DNA from: Phallusia mammillata
Lineage: Eukaryota
Direction: 5' to 3'
Assembly (NCBI GenBank): GCA_965637545.1
Contig: OZ281500.1
Coordinates: forward strand, 8,990,001-9,054,000
Length of the DNA stretch: 64,000 bases
How positions within the stretch are numbered: the first letter of the stretch is position 1; each line of letters opens with the position of its first letter. A model generated the notes under the pieces. That model made no database searches, had not been told where the DNA came from, and worked only from the letters and a program-made list of their open reading frames with translations. The position numbers and the translations under genes are program-made. Below, in pieces: positions 1-64,000 of the stretch.

Positions 1-29
1 AAAAAAAACCTATATTGTTGTTTGGTCAG

Positions 30-5523
<5,494 letters not shown>

Positions 5524-7104
5524 ACGATTTGCCCGGAGTTGTAAGGATGAAGCAACTAAAGAGTGACACAACTTTTAACACTGTGCAAGGCTTATATCAT
5601 GCCGAGGACAGGACAGTGGTACTTTGTATTGACTCCCGACTTCGCTTGTAGTAAGCTTGTGGTTTTTGTAATGAAATGCATCGCATTGGGCTTTAGAAAG
5701 ACTGCAATCTGAACAGTGTACAAATACCTCAATAATTTGGCACCGTTTCGGCCAGGTGCTTGCTGATCACAAGCCTAGTTACGCAACATCGAGTTTATTA
5801 TGTTGTTTTGTTCGAAAGCTAGCACAGAATAGATTTAGACTCATGTCACAGCTATTCCGGCAATTAGTCTCCCATTATGAAACATGTTTATGTGAATTGT
5901 ACACTGCTTATTACAAAATGACCAGCAAAATGTACAAACTGTTCGGTACCAAAGTAACTTGTCTTTTTGATTGATACAGATTTTTTGTAAAAGAAAGTTT
6001 TTTGTTATAGATTTTTTTTCATTTGCCGCATGTTTTTTGTGCTTTTGTTTGCATCAAGTGGATCTCTTGTGTGTGATTTACATATTAAGTTTAGTGGAAT
6101 ACAATACCTGCGCACATAAAACAGTACTTATTACAATGGTACTCAAAACGCAATGGAAAAAATGATTTTTTGCCATAGGGGTTACCAACTAATTTTAAAT
6201 ATTTCCAATTGTTTTGAATAGAACAGCTAAATCTCTCTGTGTCTCATACAGTCGGTGCGCAGCAGACTCCACGTGTAGGCGACAAATAAAGGCTATGTCT
6301 GTTCAGCGTGCACCTTCTGCAGCAAGCAAGCTTTGCTGAAGAGCTTTCAGTCTCGTTTCGCATGGGTGCACATGGTCAATGGTGTTGCACCATAGTGCGC
6401 TTGAAATTGGTCTGTGGCATTGTTGTCGGGGTTAAGGTGAAGCTGGGCGATGGGGTTGAGTGAGATGAGAGATAGAGAACGAGAAATAGAGGAACACTAA
6501 AACAATTAATAGGTTTCTATTGAGAGTAAATTCTAGTTGGTCCCAGCCAAGGCTTGTGCAAAGTCGCAAGTAGTATATTTTAAAGTAATTTGAATCTAAT
6601 ATTTTTAAATATTGTTTGCTCCGGTTAGCTTTGTGTAGCTGAGTTCCATCTGCATTTGTGTAGTAAATCTTGTTTTATGCAGTTTGGTTACTGCTCAATT
6701 GCAACAAACAATGTATTTTTACTGTACAACGGTTTTACGCAGGTCCGTGAATCATTTAGGCCCTAAATTTTAGGGGAAAAATCAATTGGGATAGGACTGG
6801 GAAACAGAGTTCAGCACTATAGCTAGGTGGCAAGTCTGAATCAAGTTGAGTGCTTTTAAAGATCGTTTTCAAGTATTTGAAACGAGCAGGCCAAGCCTCC
6901 CATCTACCGTCTGTGGTTTGCCCTAATCCAAATAATTTAGCAGTAGCCTATATTGTGACATAAAGCAAAGATTAAAAAGTCGTTTGGAAACGAGCCTCTC
7001 AAAAGTGCGCTGACAGTTAAACGTTGTGCCTCTTTACATACTTCAAATACCTGACACTACCAGTGCAATAAAGCTTGGAGTACATTAGATGAAAATCCAC
7101 AAAC

Positions 7105-7630
7105 CAGACTTGGACAACTAGATAATTCTAGTTGTCTAGTTGGGCAAATTAGAGCAAAATGGCGGTAATTGTAGTTCTAATCTAATTTAGAATTATCGAG
7201 TAAGCTCTAATTCTAATTCTAATCTAATTCACAGTTTTCCCAAAATTGCTAGTTTGTCCAACGGCACTTTTAGGCATGTGATCTGAGCATGCATTTTTTA
7301 ACCATAACGCACAAAACCATGCAATTAACAAGACCAAACTACATCACTGAAACACGTTTATCAGTGAAATTTGGCACTCAGCTCCGTTTAAACACGTTTT
7401 AGACGCACCGAATCGTATTGTTTTAAATGTGCAAATCTACAAGTTTAAATTTGAAACAAACTAAAGTTGATTGGCTTAAATCTAATTCTAGTTTGAATTC
7501 TAGTTTAATTTCTAGATTTTGAGAAAATTCTAATTCTAATTCTAATCTAATTTGCAAAAAAAGGAGATGCTCTAATTTTAATTCTAATCTAATTTGAAAA
7601 ACCGAAAAAAAATCTAGTTGTCCAAGTCTG
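7105..7630. mobile_element. hAT-type MITE, family A (526 bp)
   Basis: TIR cagacttggacaact...agttgtccaagtctg. Exact 8-bp TSD ccacaaac (7097-7104 / 7631-7638). AT-rich subterminal ttctaattcta repeats; no ORF. Second copy at 10885. Confidence 0.92.
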
Positions 7631-8079
7631 CCACAAACCAGGCGACTCTGATAAGAGTAACCTCGCTCCAAGCAAACAATTCAACGACCAACCATATCGC
7701 GAGGCGTTGCAACTTTTTTCCTACATGTTTATTCACAACCCACAGAGTTGTACCGTAGCCGGTACAGTGCATAGAAACTACAAGTACTCCTTGAACATGA
7801 CAAAGCGTACGCACTGTACTGTTGGCTGTGATGTGATCAAAAACCGTTTGGCAATATAGATCCAATCTTTCTTTAAGTTTCTTTTGTCGGTTGAACTAGA
7901 AAGCAGTTCTATCAGTAATATTTTGTTGGCAACTGGAATAGGTATTTCAGTCAAAAATAACAATTTTAGGTTTAAGTTCTTTGTATACCAAAGTTTATGT
8001 ACTCTGAAGATGCATGTTTTGTTTGTTTTGAGACTTTTTAACAGAATCAGGTTGCCATTAGTTAACACATTAAGGAACA

Positions 8080-9659
8080 ATGCCTACCTATAAACTTTGC
8101 TACTTCGACATTCGCGGATTGGGCGAAATGATTCGTCTCATGTTCAAAGATGCTGGTGTTGAGTTTGAAGACTGCCGAGTAAATTTCAACGACTGGACTC
8201 CGATAAAACCAAGTAAGTGGCAAAAAACAGTACATATATAACCTGCATTACAAGTATAGATTTATATTGGATTATTTTTGCAGCGATGCCTTTTGGTAAA
8301 ATGCCTGTGTTATTTGTGGACGGCAAACCGTTGGCCCACAGTCGAGCAATTGTGCGGTATCTTGCAAGAGAGTTAAATTATTCCGGGCAAAATTCGTTCG
8401 AAACAGGAGAGATTGACGTCTGGTTTGAAACTTTGTTTGAGTTATTCGACAAACTTCCATGGTCGGAAAATGATGAAACTAAAAAGGTAAGTCGAGTATA
8501 GGCTAAGAAGTCGAGACGTAATGCTTACTACGTCATTGTTTCCAGGCGGAGCTAATCATCAAGTTTATGAAGGAAGAGGCAGGGCCAAAATTTGAGAAAC
8601 TGGAAGCGCAGATCAAGGCAAATGGTGGGCCATATGTGATGGGCAAGGTATGTCGGACTTTTATGTGATCGTTTGTGTAAAAATGTTCGCTGCTAAAAGT
8701 TAAACTTTAGAAAGTCCCTATTGTCCTCATACTTGGAATGTGGTTGGATATTTACCGTCATCAGACCACTTCGGCGTAGTTTTTATTAGAGATGTACCGA
8801 ATATTCGGTTTGCCGAATTTATTCGGCCGAATCGGCCACTTTTGCAAAGATTCGGTTTCGGCCGAATAATTTGTTGCGATTCGGCGGAAACCGAATCTTT
8901 TATGAACACACATTTGAAGCGTTAAGCGTGTCTTTCCTGCTAAGTACATCAGTTATTATATTTTTTACCACATTATCGTTTTCCCCACTGCAGACAACTA
9001 AATAGTAATTTATTGTCGGGTTGGAAATTATGCTTAAGGCAATGTTAAACCCCACAGAACTGAAATAAGGACGAAACACAACCATTCTGCACTAATTGCC
9101 TGGTAGATAAACTAATGTTTTCATGTCAAACGCGTACCGTACGACTTCGCGTGACGTCATAAATGATTCGGTTGATTCGGCCGAATTTATTCGGCAAAAC
9201 CGCCGAATATTCGGTTTCGGTCGAATCGAAATTTCGCCGATTCGGTACATCACTAGTTTTTATCACAACAAAAGGACAGCCATACGATCCTATGCTAATT
9301 TCTTTGTCACCAGCAGATGAGACCTGATATTGGTCGAAACAGTGTGTCTGGTCTAAAACTTATCAAAATCTTATACTTTTCTTAAGAGTGCATGATTAAA
9401 AATTTATTACCTTTAATTTGGTTTTAGGAAAGTAACTTTCGATATAACTTTCCTAATAGTCATGTTCAAATAACATTGTGTCTTATTTTAGAACGCGACA
9501 TTTGTCGATTTTGCGATGTTGGGGCTTGCCGACCTGTTTCTGAGTAAGTTTAAAATCGCACTTGATGATTATCCGGGAGTCATGAAGCAGCTTAAAGCAA
9601 TGAGAGAAAGGCCAAACGTGGCGGCATGGATTGCCAAAAGACCAAGCAGTGATTTTTAA
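8080..9659 (+). CDS. Glutathione S-transferase, sigma-class-like (GST-1)
   Basis: Exons 8080-8212, 8284-8486, 8546-8647, 9492-9659. [20 protein letters not shown] (catalytic Tyr motif), MPFGKMPVLFVDG, HSRAIVRYLARE, RPNVAAWIAKRP. Confidence 0.93.
8787..9255. mobile_element. hAT-type MITE in GST-1 intron 3
   Basis: TIR tagagatgtaccgaat / attcggtacatcacta (1 mismatch). Exact TSD gtttttat (8779-8786 / 9256-9263). Subterminal ccgaat/attcgg repeats at both ends. Confidence 0.9.
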
Positions 9660-9801
9660 GCGGCAGTCATTTGTAATAATGACTCGTATGTCGGCTATTT
9701 TCCAATAAATCAATTTCATGTACATTATCGGTTGGTTATTTGCGTCTCTCATAGCCAGTTTTGTTGCACAAAAACAAGCAAAAACTCTGCATGGCTCATG
9801 A

Positions 9802-10042
9802 GTGACTAAGCAAATATTTGGCTTCAATATATGACTTGGCAAATATGGCCGACGTGACTATAATGTCTTGGAATAGTCCTGTGGCGGTTAGAGATAACGT
9901 GCTGCTTTAATTATGTTTGACGTCCATTGGTATTTGTTTTAGATGCCACAGCAAACATGCGCCACATAACTTTACCATCATGTGTCACTATGCTTGTTGC
10001 GTCCAAGTGCACGTGAACAAAATAAGATACGATGACGCAGCA
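9802..10042 (+). promoter_or_regulatory. Cluster of antioxidant-response-element (ARE; Nrf2/CncC-sMaf) motifs upstream of GST-2
   Basis: gtgactaagca (9802-9812), atgacttggca (9831-9841) and atgacgcagca (10032-10042), each followed by an AT-rich tetramer. They fit the RTGAYnnnGCRwwww consensus. Function is inferred. Confidence 0.7.
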
Positions 10043-10333
10043 AAATCTCGCAATGTAAGCAAGTTCTCGAAGCAATCGTGGTATGTTGTGGAGACGCGGC
10101 AACGTATCGTTACTAAATGAGGTGTGGCCGTTGCCACTGCGCCCTAAAGCATGGCATGCGTGACCGACTGGAGCATGACTAATGTTCTTTCATCCGTTGC
10201 CAAGTAATCAATCACCTTCTCTTGCTTAAAGCCTGCGGCACGAACGGAAACGTATGGCTGCGCATGCGCGTGTAGAAAAGACTGAGCATTGGACCCAGGG
10301 CGTGTACAAGGCTGTGTACAAGGAAGTTCGATT

Positions 10334-10521
10334 TGGTATTGTTTTGCAGCTAACAGAATTTACACAGAACTAAGAAACCTGTATTTGTCAACATGCCTGT
10401 ATACACGTTAACATACTTTCCTGCCCGTGGTATTGTTTTGCAGCTAACAGAATTTACACAGAACTAAGAAACCTGTATTTGTCAACATGCCTGTATACAC
10501 GTTAACATACTTTCCTGCCCG
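10334..10521 (+). repeat. Exact 94-bp tandem duplication spanning the 5'UTR splice acceptor and the first codons of GST-2
   Basis: 10334-10427 is identical to 10428-10521 (tggtattgttttgcag...tttcctgcccg). It creates an upstream ATG at 10393. Confidence 0.95.
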
Positions 10522-12759
10522 AGGTATCGCCGAGATGTCTCGGTATGTGTTTGCAGAGGCTGGTGTGCAATACGAAGACATTCGCGTTACAGGAGACGAA
10601 TGGCCGAAACTGAAGCCAAGTGAGTAGCTTTTTAATTCAAAGTAAACAAATTTGAAACTGTTTTGACCTATAAGATTTTTTCACTGTCGCTGAAAGAAAG
10701 ACACAGGGGCCTTACACGCAAGTGTAGCTTGGTTTCAGCTCACTGTTATCTATGTATTTGTATTAATATATGTAACCGGTGTTCTTACGTTACAGTTTTT
10801 AGCAAATCATGTCAATTTTGCTATACTGTACAGTAGCAGAAACAGGCCTCTGACGCTAATTTACAAGCTAACGGCGGCTGTGTGCAGACTTGGACAACTC
10901 GATAATTCTAGTTATCTAATTCGTCAAATTAGAGCAAAATGGCGGTAATTCTAATTCCAATCTAATTTAGACATACCGAGTAAGCTCTATTTCTAATTCT
11001 AGTCCAATTCACAATTTTCCCCAAAACGCTAGTTTGTCCAACACAGTGGTTCCCAAACTTTTTCATATTTTTTTCTAAACGGTCCCTTTGCCATTATTTC
11101 GAGGGCTCGCGGTCCTTAAGCCTCATAAAAACGAAAGTTGATTGCAGGATTTTAGCTAGTTGTGCAAAATTGCGCATAACAATCATTCAAAGACAGCATG
11201 TGACATCACAAACAGGACAAAAAATATTACGATTGTGCGCGAACAATTGCATTTTTGATAGTTGTCATTCAATAAAGGCCATTGTTTAGCAATGGAGACA
11301 GTCGATTCTCAATTCTACTTTGATTTAAACTTATTTAGTGGCACAAACTGACGCCAAATAAGATTATAGAATTACTTCAACCGCTTCGCGGTCCCCCCAA
11401 AATTGCCTCACGGACCCATAAAGGACCGCGGACCCCAGTTTGGGAACCGCTGGTCTAACAGCATTTTTATGCATGTAATACAAGTATGCGTTTTATGTCC
11501 AAAGCGAACATAGCTATGTCACCAACAAGGCCAACCCACATCATTGAAACATGTAAACGAGTTTTAACCACGCTGAATTATACAGTTCAAAACGTGTAAA
11601 TCGTGGAGTTTAAATTTGCAATGTACTACAGTTGGTTGGTTTTAAATCTAATTCTAGTTCGAATTCTAGTTTAATTTATGTTTTTTTTAAAAAAAGTGGT
11701 AATTCTAATTCTAATATAATTTGTAAAAACTGGGATGCTCTAGTTTTAATTCTAATCTTATTTGAAAAAACGAAAAAAAATCTAGTTGTCCAAGTCTGGC
11801 TGTGTGGGAACGCCCGGAATGAATTTGGTCAAATTGATAAACCATACAAAAAAAATTACAGACACACCCTTCGGCAAAATGCCGTATTTAACTGTGGACG
11901 GCAAATATGTCGCCCATAGCCGTGCCATTGTTCGCTTCCTGGGCAGAGAATTTCGTTTGGATGGAGAAGATTCATTAACCGCTGCTAGACTCGATGTATG
12001 GATAGAACAACTATTTGAAACCTACTCTTCTATGCCTTGGACGGAAGAGGACGAAGACCAAAAGGTATTATAGACCAGCGGTCGGCAACCTTTTTATGAC
12101 TGCCGACCGTTTTTGATACTGAATTTTTATCGCGGACCGGCCTTTAAAAAACTACAAATATTTAGCAATGAAAACGCACAAATTCGTTTATCATCGCCGG
12201 GATACATGGGCAAAATGTTTTAAAGTATTTAGCTTGAAAAACTATACGGCCCGGTAAAGAACTCGTCGCGGACCGGCGGTTGCCAATCACTGTTATAGAC
12301 GAGGTTAGAAATCATATGCTCATCACACCGAATGATATGTTTTTTGTAGGCTAAGTTGCTGGCAACGTGGGAAAAAGAGACTCTTGCGCCAAAGCTTGAG
12401 AAGTTAGAGGCGGAAATAAATGCGGCTGGAGGTCCTTTTTTCCTTGGCAAGGTAATTAATCTTTTCAGTTTTCTATCATTTTTCAGTCGGAAGACTCAAA
12501 ATAAACTATGCACAATTTGAAAAACATTGCACGCGAGTTGCAGTGGCCAGGCGTTATGCTTAATTTCAAAACATATCATTATGCCTTACAGGATGTTTCC
12601 ATTTTGGATTTTGTCATTTTGCCAATTTGCGAATTTATGAAAGGAAAGTGGAACCTTGACTTGGCGCAGTTCTGCACGTTGACGAAGCTAAGGGAAGCCG
12701 TGGCTGCTCGACCAAACATCGCTGCCTGGATCAAGAATCGCCCCGAAACTCCATTGTAG
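10487..12759 (+). CDS. Glutathione S-transferase, sigma-class-like (GST-2)
   Basis: Exons 10487-10619, 11862-12064, 12350-12451, 12592-12759. MPVYTLTYFPARGIAEMSRY, TPFGKMPYLTVDG, RPNIAAWIKNRPETPL*. Confidence 0.93.
10885..11798. mobile_element. hAT-type MITE, family A, in GST-2 intron 1, carrying a nested element
   Basis: Same TIR as the 7105 copy. Exact TSD gctgtgtg (10877-10884 / 11799-11806). The paralog GST-3 has the empty site (gcgactgtgtgggaacg, ~14955). Confidence 0.92.
11044..11452. mobile_element. hAT-type MITE, family B, nested in family A
   Basis: TIR cagtggttcccaaact / agtttgggaaccgctg. TSD gtccaaca / gtctaaca. The uninterrupted host site is visible in the 7105 copy. Confidence 0.88.
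12076..12292. mobile_element. hAT-type MITE in GST-2 intron 2
   Basis: Imperfect TIR cagcggtcggcaacc / ggttgccaatcactg. Exact TSD ttatagac. Absent from the matching GST-3 intron (gtattaaagacgaggtt). Confidence 0.88.
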
Positions 12760-12929
12760 CACATTTAATCGTTGTTTTGTTTGTTGTTTAAATATCGAAA
12801 ATTGGTCGATTTGTCTCATAATAAAATTGCATGATACACACTCACAATATAATACAGGGTTTCTTGTGGGTTAGCTTTTCAATTGCCGATGGGTCTATTT
12901 CTTGGTCTAGTCTAGCCATTCACCTAAGG

Positions 12930-13301
12930 CAGTGGTGGCCAAACTACGGCCCGCGGGCCGCATCCGGCCCCCAGTCCTGTTTCATCCGGCCCGCCAAACA
13001 CATTGCCTGGTTTTTTTTCCAAGCACCATATTTACCACTGTGAACAAGCAGTTCAACAGCGCTGGCTGCTACTAGCAGTAGCTTGTGGCACGCGTTGTTA
13101 TTTTTAGAATAAATGCCCTTGCAGCGTTATTTTTAGAACAGTCTGCCAACCACGACGTATGACGTAACTACAATAATATATATTTTAATAAAGATGGCAA
13201 CCAGTTACGACAAATTTTACGTAAAACTCATTTAATCCGGCCCTCCAGTGGCAAGACAGTTGCAAATTTGACGCTCTGGTAAAAAAGTTTGGCCACCCCT
13301 G
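12930..13301. mobile_element. hAT-type MITE downstream of GST-2
   Basis: TIR cagtggtggccaaact / agtttggccacccctg. Exact TSD acctaagg. Subterminal ggcccgc/ccggccc motifs. Confidence 0.9.
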
Positions 13302-13727
13302 ACCTAAGGTATAAGGATAGGTGGTACGAAGCGATAGAGAAAGTTGTCAGGTGGTACGCGGTCGGTATAAGATTGAGAACCACTGTTTTAATCAACTTGT
13401 ATTGAGTTTATTTGAGTTTTTCGTGATCGTTTGTCTAAAAATGTTTGCAGCTAAAAGTGTCGTCTGATTCCTAACTTTGACCCAGTTTGTTCACAACATT
13501 AAAAACGGCTATACTAGCATATGCGACCCAAATCACCAGTATATAAGACCTTTATAGGTCGAAAGAAGTGTGTCTTGTTAAAAGCTTATACTTATCATTA
13601 AACAAAAATGCTTAGATACAGTGCATTTCTCAAGAGTGCATGATATCAAATTTATTACCTTTAATTTGGTTTTTAAAAAGTCAACTTTCCTAAAAGTAAT
13701 TTTCTATCTATATTATGTGTTACTTAC

Positions 13728-13895
13728 AACGTGACGTTTGTCGATTTTGAGATGTTGGGGCTTGTCGATCTGTTTCTAAGTAAGTTTAAAATTGCACTTG
13801 ATGATTATCCAGGAGTCACGAAGCAGCTTAAAGCAATGAGAGAACGGCCAAACGTGGCGGCATGGATTGCCAAAAGACCAAGCAGTGATTTTTAA
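13728..13895 (+). pseudogene. Orphan copy of GST-1 exon 4 with a destroyed splice acceptor
   Basis: 168 bp aligning to 9492-9659 with the frame still open (NVTFVDFEMLGL...RPSSDF*). The acceptor ttttag is replaced by acttac. No copies of exons 1-3 lie upstream. Confidence 0.85.
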
Positions 13896-14033
13896 ACGGC
13901 AGACATTTGCAACAATGACTCGCATGTCGGCTATTTTCCAATAAATCAACTTCATGTACATTGTCGGTTGGTTATTTGCGCCTCTCATAGCCAGTTTTGT
14001 TGCACAACAACGAGTAAATCTTTGCATGGATCT

Positions 14034-14349
14034 ATGACTAAGCAAATATTTAGCTTCAATATGACTTGGCAAATATGACCGACGTGACTAATGTCTTGGA
14101 ATAGTCCTGTGGCGCTTACAGATAACGTGCTGCTTTAATTATGTCCGATGTCCATTGATATTTGTATAAGATGACACAGCAAACATGTGGAACATGACAC
14201 ATCGAAATCCCGAACTATAAGCAAGTTCTCGAAGCAATCGTGGTATGTTGTGGTTAAGACGCGACAACGCATCGTTACTAAATGAGGTGTGGCCGATGCC
14301 ACTGCGCAGTGAAGCATGGCGCACGCGACCGACTCGAGCATGACTAAGC
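14034..14349 (+). promoter_or_regulatory. ARE motif cluster upstream of GST-3
   Basis: atgactaagca (14034-14044), atgacttggca (14061-14071), atgacacagca (14171-14181), atgactaagc(t) (14340-14349). Confidence 0.7.
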
Positions 14350-14431
14350 TTTTTCCTCCGTTGCTGAGTAACCAATTACCTTCTCTTGTTTAACCCCTGC
14401 GGCACGAACGGAAACGAAGTGTTTGCGCGTG

Positions 14432-14439
14432 TATAAAAG
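14432..14439 (+). promoter_or_regulatory. TATA box of GST-3
   Basis: tataaaag just upstream of a putative non-coding exon ending at donor 14490 (5'UTR intron 14490-14625). The matching GST-2 site reads tagaaaag. Confidence 0.55.
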
Positions 14440-14669
14440 GCTGAGGAATGGACCTAAAGCGTGTACAAGGCTGTGTAAAGTTCGATTCGGTAACTTGACG
14501 CCTAAAGTCACTGCGCCGAAATGGCTATTGTTGAAAGTTGTTGTGTAGGGTCTGTCGGCAGCAGTTTACAAGTGATTTGAGATACAAGTGACTTGTACGT
14601 TGTGTTTCAACCTGATTTTTTGCAGCTAACAGGTTTTACACAGAGCTAAAAAAAGTTGTATTTGTCAAC

Positions 14670-15698
14670 ATGCCTGCATACAAGTTAACATACTTTGATG
14701 TCCGAGGTTTGGCCGAAATGTCTCGGTATGTGTTTGCAGAGGCCGGTGTGCAATACGAAGACGTTCGCATCAAAAGCGATGATTGGCCGAAACTGAAGCC
14801 CAGTAAGTAGCTTTTCAATCAAACTAAACAAATTTGATACGTAAGTGTGGCCATGGTTATAGCTCACTGCTTTTTATGTATATGAAGCATTTGACTTTTA
14901 CTATACTGTACTGTAACAGAAACAGGCCTCTAACGCTAAACTAACAAGATAGCGGCGACTGTGTGGGAACGCCCGGAATGAATTTGGTCAAATTGGTAAA
15001 TCATACAAAATCTACAGGCACACCCTTCGGCAAAATGCCGTATTTGTCTGTGGACGGCAAAGAGGTCGCCCATAGTCGTGCCATTGTTCGCTTCCTGGGC
15101 AGAGAATTTCGTTTGGATGGAGGAGATTCATTAACCGCTGCTAGACTCGATGTGTGGATAGAACAACTATTTGAAACCTACTCTTCTATGCCTTGGACGG
15201 AAGAGGACGAAGACAAAAAGGTATTAAAGACGAGGTTACATAATCAATTGGTCATCACACCAAATTATATGTTTTTTGTAGGCTAAATTGCTGGCAACTT
15301 GGGAAAAAGAGACTTTGGAACCAAAGCTTAAGAAGTTGGAGGCTGAAATAAATGCGACTGGAGGTCCCTACTTCCTTGGAAAGGTAATTGGCCGATCTTT
15401 TCAGTTTTCTATCATTTTTTAGTCGGACGGCGATAAATGAATTATGCATAATTTGGAAAACATTGCGCTGTCCAACGTGAGGTGCTGTGGCGTTATTCTT
15501 AATTTCAAGGAATATTATTATGCATTACAGGATGTTTCCATTTTGGATTTGGTCATTTTCTCAATTTGTGAATTTATGAAAGCGAAGTGGAACCTTGACT
15601 TTGCGCAGTTCTGCACGTTGACGAAGCTAAGGGAAGCCGTGGCAGCTCGACCAAACATCGCTGCGTGGATCAAGAAACGCCCCGAATCTACTATTTAA
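14670..15698 (+). CDS. Glutathione S-transferase, sigma-class-like (GST-3), close paralog of GST-2
   Basis: Exons 14670-14802, 15018-15220, 15282-15383, 15531-15698. MPAYKLTYFDVRGLAEMSRY, TPFGKMPYLSVDG, RPNIAAWIKKRPESTI*. Confidence 0.93.
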
Positions 15699-16625
15699 CA
15701 CGTTTAATCGTTTTTTTGTTGTTACTCGAAAATTGGTCGATTTGCCTCATAATAAAATTGCATGATACACACTCACAATGTAATACAGAGTTGGTTGCCA
15801 GTACGATTTTCAATACAGAATACGCTTTGCCTTTGCCAACTGATCTGTAGTTTTGGCGAGGTGAGGTTAATTCGCTTGATGGAAAAAAAGAGACACCATT
15901 GCATTGAAATAATTGCCGAGCCGGAAGTAGCTGCATGACGTCATGTGACAAGGCAACCATAAGAAAACGCACTGGATCAATAGGTTAATATATTGCAACC
16001 TGAGAAATATAAAAACGAGTTTCACAAAACACATGCACTCGCTCGTTTTAAAGGCGTTAGATAAACTTTAGGTAACAGTTTGTAAATCGGTTTAACTTGG
16101 TGTTTAAAAATACACTTCATTTTTTTGTAAAGATCATCTTAAAAAAATTTAACACAAAAATGTAAACGTTTGTCATAAAACGTGCCTCACAAAGTATATT
16201 TCCAGCAGCAACGCGATATACTGTATTTAAAACATTTTTACAAACCAAACGGAGTTTGCAGGCAAAGCACAGCGTAAAGTTTATTGCAGGCACGGGTGTT
16301 TCCTGGTGTCAAATAGGTAAAGAATTCCAACAGTTGTCGTGTACACCACATAACAAAAACAAATGTGTAAGATACAAAGTGATTTGCATTTGATAGTAAC
16401 AATAATAAGATTCCTGCTGCAATAAACTAAAATCCACATTTTTAGTGCCATGAAGTGTTTTAAAGCAATTTGTATCGAGTTTTTGAACCAACTGGTATAT
16501 TGTGACCACTTTTAAAATGTTTGTCTGGCTATTATTTTTTTAGTGCCTGTATTGTATTTCTGTTTCACTTTTTGCTTAAGCCCATAAACCACAACTCGTT
16601 TTGTAGAAAAAAAAGTCTAAATCGT

Positions 16626-16671
16626 GTTACATAGATAGGAAGGTTACATAGATAGGAAGGTTACATAGATA
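16626..16671. repeat. 17-bp minisatellite, about 2.7 copies
   Basis: Unit gttacatagataggaag. Confidence 0.85.
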
Positions 16672-17341
16672 CAGGAGCCCCAAAAGTATAAAGGCTCTAT
16701 TTAACAGTTACCAAAGAAATACCTCAGTATAGATGGCTTTACGTTCGGGAAAGGAAACTATTTTCTCGCTTGGTAATTTCGATTGGCCCGTTTGTGTATA
16801 GATCAATGGAATAAAACCATGGTGACGTGCTGCCATTGGGCACCAGTATGTACAATGCAGATTGGAATTTCCCAGCATTCGCTTCGCGTCTAAAATTCTA
16901 GGTATTGTATAAGAAAACTGCTTGTCCTCACACAGCTTCCTGTCGTTGTGCCAGTGTACGTTCACCATCATGCTGCCTGACAAGCGAAAACGTTATGCAT
17001 ATCATTGTTGACAGCCCAGTTAGTGCTGAATCCATACGCACCCAGCAGTCATTATAAAGGAAGTCAAACAGTATTTTTAGGCTAAAGGCTCGTCAATTTA
17101 ATGTGGTAAAGCTTTGCGGACGCCACAAGAAAACATACTGCCTTAGCCTAAGTGGCAAAGGTTCTACAAGCGGGGCAGATTTAACGCAGAGATCACGACG
17201 TAAACTTGACTCAGGAATTGCAACTTTGGCAATGCAAATTTACTATTGTGACGTAATTGTTTAAATATTTTGTATTCGTGTCAGCTGTAGGTACAATTTG
17301 TGAGATACTAATTCTTGCTGCAAAAGCATTTGTCATTAACA

Positions 17342-19750
17342 ATGCAACGACCAATCATTGTGCTTGGAATCATTTTATTCAACTTTATAGGTAAGAGTAA
17401 AAACAATATGCCAATATTTTAAATAACAGCAAATAATAACAGCAAATAACTCTTAACAGCAAATAATAACAGCAAATAACTCTTATCAAAAAACTACTAA
17501 TATGTTAGATCGGTGGTCTGCAAAGCATGTGATCGACGTAAATTTTAGTGGCTCACGCAACAACTAAGCCTTAAACTAGAGATCGGTATAATTTGGGTTC
17601 GGCCGAAACCGAACATATGGCGTCCGAATCAACCGAATCATTTATGACGTCACGTAAGATGCAAGCTGCGGTAAACAGTGGTGCTACACAACAAAATGGT
17701 TGTGTTTTACTGTCATTTTAGTCTTGCGGGGTTTGAGGTTGTCTCGAAATTGCTGATATTTTGCCTGGAGTGAAAAAAACGACCATAATGTTTTCAAAAT
17801 CGTAACAGTTAAAGATTCAATTATGGCGTAGTTTTAAAGATAGTGTGGTACATTATGAAGCACAAAAGACACGTTTTACACTTTGAATTTGTGCTTTCTC
17901 AAATTTATTGAACAAAATCCGCTTTGGGATGGTGATTGGTTCAAACAGGAGACAATGTTTCGAACCAACATATTTAGTTTGTGAAAATTGCTCAGGCTAA
18001 ACAATAATGGTAGTTCAAATGCTAAATAACTTGTTCTTGATACCTGTGTGCGTTTTACTTGGTGCCTAATGTTAAAAAAGTTGCAACTAAAATAGATTTT
18101 AAAGATCGTAATTTCGGAAAACTTGTTGAATAAACCAAAGTTTTTATTGTACTCATAGGGAAGCAACTTGCTGTAGCTTTTATTTTTTTAGGTGAATTTC
18201 TGTTGACAATATTTAACCCTGTGAGGGCCTCCAGGTAGGATTTAAAAAAATTCGGCCGCGATAATAAAAGTTCGCCGGCCACTAGATTAGATAAAGGTTT
18301 AATATGTATCACTAATGACCAGTGCATATGTATTGCAGACAAATCAACGGAAGTATGCGTTTCGCTGAACAAAAGTGGACTTGAAGTTTGCCGATCCAGT
18401 GTGTCTGGTGACTGTCGCTCACTACAGTTGAAAATTTCAAAAAACAAATCACATGATAACAACCTCCACTGTCGACATGGTCGAATGTTTTTAAAACATT
18501 TCGACAAGGATTACAACAAAAGTGATCATTACGAAGAAAAAGTTTACACATTTCGCAAGATTTGGATGCCATTTGTCATTGTGCTGGCTCCTATTGCAAT
18601 ACTGGGAAATGCATTGACCATAACAATAAGCGTTTTTGAGCTGTATCGAAAATTTAGGGTCATGACCAAAGTGCTTAAGATTCATACGGTTATGGTGTTA
18701 AATTTAAGCATGGCGGATTTCCTCATGGGTGTTTATCTTGTGACTTTGATAAAAAGGCTATCTAATGAAAAGTGTTCTTCGCGAAGATGTCAAACCCCTG
18801 AATTCATACACAACTGCTCCATTGTTGGTGTCATTACTTTGGTTTCTAGTCAAGTATCAGTAACTACCTTGGTCACGATCACAACTTGCCGACTGTACAG
18901 CGTGCGTTGGCCTTTCCGAAATATTCATCTGCGACCGATTATAATATCCCTCGCCTTGTCCTGGGTGATATGGTTATTTATCGCCTGCATTCCTCTCATT
19001 GATAACGAAATTATTTATAACACATTTCATCTTTCTATGTTTGTGCGTGGCAGTGGTTGTTCCCATCAGCCAAACGAAAAAGAATATTGTAAATGGGAAA
19101 CTTTTTTGAAAAAACTACTGAATCCTGTAAATTGCACACATCTCCTGCCGCAAACCCGCTCATGGAACGGTCTCAAGAAAATTTTTAGTGACATAAGAAT
19201 GTTTAATTACTCAGACTTATGGACAATCGGTTATTACGAGCAAATGCCGACATGTAGCATCAATTTCATTGTGGCAAGCCAAGACACTTCCATGCCGTTT
19301 CTGTTATTCTTGGTCACGTTTAATTTAATCGCATTTGTGTACATTGCATTTGCCTACTGCTACATCTACCGGAAAACCGATTACATGACAGTAGGCTGCA
19401 CGTGTAAGAAGAGCTGTGATGAGAATAGTAATCAAGACAGAAGAGAACGGGAAAACCATGCGATGCATCGTCGCATGTTTTTTATCGTTTTTACTGACTT
19501 TGCTTGCTGGATACCGATGTCGTTGATTGTCATCTTGCGCGCAATTGACCAAGAAATATTTAAATTTGACGAAGATGCCGTGGTTTTTATGTCCATTGTC
19601 TTGTTTCCACTTAATAGCATCCTTAATCCATTGCTATATACGGCCACTTGGTGTAAGCTGTTCAAAAAGCTTTGCAAATGTAAATTCTGTCACATTGGGT
19701 CTAATATCGAACTTGGCGGCGACAGACCAGAGGAACTTGAACTACAATAG
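17342..19750 (+). CDS. Rhodopsin-class GPCR with an RXFP/LGR-like 7TM domain and a short Cys-rich ectodomain (about 486 aa)
   Basis: ORF 18401-19750 has seven hydrophobic segments with GNALTI, NLSMADFLMGVYL, FFIVFTDFACWIPM and FPLNSILNPLLY, typical of relaxin/glycoprotein-hormone receptor-like GPCRs. The frame is open back to an acceptor at 18338. A phase-compatible signal-peptide exon 17342-17390 (MQRPIIVLGIILFNFI, donor ag|gtaag) is proposed with lower certainty. Confidence 0.85.
17424..17485. repeat. 30-bp tandem repeat x2 built from taacagcaaataa subunits
   Basis: taacagcaaataataacagcaaataactct repeated directly. Confidence 0.85.
17577..17654. mobile_element. Fragment related to the 8787-9255 MITE
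   Basis: Starts tagagat. ccgaatcaaccgaatcatttatgacgtcacg is the reverse complement of ~9149-9180. Confidence 0.6.
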
Positions 19751-20318
19751 TTCGTTTTATATGTTATTCTTTGCGTTTTCTGCTGTGTGGTATAATGCTG
19801 CTCATCACACCCGCAACTGTATTTTGTATGTCAAAAACTGGTTTGTATATAACTGTGCAAGGTGTTTTATAATTAGTCCCTTTACCTTTTTGCTGTAAAT
19901 TTGCACAAGCTGTACCCTTCATTTGCATTGACATGCGATTTTAAAAAACGAATGGTTACTGTGTGGCTTTAGTGCGTTTGGTCATGTAGCTTCATGTTCA
20001 ACGTTGGGCAACAATTTTCTGCTTGATAATTCTGAAGCATGTCTGTGGCTGTGTTTTTTACACCAAGCGATGAAAGTCTTAACTTACCCGTGATATTATG
20101 CTTGGTTTTGTATATGTTGCCTATAATAAAGTCTACGATGACAAATTGGGCCTAATATGGTCTTAGGTGAAATGTTAGCTAAAAACATTACTAGCGATTT
20201 TTTCTATGATCGCGGCAATTTGAACAGTTTGGGTGTAATAGTATACCAGGCGAATAGAGTGGGATACATTTGCAGTTGTTTGCCGAGGCACGCAATCATT
20301 TCGAGAACGTTCGAGACG

Positions 20319-20423
20319 ATGACTAAGCATACTTTTTACTCCACACTTCGGTCGATTTAAAACGAAATTGAGAGTATGACGATGCAAAATTTCTCATCCA
20401 GTGTACCACACCGTGACACAGCG
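20319..20423 (+). promoter_or_regulatory. ARE motif cluster upstream of GST-4
   Basis: atgactaagca (20319-20329), atgacgatgca (20376-20386), gtgacacagcg (20413-20423). An AP-1-like tgagtca lies near 20679, beside a TATA-like tataag. Confidence 0.68.
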
Positions 20424-20981
20424 ATATTTGAAAAGTTGAAACTAACTATTCAGCACAATGGAAAAGCAGTTTCGTATTTTGTTCGCCGGTTTACCGAGTT
20501 ACGTTGCTCAACGCGCTATGGCGGTTGTCAAGCAACTCTTTGCTTCTTTCCTTCTCTTTCATGACGCAAGGAGGAGAAGGTGAAAGGGCGCGCACCGTTT
20601 CGCGTGATTGGTTCGTTAAAAAGAACTTTAAGAACTTTCACGCTGGGCGGGCGAGCAACAGAAAAAAATGATTTGACTTGAGTCAAATGTATAAGTGCCA
20701 GCATAGAGTGAGTGGTATTCAGTGTTGTCTTGTAATTTTATGTTGGACTTGTGGTAAAGTATACTGCTGTGCAGCTTTTAGTTACCAGCTTGTTAAATAG
20801 TAAATTTCTTGTTAAACAACAAGTTCGAGTAGGTTCTTAAAATTTCAGTGTTTCTGCCAGCAACCTTGTTAATAGACAAATGTAAAATTAAGGCAGCTGT
20901 GAAGTCTAAACTATGCACGCGTCAACCTAACACGTTGTTTTTTTTACTTTGTAGCAAGTCAAATCACCAATAACAGCAATT

Positions 20982-22110
20982 ATGCCTGAATACAAACTTT
21001 GTTACTTTAATGCCCGTGGTTTGGGAGAACTGGCCCGACTTCTGTTTGCAGAGGCCGGTGTGGAGTACAAGGACGTTAGGTACAACAGCGAAGAATGGCC
21101 TAAGCAAAAACCCAGTAAGTATCGGATGTCTCAATCTAGAGCAAAATTTTCACTCCACGGTACCTACTTTGTAGGCCAACATAACAAAATTTTTAAATAG
21201 AAAGTTATCTTGCAACTTTATTGTAGATCAACTTTATTATTGTAGATTGTTTTTTATGGCAAACAAGAAAAGATTAACTTCTTAACATTGTCAGGAACAC
21301 CCGCATTTTGTAATCACGTCCTAAAACACCAGAGAATGTTTGAACTTTAAATTTGGCCACTTTGGCACGACACTTTGAATCTCTTGGTACACACTTAAGA
21401 ATTACTAATGGAGAGGCCTTACATTCTAAAGTTACGGTTTTATTTGTTATGTGTTTCTAGCTATGCAATTTGGCCAGATGCCTGTGCTTTTTGTCGATGG
21501 GGTCCAAATTGCTCACAGCCGTGCAATAGCACGATTTCTTACCCGCGAGTTTAAACTGGATGGGGGAAGCTCGCTCCAATCAGCTCTAATCGATACTTGG
21601 ATGGAGGTGCTGTTCGAAACATTTCAAAATCTTCCGTTTCGCGAACAAGACCCGACTGCAAAGGTGAGTCATAAAATGTCCATTTAGTATTTCCCTCATT
21701 AGAGTGACACCATTGATTTAATCCACAGGCAGAAAAATTAGCTACCGTCATGAAAGATAACATCGGACCAAAGCTGGAAAAACTTCAGGAACAGAGTAGT
21801 TCGACACCGGGACCATACATCTTTAAAGATGTGAGTGTTATAAACACGCAATTTTACTAATTCGTCTCTTTACAGTTCAAACAAATCACAAAAGTAGATC
21901 TTACCTTATGCTGTTTGACTTATTTATTGCTTGTTTTGGACGCAGTTCACAGCCGCTGATATCATTGTCTATGCGATCACCGACTTCTTGGTCAAATCCT
22001 TCAAAGTGGACCTCATTTGCTATCAAGGAATCACAAAACTTCGTGATGCAGTAAGCCAAAGACCCAACATCAAGAAATGGATTGAAGCTCGTCCAGACAC
22101 CGAAAATTAG
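20982..22110 (+). CDS. Glutathione S-transferase, sigma-class-like (GST-4)
   Basis: Exons 20982-21114, 21461-21663, 21729-21830, 21946-22110. MPEYKLCYFNARGLGELARL, MQFGQMPVLFVDG, RPNIKKWIEARPDTEN*. Confidence 0.93.
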
Positions 22111-23534
22111 ACTTGTGTGACAAATTCGTCTGTGATTTTGTCAATGTGTGTTAAAGTACTTTTTAATTGTGTTTGCCCCTGTCAAAAATAAAAGAAACGA
22201 TTTACTCTCAAATATTTATTGGTTTGTTTATGACTTTCTATCGATTGCCATGTAGCTCTGCTCTGGACCAGAGGTTCGCAAAGAGCGGGACCCAAATTTT
22301 GGTCGCGAAACCATCAACTTAGCGTCGCGAAAACCTAAACGTAAAACCAAAAACGACAAATTCTTCCCATGTTTCTTGCTTTGCATACGTTCATGCAACT
22401 AAATGTACAAGAAGAGCAATGTTATTCTTTATATACCGTAGCTTGTATTGGGTGATTTTATTGTCACACAAAGTGCTTGCAATATTTCAACTTCAGGTTT
22501 CGCAGCAAAACAGCGATATAGTGTAGTAATTCGGTGAGAGTTTGCTATGTGAAGTTATGTACTAGGCTTAAAAAATTCTGGGTCGATCCAAAAGTGTTTG
22601 TGAACCCCACTGCAGAAATACAGGCTGCGACTTGCGACAAATATAACTTGCAGTTGTGAACAATATTGCTACAGCATTTGATGTTGGTTTCTGTAGCTGT
22701 AACTTTTAAAGATACTTTTATTACAAAGGCCACTTGCAATTGCGCACAGGTGGGATTTTCGCTGTTCAAGGCAATTTTGCTGCCAACAAAACGTAATGCT
22801 TATTTTGTTTGGGCATTCCTACTCTAAGCACCCACGTTTGTACCAGACATGGGGTCGAATACACGCGTCCTGTATTTGAATACTTTACGAATACCTGCCT
22901 AGCTGTATTTTAATTCATGAATACTTTGTTAATTTTTAAGTGACAGCAATTGGAATAGTATTAGAATAAAACGAGTCAAGCATTTGTATTCATGAATAGT
23001 TGCTTAAAAAACAACATAGTGTAATTCGAATACTATTCGAATAAACCCCAAGCGTGTATTCGCATTTATGAATACTTACGTACTTTTTGAGATGTAGCAA
23101 TTCGAATTTTATCGAATTAATAGTTCTAGTTATTTGTATTCTGGAATGGTTCAGTTGATGTAAGAAGCAAACAGTTCGAATAGTATTCGAATGCACCGAT
23201 TTGGGTATTTGTGATTGCAGAAAATAAAGCACCCCGAAACTTAAAAGGTATTCGAACAAAAAGTAACATTTCAGTTTATGAATTGCAAATTTATTGGTAA
23301 AAATATAAACCAACGAGCTTTGTTTTGCCACAATAGCTTGACTGATCTGAGTCTCCATTAGGCCTATATACCCCAAATTTGCATGAGGTGTTGCTTCCGA
23401 AACACGCTACACCTGTCATGTGCTGAGAACAACACAATGTTGCAAGCTTTGTACCACAATTCTATTTAAAAACATCACAATCAAACTTATGTGTGTCATT
23501 GTTTCGTAACATCAACTGAAACAATCTGGAGGTA

Positions 23535-23715
23535 ATCGACAATTCGTATTGTATTCGTAAAAATGTAGGTATAGGCATGTATTCGATTTTACGAATTGTT
23601 ACGTTGCCACAGACTCACAACAATTCGAATTGTATTCGTACAAATGTAATCATGTATTCGATTTTACGAATTGTTACGTTGCCAAAGGCCGACAACAGTT
23701 CGAATTGTCTTCGTA
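23535..23715. repeat. 75-bp tandem repeat (about 2.5 copies) within an attcgaat-rich repeat remnant
   Basis: catgtattcgattttacgaattgttacgttgcca at 23576 and 23651. The surrounding 22850-23720 region is rich in ttcgaa/tattcg motifs. Confidence 0.75.
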
Positions 23716-24260
23716 AAGCATTACCGTTTAATGAAAGAGAAAAAGCAATTTCATATTTTGACCACCTGTTTACAGAGCAACTTTGCTTAAGCACGCTAAT
23801 GCGATTGTCAAGCAATAGCAGGAGCTAGAGCTCTTTCTTTTTCCCTTCTCGTTCACGACGCAAGTCGGAGAGGGTGATGGAGCGCGCACCGTTTTGCGTG
23901 ATTGGTTCGTTAAAAACTTCTATATTGGGTGAGCACTGAGCAAGCAACAGCAAAAATGATTTGATTTGAAGCTAGCCAAACTTATACCAAGCAGCATAGA
24001 GTGTGTGGTAATCAGAGTTGTCTTATAATTTTATGTTGGACTTGAAGTATATTGCTGTGTATTTTGAGTTACCAGCTTGGTAAATAGTAAATTTCTTGTT
24101 AAACAACAAGTTCGAGTAGGTTCTTAAAATTTCAGTGTTTCTGCCAGCAACCTTGTTAATAGACATAATGTAAAATTAGGGCAGCTGTAAACCATGCACG
24201 CATAAACCAAACACGTGTTTTTTTTACTTTGTAGCAAGTAAATCACCAATAACAGCAAAT

Positions 24261-25390
24261 ATGCCTGAATACAAATTGTGTTACTTTAACACCCGTGGTT
24301 TGGGAGAAATGGTTCGGCTTCTGTTTGCAGAGGCCGATGTAGCCTTTGAAGACGTTAGGTACAACAGCGACGAATGGCCTAAGCACAAAGCCAGTAAGTA
24401 TGTCCCAATCTAGAGTAGCGTAAAATATAGAGCAAAACTGCACGGTATATTTTGCAGGCCAATATAAAAAAGTTGTCTAAAGAAAGTTAATTCGCAGCTT
24501 TATTGTGGATTTGCTTGCTTTTTTATGGCAAACAAAATAACTTCTTAACATTGTCATGAACGCCCACATTTCATAGTCAGGTCCTAAAACACCAGAGAAT
24601 GTTGAAACTTCAAAATAGCCAAACTTTGGCGGGACACTTGGAATCTCTCTTGGTACACAATTTGAGAATCACTAATGTAGAGGCCTTTAATTCTAATGTT
24701 ACTATTTTTATTTGTTATGTGTTTCTAGCTATGCAATTTGGCCAGATGCCTGTGCTTTTTGTCGATGGGGTCCAAATTGCACACAGCCGTTCAATAGCAC
24801 GATTTCTCACCCGCGAGTTTAAACTGGATGGGACTGGAAGCTCGCTCCAATCAGCTCTAATCGATGCTTGGATAGAGGTGCTGTTCGAAACATTTCAAAA
24901 TCTTCCGTTTTACGAACAAGACCCTACTGTAAAGGTAAATTATAAAATGTCATAGTATTTCCCACATTAGGGTGACACCATTAATTTAATCCAAAGGCAG
25001 AAAAATTAGCTACCGTCATGAAAGACAACATCGGACCAAAGCTGGAAAAACTTCAGGAACAGATTAGTTCGACACCGGGACCATACATGTTTAAAGATGT
25101 AAGTAATATTAAGACGCAATTTCACTAGTTTGTCCCTTTAAAGTTCAAACAAATCCTTTGTCACAAAAAGCAGATTTTACCTTATACATGCTGTTTGACG
25201 TATTTATTACTTGTTTTGAACGTAGTTCACAGCCGGCGATATCATTGTCTATGCAATCACTGACTTTTTGATCAAGTCCTTCAAAGTGGACCTTAGTTGC
25301 TTCCAAGGCATCACAAAACTTCATGATGCAGTAAGCCAGAGACCCAACATTAAGAAGTGGATTGAAGCTCGTCCAGTCACAGAAAATTAG
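24261..25390 (+). CDS. Glutathione S-transferase, sigma-class-like (GST-5), close paralog of GST-4
   Basis: Exons 24261-24393, 24729-24934 (3-nt insertion versus GST-4), 24997-25098 (AAG acceptor), 25226-25390. Intact frame. Confidence 0.9.
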
Positions 25391-26133
25391 ACTTTTGCGA
25401 CAAGTTCGTCGATGATTTTGTCACTGTTTGTAAAGTGACTTTTTAATTGTGTTTGCCCCTTTTAAAAAGGAAAGAAACGGTTTACTCAGAAATATTTATT
25501 TGTTTGTTCTATGACTTTCTATCGATTGCCGTGTAGTTTAGGGTTGCCATACGTCAGGATTTTCCCTGACGTGTCAGGGAATTAAGTGTTTAAATCTGCG
25601 TCAGGGAGAAATGGTAAAATGTACTAAAAAGTCAGGAATTTAAGAGAACAAAATATATGCTATGAAATTAATGTACCAACGGAAAAACGTTTCTAGTAGT
25701 TAGCTATAACCGCGTCTATACCATGCAGCGTAAAGATGCAAACTAGCGGCGCGCATGTTAACGCACAAGCCAACTGTTTCGTTTTGCAGTGTGTGGGCGC
25801 GCAGCAATACCTGCTTGTTACGAGTTGTCTGACAATACGCGTTAAATACAGAAATAAAAATCTGCGTCTCACGAAAACACATAGCATTCGATGCTACGTG
25901 GGAAGTTTCATTTGCTTTAACTGTTTATCTAATATGCAAGGAACTAACTAACAACAAAAAGTCGAATGTCGTGGGACAGAAAAACGTTTTCACAGTGGCA
26001 TTTTATTTGAAATGTAAAAAGGTGACAATCAGAGTATCGTATCTAACGTTTTCTCGTGTCGCCGTCCGTGGGACTTTCGAATATTCAAAATTTATTCCGT
26101 AATAGAAGTGTTTGGATCGCAAAATGATTAACG

Positions 26134-26551
26134 TAGCGGTTCTCAAACTAGGATCCGGAGTCCTTTCGGGGTCCGTGGGGCAATTTTGCGGGGACCGCGA
26201 AAAGGTGGAAGTAATTCTATATTCTTATTTGGCGTCAGTTTGTGCAACTAAATAAGTTTAAAACAAAGTGAAAGTGAGAATCGACAGTCTCCATTGCTAA
26301 ACAATAGACTTCATTGCATGACAACTAACAAAAATGCAATTGTTCGCGCACAACTGTAATGTTTTTGTCTTGTCTGTGATGTCAGATTTGGATCATTGTT
26401 ATTCGCAATTTTGCATAAATAGCTAAAATCCTGCAATCAACTTTCGTTTTATCTGAAATACACATTCCAGCTAAAAAAACGCGAGCCCTCGAAATAATGG
26501 CAAAGTAACCGAGCGTTTAGAAAAAATAATGAAAAAGTTTGGGAACCACTA
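26134..26551. mobile_element. hAT-type MITE, family B (opposite orientation to the 11044 copy), nested in D
   Basis: Reverse-complement homology to 11044-11452. TSD gattaacg; its right copy is split by element C. Confidence 0.88.
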
Positions 26552-26554
26552 GAT

Positions 26555-26869
26555 CAGTGGTTCCCAACCGGGGAGGAATTCCTCCCTAGGGAGGAATTTT
26601 AGGAGTTCAGGGGAGGAATTTCATAAAAACTGTAAAAGAAATTTACATTGGAAATGTTACACAATATTTTTGTACACACATTATTATGTCCATTATAATT
26701 TGGACCCGGTTGTAAAGGATTCTGAAATGGACATCCCTAATTATAAGGTCTATTTCAAATTGCTATAATTTTTTATGTTAGCCTATTTGTTTTTCGTCTT
26801 ATGGGGAGGAATGAATAGTTCGAAAATGGGCAAAGGGAGGAATGTAACAAAAAAGGTTGGGAACCACTG
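26555..26869. mobile_element. hAT-type MITE, family C, inserted at the right end of B
   Basis: TIR cagtggttcccaacc / ggttgggaaccactg. Exact TSD cactagat (26547-26554 / 26870-26877). Subterminal ggaggaat repeats. Confidence 0.92.
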
Positions 26870-27550
26870 CACTAGATTAACGCAACTGAGATAAATTTTG
26901 TCAGGGATGGGGTATCATAAAATATGGCAACCCTAGTGTAGTTCTGCTCTAGACCAGGGGTTCGCAAACAGCGGGACCCAAATTTGGTCGCGAAACCATT
27001 ACACCAGCGTCGTGAAAAACCTAAACGTTATATAACTTCTTGTCATGTTTCTTGCTTTGCATAAATTCATGCGACTAAATGTACACCAAGACCAATGTTA
27101 TTCTTTTTATACCGTTGCTTGTATTTAGGTGATTTTGTTGTCACACAAAGTGCTTGCTAACGAGTGTCTGTTACGTCACAGTACCTTTAGGTTTTGAACC
27201 AAAACAGCGATCGTTAGTACAGTATTTCGGGTGAAAGTTTGGTAAGTGAAGTTATGTACTAGGCCTCGAAAATTGATCACAAAGCATTGCTTTTGTGTAC
27301 CTTAGGTCGAAAATATACAGCGACAAATATAATGTGCGGTTGTGAACAATGTTGCTTGGCGCATCGGCGAAGCATTTGGTGTTGGATAGCTGTAACTTCG
27401 CAAAATATTTTATTACTAAGACAACCTGCCGTAGCGCACAAGTAGGTTTTTCGCTGTTTATTTTGCTGCCAAAAACGTACTGCTTTTGTTTGAAGCATTC
27501 TAAGTATAAGCACGCTGGTTTGTACAGACCACCGAAACGATACTGTATGG

Positions 27551-27851
27551 CAAGGGTGCGCAACCTGCGGCTCTTGAATAAAGGTTGTGGGGCCCGCAGA
27601 GACGCTTGGATTTCAAATGTACTGGCAAACGAGTCCAACTATCATATATTTCTGAGCAGATTAATGCGCCCGGTGCTATTTTTATGCGACCTGGCAATAT
27701 GTGACTAGAAGCAAGTGCGGATTTTACTTGTAGTTAAGCATATTTTGTATGCAAAAAAGTAAAATCACCTTGTGTTATACACAGGTACGGCCCGCGATCT
27801 TATTTTGCCAATTGTATTTGGCCCCACAGTAACAAAGGTTGCACACCCCTG
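27551..27851. mobile_element. hAT-type MITE
   Basis: TIR caagggtgcgcaacc / ggttgcacacccctg. Exact TSD ctgtatgg. Confidence 0.87.
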
Positions 27852-28667
27852 CTGTATGGTATTGTTCACAGGAACAGGAAATGTAGGCTACTTCGTTGAG
27901 GAAGTACCATCCAAAATAGCTTTACGCTACCACACAGTTTTTGCTTTCATTTGTTGCTTTACAAAAACTGACACCACCAAGCATATTAAAACCTACCGTT
28001 TAGACCACGTTATGAACGTCAATTTTTTATTTCAGTTAAAACCGAATACTGTTTTCGTCCACGATCACGTTTTGTTTTTGCCGCGGGAAAAATATCGTGA
28101 CGCAAGTAATGCGAACGTGTGGCATCGCACGTACCGGGGTGCTTATATGAGGGGCATTTATAACGCGCCTGGACATTGTAAAGTTTAGCCTCGTATTGAG
28201 ATAGCTCACAGAGTTGGTACATTCGAAAATCTGCATCTCAAAAACGTTTGCTTGTTTATCGATGTTAGTTTGGTTGTATTTTTGTCTGGTATTGCCGAAA
28301 TGCGCTGGAAAATTTCAAAAGCAGTGTACAAGCAATACCTAAAATGAACAGTGACAGCAGAGTAGTAGATTACAATGAAATAGACATCAGCAAATTTCAC
28401 TCACAACATTGCGTAAGTATTGGTTACAGGGTAGGCAAACATATCGAATTGGTACTTATGCTGTGGAAAACGGTATATTTGCTTTCGTGGAAACAGGTAA
28501 AGATTAGGCTTTGTATTTTTTTGATTACACGAATATATTCTATTGCGCAATCAGTTAGCCTAGAGTAGAGTATCAAGACATCGGCATTTTATGTTTGCTC
28601 ACACAAAACGTCTGGGAGAGCAGCTCCGGCAAAATAAAAACTGTTACCCGAAACGCTGGAAACGTTT

Positions 28668-28715
28668 TGCTGTGTCATTGTACTCGACACTCGATAACAT
28701 TGTTTGCTTAGTCAT
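28668..28715 (-). promoter_or_regulatory. Two ARE motifs (minus strand) upstream of the GST-6 start codon
   Basis: tgctgtgtcat (28668-28678; reverse complement atgacacagca) and tgcttagtcat (28705-28715; reverse complement atgactaagca), both with AT-rich flanks. Confidence 0.68.
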
Positions 28716-28997
28716 TCTTTATCAGTCATTGCAGGTTGCAGAGTGTGGCGCAATGGTACATCATGACAAACAAAGTTTTCAGAAGGCTATTTTCGTTGTT
28801 GACAACCAACTTCCACAATACTTAAATGAAGGACCATATAAAGCTATGTTGTAACGTATAAGTGTGGTAGCAGTGTGAAATAGTTGTATAATGATAATGG
28901 TAATTATAAACATATAATATATTTAAATGTACACTATCTTGCACTAAATCAAACCTGAATGCAATTTCGGAAGTAATTTGAATTATTATTTTTTTAG

Positions 28998-29815
<818 letters not shown>

Positions 29816-31029
29816 TTTCAGGATTAATATCTTGTTATCCAATCTACCTCCAATTTTGTCTATGCAGTGTACATTTTTTATACTTTAATTGGTGAGATGT
29901 TTCTTACAGTGAGTTCAAAAATAAACTCAAAGAATAATTGACAATGCTTACTTAAATGTCAGAGTGGACAGTGTTTAACTTACAACCCTAAAGATTTGCA
30001 ATTATGATAATTTTCACAATAGTTTCTGTGGACCAAACGATAGACCAAATTGGAATGCTTACATTTGTTTAATTTTTTAAGGTCTTTTACCATTTATGTT
30101 ATCAACAAAACATTATTCTTCGTGCATTTTATCCATCACAAGGCGTATTTTAGGATGAAACGTTAACAAGTTCACTTACTTTAGCAACACACTGTTTGTT
30201 TTTGAACACCCATCCGTCATCCGATTGCACAAAAAACTAGAATAGTGGCTTTCTGATATACTTCCATTTTATATATTCTAAATGATATTTACCAATTTAC
30301 TATACACATCATTTGATCTACACATATGATTGTTTTTGTACACAAAAACAAATGGGTCCCCACACGCGTGTTTGTGCGGATTGACGGTAAACAAATGTTG
30401 CGGTGATTTTTAGATTGTTAAGGACAAATTTTTAGAAAGCATTAACCCAACAATAAAAAAAAATTTGTATTCTTTTTGCACTATTATTGTCATATAATTA
30501 CAAAAACATTAAAAAAACGTAACAAATACTTTAATTTAATCTCTTGCTTTGACCCAGATATTGTCGTCCAAGGTCGGGTTTTGAACACAATTTTTTTAGA
30601 AAGCTGTAACAGTTGTGTTACAGACACTTTAAATTAAAAAACAATTTGCTACAAGTGTATACATAGCAAATTGTTTTTCATTTAACTTTGTTTCGCAAAA
30701 CGAGTACCATTGACCTGTAGTAACCTCTCAGGGTGCACACGCCAAACGACTGTTTGACCTTTTGACACCGTTTTCAATAGCACGCCGTCCTGGGTGTTCA
30801 ACAATACCGTTAAGCCTAATTTTTACATGTCTTGAGCATTGACTCCTAAATTGATTGTCATAAAAAACGCTACCTTATGACGAAAGAAAGTTCTGAACAG
30901 TGTTTGCAATACCTACTAGTTGACCTTAAGTAACCCGTGATCATGCGGCGGCCAACCTGACAACGAGCATTTAAAAAAACATTTATTTTGCAAAAAAGTC
31001 AAGTTCATTTTTTCATGTTTACTTTGATT

Positions 31030-32418
31030 AACAAAGTTTTGCTTGACATATACAAAACCGAAGCACGGTTATTAGGTTTAAATCACGTCATAGGTGTAAA
31101 ACCTTCGCCAAAACCAAAAATGTGAGTGATAACTTAATAAAACGACATAGCATTGCTGTGCAAAACAGCTGATTTCTAATCACTGAAACGACGTCTCGTA
31201 AAACGTCTGCCGACGTCAAGCTGAGCCCTCCCGCTATCGTAAACCAGTGAGTTACTCTCTTGGTACTTCTGCCTACAGTGTCTTTCTTGACCAAACGAGC
31301 GTTAGACACATTTACGTTTCGGGGGCCTGTGGGTGAACCGCTGGGTAGTTCGGGGTCAAACTTCTAGAGCAGGGGTGGCCAACTTGCCAGTCGTTAAGAT
31401 CGACGAAAATTTTCTTAATTGTACGCGATCGACTGATCAGTCGTAATTTAGGCTGACACTAACACAAAGCAATAACGCAAATTTTTTCATGCGATTTGCT
31501 TGACAATTGCCACATATTTATGGTCATGAGTTTTGTTGGCAAGCATCACCTAGTTATTACAACAATAAAACGTCGCATATGCACACAATTTTTATCAAAG
31601 TAGTCAGTGGGAACTTTTAAATATCCCCAATCAATAGCAACAGCTTCGTTAAAGCAAACACTCAAGTTGTGACGACAAACATTGTAGTTGTTACGACATA
31701 ATTTGGTGCCAAAATAACAATTGTTACGCAACAAAGAAAGTGACAATTACTTAGGTATTGTCTTATTACACATGTGTGCGTTGTTTCAAAATGACAGAAG
31801 TGCTGTTTTATAATATTTAATTTGTTTTTCAATTAATAAGCGTTTGATTAGTTGTGGAGAATTTAGTGGCGATCGACCAGTCAAAAGCAGGCGATCGACC
31901 AGTCGATCGCGATCGACGTGTTGGCCACACCTGTTCTAGAGGATCAAGTTCAGATTGATAACTAACGTATGTCCAAATTTGAATAAATTTGAAGCACTCC
32001 TTCTTTACCACACGAGCGATAAAAACCAGCGTTAAAAATTTTACGTTTCGGGGGCCTGTGGGTGAATCGCTGGGTGATTCGGGGTTAAACTTCTGGAGGA
32101 TCAAGTTCAGATTAATAACTAACATATGTCCAAATTTGAATAAATTTGAAGCACTTTTTCTTTACCACACGAGCATTACAAACCAGCGTTAAAAATTTTA
32201 CGTTTCGGGGGCCTGTGGGTGAACCGAGGGATCAAACGGGGTCAAAATTCACATGGACCATCTTTAGACCAATATCTGCAATGTGTGTAAATTTGAAAAA
32301 GTTTGAACCATTCTTTCTTGACCAAAACGTGGGAACAAATCCGCGTTAGACGGAAAAAAAGAAAAAAAAAATACGGACAAAAACAACATGTGTCCCCTTC
32401 AGGGAAGGGGACCCATAA
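31030..32418 (+). mobile_element. Putative non-autonomous Helentron/HINE-like element with an internal 157-bp tandem array
   Basis: About three diverged 157-bp units (ttacgtttcggggg at 31315, 32044, 32201; period is 157 after removing the MITE). 3' GC hairpin gtccccttc-agg-gaaggggac (32392-32412) followed by ccataat. The 5' end is approximate. Confidence 0.5.
31370..31933. mobile_element. hAT-type MITE inserted into the first 157-bp repeat unit
   Basis: TIR caggggtggccaac / gttggccacacctg. Exact TSD ttctagag. Subterminal gatcgac repeats. Confidence 0.92.
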
Positions 32419-33165
32419 TGAACATAGTTCCATCATACTTTGAAACGTAAGGTATAATTTTTTTTTTAAACTTGGCATAATTTTACCGTTCCATTTTAGA
32501 CCAGGCAACGCCAGGGTTTAATTAGCCTAATTTAGCAGTTTTCACTTAGCAAGTTTTGTTTCACTTTTGCAAGTTAAAAGATATTTTAACACCAAACCAA
32601 ATAATCGTAACTACCTAAATCTTGTGTTTACTCAACCGTAAAATACAAACGTTGTATTTGTTCGGGGGGTGTCCCAAAAGAATAATTTGCTGACGTCCGC
32701 TGAATTTCACGTTAACATTTTCGCAGTTTTTTTTTACTTGGGTCAAAGTTACTAACAAAAGGTTAATTGCGTTTTCAGAAGGTTTGGTTAACAAAAGTTT
32801 ATTAGGCAAAACTTATCTTACCTGTCTTATTATTCTAAACTTTTTGTTTGGTTCAGCAAACGGCATTTCGATACATGCTTGAATAAACATTGATGGTTGT
32901 TTTTTGTTTGGGCGGCAGAACCCAATAAAAGTAATAGTCACTTTTTATTTTCTATGTGCGTATTTGAAATTTCATGTATTGTAATTGGGTACTGATTTGT
33001 TTGTGCACTTGTATTTTAGAACCGTTTTTCTAATGCAGTTTATTGTCTGTCAATAATTAATTTTGTGTGCTAATTATAAACCGTTTAGTAATTAGTTAAA
33101 ACTGTATTATTGCTATCACATTATGATGACTATTGATCACATTTTCAATTGTTTTAACTTGAATC

Positions 33166-34383
33166 ATGTCTAAAACTTTAAGTGTGCTTTTAATTTCACC
33201 AACTATTCCTTCCACTGGTAATTTATCCACAGTTGGTCGATTACAGGCACACTTTTCTAAGAACAACATAAATACATCTCTGTGCAGTGTTTCACAATTG
33301 TGCAAAAACAATGAACTATGCAATGTAACAAGAGTAAACCAGATTGTAAATGAAACTCAAAGCCATGGCATTCTTTTGTTGCACGCTTATAAAAGTGGAT
33401 GTTTTGTTATTTGTTCCTGCAATAAGAACTGTAAGTTGAGGGTGCGGTATGGTTTGGTTTTTGGTGGAACTGACTTAAATGAAGATATCAAAAATAAACA
33501 AAAATGTATCATAATTAAAAAGTGCATTGAGGGGGCAGCCTTCTCTATTGCATTTACTAAAGATCTGAAATTTGCTGCAACGGAATTATCTCCTTCTGCG
33601 CTGGTTCTAGTAAAAGCACAAGGCTTAGACTATGACTTGTTTGATCTGTGCTCCAATAAAATGAGTTCTTTCCAGTACAAACCATTTTTTCCCAAAAAGA
33701 AACCAATCATTTTTGTTTTACCATGCTCTATTCGGCATGTAAAAGATCCACTTTTTGTAGCCAAAGACTTTATGGACTGGGCTTCTTCTATTCGTCATGT
33801 TCAAGATGTAAGACTTTTAATTCTTGGAAGCATAATGGATAAAGATTTCAGCTCTCAGTTTTTAATGCAGTTGGATAAGTTGCAAACTACAACTAGTTTA
33901 GCAACACAATGGTTGCAAAAGAAGTTCAGAAAAAGGGCTGTTGTCTCATCAATAAAGGGTCAACCAAGCAGTGACTATGATGTGGAGACTTGGATTAATG
34001 ACAGCAATGGAAATGTAGTTCAACATTTTCCCGCATTGACCAAAGAGCATTTCCTTGGCTTACTTTCTGATGGAGTATTTTATGCACTTATTAATACATC
34101 ACTGAGTGAAGGAATGTCATCAGCCATACTGGAAGCCATGTCCATTGGGGTTGTTGTCTTAGCGAGAGATATACCAAGCAACAAGTCAATTATTACTGAT
34201 GGGTACAATGGTTTTTTATTTCGTAATGGTGGTGGATTTGTTAATCAGGCAAAGAACCTACTTAACAATGACCCCCTTAGACAAAAAATCATTTCTAATG
34301 CAAGGACATATGCCAGACTACATCACAGCCCTTGTGAAGAAGCAAAGTTCTATGTTTCACTTGCCCAAAGCACATTTTTGTAA
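33166..34383 (+). CDS. GLT1D1: Glycosyltransferase 1 domain-containing protein 1 (GT-B, GT4-like), single exon, 405 aa
   Basis: Uninterrupted ORF with TGNLSTVGRLQAHF, FGGTDLNED and INTSLSEGMSSAILEAMS...VLARDIPSN, matching GLT1D1 motifs as I recall them. Confidence 0.85.
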   Translation: MSKTLSVLLISPTIPSTGNLSTVGRLQAHFSKNNINTSLCSVSQLCKNNELCNVTRVNQIVNETQSHGILLLHAYKSGCFVICSCNKNCKLRVRYGLVFGGTDLNEDIKNKQKCIIIKKCIEGAAFSIAFTKDLKFAATELSPSALVLVKAQGLDYDLFDLCSNKMSSFQYKPFFPKKKPIIFVLPCSIRHVKDPLFVAKDFMDWASSIRHVQDVRLLILGSIMDKDFSSQFLMQLDKLQTTTSLATQWLQKKFRKRAVVSSIKGQPSSDYDVETWINDSNGNVVQHFPALTKEHFLGLLSDGVFYALINTSLSEGMSSAILEAMSIGVVVLARDIPSNKSIITDGYNGFLFRNGGGFVNQAKNLLNNDPLRQKIISNARTYARLHHSPCEEAKFYVSLAQSTFL

Positions 34384-34802
34384 ATTGTTTAGTTACTTGT
34401 TTGCATTAAATTTTGCACTTATTTTCAAACTGTAGGCTATGTGAACTGTACTTTTAAATTCATACCCCAAGAATCTGTAGTTTTATAATGTCTTGTGAAC
34501 AGAAGTATGGCATGCAGATTTTTCTAATCCTGTCTCTTATGTGTAACATTTTTTTCTACATACTGTATGTGTTTCTTTCTAAATCAACTATTTGAGTATT
34601 TTGCATCTTGTCTTATGCAACTAATGATGATTTCCAGTTTTGTAGAGATTGTGTTTACCTGTGCATTTTTTGTGTTTGTAAAAGTTCCTGATACTTTTGT
34701 GTTACGGTTTAAAATGTGTAGTTGTTATTCATCACTAAATATTGTGTTGCTTGTACATGTTGCTTTAGGTAGGTATAATGTTATAATCAACAATATAGTA
34801 AA

Positions 34803-37800
34803 ATGAGTATATTTGTATTGACTCAAAATGCTGTGAACAGATATCAAGCAAAAAGATTGGTGAAAATTGTAAGAGCTTGTTATTCCAACATGGAATCTGC
34901 TAAAAGGTACCAGTATTTCAACAGACTGATACAACTTTTAACATAAACAACATTCACATTTACTTTATATTCCTTGGTTTATTTATGTAATAAACCTTAC
35001 CATCTTGTTTACACATCTTTACAAAAAATGTTTTTTTACAGTGAAACACTTTGCATACCCATGCAATCAGCAAAAGCCTTTGTAAAGAACTGCATAACAG
35101 CAGCTGGAGCTTCAAACAATCATGCAAATGATATGGCCGAATTACTGGTGACTGCTGATTACAGAGGCCACTTCAGTCATGGACTTAACAGACTTGGTAA
35201 TTGCAATATTTTCAAATTTTAGAAAAGTGTAATGTATTAGAATTATGTTTTTCTTAGGTGCATAATATTTAGTGAATAAACTAAGTCTAGTAAAACCCTT
35301 TCTCTCCAGAAATGTATGTGAATGACTTGAAGACTCAGATTACCTCCACGGAAGGAGATCCAAAAGTAGAAAAGGAAACCGCTGCCACTGCAATGGTTGA
35401 TGGAAGAAACCTGCTTGGACCAGCAGTAGGAACATTTTGTATGGACCTTGCAATAAAGGTTAATTGCCATGGATGAGCCTTTTTTACTGTACAACTTTTG
35501 TTTCGAACCACTTTTGTTGCTGTTTTTTGCCTCCTAGTTTTGCAATGTAAGGCCAATGCACCATTTAATTGTTTTTTAAAGCAACAACATGTTTGTATTT
35601 GTAGAAAGCAAAAGAAGCTGGAGTTGGTTGGGTGGCAGCTCGTCAATCCAACCATTATGGTATTGCAGGATATTACGCTTTGATGGCATCAAACCAGGGC
35701 CTGATTGTAAGTTTCCCAGATAATACAAAGATATGTGGCAACTTTATTTTATATGGTACCAAGATGTGGTAGTGTATTCGCAAATTTTTGTCCAGGGTAT
35801 GTCCATGACCAATACATCACCCTTTGTGGTCCCTACCAGAGCTAAAACAGCCACTCTTGGTACAAATCCCGTGGCATTTGCTGCACCTGCCAAATCTGGC
35901 AAAAGTTTTGTTCTTGACATGGCAACCTCTACTGTAGCAGTTGGCAAAATAGAATTGCAACAAAGGTCAGTCCAATCTAGAGTTTCTAAAAAATCTTTTT
36001 GGTGTGTTATTAGGCTTAAACAAAACTTTTGTGAATATTGGCATGTGGTGTAGCAAGGTACAAATTACATATTGCTTGCTTAATCACCAACATGAAATTG
36101 ATTGAAAAAATATTTTTTCATTCTTCTGCTGAGGGCCATGTCAAGTGCAAAGCATTTGAGCCAGTTGTAGCTTAGTGTATTTCTGCAAGTTTTGACATTT
36201 CCATACTAATGTATTTTGTTCCATTTTGAAAAGGGTTTTAGTTTTACAAACACAACGCCATGCCTATTCACCACTAGAGCGACGGCACAATCACTTGGTT
36301 CAAATCCTATCTCATGTGCTGCACCATCAAGTGATGGAAAAGCCTTTGTCCTTGACATGGCAACCACCACTGTAGCATATGGCAAAGTAGAAGTATCTGC
36401 TAGGTTTGTCTGCTTTGCATAGACCAGGTGTGCACAAGTCAAATAAGGAAGTGTGCCCTAGATGTTTATACCATCTAGGAGTTTGGGATCTTGGTGGTTT
36501 ATGGTCTGTTGAGTTAATGAAACAATGAGCATGTTTTAACTCAATAAACATACACAATGGATATTATGCAGTAACAAGTATAAAGCTATTATGTAGGAAC
36601 ATTATTTGAAGACACAAATCGATGCATAATAAATTCTAACATATAATAGTTTTACTTATTTAACCTACTGCATGTCACTTTTAACATTCTTGTTGAGTAT
36701 TGTGCACCCCTGGCTTAGATATTCCTGGTCCCAAGTTATTGAACTTTTTCAGTTTGCATATCTGGAATGATTTTCTTTTAATGGTTTGATTTCATTAAAT
36801 TAATACTTGCATGTTTCTGATAAACATACTGGCTTATTGCCATAACCATGTACCTTTTTCATCCAGTGTTTAGGCAAAAATAATGATGACGCCTTGATCA
36901 GTTGCCAAAGTATCCTACATGTAAACTATGTTTTTTAAGAGGTTATTATGTTTGTGATGAAAACATAATTAACCAAATGCCTTATTTTGGATGTGCTGCC
37001 TAATTTAAAAGCGAGAGTATTCTGCATGAAGGCATCAATTACAAACAATTTTTGCATGATTTGGGGTGACAATAGTTGTCAAAACATAAAATATGATGTT
37101 TGCTGACTTGACACAAAGTTCAATTTTTTTCTCGGATTAAACATTTACCATTGTGTAAATAGAAAGAATGAAGCAATCCCCACAGGCTGGGGTGCAGATC
37201 CAAATGGTGTCGAAACCAATGACCCTAGTAAGGTTTTGCAAGGAGGTGGGCTGCTTCCACTTGGTGGATCAGAGCAAAGCGGTGGTTACAAAGGTAATAC
37301 TGGTGGAGCAACTTATACTCATTGATGTTAATTACATGTTCTGTTTTTTAACTCACTGAAACTGACTGCATACCTAAAACCATTTCAATGTGTTAAGGAA
37401 TGTGTTTTCAGAGTCTTTCAGTTGACAAAGTTACCTTATACTATTATTTTTATTAGATTTGGGCTTACATGTTGTTCATAATTTTAGCATCCCTGTTTAA
37501 TCCCATTGTTTAGTTATATACTGTATTTTTTTTAACATGCCTTGAGTTTGTATTGTAATATTGACTGTACCTTGTGTTTTGCAGGTTATGGTCTTGCCAT
37601 GATGGTTGAGGTGATGTGTGGAATTTTGGCAGGAGCAGGATTTGGCCCAAACATACGAAAATGGGGGACAACAGAACGCATTGCAGACCTGGTAAAATTT
37701 ACACAAAACTTAACAATATAACCTTAAAGCCAAAATACCCATACCCTTACGTACTAAAAAAAATTGACAAGTAAAACTTTTTTATCTACTGAAATTTGCA

Positions 37801-38171
37801 CGTAATTGTTGTGAAAGCCTTATGCAAACACCAACGCAAAGTTCAATATTTGTACACGACAGGGCCAATGCTTTATCGCTGTTGACCCGAACGCGTTTTG
37901 CCCGGGCTTCGAAAATCGCATGCAGGATTTAATGGATTTGCAACGAGACCTTAATCCAAGCGACCCTAAAAAACCCGTGCTTGTGGCCGGTGATCCGGAA
38001 CGAAGTCACATGACCAAATGTGATTCATTAGGTGGAATCCCATATCCGCAAAATATCGTCAAACACATGGTAGGCAGTTTGTTTTTTTGCATGGAATTTA
38101 AGTGTAATATTTGCTTTTTTTAGAACGAAATGGGAGAAAAACTAGGCGTCGAAAGCATGAAAGCTATTTAA
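34803..38171 (+). CDS. Malate/L-sulfolactate/ureidoglycolate dehydrogenase (Ldh_2) family oxidoreductase with two alternative copies of exon 5
   Basis: Exons 34803 (or 34890)-34906, 35042-35196, 35310-35458, 35605-35706, [35796-35965 OR 36234-36403], 37163-37293, 37585-37691, 37863-38069, 38124-38171. Motifs [69 protein letters not shown]. Confidence 0.92.
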
Positions 38172-38372
38172 CCTCAAACGAAGTTCGCTTGTCAACAAAA
38201 GTGCCTGTTCTACGCAATTGATAATTTAGCTATGCGTTGTTTAGTGTAATTCAGGGTCAGACTAACTTTTCGACGTGACAAAAAACAATGTACATTTTGT
38301 TACTATATGCAACAGCAAAAATATTTTTGATCACAGTTATATCTGTCAATTTTTTGTTATGCCTAGACGCGA

Positions 38373-38488
38373 TTTTTTTTCACGGGGTTCGAACCCAGAA
38401 CACTCCCGGGGACGAATCCCGATCAAGTTTTTTTTTACATGTCTGTATGTGGGTCAGGCGCGCCAGACCATTCGGCCAAGTTCCTGCA
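38373..38488 (-). mobile_element. tRNA-derived SINE-like element (short form)
   Basis: Minus strand: A box tggccgaatgg, B box ggttcgaaccc, A-tail. Flanked by ctagacgcga / ctagatgcga (10-bp TSD-like, 1 mismatch). Confidence 0.75.
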
Positions 38489-39713
38489 CTAGATGCGAAT
38501 TAATTAGGAATTTGAATACTCATTACAATAAGCCATATTGTGGAAGAGAAAAACGTAGAACCAGATAAAACTCATGTCAACGTCGATGTAACTTTCTTCA
38601 ACACAGACTTGCCTCAAAAAAGTATTTTCTGCGGATCGAATCACACTGTATAAAAGTTGATAGTTTAATTAACCAGCATTTTTTGACTTTTTTGTCGTTT
38701 GCCCGCAATATGTGCCACGAATAAAATGGTACTCTGCCAGTTTACCGCAAACCTAACAAGATTTGAGTTCCATGGTGAGGTGTTTTTTCACCTTACTGCA
38801 TCTGTTTGGATACAAATTGGTGATGACCTAATTTTAAAAAATGTTTCTACTTATTTTTTTTGTTTCAAGTGAATTTATTGCTTTTAAAAAAGTTTTTGCT
38901 TTTACTAACCACAGAATTTTGTCAAACGGCCAGTATATACAAAAAGCGAAATACTGTTTGTTTGTTTTCGAAATTTCAAAAACGGTGCCATGTTTTTTTC
39001 CTGCTGCTGGTGTTGGTTTACACGAAAACCAATTCAGTGTGTAATTGTTTCTACTGATATCCTCTTCTGAAATTAAGTTTGTCCAACCGACTTTGGTTTT
39101 TTCGTAACAGTATGTTTAATTTTACACCATATTGTCAAGCCGAATATAATTACCAATGGTTGTCAATAAAAAAACGTGTGCCTTAATCTCGAGTGTTAAC
39201 TTTTATTGCAAGAAAAGTTCTACATTAGGAAAGTTTTTTTCCGAACGTGGCGGAAAGGGTCCAACCACAAGTCATATTTTTTCAATCAGAAAGAATTCAC
39301 TCCGAAAAAACAACGTATTTTTTATTACGTGACCCAAATACTTACTGGGATATTGGACTTAAGAACTCAGCGATTAATAAAGCTAAGAGCCCCGCCCCAA
39401 AAATTTACAGTTAACCGATTATCATTTTGAATCCGCCTTCAAGTTAATCCATACTAGCTTTCAAACTGAATCTATATTTAAGCACATTGACAATCGTCGC
39501 GCTATAAAATATTAATATAGACCAGCAGTTGAACTTCAAGGTATTGTTGTTTTGTAATCCCACGCACAATTCTGTAGTATTTTGTAACATCCGACCTAGT
39601 ATTTTGACGACGATCACGACGGCTAATATTAAGGCTAAGCTGTACTCTACAATTTGCAAAACACGGGTCGGTCAGTCAGTTGTAAAAGCTGTCTATAACG
39701 GGTGGATCTAAAA

Positions 39714-42700
39714 ATGCGTCTGGTAAATTTACTGGTGTTGTCCCTTGGAGTTTGTAATTGTACGGCTACATCCTGTAATTCGACATCTGAAATAAAGATG
39801 GCAAAAGGATCGTGGATTTTGCAACCCGATGCAGATCGCAGCGAGATTGACTTTCGTTTTTTTCTTCACCACTACCGACAAGCGACTGCCTACATCCTTG
39901 AACAATGCGCCCTGTTTTGCATCAAAGACTTCAGGTGAAGTAACAAGTTTAATTAGGAAAGACATGGAAATGCATACTGGATGTACAAAAACATTTTTGT
40001 TTTTGGGAAAATCTAGTCAACCGGGTATTTTTTGTGATTAGTGATCTAGATTAATCGATTTGCCACATTTACAATGTACGTAGTAGACGTTGTTACTCAG
40101 TTTAAATTCTTCCTGATAGGTGCAAGTCGTACAACTACCTAAGTGGAGAAAACATTTGTGAGCTAAATCATGTGGACAGGACTATGGTCGAAGTAGAGGA
40201 CTGGTTACAACATGATGGAAATTGGATTCCGACATTCGACAAGCTCATTCGGTATCCAGGATCACAATACCATTCCAGAGATTCACTTCTGCTTACGCCC
40301 GAGGTTATCTATTTTTGAACTGGTAAAATTGGTCTGGTTTTTGCCTTTAACAAAGTGTTGATGAACAATGCACATACTTTGGCGCGATGCCTAAACCAGT
40401 TCAGCTGCGTTGCAAGCCCTATGGAAGAATTCAAAATTACATTTTCGTGTCAATTGCTCAACTATAGGTTACTGGCAAAACTGCCAAAAATTGGAACGTT
40501 ATTTTTTCCATTTCCAGAGTCTTTCTCACATTGAAACAGGACCTTGTTCATCATACAGGTGTCCAGTTGGTCACTTGTGCACTCCACAATACGGGGATGG
40601 TTTGAAACCGGCATGTGTCAAGGTCGATTACGAACTACAAGGTGATTATTTTCAAAAATCCAATGTCATTGATTTTTAATAACTGTACCGCCACGTTACG
40701 ATTGCAAAATATTTTTGTAAACATTTTGTGGTGTCTTTTTTCTCTTATAATGAATATGTTTTTAGATCTCCAGGAGCAGTGGTCAGCTTGGTCGTATTGG
40801 GGTGTATGTTCAGCGACTTGTGGCGGTGGAGTACAAAGTAGGACACGAGTTTGTAAAGAAGATGTTGGAAAGTTGTCGTGCATTGGACAATCACAAGATG
40901 TACGACTCTGCATGGAGCAGAACTGCCCTCGTAAGTTACAGCAGTATCGCATAAATTGGGGACCTTGAGGCCAATGTATTGTTGAGTTAGGCTATATGTC
41001 TAACAGTAAGTCAACTTGATCACATTAACATACCATCAATATTCAAATTTAACTCTTTGGGTAGGTTACTCGCAGTGGAGGGATTACATTTTTTTGTCAG
41101 CCGGTTCTATCACAAAAGTCATATTTTTCAGCCGGTTCTGTTACAAAACGTCTAGTGACAGTAACCAGTAATGCTAACCGGTTCGCTGATCTCATAAAAT
41201 TTCATTAAACGGTTCTTTTGAACCGGTGCGAACCGGCTGAATCCCACCACTGGTTACTCGCCTATTTTTTGTGTAAAATATGTTTAACAACACAACTGCA
41301 TTTTTGGCAAACCAAATAGGCTAGTCTCATTATTAAAACAAAAGTGTTCCAGCAGTTGCTTTTTACATGAGGAAAAGTCGCGTATTGCAAATGACTAGGG
41401 AAGTGTGCTTTTTTGTTCTGAATAATGGACTAAAGGCTTTGCAGGTTGAAACTTCAAATCTTTGTTTATCAACTAGTGTTTTTATCGTTACAGACTGGTC
41501 GCAGTGGGGACCGTGGAGTGATTGTGGCCCAAACAAATGTGGATCAGGCAAGAAGCAAAGAAGCCGAACGTGTCGCTGGGGAGTGCTTCCCGATCACAAA
41601 TCGTGTAATGGAAGTTATAGCGACGAGATTGCATGTCGATTAATTTCATGCACAGGTAAAAAAGAAATCAATAAATAGAGACCATAAAAGCAAGCAAGAA
41701 AAATTATCTTCCCAAGTTGCTGGTTTTATACTTTATCAGATCTGTATAAGCCTATTTGATAAAACAGTATGATACGCTACTGGTTCTTTAAATGTCCAAA
41801 CAGGCAATGATTCTTTTTATGTCAGCTATTACTATTTCAAGTACCCTATGAATTGAGCAGTTGAGGTACTCGGCAAAACATTTGGAATGGCGTTTTCTCT
41901 GCGATGTTGTTCTATGTATCGAAAAATCGCTATATGTTTGCTATATGTTACAGCACCTCTTGCGTTGAGCAATGGAAAGTTTGGACATCTAGCAATTTAT
42001 GATGACAGAATGCTATATAGTCCAATTTGGAGAACGGTTTGTCAGGTATGAATCAAACTACGAGGTAATAAATTTGTAAATTATTTTAAATATGATAATT
42101 TTGTTTGAATAGCCCAAGTCACAGGCAGCGCAAATCGGAGCACAGCGGGCTGTTTGCAAATATCTAAATTTGGTTGCGGATGTGTATGTTGGAGATACAG
42201 ATTTGGTCTCCGCAGATGAACAGGTATAGATTAGCTGAAACAGTTTTGTTATTAAACGAATCTCCCGCAGACAATAAAATGTATAAAAGAAAGATTCTTG
42301 CTTCTGATCAGTATAGTATTGGACTGTTTCATAAAAACAGATAAAAGCATAAATCGTTTCTTTTAATAACAGAAATATATATTTCGCCTTAATAAATAGG
42401 CATCGTCAGTTTCTGCAAAAAAGCAAACATGTAAGGGGCTGTCGGTAAAAGTAGTAAAGTAGTTACTGCTTTTATCTGTTTTTATGAAACAGTCCAATAC
42501 TATACTAGGTATAGATTAGGGCATTTTTTGACTATTTGTTTTGTATTTATTTTACAATAGAAAAGTTTGATAAATACCGATGGATGGCGCAATTACTTAA
42601 CTTTACAGTGAAACTAGAATGGGGTTAGGAACTAAATTTAGCGACGGGAACTAAGTTTTTAGGTTGCTTTTATCGCTATTGTTATTATGAAACCTCACCC

Positions 42701-45616
42701 CATCCCTAATAGTTATTTTTACACAAATATTTTTTTCACGGGGTTCGAACCAAGGACGCTCCCGGGCCGGGGACGAATTCCGATCAAGGATTTTTTATGT
42801 ATGTTTTTATTTTTTACACCAAAAGCATTTTAAATATTCGCGAATGCTTTTTGCGCCATCCAACAGTACTTAGCAAATTTGTCTGGTGTGAGCGCTGGTG
42901 CTGGTAGATTTTCACCAAAAAAATTAAGCTTCTGCCTGTTTCGGCTTCAATGTGGTCGTTAAGCTTCAAAATAAGTTGCATTTATCGAAGTTTACGTTCC
43001 TAATCTTTATGTAATTTTTATTTTGTAACTCAGGAGACTTTGCATCTTGAAAACTGCACCGGAGACGAGCGACACCCAATGGCGTGTTTTGAAAACCTAT
43101 CCAACAATTGCACCCAAATCCTTTACGTCAATTGCACGAGTATTCAGTTTGTGCTTGTTCTGTAACTATTTGCATGGGCTAATTCCGCCAATTATTTGTC
43201 AGATCGACAGACGTGCGACAGTTTAGAGGAAAAAATACCTGGATATTACCGCATCTACCGTGAACCACTTCTTACGTCCTCTTTCGTTGTGTATTGCTCT
43301 TTCCTTTCTGGTCAAACAGGTTTGATTGTGACAAAAATTTCAAGAAGCTTTCCTTCTATGTTGATAAAATTAATAGAATTATACACAAGCTTATAATGTG
43401 CGTACAGAATCTGTTTTCATGTCCCCAGTTTACTATTTTTTGTGCAGCATGATAAACCTTAGGTAATAGGCTCTAAGCCGCCTGCACGACACTAATTTTC
43501 GCTCTTGTTTTATGTGTAATGTAGTGACAGTAATGGGGCACAGCACTACCACTGAAGTTCAACTTCTCGGTCAGTGCGATCCCAGACGTTGTTATCGCTA
43601 CGATATCGACTATAACAACACAATTCCTCAAATCGCATTGGAGATCGAAGCTTCCAGCTCATGCCGTCAGTTCGTAAAGGTAGGTCGCCTATCGAAGGTT
43701 GATTTAACGTAAACGTATGATAATGGGTAGAGCTACTGACACAGACAGCATCAGGTTTGCTAAATTCCGGTGGGTGGCGCACGCAACTATTTTAAATGTA
43801 ATTTTGTGAAACTTGGCTGAATGGTTCGGCGCGCCTGACCCTTATACAGGCATAAAAAACCTTGATCGGGATTCGTCCCCGGGAGTGTCCTGGGTTCGAA
43901 CCCCGTCAAAAAAATGCTGACGGTTAGGGCTATTAGGGTTAGCCCAAGGTTTCATAATAAAAGAACAATGCAACCTAAAAACATAATTTTTAGTGTTAAA
44001 TTTAGTCTCTAACCCTATCCCAGCGTTATCGTCAGTTGAAATAAGTGCGCTCTTTACGTCATCTATCGGTATTTACCAAACCTTTGTATTTACATCTATC
44101 GGTATTTACCAAACATGTGCTGTGAGTTCTTGTGTTAGTAGATTTACCGTGATTATGGCACAAATGGGCCTGCTGTTTCAAAAAATGTCATAGTATAAGG
44201 CAGTGTTTTCCAACCTTTTAAGTTACTGCACACTAAACAGATTACTTTCTGTCAGTTGAACTTTTTTGGTGTAAAACCTGCGTAATTTCTCCCTATTAAT
44301 GCTGTATCAAACATAGCAATGTCTCGCTTGGGCCAACTTTGTCACGAATATTGGATGAGTAAAAATATCACAGATAACCGGTACCATATATTCTCTATTG
44401 TATAGGTTCGATGTTCAGGTATGGCATTGTATGATGGAGCCTGGCTTGCGCGAGATGGAAGTTTAATGAAATCATGGGGAACTACTACACCTAATTCATG
44501 TACATGTGGAGATACTGGTAGGCAAATTTTCCGGTCAAACTAAGCTCCTTTTTGCTAGAATTAATCAATTTAGTTCACCTTTTTTATTAAACAAATATAA
44601 CTTTGTTAAGTTAGCAAATAAGCTACTACACATTAAAACTTACCATCACAGTGTAAAGGGGGCAGCTCAAGTCAACCAAATTCGTTGATTTTGCTGGCTT
44701 TAGCAGCCAAAAAAGAACAGTATTCAGTTCAGATCCACTTCAATTCCTTGCCTTGGTGTTTTGTTACATTTACATTACATCATTTAGAAAAAAACAGGCT
44801 GATAAACTGGTTACAATTACAACATTGGCATCACTCAATGGAACAAAAACTAGCTATCAATTGTGACGTCACAAATCATTGTAACGTTTGCCCGCGGAAT
44901 TCACACTGGTTAGTAAAAACAACGAAAGATTAACACAGAAAACACATACAAAGTTAAGTAAAAAAAAACTTTAACCAAAAAGTTACTCTTTTCCCTAAAA
45001 CAGCAAGATATCGACCAGGTTGCTAATATAATACTGGTTAAAAAATTGGCAAAAAAACATTTTTTTTTCGGGCTACTACTCACGCGATTTATCGATAGGT
45101 GACGTTTACAAAGCATTTTGTGTGTGAAATGCTGACGGTTAAGGCTATTTAAGTTAGGCTTCATAACAAAAATAACATTACAAAACTAACTAGAAAACTA
45201 AGTTCCTAACCTTTATTTTTTTACTTTTTGATTTGAGTTCTCACATTATTAACTCTACCGGATTTTTCGGCAAACCACGTCAAATCTTGAGGTAACAAGT
45301 CTACGTAAAATCAAGTTTGAACGAATTTGGGTTTTGAGTTAGGTATTTGAAAAAAGCCACTCGAGTTTCTAAAACACTGCGCAATTTTTTTGTTTTTTTA
45401 AATTTGTGGTATTGCAATGACATCTTTACAGGTACCTGTTATAACCCGTTACTAACCTGCAACTGCTATGCCAACAGCGGTCATCTCACCCTTGAGGATT
45501 CAGGTTATTTGACAGAAAAAAGTAAATTACCTTTCAAAGCCGGTTTGTTTGGAGATCTGGAAAGCAGCAACGAAAACGGTTGGCTTACTCTGGGGCCACT
45601 TGAGTGTTTTGCTTAA
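39714..45616 (+). CDS. Secreted mosaic protein: signal peptide, PAN/apple-like, small Cys module, 2x TSP1, SRCR-like, CASPR/neurexin-IV-type fibrinogen-like domain
   Basis: Phase-compatible exons 39714-39934, 40120-40303, 40518-40641, 40766-40930, 41494-41655, 41954-42045, 42113-42223, 43034-43139, 43203-43319, 43525-43679, 44406-44517, 45432-45616. Motifs CALFC..RCKSYNY..CEL, WSAWSYWGVCSATCGGG.QSRTR, WSQWGPWSDC, CTGDE..PMAC, CNCYAN..EDSGYLT.K.KLP..FGD..TLGPLEC. Confidence 0.82.
41073..41252. mobile_element. hAT-type MITE (180 bp) in an intron
   Basis: TIR cagtggagggatt / aatcccaccactg. Exact TSD gttactcg. Internal ccggttc repeats. Confidence 0.9.
42309..42507. mobile_element. Foldback/MITE with ~40-bp inverted arms
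   Basis: cagtatagtattggactgtttcataaaaacagataaaagca versus tgctttatctgttttttatgaaacagtccaatactatacta. Confidence 0.75.
42612..42803 (-). mobile_element. tRNA-derived SINE-like element, 5'-truncated long form
   Basis: B-box half homologous to the 38373 and 43806 copies, plus a ~110-bp tail homologous to 43915-44025. Confidence 0.65.
43806..44025 (+). mobile_element. tRNA-derived SINE-like element, long form
   Basis: A box tggctgaatgg (43814-43824), B box ggttcgaaccc (43893-43903), A7 linker, then a tail (ctattaggg..aggtttcataataa..gcaacctaaaaac..taaatttagt..ctaaccc). Confidence 0.72.
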
Positions 45617-46608
45617 ATGTCACTTTTATACTTTCAAATATTTTTTTCGGTGTTTTATTTTCTGTGATATTAATGTGTGTGAACACTTGTGTGAATTTTA
45701 TCAAATTAATTTTTGCGACTTATCAAATAAATTTTTGCAAAGTTTATAATACACCGAAACTAAATGGCATATACTTGTCATCAATACCCGTCTCTAGTTT
45801 TGTTGAACCGCGTATACGCATTGCATTTAAGCCTTATTTTTTAATCGCCATTGTTCGATTTCGCACCGTCAAATAAATAAACAAATTTCATCATGAATCT
45901 CTGAAGAACTCTTTGCTATTTGAACTACTACAAGTCTTGGTGATTGCGGTGTATTACGCCAATACCCTGAGGCGATTGTTGTGAACATTTCAGGGTATGA
46001 CTGCAAAACATGTGAGTTGGGTCGTTGGACGAGGCTTATGTAAGTCAAAACAATCAAATCAAGCAAAATCTATACATAGTTATTAACGTTGTCGTTTGAC
46101 GTTTTGCAAAGTTCAACGAGTTTTAAGCACAGAAAAAAACATATTGCTGTCTTCAGTTTAGGATGCGAGTCGAGCCATATTTGTTGTCTTTTCATTAGAT
46201 ATGGTAACATAGATATATGTGACTTAAATGATAAGTCAGAACTGTCATAGTAATAGAAGACAATTTTTCGGCATAAAGATCATATTAGCAGGGATGTTTG
46301 TTGGTGGTTATGCAAGAATAATTTCGCCGACTAAAATGCTACTAGACCCAATTTGAGACTCTAACTTAGGGACAATATTTTAGTACCTTTGCTGAATTGA
46401 ACATTTTTTTAAAGCTCTATAAATCATTATTAGTTTCGACCAATAAACTGAAACTTTCAGACAGCACAAAAACCTTTTTTTCCACGTCGGTAACCACATA
46501 ACTGTTCTAAGTCGTCTAGTGCCTTTGGCTTTAAAGGCTTCAAGCTTTGTGGATGGTCTGCGGTTAGTTTGACTAAAATTCCTTTCTTATCTACTAGGCC
46601 TCTTTACC

Positions 46609-49154
46609 ATGCATGATATACAACAAAAAGTCAAGCAATACAGTAGAACGCTGCATTGTATCAGTAATGGATTTGTATGTCTTAAACTGATCTTGGCATT
46701 GGCGCTTGTTTGGTCAATAGGTATGATTGTCAGCCACAGGAAAGAAATGAGAACAAGAAAGCATTGGAAAACAATCACACCGGCTAAAAACTCGTACATT
46801 AAAGCCCCGAAACAGTTTCGGGGCTTGAATCAATCTTATGGCAGTTTATATCCAACTTCAAAACAGAACGACACTCTTTTAAAAGTTTTTGCAAACAGAA
46901 CATTCGATGATGGAACAAAGACAGGACTCAGCAAAAAAACAATGATGCAAAAGCAAAGGCCGGAAACAGTACCAATTGAAAATTTACGTGACTTCCTGTC
47001 AAGCGAGCAACAGGATTGCTTGCTTTGGGACAAGCAGCCAAACCTATGGGATATCGACTTGGAACCTCAAATTAAGTTGGATTCAACAAAGTTTTTATAT
47101 CCGGGTTTAATTTGGGGCCCCAACAACCAAATAGTGGGGCTTTGGCAATCTATCTACTTGGCATTGCGACTAAATAGGTATGATTTAAGTTACACTCATA
47201 GTCTACCCTGATAATTTAGTACCGATATAAACAATGATTTCAAAACAGGATACAGCGTTCCAGTATTTTGTTAGTACAAACAGCGCATAAACAGAAACTA
47301 AACCGTTTCCGCAAATGGTTGGTAAAAGGTGACGATACATAACTTGGACAGTTAAAAACGCACTTGTTTTATTCGTTGTAGTGGTATATGTTCTGATAAA
47401 CCAAGCTGCAGCCTTAGGGCTTATTCGTGCAAAGTTTGTAAATACGATGTCGGAGCCGCGAAAACACGACCTATTTTGTGTTTTAGAACGTTGGTTGTTC
47501 CGTATTTTCATGCACACTACACTATTGGGGGTGGGACGATCCTTCCTAGTCAACGAATAGATGTTGAAAGACTTCGTCACTTTGTATCTGCAATTTCTCT
47601 CGAATCTTTCCGACACATTTGCAATTCTTCGTTTGACGTTGTGTTACAGGTTTGTTATAATTGTTTTAAAGCAGTGGTTCTTAACCTTTTTTGCCTTAGT
47701 GGATCCTTTTCGATACTATTATTTAATTGCGGACCCCTTTAAGTTTTAGGTATTTTTGTCCTTTTTTCATTAACAAGCAACCAACACATGGTGCATAATA
47801 TAGCAACTACGTTCGGTCCAGGACCAAAAGTTTAATTCCTTTGTTTGGGTTGCGACGTCGGGAATCAGCAAGAAAGACACATTGCATTGTGATGTGACGT
47901 TATTTTCCACCAACAATTTACGTCTACTGTTGTATCACAATGGAGTTTAATTGTTACATTGCATTTTGGTTTGTCACTTACGAAAAATGACTTTAAACAA
48001 GTTTCATTGGTCTGCGAACCCTCGGTTGAGAATCACTGCCTTGAAGTGTGAATTTTAACTTGAAAAAACGCACAGTCTTTTGGGGAAGATCGCTGGTTAT
48101 CTTCACATCATATTAGTAACAAATACTTTGATATTATGACAAAATTGTACTTCTACAGGCACAAACAACCCACTCTAGCACATTAAAGGATTTCGAAAAA
48201 GACACTAAGATGAACATTTTGCATATTGACGAAGCAAGAGATTTGAACGAGAAAGGATCGTCTCAGCTTCGAATAACCGACAAGGAACAAATACCCTCCA
48301 TAAACATTCCTGCATATCCACCAAATACATATCAACTAACTTACGAACCGTGGTTAGCAAGTGAACGCGAAGTACTCAGAAAGGCCTACAATACATCGGC
48401 TAAGTGTGGTCTGTACTCGGCACCGTTTAATACCATCGCTATCAATGCTCCAAAGGGCATAGCGAGGGCACTCAGCAGCAGTCAACTCATATCTTTCAAC
48501 GCAACAGACAGGGAAATTTATTCTGCTGTGGTTGATAGCGTCCGACGGCCTCCAGCTGTTGTGAAAACTGTTGAGCGATACAAAGCTGCTGTTTTTCGAA
48601 ACGAACCCTATGTAGCCGTGCATTGGAGGTACGACTTTAAAGATTGGGGTGGTGCGCGTTGCCGTCCTGATCATCCAAACAAGTACTCCAAAATGTGCGA
48701 GGAATTGAGAAAAATCACACCTGAAGATGTGGCAAATGGAATTTTCACTTCGCTTAACAAAGCAAAAGTTAATCAATCAGCATGGAAACATGTCTACATT
48801 GCGTCACCTCCAATACTAAGAAACTTTGCTAATAAAGTGGTGGAGGTTTTGCAAAAACTTAATAGTTATGTGGAAAATCCAGGAATACCTCTCGATACAT
48901 TTTTAATGGAGCGCTATCAACCTTGCTGGAAGCGAGGAGAGTGGTCAAACGAACAAGAAATCTTTTTACTCGCTGAAATGGAAGTTTTAGCACAAAGCGA
49001 GTGGTTTTTCTTTGCGCCTGGTTCAACATTTTCAAGCAATGTTCAACCACTGCGCTGGGAGAAAAAGCCAAACAAAGATTATCAAAAGAAGTTCGAAAAG
49101 TCTGTTTACGAAATTGCCAAAAATGCTATGATGAAACGAACTGGTCTTAGATAG
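46609..49154 (+). CDS. GDP-fucose protein O-fucosyltransferase-like (O-FucT/GT68-like) type II membrane protein, paralog 1
   Basis: Exons 46609-47177, 47487-47649, 48159-49154. N-terminal TM and stem, FLYPGLIWGPNNQ, YVAVHWRY, VYIASPP, EMEVLAQSEWFFFAPGSTFSSNV. The family call rests on these motifs. Confidence 0.8.
47672..48038. mobile_element. Older hAT-type MITE in intron 2 of fucosyltransferase-like 1
   Basis: TIR cagtggttcttaacc / ggttgagaatcactg. TSD decayed (ttttaaag / ccttgaag). Confidence 0.65.
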
Positions 49155-51099
49155 TGCTGTACTGTCAACTTAAAACATCTACTGTGGTTTTTAGTTTGTT
49201 TGCAAATGTTATCAACAAATAACTCAACCTTGTTGACATGTATTAGTTTACAAACAGCAGTCTTCTAAATTTTTAAATGCTTTTTTTAACGCGGTTCTGG
49301 ACAAGGTTTGGTCCCTAAGTTTTAGCTCTTTCATGATTTTTTGCTATGGTATATTATCATAGCTATAACTTGTTTGTTTTTAGTCGCGGCAGTCCGCCCT
49401 CATTGCAGAGACAAGAGGCTTGCAGACAATAACAAAGATGCCAGATCCCGGGATAATGACATAGCAATAGGTCAAAAAATGTGATTTTATTTCGTAAAGA
49501 AATGCTTGGGACAGTTCAAAATTTTGTTAGGGCAGATGTTTCAGAAGCAGGTCGGTTGGTTAAATATCCACCAAATCAATGAAATAGGCGTTCAATAAAA
49601 ACATAGAGTTTAAACATTTTTTAAACGTCTTACTTCAAATATTTTAACGTGTTAAATGTTTCATACACTATAATAGTCCAACGTTTAATTTTTACAATTT
49701 TTTATTCTTTTTGTGAACTTTTTCTTAGTTTTCAATGAAACTCTTAACCCCAAAAAGCAGCCACAATTTTTATAATCTGTTTTTTTTGTGTGTGTGTTTA
49801 AGCAAAGAACTTTATATTAATAAGAAGTTTTTTTCAGAGTACTAAATGTAAACAGTTTTTACCCAATTACCTCACAAATACAAAGGATAGATTTCTAATA
49901 GACAAAGGTCTGCGCTCCACAACCAAGCAGCAAATAGGCAGGGCAAACATGTGCACGTGTTATCGTAATCTGTAGAAAAAGGAAGTGACAGCCATGCATA
50001 TGGAGGAGTCAAAACAAACGAGGTGGTTTGTATATGTATAGAACGAGACGGAAGGAACATCACTGACAATCGATATAAGCAGTACCAGCACCTAAACTGA
50101 CACTGTTTACATTGTTAAAGATATTTTTAAAATATTTTACCAATTTTGACCCAACGGATTACAAGCATAAATCCAAACGTGGTTATCCAAAACACGAGAA
50201 GACATGGGTCCTCTTACTGACTGTTTCAAGTTTCACCCTTCTGTTTGGTTCAGTGATTTTACGTAACCTTAAATATTGTTGTGTTCTACATGGTACACAA
50301 TACAATGTCGGTAGACTTTATATGGAAATGTACGTTATTGATGGAAATTGAAAATGGCGTGGAAAAGAATTAGTGCGATCTATATGTCAAATTCGAAAAG
50401 CAGGTGCTGTAAAATATACAACAGCAAATTCACCTTGCTTTTCTATGTCAATCAATTCTTCAACGAATAGCAAATATTTTTAACGACCTGTCAACTAAAC
50501 ACTTGCGCATTACACCATGTCGACGAACTACTGCGTAGCTTGCCAAAGAAAACCAATGTTGATGAAGTCGTAAAGACTGACAAACGGATTGTTGACACTG
50601 GCTAAGTAATGCCCGCTGGCTAAGTAAAGCGCACATAGCACCAAGTTGTTCCCACAGCCGTCTACTCAAACTGTACATGTTATTACAAGCTGTCTGTATT
50701 TGGACATTGCCCAGACGAAAACAGGGCACACGACGACAAGCCAATAAACCTAAGCCACATTCTAGTTTGCGTTTTGTTCAGAAACGAAAGATTCTAGGGG
50801 ACAAACATAAAACCCACGCTAGGCATGAAACTAGCCAGAATTTTGAAACCGCAAAATCAGAGTATTTATTGAAAAAAAAAAACATAACAGTAGGATTTTA
50901 CTTGGACAATATCATCCATCACGCATCAATAGCAGCCAAATCAGTTGATGCAAAAGGTAATGTTAACAAAACAAAAAAGTCGTTACCAACACAGTGTTGG
51001 CAAGGTGCAAATGTTTACTTCAATACCAAAGGCCTACAGGATACAAGCTGTAGTCGGGAAACCCTCACTTAAACTATATTGTGCGCAAACTGTCAAATG

Positions 51100-53541
51100 C
51101 TATGAGCCCTGTGACACCAATTCCAGGTTTGTTCGTTTTATCATTGCTTCTTTGGCAACTTCGTAAACGGATTTTTCAAATTTTTTGATAACGTTACGAT
51201 TCTGATTTTTCTGCCATCGCATTGGGCGTACGTTACTGGAAAAAGTAGATCCAGCGGCAAAAAAGAACCATTCGCTTTGTGCTAAAACTTCCATTTCAGC
51301 AAGCGAAAATATTTCTTGTTCGTTTGACCACTCTCCTCGCTTCCAGCAAGGTTGATAGCGCTGCGTTAAAAATGTATCCAGAGGTATTCCTGGATTTTCC
51401 ATATTGCTGTTGAGCTTTTGCAAAACCTTCACCACTTGATCAGCAAAGTCTCTTAATACTGGAGGTGACGCAATGTAGACATGTTTCCATGCTGATTGAT
51501 TAACTTTTGCCTTGTTAAGCGAAGTGAAAATTCCATTTGCCACATCTTCAGGTGTGATTTTTCTCAATTCGTCGCACATTTTGGAATACTTGTTTGGATG
51601 GTCAGGACGGCAACGCGAACCACCCCAATCTTTAAAGTCGTACCTCCAATGCACGGCGACATAGGTTTCGTTCCCTAAAACTTCCTTCCTATATCGCTCA
51701 ACAGCATTTACAATAGCTAGGGGCCGCCTCACACTATTAACAACTGCTGAATAAAGTTCCCCATTCGATAAACGTAAAGGATCAAGTTTGTTGCCTTGCA
51801 AAGGAAGTGCAACTCCACCTGTGATTTGGACCTTGATTGTACTAAACGGTGCAGCGAACAAAGCACATCTTGCTGATGTGTTAAATGCGGTTTTTAGGGC
51901 ATCGGTTTCGCCTGTTATCCATGGTGCATACGTCAGTTGGTAGTTTGCCGGTGGAAATGCTGGAATATTAGGAATTTTGACGTTATCTTCGTCGGTTAAG
52001 CGCAGCTGGGTTGAACCGATCTCCTTAACAATTCTTTTATCGTCGATGTACATAGTTTCCATTCCCGTGTCATGCTTAAAGCGTTCAAAGGTGGCTGAAC
52101 GTAATATTTGGGCCTAAAAACAAGCAACGATTACGAATAACCACAACGTGATAGAGAGAGGCTCGGTTTTGTTCAACACCGTACACTTTGGATGTTCATA
52201 TCAGCACGGTCGGATTGTAGCTTTCGGATTTTAAACAACTGAAAATATAGTTGCCCATTTTGCTGAGTAAATAAATGCACAAATTGTACAAGAGACTCTG
52301 TTGTGTAGGTCTACATCTTTTAAGACCAGCCAGTTTAACATCAGACAGTTGGTTTTAATGGAATTCGCAAATGCTTTCAATATTTGCTTAGAGTGAGCGA
52401 CACTATGTGAGACCGTTACTACCCGTAAGCATTGTCGGGATTAATAATTAACCGTGGCATATGTGCTGGCCAAACAGACCTCAAAGAATGTGTTTTGTGA
52501 ACAAAAACTTCGGTCAAATGCTTAAAGTTTTTTTTTTATGACTAGAAGGATTAACAAACCACGCACACATAACCTACCTGTAACACAACGTCAAAAGAAA
52601 AGTTGCATGTCTTGGAAAAGGATTCAACTGGTATTGAAGAAACTAGGCGACGGATTCGTTGAACTTCTATTCTTTGGGAAGCTGGAATTATTCCTCCGCC
52701 AGTAGTGCCGTGTCCGTTGAAGCGAGGTATTACCAAAGTCCTATTTAACAAAGGGCGAATAAGTTACTGCTGACTTGAAGCAAACCAAGCGTGCATGTAC
52801 TGGAGGTTGTTGGAAACAGCACTTCATTCGGCCATACAAATGTATAAAACATAAAGCACAGTCTGAACTTGTTTCATATTTTTTTCTCACAATTATTATT
52901 ATTTTTTTTTTATCATACCTGTTTAGTCGTATAGCTAAATAAACAGATTGCCAAAAGCCAACGATTTGATTGTTTGGTCCCCAGATTAATCCAGGATACA
53001 AAAACTTGTTTGGATCCAGTTTTATTTGTGGCTGAACGTCGTCTTGCCAATTTGTTTGTGTATCTACCCATAGCAAACAGTCGTTATCTTCAATGAAGCT
53101 GGGTATTGTTGACGCAGCTATGTTTTTTTCAGTCTGTAACGTCACTGAATGGACACTGTTATTATTATCTGACGTTGAATTGTCCTGGGAAATTGTGGGA
53201 AAAGCAACGGTAGCTGAAAGAAGCTGTGGCAAACTGCTGTTTTTGGCCTTCTCGTCAGTATGATTGTTCTGTGGCATTGTTGTATATCCATAAATTGCTT
53301 TGACAACATCATTGTCTGTTGGCTTGGTAACTTGATCAAAAACTCTTGAATGTATAATACCAACTAATTTTCGTTGTTTCCAATTTGGCGACAACGTGAC
53401 AAAATCGTCCGAGTAGTAAAGAACCATGACAATAAGACCAAGAACTGACAGCAGCAACACTGCCCAAAAAAGCTTGATAACAATATAATTAGAAAATCCC
53501 GGAATGGCATAGGCTCTGGGACGAATGTAGCAATTTGCCAT
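51100..53541 (-). CDS. O-fucosyltransferase-like paralog 2
   Basis: Exons (minus) 53541-52919, 52740-52578, 52113-51100. Same intron positions and motifs as paralog 1; exon 2 is 163 nt in all three paralogs. Confidence 0.8.
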
Positions 53542-54488
53542 TTTTAACTATTTCAATCACAGTTTATTCAGTTTAATTTGACATGTTGTTTCCACTTATC
53601 GATTGCTACAGCACATGCAGAAAGCAATCGTACAAATTCCTTCCATCTTCTAGTCGGTTGCCTTACCAATTCTTTCAGTCTTTGACGCTAACGATTTTGC
53701 TACATAAGTCAAATATTCAAATAAATCACACCTTTGATTTTGCTACATAAGTCAAATAACCAATTGCACCGAAACAACAATTTTTGAAAATCTGTTCATA
53801 AACCCCATAAAACCAAATAACACTGCGTCGTACCATTCGTGTTAACCGACCTCTTTTCCTCACTTCCGCACGACTGGTCACGCCTGATAGACGAGGATAA
53901 CAGTGTTTCCCCACTTCTCAGATACTAGGACATAAAAGTTGTGCACTGTGCAAATGTATATTTCTTTTGACAATAAAGCAACAACAAAAACATTTTGTCT
54001 GGTAACTGATTGCAAAGAGATTTGGCGACTTCAGACAACGTTAGAGAGTTGTGGGTGTTTAAAAGGTTTAGTTAGTGTCAATATGAGTTTCATATTTGTT
54101 AAAAATAAATAACATTTATCTTTTTCCAAAATTTACTCACGAAATTTAATCTTTGCGTTAGTGGCCAGAAGTATTAAACCTTTCAAAATATTTTTTGAAA
54201 TACTGCTACGGTAAACAACATAAATTAAAATAAATTGCCTTTATCTTTTTTCCGTTGTCCACCTGCTGCGCTTTGTTCGTCGGAGCTTAAGTTTCACTAT
54301 ATCGATTACTTGTTTTGTAACGAAGCAAGCACTGCTGGCGTCAATTGGAAACCCCAAAAAGTCGGCTGTCCGGTGTTTGCCTTCGTCCTTCTCGGATCGT
54401 ATTTGAAAAAAAAACGGACATCTTAAACGTTGTAGTTGCCAAATTTGCCATTATTACTTTGTAGTTATTAGTTGACACGGGTTCATAT

Positions 54489-54693
54489 CAGTGCCGGATT
54501 AAGGGTCTGCTGGCCTGAAGGCACATTTTATAAGTGGCCCGAAAATCAGGGTTGCCAACTAAGAAATTAGAATTATCAGTGTTGCAAAATCATTGTCACA
54601 AAGATCTAAATTTCTTTTGATTTTAAAGTGGCCTGGATTTTTGACTGGCCTGTAGGCACGTGCCTACTATGCCTAATGGTTAATCCAGCACTG
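54489..54693. mobile_element. hAT-type MITE (205 bp)
   Basis: TIR cagtgccggatta / taatccagcactg. Exact TSD gttcatat. Confidence 0.9.
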
Positions 54694-55633
54694 GTTCATA
54701 TATTTAACACGCCCACGAAGCATATCGCTTTTGACTGTGCTTCCGACTTAAAATGTGTGGGTGTTTATTCTAAATATGCAACTTCATCCAAGTCCGCTGT
54801 CAAAGGTGAAGCTGCAGCGCGTCTACCATCTATATCTACCAACTGTGCTCCCAACTTTGTCGCCTATTCGAGTTCACTGTACGTGTAAAATGACTTGTTT
54901 GTTATTCGGGATTTCGACCAGCTGGGTAACTCTTGTGCTAAAAAATCAAATGTTCTTGGTTTTATCCTTTTTAACGTGGCCAGGTTTAAAAACGTAACAA
55001 CACTTTTTTAATAAAGTTAGTTGAACATATACGTTTTTTTGCTTCGCTCCGGTAGAATGTTGGCTAAAGGTTTAAAGCGACGAACTTGGTAGTAAGGTAA
55101 AACCACAATTCAATCAAAAAATGTCCAACCAAATTCTTTCAGTTTAATTACGATACAATTCGCAAATTGACCAGATAGAAACAAAATGACACTTTGTGAA
55201 CATTCAATATACCCTTTACCAAAATAAACACAACAAACAACAAAAAATACTGAAGTACTGCACGACTTAATGGGGGAAACGCTCTTTATCGCGACCTAGA
55301 GAGTGCTTTAAGGGATTGCAGCAAAGCTGGAAGCGGCCTGAAATTCGAACCCAACCCCTGCCCGAACCTAAATCGTTTTTGAGAAGCCTGTTATGGCCCG
55401 AAAGTTAGATTGAAAGACCCATAATAATAAGGCATACATAATGTTTAAGAACAGACAATGGCTTAAACACGATGTTTTAGGGCTGTGGGGCCAGTTAAGT
55501 CCGGCACCTATGTACATGACTAGGTAATTTATATTTGAAAAACCTAGGAACACAGAATTTGAAGTCAGGTTTGAATCAAGGCTATTTGTTAAAACAAATT
55601 ATGACTAATAACTCTGAATTGCAAGTAAATCGG

Positions 55634-57946
55634 TCATTTCCAAACAAGGCGTTTCATCATAGCGTTTCTCGCAATATCATATACTGAAGTTTCAAACTTT
55701 TTTATAACTTTACCTGACTGCGTTTTCTTCCATCGCATGGGACGTACATTACTAGAAAAAGTTGATCCGGAGGAAAAAAAGAACCACTCACTCTGTGCTA
55801 AAACTTCCATTTCAGCAAGTGAAAAGATTTCCTTTTCGTTTGACCACTTTCCTTGCTTCCAGCACACTTGATAACGCGCAGTCATAAAAACATCTAATTG
55901 CGTTTTGGAAATGTCTACAAAACTGTTAAGGTTTTGCAAAGCTTTTAGCACTTGATTGGAAAAAATTCGCAGCGTTGGGGGTGAAGCAATGTAGACATGT
56001 TTCCATGCTGATTGGCTTAGGTTAGCTTCTTTTAATGAGGCAAAAATTCCAGCGGCAACATCTTGTGGCGTAATTTTGGGTAGGTCTCTGCAAAACTTTG
56101 TGTACCTTTCTGGATGATTGGGGCGGCAGTGATGATGTTCCCAGTCAGTTAGGTCGTACCTCCAATGAACGGCCACATACGGTTCATTGTTAAACACTTC
56201 GGTTTTAAATTGTTTCACAGCATTTTCAATACCAACAGGTCTTCGAACACTATAAAGAACGGCCGAAAACAATTCTTTGTCCTTTATATCCGTCTGATGT
56301 AGTAGTTTTGTAGTCAATGGCTTAGCGATGCTGTTATTGGGACCTTCTAGTCGTATCGTTTGGAACGGTGCAGAATACAAAGCACATCTTGCTGATGTAT
56401 TGTAAGCCTTTCTTAGTGCCTCGGTGTCACCTGTTATCCATGGATCGTAGGTAAGCTGGTAGCTTTCTGGAGGAAATGCTGGAATGTTTGAATAGTTATT
56501 TCCGTGATGGCCATCTTTGAAACGAAGCTGAGTTGCACCGTTTTGAAAGTCTATTCGATGCTTTTCAATGTGAAGAATTGACATTCCAGTTTCACTTTCA
56601 AAATCTTTGATTGTGGCTGGGTTTGATTTTTGCGCCTTTAAATGCATAAAAAATCTTTTAAATCTAGGCCGACTTCTAAACCAACAAAATACACTGACCC
56701 AGCCATTGTTAACTGTGCGCAGTTGTTACGAGAACACAACACTTTATAGCTTTAAGGTTGTCATTTTATACCTTTGACATTGGCCTTAAAACTCGGTAAC
56801 GCCCGAAAGTTAAAGTTAGCAACGGCGTTAAACGATTTCTTGTGTCTTCATTGTAGGTATAATTATGACCTTTACACTCCAAAACTAATTGTACAATCTT
56901 ATTCCCAGTCAAATATAAATAAAAACAGAGTATAGCCAAAATAATTTGATGTTAACGGTGACAAAATACTCTTTAAATATATTACCTGCAACACTACGTC
57001 GAATGAATAATTACAAATCTCACGAAATTGTTCAATTGAAATGGAAGAAACGAAACGGCGAAGTCGATCCACGTCAATACGGTGGTTAGCTAAAATCGTT
57101 CCACCTCCAGTTGTTCGGTGTGCGTGGAAGCGTGGAATCACCAACGTTCTGTACCACATGACAACAGTATGTACTGAAGCGTTGATAATTATACCTCTTT
57201 AGTTTCTGCCCACACAGGTTATGGTAGTGTATAACTCGCTATAGAGCAAAAATATGAATCCCGTTAGACTTGGTTCGCGCCGTTATTTGTTTACGCTACA
57301 CTGTTTCTGATTTTTCTTGGGGTCAAGTTTTTTTATTAAATGCTTACCTGTTAAGCCTAATCGCCAAGTAGATGGACTGCCAAAATCCGACGATTTGGTT
57401 GTTTGGGCCCCAAACCAAGCCTGGGTACAAAAACTTGGTCGGATCCAGCTCTATTTGAGGCTTAAATTTTTTTTTCACCTTGTTAGGACCATTTTGCCAT
57501 AGTTTACAATCTCGCTTATAAATCACAGCGGAAATATTTGACCGGTCCTCCTTATTTAACTTGGGTGTAGTGCGGGGTGGCGTCGGTGTTTTATGATTTT
57601 GCTTTGTGACTGTTGAACTGTTATTTTGCTGCTTCAGGCTTCCATTTCGGTGTCCATTTGCGAGGCCTGAAGAAATAAACTCATGCTTCTTCCACACGAC
57701 TTTATTCTTTGGATTGTAAGAAGATATACGCTTGTAGGTATGTTGCGAAATAACTGCTGTTTTCCAATTGCGCCAGTTATCAACGAATAACTTTCGATTG
57801 CTTGGACTAAGATAGCTCACAGTTATAGCAACGACAGAAAACAGTAGCAGTCCCCAAAAACATTTCAAAAGTGCATAACTGGTACAACCCAATCTACCAC
57901 AAACAAAACCACTTATATTCTTGAAATGCTTGCCCATTTCAAGCAT
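55634..57946 (-). CDS. O-fucosyltransferase-like paralog 3
   Basis: Exons (minus) 57946-57348, 57148-56986, 56635-55634. FLYPGLVWGPNNQ, YVAVHWRYD, SGSTFSSNVRPMRW. Confidence 0.8.
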
Positions 57947-59279
57947 CTTTAAAAAAATTAATACATGTTATTCTTGTTCACAACACTGTTGTCATATCAC
58001 AGTAAATTACTGGTGTTCAGACGTTTTATCACACACAAAGTGTTGCTGACATAACCTGGTACTACCGACTTACAGCAATACATCGTTTCAAGGTTGGCTT
58101 TTCCAGCACTTGTAGACTAAACCGCTTCCTGGTATATGACGTCACTAGCCTAAATTGTGAACTCGGATGCTCGCAACAACTTCGCAAAAGTGGGATTTTA
58201 ATACTTTTGTACGATGTTTTATTTTTGGTTATTAACGAAGTTTTATGAGACGTTTACTTAAATTGGGTTGCCTTTTCTTGTTTTATTGTTTAACGTTTGT
58301 TAAAAAGCTTTTGTTTTCCTTTTTAGTGAAATATTGAAGTTTAGATGGGGTATAAAATTATCAACATGGAATCTAAATTTTTGTAGAACTAGTTCTTTGA
58401 TAGTTCTTTGTAGAACTATTAAATATTTCTTTGTAGAACTATTTAATTCGAAGTTTCTCAACGCCTATTTAACGTCACCAAATCTGAAATGTTTTGCAGC
58501 TTTTATTTAATTGTGTTTTTTTAACCGATGTGTCAACAAAGATTTATTTTATACAATAGGTCATAGGATGATAAATATTTTGCCACTAGGTGTCACAAGA
58601 GATTACCCAAGGAATGTGAATCCAAAATATAACACACCCAGTTAGAGTCTGATTATTATTGAACTAACAAGCGGTTGTATTATAATTATATTAATTAACT
58701 AACGTTAAAAATTGCTAAAAGAGCAATAATTGTTGTTGCAGTATGCCTGAGAGCAACATCTTATTTATTCTTGTACTGCGCTATATTTGCATCTATAGAC
58801 AATACGCAGCATTAACAGAAAAATACAACAACTTGGTGGTATATTTTAATTCACTAGCTCACTTTGCCCAATGTTTAATCCAGAATCCATTTGAGTCTTG
58901 GCTAGAATTACACACAGCTCCATTTAGATCATGTCGCTTTGCTAAAATGCAGGTGGTAAGTTTATTTTATGAAATTTCTTGTGCTATAGTGACATCGTAT
59001 TGCCAGTTTGCCGACTAAAGAGTCTTTGCACGCCCAAACACGTTTTTACAAACCAAAATCGTTTTAAATTATTGTGTTAACAGTTTACAGCACAACTGCA
59101 ATGACACCGGATAAGGAAAATGTAAATAATATCGTGCGGAAACCAATTAGGGTTTTCATGATTTAAGTAGAATAGAAAACAATATTCGCAAAAATAAACA
59201 AAACTTATCGTTAGTATGTGCCAAGATTTTTGGTCAAAATGGTTGAAACAAATTTCCTAATCGTCATGTTACCTTATTC

Positions 59280-59492
59280 CAGTGGTTCTCAAACTTTTTT
59301 TGTTGCGACGCCCCTGGAAAAGTTTTCTGGACTTGCGACGCACCATCAAATGAAAGTTAATGAGAAAACTGTTTATTAAAGTTGTGTTCATTGATACAAC
59401 AACAAAAAGCCACGAAACGAATATTCTCCGACGCCCTTGGAAAATTCAAACGACGCACCAGGGCGTCGCGACGCTCAGTTTGAAAACTACAG
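59280..59492. mobile_element. hAT-type MITE
   Basis: cagtggttctcaaact / agtttgaaaactacag. TSD ccttattc / ctttattc. gcgacgc subterminal repeats. Confidence 0.8.
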
Positions 59493-60855
59493 CTTTATTC
59501 TATTAATATATCACTTTGTCAAAACATTTTTACAGGTCCATAGCATAAACAGAACCGTATTTGTTTACAATATAATCAATAAAAATACCTCAGTCAAGCC
59601 CCGGGATTTTTTGTTGCTTTTTGTATACGTTTTGGGCTATAAAATGTGATGTATAAACACCTAAGCCACTGTCTTAATAGATTTGCTTTGCATCGTGAAA
59701 AATCGCCTCAGCGCATTTGGATAACTCCTGCATAAGCCTCTGCAGTCCGTATGCTCACCAACAAATGTCGGTTAAAATTCTGTTGGGCGCTGAACAATAA
59801 TGTTTCAAGCGACCAGGCATTGTCGCTCCATACGAGCGGTGACGCAACCAATTCGTCAAACGTGCGCTTCTACGCTTGCGCGTTGGTGGCTAACTGGCGG
59901 GCCGAAACAATTGACTGCATTAACGGGGTGTTTTGCAGGGGAAGGATATATGCAGGCGTAGGTATATTGTTGTAAGTTTTCAGCTATTACTGATAGCCTT
60001 TGCTTAAGTTGCTGTAAAAAAAGGGGTAGACATTTTTTCTCTTGGATGCACGACCCAAACACGACAACGCCGTTCGGGTTGAATGTGTGTTATTTATCGG
60101 GTTTACTGCGTGGGAAGTTTCAGCCACATACCGGGACTCGTGCTGCGCTTATGCATACGCAGCCTGCTCGTCGTATTAGGCAGGATGCTACACTGCATAG
60201 TTATAGGCATCATGTTCACAGCAGATCAGCAACCAAGGTTACTGCATTTTTTTGCCGCCAAAACGAGATGTTATCCACCGACTAAATGAAAAAGTAGTGC
60301 TGGTTTCGCGCGCGCGGTATTTTGGTCGGGAGTGTTGTTCAGTGTGTCACGATGCACTGTTTAGTAATTTAAATCTGTGTGAATGAAGTAAGATTGTTAT
60401 CAATGAATGTTGGTTTGTTGCAAAACCAAAGAAGCTGTGTATTTATCAGCCACAACATCTGTTCATTTCATGTGGGTCTTTTCTGCCAGATTCAATAACT
60501 TCTGAACATTTAATTGGTATTTGGTTGTGGAGCTTGGGAATAGGTGCCTTAGTATCGACATGATTATGTAATATGTGGTTATTGCCATTACTTTCTCACG
60601 ACAAATTTTACAGACAGTTTGACAGGAGACATTTTTTGCGCCAAGTCTTATTCCCTCTTGAGGCCGCTTTTGCTTGTTAAACCGTCAATGTTTCTAGTTT
60701 GTTATTCAGATCTTTTATTTAAGGGCGTTAAATGCTGTTTATATATTGAGCCGGAGAGACTTGAACCACAAACAGAAATATTACGACATTGTGAACACTT
60801 CTGGTCATTGAGGAATTTTTGCAAGGTTTTTGCCACATTGAGTCTATAGTTGGTA

Positions 60856-63800
60856 ATGGATGCTGCCGGTAACAACACGCCAGGTCGTCATGACTGTCTT
60901 CTCAACTTCAGGGGTGATTTGGTTCCGTACACATTGATCGTCGTAATTGAAGTGAGTTAGTCGCTAATTGGTGCCAGACCAAAGTTTTGTAATTGAAATC
61001 AGTCTAAAAACATCCTTGTTTTCAGTTAACTGTGCTAATGTGTTATTATATCATATACAGTGTGTATTAAAACATTGAAGCCACTTAAATATTATGCAGT
61101 AGTAGATTTTAAACACTAGCATTGTTAGCCTTAAAATGCCTGCGCGTATGATGTAAGAAGATCTGTCTAACTGCCGCGAGTTTCCTTGTCATCCGACCTT
61201 CCATCTGCGAGTCAAGCACTTCCAGTGTATGACCCTATCCGGATACACGCATAAACACAATGCAAATACCTTGTTTACAGAGCCTGTTCAATTTACTGAT
61301 CGTGGTGGCAATCGCTTTCAACCGCAGCAAGTTGAAACACAACCACGTATATTCCTACGTGACAAGTGTAGTGATGGCCAACGTCGCTTTGGGCATTCTT
61401 TTCACCTACACCCTTGTCAACTACATGATTGCATTTGAACGGACTGAATTCTCGCGCGGACTTAATGCATCGAACAGGTGATTTATCTTAGACAGCAGTT
61501 TAAGGACGCTTTGAAACACAATTAATCGTTTTGCAATATGTGGGTACGGGCAATGATTTGATTGACACCGGGATTGCTTAACTTTGTTACACACAAAGAT
61601 CTTATGTCTGAATCATTTCCTCCCAGTGGTCACACACATTTGTTGTTCGTTTGTTTAAAATGAAATGAACGTACGAATAGAGTCCCAGCAGATTTGCCCA
61701 TAAAAATGGACCTAATTATAGACCTACCACAGATCAGTCCAAACAATAGTCGTTGCTGACAGATATACTCGACGCTCTCCTGAGCATTGAAAATTTGTTC
61801 CTAATTTAGCTTTCAGTTTAACATATGTTTTCTGGCATAACCATTTTTCATAATGCCATTGCAACAAAGCTGATCGCCAGATATCGAGTAAACATTTGCG
61901 ACCTATCGGTATGTCAACTTATTGGCACATACCGCCTCAGTTTATAATTATATCTTTAGGGCCAGTGGCGACTCGGTGGCTGTTTGTCAATCAAACTCTG
62001 GTCTAGTCATTAGGCCACTATAAGCGAGTATTTAACACGAATTCGGATTAGCAGTAACAGATGCATCATACGATAGACATCCGGTGATGCAATATGTCAT
62101 CCGATTCCTGATTTCGGACCAATTGATCGTTGTCAGAGCCGCCTTGATGCCGGTGCACGATTTGTATTGTCATGCGCCTTCCGGTGAGCATTACATGCAT
62201 AATCACAAATCACTACTGACTCGCTTCCGCTTGCCAATTACATGCAACGGTGCAAAAACATGGTCTGCGCTGATATCCGGTTTAGCTCGCCCATCCCCTA
62301 TGTGCAATGCAACTAAGCATAATGGAAGATTCAAATTAACTTGCTTATATAGAACACGAGCTATGCTAATTTCTGGACGTAGAATTTAAGGTTTAAAACC
62401 AAGCACTATATGTGATTTGTGCATGTAATGTAAGGTGCCATTTTGCCCGATTATTTAATCGCTTCGAAGTATACGGCTGCAATACGGATCACATCACGTA
62501 ACACCTGACGCAGATTGAGTTGCAATTGTTTGGCTGCTGATATATCCGCATCAGATGCTGCGTGCGTCACCAATGAGTAGTCAAACTTGTTTTGGGGGAA
62601 ATGGCGGCAATTCATCGCCTAAAAATCATACCTTACTTGCCCTAATAACGTATCAAATCATCAAACAACTTAGTTGACCCAAAATATTAGTGATCACATT
62701 TTATAGCGAATAAAATTTGCACCTGCCTGAACTAAGGTATTTAGTTTCCATTGTACAAATTTGTCTGTGCATTTTTGAACCGTGTTTGTAGCAAGTCTTT
62801 CCGTGGGTGACAAACTTTCGCCTGACATTCATTATGGCATCATGTAAACATTAAGCCAAAAGGGTTGACCTATTGTTTTCATAAATGGCTTGGTTTGATT
62901 AAAATTACACCATTTGTCAATGACCTATTGAGTGAAGGTATTCCTTTTTGCAAAATTTACATCCCATGCACTACGTTTCATCTATATTTAGCTAATTCTC
63001 AAATCCTACCTTTTGCATTTTACAGGTTTAACCAAGATAGCGCACCACAGCGCAGCATCATGACCTGGTGGGCGTTCCGTAAGGCCTTCATGGTGGCGTT
63101 CTTCCTAATCCTTAGCGGCAACGTCTCGGCACTAATACACGGAATTGCAAACAGCGCCTATTTTGTTGGAAGATCCGGCGGATCCGGAGCCAAACTTCGG
63201 TTCCGGATCCTGACTTCATCCACTTCAAGTTCACCTACTCGCGGAGAAAATTATGGAACCGTTTTGTATGTAAGTGTACGCATGATCTTAGTTTTTAAAC
63301 ATTAACAATTGTTCGATTGGTAAAGTCAATTTTAAATCATAAAGAGTTCAAATTAATGAGTAAATGTACACCACTAATATAAACTACGACCTCTTTTAAA
63401 GTGAGCCCATGTCTGATTCGCATCTGTAAAAAAGTGTAAAATTGTCGCAAGTATACTGTTAATTTTTACACAAGCATTGAAACAGTTTTAATATCTGGAC
63501 AATATGCCATAGAATAACAAAGTTGCCATCATACAAAAAGGGTCAAAAGTTGGCATAACGATAAAAGGTTAACTGGTTTAATGCAATTTCAATTGTATGG
63601 TATTCGAGTAAGAACGCATGTAAAGCATAACGTGACAGTTTACTGTTCAATGCCCGTCTAAAGGACATTTAAAAAGTTATAGAGTTTTTAAAAACATGTT
63701 TGAACGTTTTTACAAATTCAACGAAGGTATCCAACGTCCCCTAATAGTCATGACATGATCAATTTTTTTATTTGACAGTCAAGGAAGCGACGGGCGTACG

Positions 63801-63923
63801 TCACCATATTCCTGACCTGGGTTCTCCCATTTTTCTATAGTTTACCGGCGGCGTTTGGTTGGAACTGTATTGCTCATTGTGATTGCTTGCCAGGATACTA
63901 CGGCGGGTATCGATGCATATCCA
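60856..63923 (+). CDS. Class A GPCR, TM1-TM4/ECL2 portion; continues beyond the window
   Basis: Phase-compatible exons 60856-60951, 61281-61477, 63026-63269, 63779-63923. N-glycosylated N-terminus (GNNT), TM1 NLLIVVAI, TM2 SVVMANV, TM4 IFLTWVLPFFYSLPAAFGWNC (GWNC as in S1P/LPA/cannabinoid-type receptors). Confidence 0.7.
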
Positions 63924-64000
63924 GTAAGTAGACAGCTGTTAGTCAGGCGACGTTAGTATTGTCTTTATATGTGCACGACTATATGGGCAAATCCTGTTCA

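What the first reader, a model, noticed from the sequence alone, without database searches (positions are those of the whole stretch)
7797..28715. Shared ARE (Nrf2/CncC) code across otherwise unrelated GST promoters
The same 10-mer TGACTAAGCA occurs at 9803, 14035, 20320 and (minus strand) 28705, upstream of GST-2, -3, -4 and -6. The GST-2/3, GST-4 and GST-6 promoters share no other evident homology. Further RTGACnnnGCR sites, most with AT-rich 3' flanks, sit at 7797, 9831, 10032, 14061, 14171, 14340, 20376, 20413 and 28668. I noticed no such clustering in the rest of the window, though my search was by eye. This suggests a coordinated electrophile-response regulon over the whole cluster.
Basis: partly seen in the sequence, partly recalled or inferred. 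Interest (0 to 1): 0.7.

Follow-up and report, generated by a model that had tools for sequence, protein, structure and literature searches.

The report
ARE-like motif clusters upstream of sea-squirt GSTs
Five of six neighbouring glutathione-transferase genes of the sea squirt Phallusia mammillata have, just upstream, clusters of the DNA motif that Nrf2-type stress factors bind in vertebrates; the signal is statistically real but expected for detoxification genes, and its function is untested.

Summary
TGACTAAGCA occurs four times, at the stated places (expected 0.11). RTGACNNNGC occurs 19 times in 64 kb, 13 of them within 1 kb upstream of the six GST start codons.

The window is Phallusia mammillata: GST-4 encodes UniProt A0A6F9DK42 exactly. 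It holds six intact sigma-class GST genes, all on the + strand.

GST-2 and GST-3 are a tandem duplicate, so their sites are not independent. With GST-3 dropped, five 1-kb upstream regions still hold 9 sites against 0.55-0.93 expected.

The longer form RTGACNNNGCAAA occurs 9 times (0.44 expected), and all 9 lie upstream of GSTs. Sequence flanking the 10-mer shows no homology between GST-2/3, GST-4 and GST-6, so no repeat carries it.

The sites are not AP-1, CRE or palindromic Maf sites. Five of their six core sequences are identical to experimentally supported vertebrate AREs.

Three limits apply. GST-5 has no site and GST-1 one weaker site. A shared 10-mer alone is not rare by chance. GST-4 mRNA is spliced-leader trans-spliced, so transcription start sites are unknown.

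Support from another ascidian, Clavelina, is partial. Binding and induction are untested. AREs had already been predicted in silico in Ciona, so this is a well-supported new member of a known kind.

The parts
7797..7807 (+). Single ARE-like site upstream of GST-1 (ATGACAAAGCG), 283 bp before the ATG. It lacks the A-rich 3' flank.
   Evidence: The core TGACAAAGC is identical to the mouse Gsta1 / rat Gsta2 AREs listed in PMC6007815.
9802..9814 (+). GST-2 site A (GTGACTAAGCAAA). It lies 144 bp after the GST-1 stop and about 95 bp after its AATAAA signal.
9831..9843 (+). GST-2 site B (ATGACTTGGCAAA)
   Evidence: The core is identical to the rat Nqo1 ARE.
10032..10044 (+). GST-2 site D (ATGACGCAGCAAA). 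The GST-3 counterpart is mutated (GC to TC).
14034..14046 (+). GST-3 site A' (ATGACTAAGCAAA), paralogous to 9802
14061..14073 (+). GST-3 site B' (ATGACTTGGCAAA), paralogous to 9831. It is the only site with a TMA box (TCAATATGAC).
14171..14183 (+). GST-3 site C' (ATGACACAGCAAA). The GST-2 counterpart reads TGCC.
14340..14349 (+). GST-3 site E' (ATGACTAAGC, followed by T). The GST-2 counterpart is broken by a 1-bp insertion.
20319..20329 (+). GST-4 site 1 (ATGACTAAGCA), 634 bp upstream of the spliced-leader acceptor
20376..20388 (+). GST-4 site 2 (ATGACGATGCAAA)
20413..20423 (+). GST-4 site 3 (GTGACACAGCG)
28703..28715 (-). GST-6 site 1 (ATGACTAAGCAAA on the - strand), about 300 bp before the ATG
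28666..28678 (-). GST-6 site 2 (ATGACACAGCAAA on the - strand)
8080..9659 (+). GST-1, sigma-class GST, 201 aa. Exons 8080-8212, 8284-8486, 8546-8647, 9492-9659.
10487..12759 (+). GST-2, 201 aa, 4 exons
14670..15698 (+). GST-3, 201 aa, 4 exons. Tandem duplicate of GST-2.
20955..22207 (+). GST-4 mature mRNA. Exons run to 21114, then 21461-21661, 21727-21830 and 21946 to about 22207. CDS 20982-22110, 200 aa, identical to UniProt A0A6F9DK42. The 5' end carries the spliced leader, joined at the AG of 20953-20954.
24261..25390 (+). GST-5, 201 aa, 88% identical to GST-4. No consensus ARE upstream, and no mRNA contig in the four runs laid.
29016..29815 (+). GST-6, 202 aa, 4 exons

Best explanation
The window carries a tandem cluster of six intact sigma-class glutathione S-transferase genes of the ascidian Phallusia mammillata. 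Upstream of GST-2, -3, -4 and -6 lie groups of two to four antioxidant/electrophile response elements of the form R-TGAC-nnn-GC-AAA. GST-1 has one weaker site. The proposed mechanism is this: the single ascidian CNC-bZIP factor (Nrf) pairs with the small Maf protein. Nrf contacts the RTGAC half, and Maf contacts the GC plus the A/T-rich flank. When Keap1 is inactivated by electrophiles or oxidants, Nrf accumulates and raises transcription of these GSTs. Shown here: the motif, its extended consensus, its strong and specific concentration upstream of the GSTs, the absence of any repeat carrying it, intact genes, and expression and SL trans-splicing of GST-4. Inferred: which factor binds, that the sites act as enhancers, and that they confer inducibility. 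GST-5 lost the sites because the duplication that made it began downstream of them, so it probably escapes this control.
For: The 10-mer occurs 4 times against 0.11 expected. Of 19 RTGACNNNGC sites, 13 lie in the 6 kb upstream of GST ATGs. After dropping the paralogous GST-3 promoter, there are 9 sites in five 1-kb upstream regions. Random windows give 0.55 (maximum 4 in 5000 draws) and dinucleotide shuffles give 0.93 (maximum 7 in 2000). The motif ranks first of 96 scrambled decoy motifs, and the next best scores 5. Positions that were not used to choose the sites also conform: R at -1 in 11/11 sites against 6/23 elsewhere, and GCAAA in 7/11 against 0/23. RTGACNNNGCAAA gives 9 hits against 0.44 expected, all upstream of GSTs. 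The flanks are non-homologous between promoter lineages. None of the 13 sites is an AP-1 TRE, a CRE or a palindromic MARE. The cores TGACTAAGC, TGACTTGGC, TGACAAAGC, TGACACAGC and TGACGCAGC are each listed as experimentally supported vertebrate AREs in PMC6007815. Ciona has one Nrf, one Keap1 and one MafK (PMC3292500 Table 1; PMC6155405). In amphioxus, sulforaphane induces gstp (PMC11989980). In Clavelina lepadiformis, 6 of 9 RTGACNNNGC sites and both RTGACNNNGCAAA sites lie upstream of GST genes of the homologous cluster. GST-4, which has the sites, is assembled as mRNA in four runs from four studies. GST-5, which lacks them, is not.
Against: There are no binding, accessibility or induction data. 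GST-5 has no site and GST-1 only one, so the cluster is not uniformly covered. The Clavelina support is marginal: 9 sites against 4.8 expected, positional p about 0.06, and three of its five GSTs have none. A third ascidian-like contig (L002) has no proximal site. The TMA box of the vertebrate extended ARE is present in only 1 of 13 sites. Conservation of sites A and B between GST-2 and GST-3 is uninformative, because a dead relic exon in the same duplication is 89% identical. Transcription start sites are unknown because GST-4 mRNA is trans-spliced. The presence of Nrf, MafK and Keap1 was taken from Ciona literature and not checked in Phallusia. In Ciona robusta, the one GST measured fell under cold stress while Nrf2 rose (PMC7031352). 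Contigs cannot prove that GST-5 is silent.
Confidence: 0.62

Rival explanations
1. The sites are real cis-elements, but another bZIP combination uses them: a large Maf on half-sites with an A/T-rich flank, a Bach-like repressor, or an ATF/C-EBP-type heterodimer. They would set constitutive, tissue-specific GST expression, for example in gut or blood cells of this vanadium-rich ascidian, rather than electrophile induction.
For: The GC plus A-rich flank is the Maf-type half (established knowledge of Maf recognition, not tested here). Two sites have a TGACG core (10032, 20376), which ATF-type factors also accept. GST-4 mRNA is present in four runs from four studies that were picked only for holding GST-4 and whose samples and treatments are unknown here. 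GST is a vanadium-binding protein expressed in blood cells of a related ascidian (PMC9486056).
Against: The invariant half is RTGAC (GTCAY on the other strand), which is the CNC half. The Maf core TGCTGA is not kept: the sites read TGCTTA, TGCCAA and TGCTGT on the other strand. There is no palindromic MARE, CRE or TRE in the sites. Basal and inducible roles are not exclusive, since vertebrate AREs also drive basal expression.
Confidence: 0.22
2. The pattern is chance plus duplication: a short degenerate motif that happens to recur, inflated by the GST-2/3 and GST-4/5 tandem duplications and by post-hoc choice of the 10-mer.
For: Two of the four 10-mers and two further site pairs are paralogous. 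Some 10-mer shared by at least 3 of 5 promoters arises in 21-46% of controls.
Against: With paralogues removed there are still 9 sites against 0.55-0.93 expected, a count never reached in 5000 random-window draws or 2000 shuffles, and the motif ranks first of 96 decoys. The flanking positions, which played no part in selecting the sites, also conform. All 9 RTGACNNNGCAAA hits are upstream of GSTs. The shared 10-mer belongs to a class defined in advance that makes up about 0.1% of all 10-mers.
Confidence: 0.04
3. The motif rides on a dispersed repeat or transposon fragment that landed near several GSTs.
For: The window does contain dispersed repeats, for example 11045-11451 matching 26550-26135 and 7105-7630 matching 10885-11798.
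Against: Self-BLAST finds no match between the three ARE regions. Smith-Waterman scores of their 200-bp flanks equal the shuffle mean.
Confidence: 0.02

Closest known systems
Vertebrate antioxidant/electrophile response element (ARE/EpRE) of phase II genes such as Gsta1/Gsta2, Nqo1, GCLC, Gsr and Hmox1, bound by Nrf2-small Maf
   Same: The core is RTGACnnnGC. The 3' flank GCR plus A/T run matches. Five of the six core 9-mers are identical to experimentally supported AREs (PMC6007815). Sites occur in multiples a few hundred bp upstream of GST genes. There is no embedded AP-1 site, as in the review's class IV example, mouse Mrp2 ATGACataGCA.
   Different: The genes are sigma-class GSTs; the AREs I read in that review are of alpha- and pi-class and microsomal GSTs (Gsta, Gstp1, Mgst1), and mu-class ones I know from memory only. 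The 5' TMA box is absent in 12 of 13 sites. The organism has a single Nrf that resembles Nrf1 but carries a Keap1-binding Neh2 domain (PMC6155405). Function is untested here.
In-silico ARE predictions in Ciona robusta antioxidant genes (PMC7031352 for GST, SOD, CAT, GPx; PMC8772837 for Prdx3/4)
   Same: Same consensus (RTGACNNNGC / TGACNNNGC), same animal class, and the same inferred Nrf2-Keap1 logic.
   Different: In the passages of those papers that I read, sites are reported as counts or as single distal sites (-1514, -1601), and I saw no background statistics. Here the enrichment is tested against shuffles, random windows and decoy motifs, an extended consensus emerges, and several paralogous genes share it.
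Squid S-crystallin / sigma-GST promoters with an ARE next to the TATA box (SL11 and SL20; PMC5737492 Fig. 9 legend)
   Same: Sigma-class GST lineage genes with ARE-type elements in the proximal promoter.
   Different: From memory of the older literature, not checked here, the squid elements overlap an AP-1 site and serve lens expression. The Phallusia sites lack the AP-1 core.
Drosophila CncC/Maf-S control of gstD genes and C. elegans SKN-1 control of gst-4 (established knowledge, not read here)
   Same: A CNC-family factor driving GST genes in invertebrates.
   Different: SKN-1 binds as a monomer to a different motif. Fly targets are delta/epsilon-class GSTs.

Membership tests
Antioxidant/electrophile response element (CNC-small Maf binding element) | Core sequence RTGACnnnGC | tested here: met
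   13 sites upstream of five GST genes
Antioxidant/electrophile response element (CNC-small Maf binding element) | Density above background and specific to regulatory DNA of detoxification genes | tested here: met
   9 independent sites against 0.55-0.93 expected, first of 96 decoys. All 9 RTGACNNNGCAAA hits are upstream of GSTs.
Antioxidant/electrophile response element (CNC-small Maf binding element) | Extended 3' consensus GCR followed by an A/T run (Wasserman-Fahl consensus as quoted in PMC6007815) | tested here: met
   GCAAA in 7 of 11 independent sites against 0 of 23 elsewhere, p = 6e-5
Antioxidant/electrophile response element (CNC-small Maf binding element) | 5' TMA box of the 20-bp extended ARE (classes I and II) | tested here: not met
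   Only 14056-14070 fits TMAnnRTGACnnnGC. The sites resemble the 11-bp class without a TMA box or AP-1 site.
Antioxidant/electrophile response element (CNC-small Maf binding element) | Bound by a CNC-bZIP / small Maf heterodimer | not testable with these tools
   Nrf, MafK and Keap1 genes are reported for Ciona. They were not verified in Phallusia, and there are no binding data.
Antioxidant/electrophile response element (CNC-small Maf binding element) | Confers induction by electrophiles or oxidants | not testable with these tools
   No treatment RNA data could be examined. Only the presence of GST-4 mRNA was shown.
Antioxidant/electrophile response element (CNC-small Maf binding element) | Presence at homologous genes in other species | tested here: inconclusive
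   In the Clavelina GST cluster, 6 of 9 sites are upstream of GSTs, but only G1 and G4 have any (p about 0.06). L002 has none.
AP-1 TRE / CRE / palindromic Maf recognition element | TGA(C/G)TCA, TGACGTCA or TGCTGA(C/G)TCAGCA | tested here: not met
   None of the 13 sites contains these. The only TRE in the upstream regions is at 20679, beside the GST-4 TATA-like box.
Sigma-class glutathione S-transferase (the genes) | GST_N plus GST_C_3 domains, about 200 aa, closest to sigma GST / haematopoietic prostaglandin D synthase structures | tested here: met
   Pfam hits. PDB hits 1zl9, 1gsq, 3vpq and HPGDS. Six intact 200-202 aa models.

The most novel reading that the evidence does not exclude
The extended element ATGACTAAGCAAA may have been held by selection in three promoter lineages whose proteins have diverged to 43-50% identity and whose remaining non-coding DNA no longer aligns. 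That would mean the full ARE grammar, CNC half plus Maf half with its A-rich flank, was fixed before vertebrates split the Nrf family. It would also mean the single tunicate Nrf-MafK pair has a narrower optimum than vertebrate Nrf2. The cluster belongs to the protein family that includes a vanadium-binding GST of a related ascidian. An Nrf regulon here could therefore tie metal and redox handling in a vanadium-accumulating animal to electrophile sensing, with GST-5 as a natural 'ARE-deleted' paralogue.
Probability: 0.15. Interest if true: 0.5.

Novelty: new member of a known kind. Interest (0 to 1): 0.33.

Why it matters
ARE control of GST genes is textbook biology in vertebrates and flies, but in tunicates it rests on uncontrolled motif spotting. 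This locus offers a compact, statistically clean set of candidate AREs in a species where reporter electroporation is routine. It also provides a built-in control: GST-5 has the same core promoter block as GST-4 but no AREs. That makes the conservation of Nrf-Maf target recognition at the base of the vertebrate lineage directly testable. It does not change current understanding.

Tried and rejected
- **P0001 genomic context:** The exact-protein look-up for P0001, meant to give mRNA or genomic context from public assemblies, found nothing.
- **Paralogue conservation as footprinting:** I rejected it as evidence. Sites A and B are identical in GST-2 and GST-3, but a dead relic exon in the same duplication is 89% identical, so the duplication is too young to be informative.
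- **TATA boxes and 5'UTR introns:** I first read TATA-like boxes followed by short exons with GT donors as 5'UTR introns. RNA contigs then showed that the GST-4 acceptor receives the spliced leader. These features are therefore only candidate core promoters inside an outron.
- **The exact 10-mer as evidence on its own:** Rejected after controls.
- **Repeat-borne motif:** Rejected.
- **Literature-derived PWM:** Not built, because it would have required typing many sequences. IUPAC consensus scans with shuffles, random windows and decoys were used instead.
- **Literature gaps:** Searches for Phallusia with Nrf2, and for squid S-crystallin with ARE, gave nothing directly usable. The first S-crystallin query was malformed.
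- **Earlier notes of this scan:** None reports AREs elsewhere in this genome.


Full report
**Observation.** The 10-mer TGACTAAGCA is present at 9803, 14035 and 20320 on the + strand and at 28705 on the - strand. That is four matches against 0.11 expected, and no shuffle of 100 reached four. RTGACNNNGCR gives 16 matches against 4.63 expected. The listed site at 14340 is ATGACTAAGCT, so it fits the core but not the final R.

**What the locus is.**
- Exon-sized ORFs carry GST_N and GST_C_3 domains. They match sigma-class GST and prostaglandin D synthase structures.
- A word search found a 200-aa Phallusia mammillata GST, UniProt A0A6F9DK42. The stitched GST-4 exons encode it exactly. The window is therefore from this ascidian.
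- All six genes are on the + strand. They share a four-exon structure and have intact 200-202 aa reading frames.
- Identity to GST-4 is 88% for GST-5 and 43-50% for the others.

**Duplication history and independence.**
- Self-BLAST shows 9307-12883 matching 13533-15814, the GST-2/GST-3 duplicate, at 76-93% identity. It also shows 20462-22255 matching 23741-25536, the GST-4/GST-5 duplicate, at 83%.
- The GST-2/3 duplicated unit starts inside the last intron of GST-1. A relic of GST-1 exon 4 sits at 13728-13895, is 89% identical, and has lost its acceptor AG.
- In the promoter alignment, sites A and B are kept in both copies. Site C is intact only in GST-3, D only in GST-2 and E only in GST-3. 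The duplication is too young for this pattern to count as footprinting.
- The GST-4/5 homology begins about 40 bp downstream of the last GST-4 site. GST-5 therefore never received the sites. Its upstream kilobase has only TTAC near-misses, inside a tandem repeat.

**Statistics.**
- Of 19 RTGACNNNGC sites in 64 kb, 13 lie within 1 kb upstream of the six ATGs. That is 2.2 per kb against 0.10 per kb elsewhere.
- With the paralogous GST-3 promoter dropped, five upstream kilobases hold 9 sites. Random sets of windows give 0.55 (maximum 4 in 5000 draws). Dinucleotide shuffles give 0.93 (maximum 7 in 2000). The motif ranks first of 96 scrambled decoys, and the next best scores 5.
- Positions that played no part in choosing TGACNNNGC sites also conform. 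A purine precedes 11 of 11 upstream sites against 6 of 23 elsewhere. GCAAA follows 7 of 11 against 0 of 23.
- The resulting 13-mer RTGACNNNGCAAA has 9 matches against 0.44 expected. All nine lie upstream of GSTs.
- An unbiased k-mer count finds TGACTAAGCA as the only 10-mer shared by three or more independent promoters. However, some shared 10-mer arises in 21% of Markov simulations and 46% of real-sequence controls. The weight of the evidence therefore rests on the consensus defined in advance, not on the 10-mer.
- The 200-bp flanks of the 10-mer in GST-2/3, GST-4 and GST-6 align no better than shuffles. This excludes a repeat carrier.

**Kind of site.**
- None of the 13 sites contains an AP-1 TRE, a CRE or a palindromic MARE. 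Only one has the TMA box.
- The invariant parts are RTGAC and GC, with an A-rich tail. That is the asymmetric CNC-plus-Maf arrangement.
- The cores TGACTAAGC, TGACTTGGC, TGACAAAGC, TGACACAGC and TGACGCAGC are each listed among experimentally supported vertebrate AREs. TGACTAAGC, for example, is listed for human GCLC, mouse Gsr1 and mouse Hmox1 (PMC6007815).

**Position relative to transcripts.**
- Contigs from four runs of four studies lay on GST-4 with exons 20953-21114, 21461-21661, 21727-21830 and 21946 to about 22207.
- Two of the contigs carry, 5' of 20953, an adaptor-like tail (GAGTACGGG, which I recognise from memory as a template-switching primer end) followed by ATTCTATTTGAATA. Together with the genomic AG, this reads as the 16-base ascidian spliced leader, recognised from memory and consistent with this scan's earlier unchecked notes on this genome.
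- GST-4 mRNA is therefore SL trans-spliced and its transcription start is unknown.
- All six genes have a similar pyrimidine-AG acceptor 19-45 nt before the ATG.
- The sites lie 283-684 bp before the ATGs and upstream of TATA-like boxes at 7852, 10272, 14431, 20688 and 28835. These boxes are candidates only.
- Site A of GST-2 lies 144 bp after the GST-1 stop and beyond its AATAAA at 9704, so it is intergenic.
- No GST-5 contig was seen in the same four runs. This fits loss of the sites, but contigs cannot prove silence.

**Other species.** The Clavelina lepadiformis cluster was rebuilt from L001 and L004 as 36.7 kb with five GSTs.
- It has 9 RTGACNNNGC sites against 4.8 expected. Five lie within 2.2 kb upstream of the first GST, and two of these are ATGACTCAGCA. 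One lies at -426 of the fourth GST.
- Both RTGACNNNGCAAA matches are upstream of GSTs.
- Three of the five GSTs have no site, and the positional test gives p about 0.06.
- An ascidian-like metagenome contig (L002) has no proximal site.
- Cross-species support is therefore suggestive only.

**Literature.**
- Ciona has one Nrf, one Keap1 and one MafK (PMC3292500). Its Nrf carries Neh2 with DLG/ETGE motifs and an Nrf1-like N-terminus (PMC6155405).
- Sulforaphane induces gstp in amphioxus (PMC11989980).
- AREs with this same consensus have already been predicted in silico upstream of Ciona robusta GST, SOD, CAT and GPx (PMC7031352) and of Prdx3/4 (PMC8772837). I saw no background statistics or functional test in the parts of those papers that I read.
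- Squid sigma-GST-derived S-crystallin promoters are annotated with AREs (PMC5737492).
- I found nothing on Phallusia GST regulation.

**Verdict.** The motif clusters are real, specific and of ARE type. Control of GST-2, -3, -4 and -6, and perhaps GST-1, by an Nrf-small Maf heterodimer is the best explanation (about 0.6). Another bZIP partner setting basal or tissue-specific expression is the main rival (about 0.2). A regulon covering the whole cluster is not supported, because GST-5 lacks the sites. This is a new, well-controlled member of a known kind.

Noticed in passing
window 20953-20955: GST-4 mRNA contigs carry an adaptor-like tail plus ATTCTATTTGAATA, then the genomic AG at 20953-20954. 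This shows the gene is spliced-leader trans-spliced. All six GSTs have a similar acceptor 19-45 nt before the ATG. The '5'UTR intron' discussed for GST-2 in note s1-405545 may therefore be an outron, and the 94-bp tandem duplication (10334-10527) may have copied the acceptor plus the ATG.
   Followed up: partly
window 13728-13895: A relic copy of the last exon of GST-1, 89% identical, with the reading frame open but the acceptor AG lost. It is followed by the copied AATAAA. It shows that the GST-2 to GST-3 duplication unit began inside GST-1 intron 3.
   Followed up: yes
window 20679-20697 versus 23975-23988: GST-4 has a palindromic AP-1 site (TGAGTCA) directly before a TATA-like box (TGTATAAGTG). 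Both are mutated in the otherwise conserved GST-5 promoter block. A GT donor-like site at about 20785 is also deleted in GST-5.
   Followed up: no
window 18401-19750: An intronless 449-aa ORF with a rhodopsin-family 7TM domain (Pfam 7tm_1, E = 2e-16) lies between GST-3 and GST-4. No RNA contig covered its 3' end (from 19600) or the downstream spacer up to the GST-4 leader acceptor (19600-20952).
   Followed up: no
window, the 1 kb upstream of each of the six GST ATGs: The AhR/XRE core GCGTG occurs 14 times in these 6 kb, against 5.5 expected from its density across the window. This was not corrected for paralogy or GC content.
   Followed up: no
window 11045-11451 versus 26550-26135, and 7105-7630 versus 10885-11798: Dispersed repeats: an inverted 83% copy shared by GST-2 intron 1 and the GST-5/GST-6 spacer, and GST-1 upstream DNA repeated in GST-2 intron 1.
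   Followed up: no
window 8080-29815 (the GST proteins): Phallusia mammillata is a vanadium-rich ascidian, and a GST is listed among the vanadium-binding proteins of Ascidia sydneiensis samea blood cells (PMC9486056). These sigma GSTs may be relatives of it. Homology to that protein was not checked.
   Followed up: no
window 23539-23715: An 81-bp tandem repeat upstream of GST-5 carries two GTTACGTTGCCA(A/C)A units at 23599 and 23674. These are one mismatch (TTAC for TGAC) from the ARE core.
   Followed up: partly
window 33166-34383: A 405-aa intronless ORF with a group 1 glycosyltransferase domain (Pfam Glycos_transf_1, E = 7e-13) lies downstream of the GST cluster.
   Followed up: no

Follow-up and report, generated by a model that had tools for sequence, protein, structure and literature searches.

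Mutually exclusive twin exons swap part of the active-site region of an Ldh_2-family dehydrogenase in the ascidian Phallusia mammillata, with a candidate docking element in the intron between them

Introduction

Few mutually exclusive exons swap parts of a catalytic pocket, and those described so far (PKM, OGDH and ATE1) have been instructive. In the pyruvate kinase gene PKM, exons 9 and 10 are exchanged in a swap of the same type as the one described here, exclusivity comes from splicing repressors, and the functional consequence is known. Exons 7a and 7b of ATE1 are accompanied by the competing RNA structures R1-R3 and R3-R4 (Kalinina et al. 2021, PMC7797038), and in the docking-site/selector model (Ivanov & Pervouchine 2018, PMC6071210) duplication of an exon doubles one arm of the pairing and leaves the other arm single.

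Here we describe twin exons, A and B, in an Ldh_2-family gene of P. mammillata, found in the window, by which we mean the whole 64-kb stretch of DNA that was analysed. To our knowledge, no substrate is known for the animal YjmC-like enzymes of this family, and literature searches found no relevant paper on animal Ldh_2/YjmC-like enzymes or on this exon pair. Roles of individual residues were taken from the work on AllD (PMC3527362) and DpkA (PMC8070496).

Results

Gene structure and transcript start

Splicing was read from assembled RNA contigs of four runs (X1, X5, X9 and X10), which came from four studies. The gene very probably encodes an Ldh_2-family (L-sulfolactate-dehydrogenase-like) NAD(P)H oxidoreductase with nine exon positions, the fifth of which is filled by either A or B. 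Its features are as follows, in positions of the window.

34839..34840, + strand: spliced-leader AG acceptor; the mRNA body begins at 34841; loose end of an X5 contig
34841..34906, + strand: exon 1; joint 34906>35042 in 4/4 runs
35042..35196, + strand: exon 2; contig joints, Pfam Ldh_2 positions 2-47, alignment to AllD
35310..35458, + strand: exon 3; contig joints, spliced gene model
35605..35706, + strand: exon 4; contig joints, encodes SNHYGIAG, alignments to 1V9N and 2X06
35796..35965, + strand: exon 5a (A); 170 nt, phase 0 to 2, spliced in 4/4 runs, Pfam match
36234..36403, + strand: exon 5b (B); 170 nt, phase 0 to 2, joints in X5/X9, Pfam match, orthologues
37163..37293, + strand: exon 6; contig joints, spliced gene model
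37585..37691, + strand: exon 7; contig joints, spliced gene model
37863..38069, + strand: exon 8; contig joints, Pfam Ldh_2 positions 263-332
38124..38429, + strand: exon 9; last codon to 38168, then stop and 3' UTR; joint 38069>38124, contigs to 38429

The end of the X5 contig before 34839 reads ...ATTCTATTTGAATA and runs on into the genomic "ag"; this is the 16-nt ascidian spliced leader (PMC1488885), which means that the contigs derive from RNA. In the trans-spliced mRNA the first AUG lies at 34890 (MESAK...). The acceptor cuts the upstream ATG at 34803 out of the trans-spliced mRNA, so the suggestion that the gene also serves two localisations has become weak.

Twin exons A and B

The original prediction described two tandem 170-nt exons, stop-free and with valid AG/GT ends, that had strongly diverged while keeping the family motifs. 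We could reproduce the lengths, the frame and the quoted peptides: A and B are each exactly 170 nt and have no stop in this frame, and their borders read ag/GG...AG/gt (slashes mark the splice sites), for A at 35794/35966 and for B at 36232/36404. The two encoded peptides are identical at 31 of 55 residues (55%, E 7e-23), the isoforms differ at 25 of the 56 residues of the segment, and nucleotide identity is 65%. In Pfam, both exons hit the Ldh_2 profile (PF02615) over its positions 132-185/186 (E 1.8e-20 and 1.9e-16), and the core residues are kept in both. We found no similarity between the flanking introns of A and B beyond the exon borders, so the recognisable duplication is limited to the exon itself, and no third sense copy of the exon was found in the 64-kb window. 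The splice signals of B are weaker than those of A, with a purine-rich tract (gaaaag/G) and the donor TAG/gtttgt.

The reading frame was then followed in spliced models. With A alone or B alone the open reading frame has 390 aa when it begins at the upstream ATG and 361 aa when it begins at the AUG that comes first in the trans-spliced mRNA, and the two isoforms are equal in length. As had been claimed, inclusion of both exons leads to a premature TAG at 36373-36375, which ends the frame at 273 aa, and skipping of both breaks it after 172 aa.

The intron separating A from B is 268 nt long, and steric hindrance as the cause of exclusivity was unsupported by the sequence. Incompatibility of U2 and U12 splice sites was likewise unsupported, all donors being GT with U2-type sequence.

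One-at-a-time use in RNA

All four junctions expected for alternative use of the twins were found in the RNA contigs. The joints 35706>35796 and 35965>37163, which connect exon 4 to A and A to exon 6, occurred in X1, X5, X9 and X10, the joint 35706>36234 (exon 4 to B) in X5, and the joint 36403>37163 (B to exon 6) in X5 and X9, where a single contig spans B, exon 6 and exon 7. The depth of the clean exon 4-B-exon 6 and B-exon 6-exon 7 contigs was similar in order of magnitude to that of the contigs with A. Neither an A>B joint nor an exon 4>exon 6 joint, which would skip both, was listed among the contigs of the four runs; assembled contigs lose rare variants and give no ratios, and rare double inclusion or skipping could escape them. 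The predicted one-or-the-other splicing is thus what the contigs display, with exon 4 joined to A or to B and each of these to exon 6.

No spliced joint of B was seen in X1 or X10, and in X1 exon B was covered only by contigs extending into the flanking introns. Seven small RNA-like runs from studies P1 and P2 contained the sequence words of B in full, and an eighth contained them at 0.93; the words were partially present in studies P3 and P6 and absent from study P4.

Conservation and selection in relatives

A-type exons, 73-77% identical to A and 51-54% to B, were found in three other assemblies, and B-type exons, 63-70% identical to B and 51-63% to A, likewise in three; all of them are 170 nt long with AG/GT borders. 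In four species B has kept its frame intact, its length at exactly 170 nt and its AG/GT splice borders. In species 1 and species 4 a single contig carries both types, with A upstream of B, and species 4 is syntenic by its neighbour gene GT1 (41% identical). An upstream walk did not find the A exon within ~17-20 kb of B in species 1 and 2, and a protein search placed it 29-35 kb upstream of B in species 1. A gar orthologue was without the duplicate exon, a metagenome scan with exon B gave matches that were all soil-type bacterial Ldh_2 genes, and look-ups of a crayfish isoform X3 and a Mya arenaria protein returned no gene on record.

For the two pairs of B orthologues whose dS was estimable dN/dS was 0.13 (dS was inestimable for the other four), and among A orthologues dN/dS was 0.05-0.16; dS is saturated. 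B evolves faster than A (dN 0.20-0.31 vs 0.12-0.21). The four B exons form a cluster in a 56-aa tree (UFBoot 84). Both copies are therefore kept by purifying selection across deeply diverged relatives, and the B exon, for which conservation in related genomes had been proposed as a check, is conserved.

Nematode proteins also joined the B exons in the 56-aa tree; this may reflect convergence or long branches, and we do not count it as evidence of a duplication as old as the bilaterians.

Active-site residues in the swapped segment

Pieces of the exons match PF02615 at profile positions 2-47, 132-186 and 263-332 (profile length 333), all with scores above the gathering threshold. Over 348 aa the spliced protein shares ~60% identity with fish proteins of PF02615, and among named proteins the nearest are those called "uncharacterized oxidoreductase YjmC-like" in fish (~60% identical). 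Exon 2 encodes SHGLNR, which aligns with AllD SHGAVR and gives the counterparts of AllD Ser43-His44...Arg48, and SNHYGIAG of exon 4 aligns with NHYG/NHFG of 1V9N and 2X06 and contains the second histidine, which is invariant in the Ldh_2 family. The counterparts of AllD His44, His116 and Arg48 are thus all three present and encoded in constant exons (the AllD numbering offset was verified on His44 and Arg48).

By alignment to AllD and DpkA, the swapped segment does carry first-shell substrate and cofactor residues, in line with the predicted contribution to substrate and NAD(P)H binding. Counterparts of the AllD cofactor-contact residues Thr156, Pro158 and Asp174 are present in it; A has G-T-N-P and LDMAT, and B has G-S-N-P (T in two B orthologues) and LDMAT. 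Both copies retain the Thr at segment position 7, the T/S-N-P motif and the LDMAT Asp. The segment is predicted to supply two loops, TN-T-x-P for the substrate and G-T/S-N-P for nicotinamide, together with the Asp of LDMAT, which binds ribose, and the first part of the mobile lid.

At six positions A and B differ in a way that is constant within each type. One of these, the counterpart of AllD Asp141 and DpkA Met141, is Ser in A and Thr in B, which makes the first-shell change a conservative one; four residues past it there is a fixed aliphatic/aromatic switch, and three residues past the nicotinamide-stacking Pro there is a fixed Phe/Cys difference. The fixed differences at positions 8, 12 and 28 cluster next to substrate and nicotinamide contacts. 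Position 141 sets the substrate Km in AllD (PMC3527362), and in DpkA it was mutated jointly with one other position, the pair shifting substrate preference (PMC8070496). The known determinants of NADH/NADPH preference lie outside the swapped exon, and enzymes of the family are dimers whose Domain II interface is extensive (PMC3527362).

An intronic element complementary to both exons

The search of the introns for docking and selector pairs, which had been suggested with the original prediction, was positive, both in the window and in a deeply diverged syntenic relative (L013, of species 4). The sequences concerned are the following.

36128..36165 (core 36135-36158), + strand: element E, candidate docking site in the A-B intron, complementary to the homologous coding stretch of A and B
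35893..35930, + strand: pairing stretch of exon A, coding for ...KSFVLDMAT..., complementary to E
36339..36361, + strand: pairing stretch of exon B, coding for ...KAFVLDMA..., complementary to E
36019..36047, + strand: second intronic stretch, complementary only to exon A at 35884-35912, weaker than E

Ungapped helix scores were compared with those of real genomic background windows. The score of E with A was 43 against a background of 23.4 ± 3.2 and was reached by 0 of 150 background windows, the duplex had -42.4 kcal/mol, and the helix was found in both the MFE and the centroid folds. The score of E with B was 37 (reached by 1 of 150 background windows; duplex -30.2 kcal/mol), and E was the top-scoring helix partner for each twin exon across the whole pre-mRNA. 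The second stretch pairs with A over 29 nt at 79% (-31.7 kcal/mol, helix score 35). L013 has an analogous element at 10680-10707, whose helix scores of 50 and 49, against 31 ± 4 and 28 ± 3, were reached by 0 of 40 background windows and were likewise the top ones in the whole pre-mRNA. The pairings in the window and in species 4 share the core GCCATGTC with GACATGGC, and the register differs. As far as sequence can tell, what is new here is a single intronic element to which A and B are both complementary over the same coding stretch.

No E-like element was found in species 1-3, whose introns are 9-35 kb, within +/-600 nt of the exons, within 10 kb of them or in the whole 20-kb loci, and the whole 641-nt region folds without unusual stability (z = -1.3). 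The stronger pairing of E is with A, yet A is the more widely seen exon, which does not agree with a simple rule that the paired exon is hidden.

Discussion

The locus contains twin exons that are used singly in transcript contigs, that break the frame if both or neither are included, and that are both under purifying selection. It is a well-documented new example of a kind of splicing that is already known. We propose that the reading frame would at least hold productive mRNAs to one exon: 170 is not a multiple of 3, so mRNAs with both exons or neither contain early stops and should fall to nonsense-mediated decay. Element E could then aid the choice by pairing with the coding stretch of A or of B, never both together; if it works as in ATE1, whichever exon is paired would be hidden and splicing would use its twin. 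Both isoforms would be active, given that A and B share the catalytic and cofactor core, and they probably differ in the substrate pocket or in kinetics, judging from the position of the fixed differences. The fullest version, in which a docking element has paired with a coding selector (the ...FVLDMAT... codons) since before a deep ascidian split and B confers a second substrate preference, is put forward only tentatively. If it is true, the same nucleotides are constrained by the cofactor site of an enzyme and by a splicing switch.

Exon B might instead be a little-used, decaying duplicate, and the RNAs that contain it splicing noise. Its weaker splice signals, its faster evolution, the two runs without a spliced B joint and the unspliced X1 contigs would suit such a duplicate, but its frame, length and borders are intact in four species, its dN/dS is about 0.13 where it can be estimated (synonymous sites being saturated), six differences from A are fixed by type, and clean spliced B contigs reach a depth of the same order as those of A. 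B is spliced in contigs and intact in relatives, rather than never included and decaying, and we consider this explanation very improbable. It is also possible, though we would not expect it, that the exons are mutually exclusive and catalytically equal, the second one serving expression control, stability, the choice of dimer partner or regulation. Equal catalysis would agree with the catalytic and cofactor residues kept in both copies, the mere Ser/Thr change in the first shell, the location of the cofactor-preference residues elsewhere and the dimeric nature of the family with its Domain II interface; against it, the fixed differences at positions 8, 12 and 28 adjoin substrate and nicotinamide contacts, DpkA 141 belongs to a pair that shifts substrate preference, and its AllD equivalent sets the substrate Km.

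For the element itself, opinion is evenly divided between a role in the choice and a complementarity that is the remnant of small inverted exon duplications, with exclusivity arising from nothing more than the frame and nonsense-mediated decay. Read as its reverse complement, E resembles a decayed exon fragment, species 1-3 lack E within 10 kb, the 641-nt region is not unusually stable, and the helix register differs between the two species, all of which a relic would explain. On the other hand, two lineages separated by saturated synonymous divergence, with a neighbour gene only 41% identical, retain a strong partner in the same intron, for the same coding stretch and for both exons; three of the four helices lie beyond every background window, and the E-B helix of the window is equalled by 1 of 150. 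A neutral relic ought to have decayed.

This locus offers a clean example beyond vertebrates and insects, in a family without a known substrate for its animal members, and its two natural isoforms are a ready comparison for the role of pocket positions. The intron, compact at 268 nt and with a single element that matches both exons, is a small model for the evolution of either-or exons, ascidian embryos are amenable to minigene electroporation, and exon-level annotation of the gene should give two products.

Among the known systems, the solved Ldh_2 relatives, E. coli AllD (4FJU/4H8A), Pseudomonas DpkA (2CWH), the P. horikoshii protein (1V9N) and M. jannaschii ComC (2X06), are alignable end to end, and the equivalents of His44, Arg48, the second His, the T-N-P loop and Asp174 are all present in the ascidian protein; unlike this multi-exon gene, they are prokaryotic single-exon genes with known or proposed substrates. 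OGDH exons 4a and 4b are alike in that a single gene gives two enzyme forms through a swapped homologous exon for an important segment, and differ in enzyme family and animal lineage, in an exclusivity that comes from distant branch points and in a functional consequence that is known (PMC7969005). In the docking-site/selector model the arms are intronic and the docking sites lie in flanking introns, whereas here the duplicated arm would be exonic, under coding constraint, and the docking site would lie in the internal intron (Ivanov & Pervouchine 2018, PMC6071210). The closest likeness in layout is to ATE1, where homologous tandem exons of an enzyme gene are also used singly and one element in the intervening intron is complementary to two similar exon-linked sequences, only one of which can pair at once. 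The ATE1 selectors R1 and R4 are intronic and overlap 3' splice sites, whereas those proposed here are part of the coding exons themselves (nt 100-142 of 170), and ATE1 has experimental proof and an additional 30-kb helix, whereas here the pairing is predicted from the sequence of two species.

Gene structure and mRNA start

Transcript contigs from four RNA runs (X1, X5, X9 and X10) of four studies were used to define the exon set of the Ldh_2-family gene, which is as follows:

34841-34906, + strand, exon 1
35042-35196, + strand, exon 2
35310-35458, + strand, exon 3
35605-35706, + strand, exon 4
35796-35965 (A) or 36234-36403 (B), + strand, exon 5
37163-37293, + strand, exon 6
37585-37691, + strand, exon 7
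37863-38069, + strand, exon 8
38124 onward, + strand, exon 9

The exon pieces spanned positions 2 to 332 of the Pfam profile PF02615, and the nearest named proteins were fish "uncharacterized oxidoreductase YjmC-like" proteins, with about 60% identity. Alignment showed that the constant exons hold the equivalents of Ser43-His44, Arg48 and the second invariant histidine of the E. coli enzyme AllD, whose active-site residues have the roles described in PMC3527362.

One X5 contig carried, ahead of 34839, a template-switch primer tail and then ATTCTATTTGAATA, which together with the genomic AG forms the 16-nt ascidian spliced leader (PMC1488885). This leader marks the animal as a tunicate and the runs as RNA, and it places the start of the mature mRNA at 34841. 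The first in-frame ATG (34803) is upstream of the acceptor AG (34839-34840), which means that translation of the trans-spliced mRNA begins at 34890 and gives 361 aa, matching the fish orthologues in length. One non-trans-spliced contig in X1 reached back to 34770 and included ATG 34803; this longer form would add 29 basic/hydrophobic residues, and it is either a real mRNA or a mere precursor. The proposal of two localisations was thus weakened by the trans-splice site, which removes ATG 34803.

Downstream, RNA contig depth rose to 50-380 at 38288-38575, where the contigs had many differing loose ends to either side and differed by A>G at 38426; this suggests that the 3' UTR, or the sequence immediately after it, contains one copy of a repeat family that is expressed. 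Further on, ORFs with thrombospondin type-1 repeat signatures (WSxWS...CSxTCGxG) at 40600-41700 on the + strand are probably exons of a neighbouring secreted-protein gene.

Single-exon use in transcript contigs

As originally predicted, A and B were 170 nt apiece in the window sequence, with an open frame, AG before and GT after each. Their peptides were identical at 31 of 55 residues (E 7e-23) and their DNA was 65% identical, with the differences mostly at third and first codon positions. Each peptide alone matched Pfam Ldh_2 (PF02615) at profile positions 132-185/186 (E 1.8e-20 for A and 1.9e-16 for B). Similarity between the introns flanking A and B was looked for and none was found, nor was a third sense copy of the exon found within the window.

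With either A or B the spliced ORF was 390 aa, counted from ATG 34803. Because 170 is not divisible by three, double inclusion and double skipping yield early stops, at TAG 36373-36375 with A+B and after 172 aa with neither, both well upstream of later exon junctions. Messengers with such stops are expected to be degraded by nonsense-mediated decay, and A+B or no-exon mRNAs would be removed in this way.

The joints from exon 4 to A and from A to exon 6 were present in all four runs, the joint from exon 4 to B in X5, and that from B to exon 6 in both X5 and X9. The two B joints of X5 came from one short contig, which extended 27 and 31 nt into the exons on either side, and in X9 a single contig ran from B through exon 6 to exon 7. 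All four expected junctions (35706-35796, 35706-36234, 35965-37163 and 36403-37163) were therefore found in contigs, which supports the core of the original prediction, and both single-exon mRNAs exist. No joint from A to B or from exon 4 to exon 6 was seen among the contig joints of the four runs, though contigs lose rare forms and give no ratios.

B was present in some samples and missing in others. B was covered in X1 by two contigs only, both extending into the neighbouring introns, and in X10 by no contig. In a word search with B alone, seven small RNA-like runs belonging to two studies contained all of its sampled words and an eighth run contained 0.93 of them; two further studies contained part of them, and the four listed runs of study P4 none. 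The splice signals of B (pyrimidine tract and donor) were poorer than those of A.

Conservation in relatives

Searching with the exon peptides identified assemblies of four related species carrying the gene. Species 1, represented by two haplotigs, had an A-type exon with 77% identity to A and 51% to B. On the same strand, 29-35 kb downstream, was a B-type exon with 70% identity to B and 51% to A, and exon 6 lay 8.5 kb past B. A B-type exon was found in species 2, and exons 2-4 with an A-type exon in species 3. The 13-kb metagenome contig of species 4 (L013) carried both twins, 2.66 kb apart. All eight exons from the window and the four species were 170 nt with AG/GT borders. The dN/dS was 0.05-0.16 for A orthologues and 0.13 for the two B pairs with estimable dS; dS exceeded 1.1 in all estimable cases, and the other four B pairs were too saturated to estimate. 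B is thus intact in relatives and not decaying. In a 56-residue tree the B exons of four species grouped together (UFBoot 84), which indicates that the duplication predates the split of these species; a nematode protein and a Logan protein were nested among them with weak support. The gar orthologue had the segment split over two exons, with one copy each.

In the window the gene immediately upstream is an intronless 405-aa group-1 glycosyltransferase (33166-34383, same strand; Pfam PF00534, E 7e-13). Species 4 had a 41% identical one upstream at L013 2033-3286, so this microsynteny is kept across deep divergence. The introns around the twins in species 1-3 were 9-35 kb and packed with reverse-transcriptase and transposase ORFs, compared with 89-1200 nt in the window, a large contrast for a single gene among related animals.

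Among more distant proteins, the nematode (Angiostrongylus) Ldh_2 protein P0060, which grouped with the B exons in the tree, has several B-type residues (Cys 10, Ser 23 and Tyr 49); this likeness may stem from convergence, from long-branch attraction or from the B type being older. Mya arenaria P0002 ("MDH-like protein") has a 32-residue stretch (LGTNP...LDMAT...GK) twice in tandem with one difference, either read-through of an independent recent half-exon duplication or an assembly artefact. Cherax quadricarinatus P0038 ("YjmC isoform X3"), with at least three annotated isoforms, has a B-like ...VAYGKVEV... stretch, and crustaceans may swap exons in the homologous region.

A candidate docking element between the twins

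The search for docking/selector pairs was positive, with one intronic element able to pair with either exon:

36128-36165, + strand, element E, in the 268-nt A-B intron, complementary to 35893-35930 in A and to the homologous stretch in B, 36339-36361

Ungapped helix scores were 43 for E-A and 37 for E-B against a background of 23 +/- 3, reached by none and one, respectively, of 150 real genomic windows of equal length, and duplex energies were -42.4 and -30.2 kcal/mol. E was the top helix partner of each twin across the whole pre-mRNA, and both the minimum-energy and the centroid fold of the region contained the E-A helix. Species 4 also had an element between the twins (L013 10680-10707), complementary to nt 115-142 of both exons and likewise the top partner of each, with scores of 50 and 49 (background 31 +/- 4 and 28 +/- 3; reached by 0 of 40) and energies of -42.9 and -42.8 kcal/mol. 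The two elements have a common core, GCCATGTC, pairing with GACATGGC of the LDMA codons, from which the helices extend in opposite directions. An E-like element was sought within 10 kb in species 1-3, where introns are very long, and nothing comparable was found. E pairs more strongly with A than with B in the window, although it is A that was present in all of the runs. We put the odds that E participates in choosing the exon at about even.

The swapped segment in the protein

Positions were mapped from ungapped alignments to AllD and Pseudomonas DpkA, with the offset verified on His44 and Arg48; DpkA Met141 was placed at position 8 via an inferred 10-residue offset between P. putida numbering and the 1WTJ chain.

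Residues of the swapped segment and their equivalents (AllD roles from PMC3527362, DpkA from PMC8070496)
Position 7: AllD Ser140, contacts substrate and nicotinamide; A-type Thr (4/4), B-type Thr (3/4), Ser in species 1
Position 8: AllD Asp141, substrate-binding, and DpkA Met141, substrate-ring recognition, one of two residues co-mutated with a shift in preference; A-type Ser (4/4), B-type Thr (4/4)
Position 14: AllD Phe147, adenine surroundings; A-type Thr, B-type T/M/M/C
Positions 23, 25: AllD Thr156 and Pro158, the latter stacking against nicotinamide; A-type T, P, B-type S or T, P
Position 41: AllD Asp174, ribose-binding; Asp in both types
Positions 46-56: start of the AllD mobile lid (Val179-Ser194)

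Fixed differences between A and B were found at positions 2 (M vs F), 8 (S vs T), 12 (aliphatic vs F/Y), 28 (F vs C), 55 (Q vs S/A) and 56 (Q/K vs A/D), and position 49 was V/L in A-type and Y/Y/F/S in B-type exons. The NADH-versus-NADPH determinants of AllD and DpkA fall outside the swapped exon (PMC3527362). We read these alignments as chemistry kept in both isoforms with a differing pocket lining, and it is plausible that the isoforms would differ in substrate preference or kinetics.

Comparison with known systems

Mutually exclusive tandem exons and competing RNA structures are already well known. Our literature search turned up nothing published on these twin exons or on alternatively spliced Ldh_2 genes in animals, and the pair is a well-supported new case of mutually exclusive tandem exons. 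As in ATE1, a single element faces two copies of its partner; there the pattern is proven, with R3 between exons 7a and 7b and R1 and R4 upstream of each exon (PMC7797038). It also resembles the pattern predicted after duplication of one stem-loop arm (PMC6071210). In the present gene the arm that was duplicated codes for protein, an arrangement seen in the sequence of two species, and the exonic location of the putative selectors is a possible twist on the known pattern.
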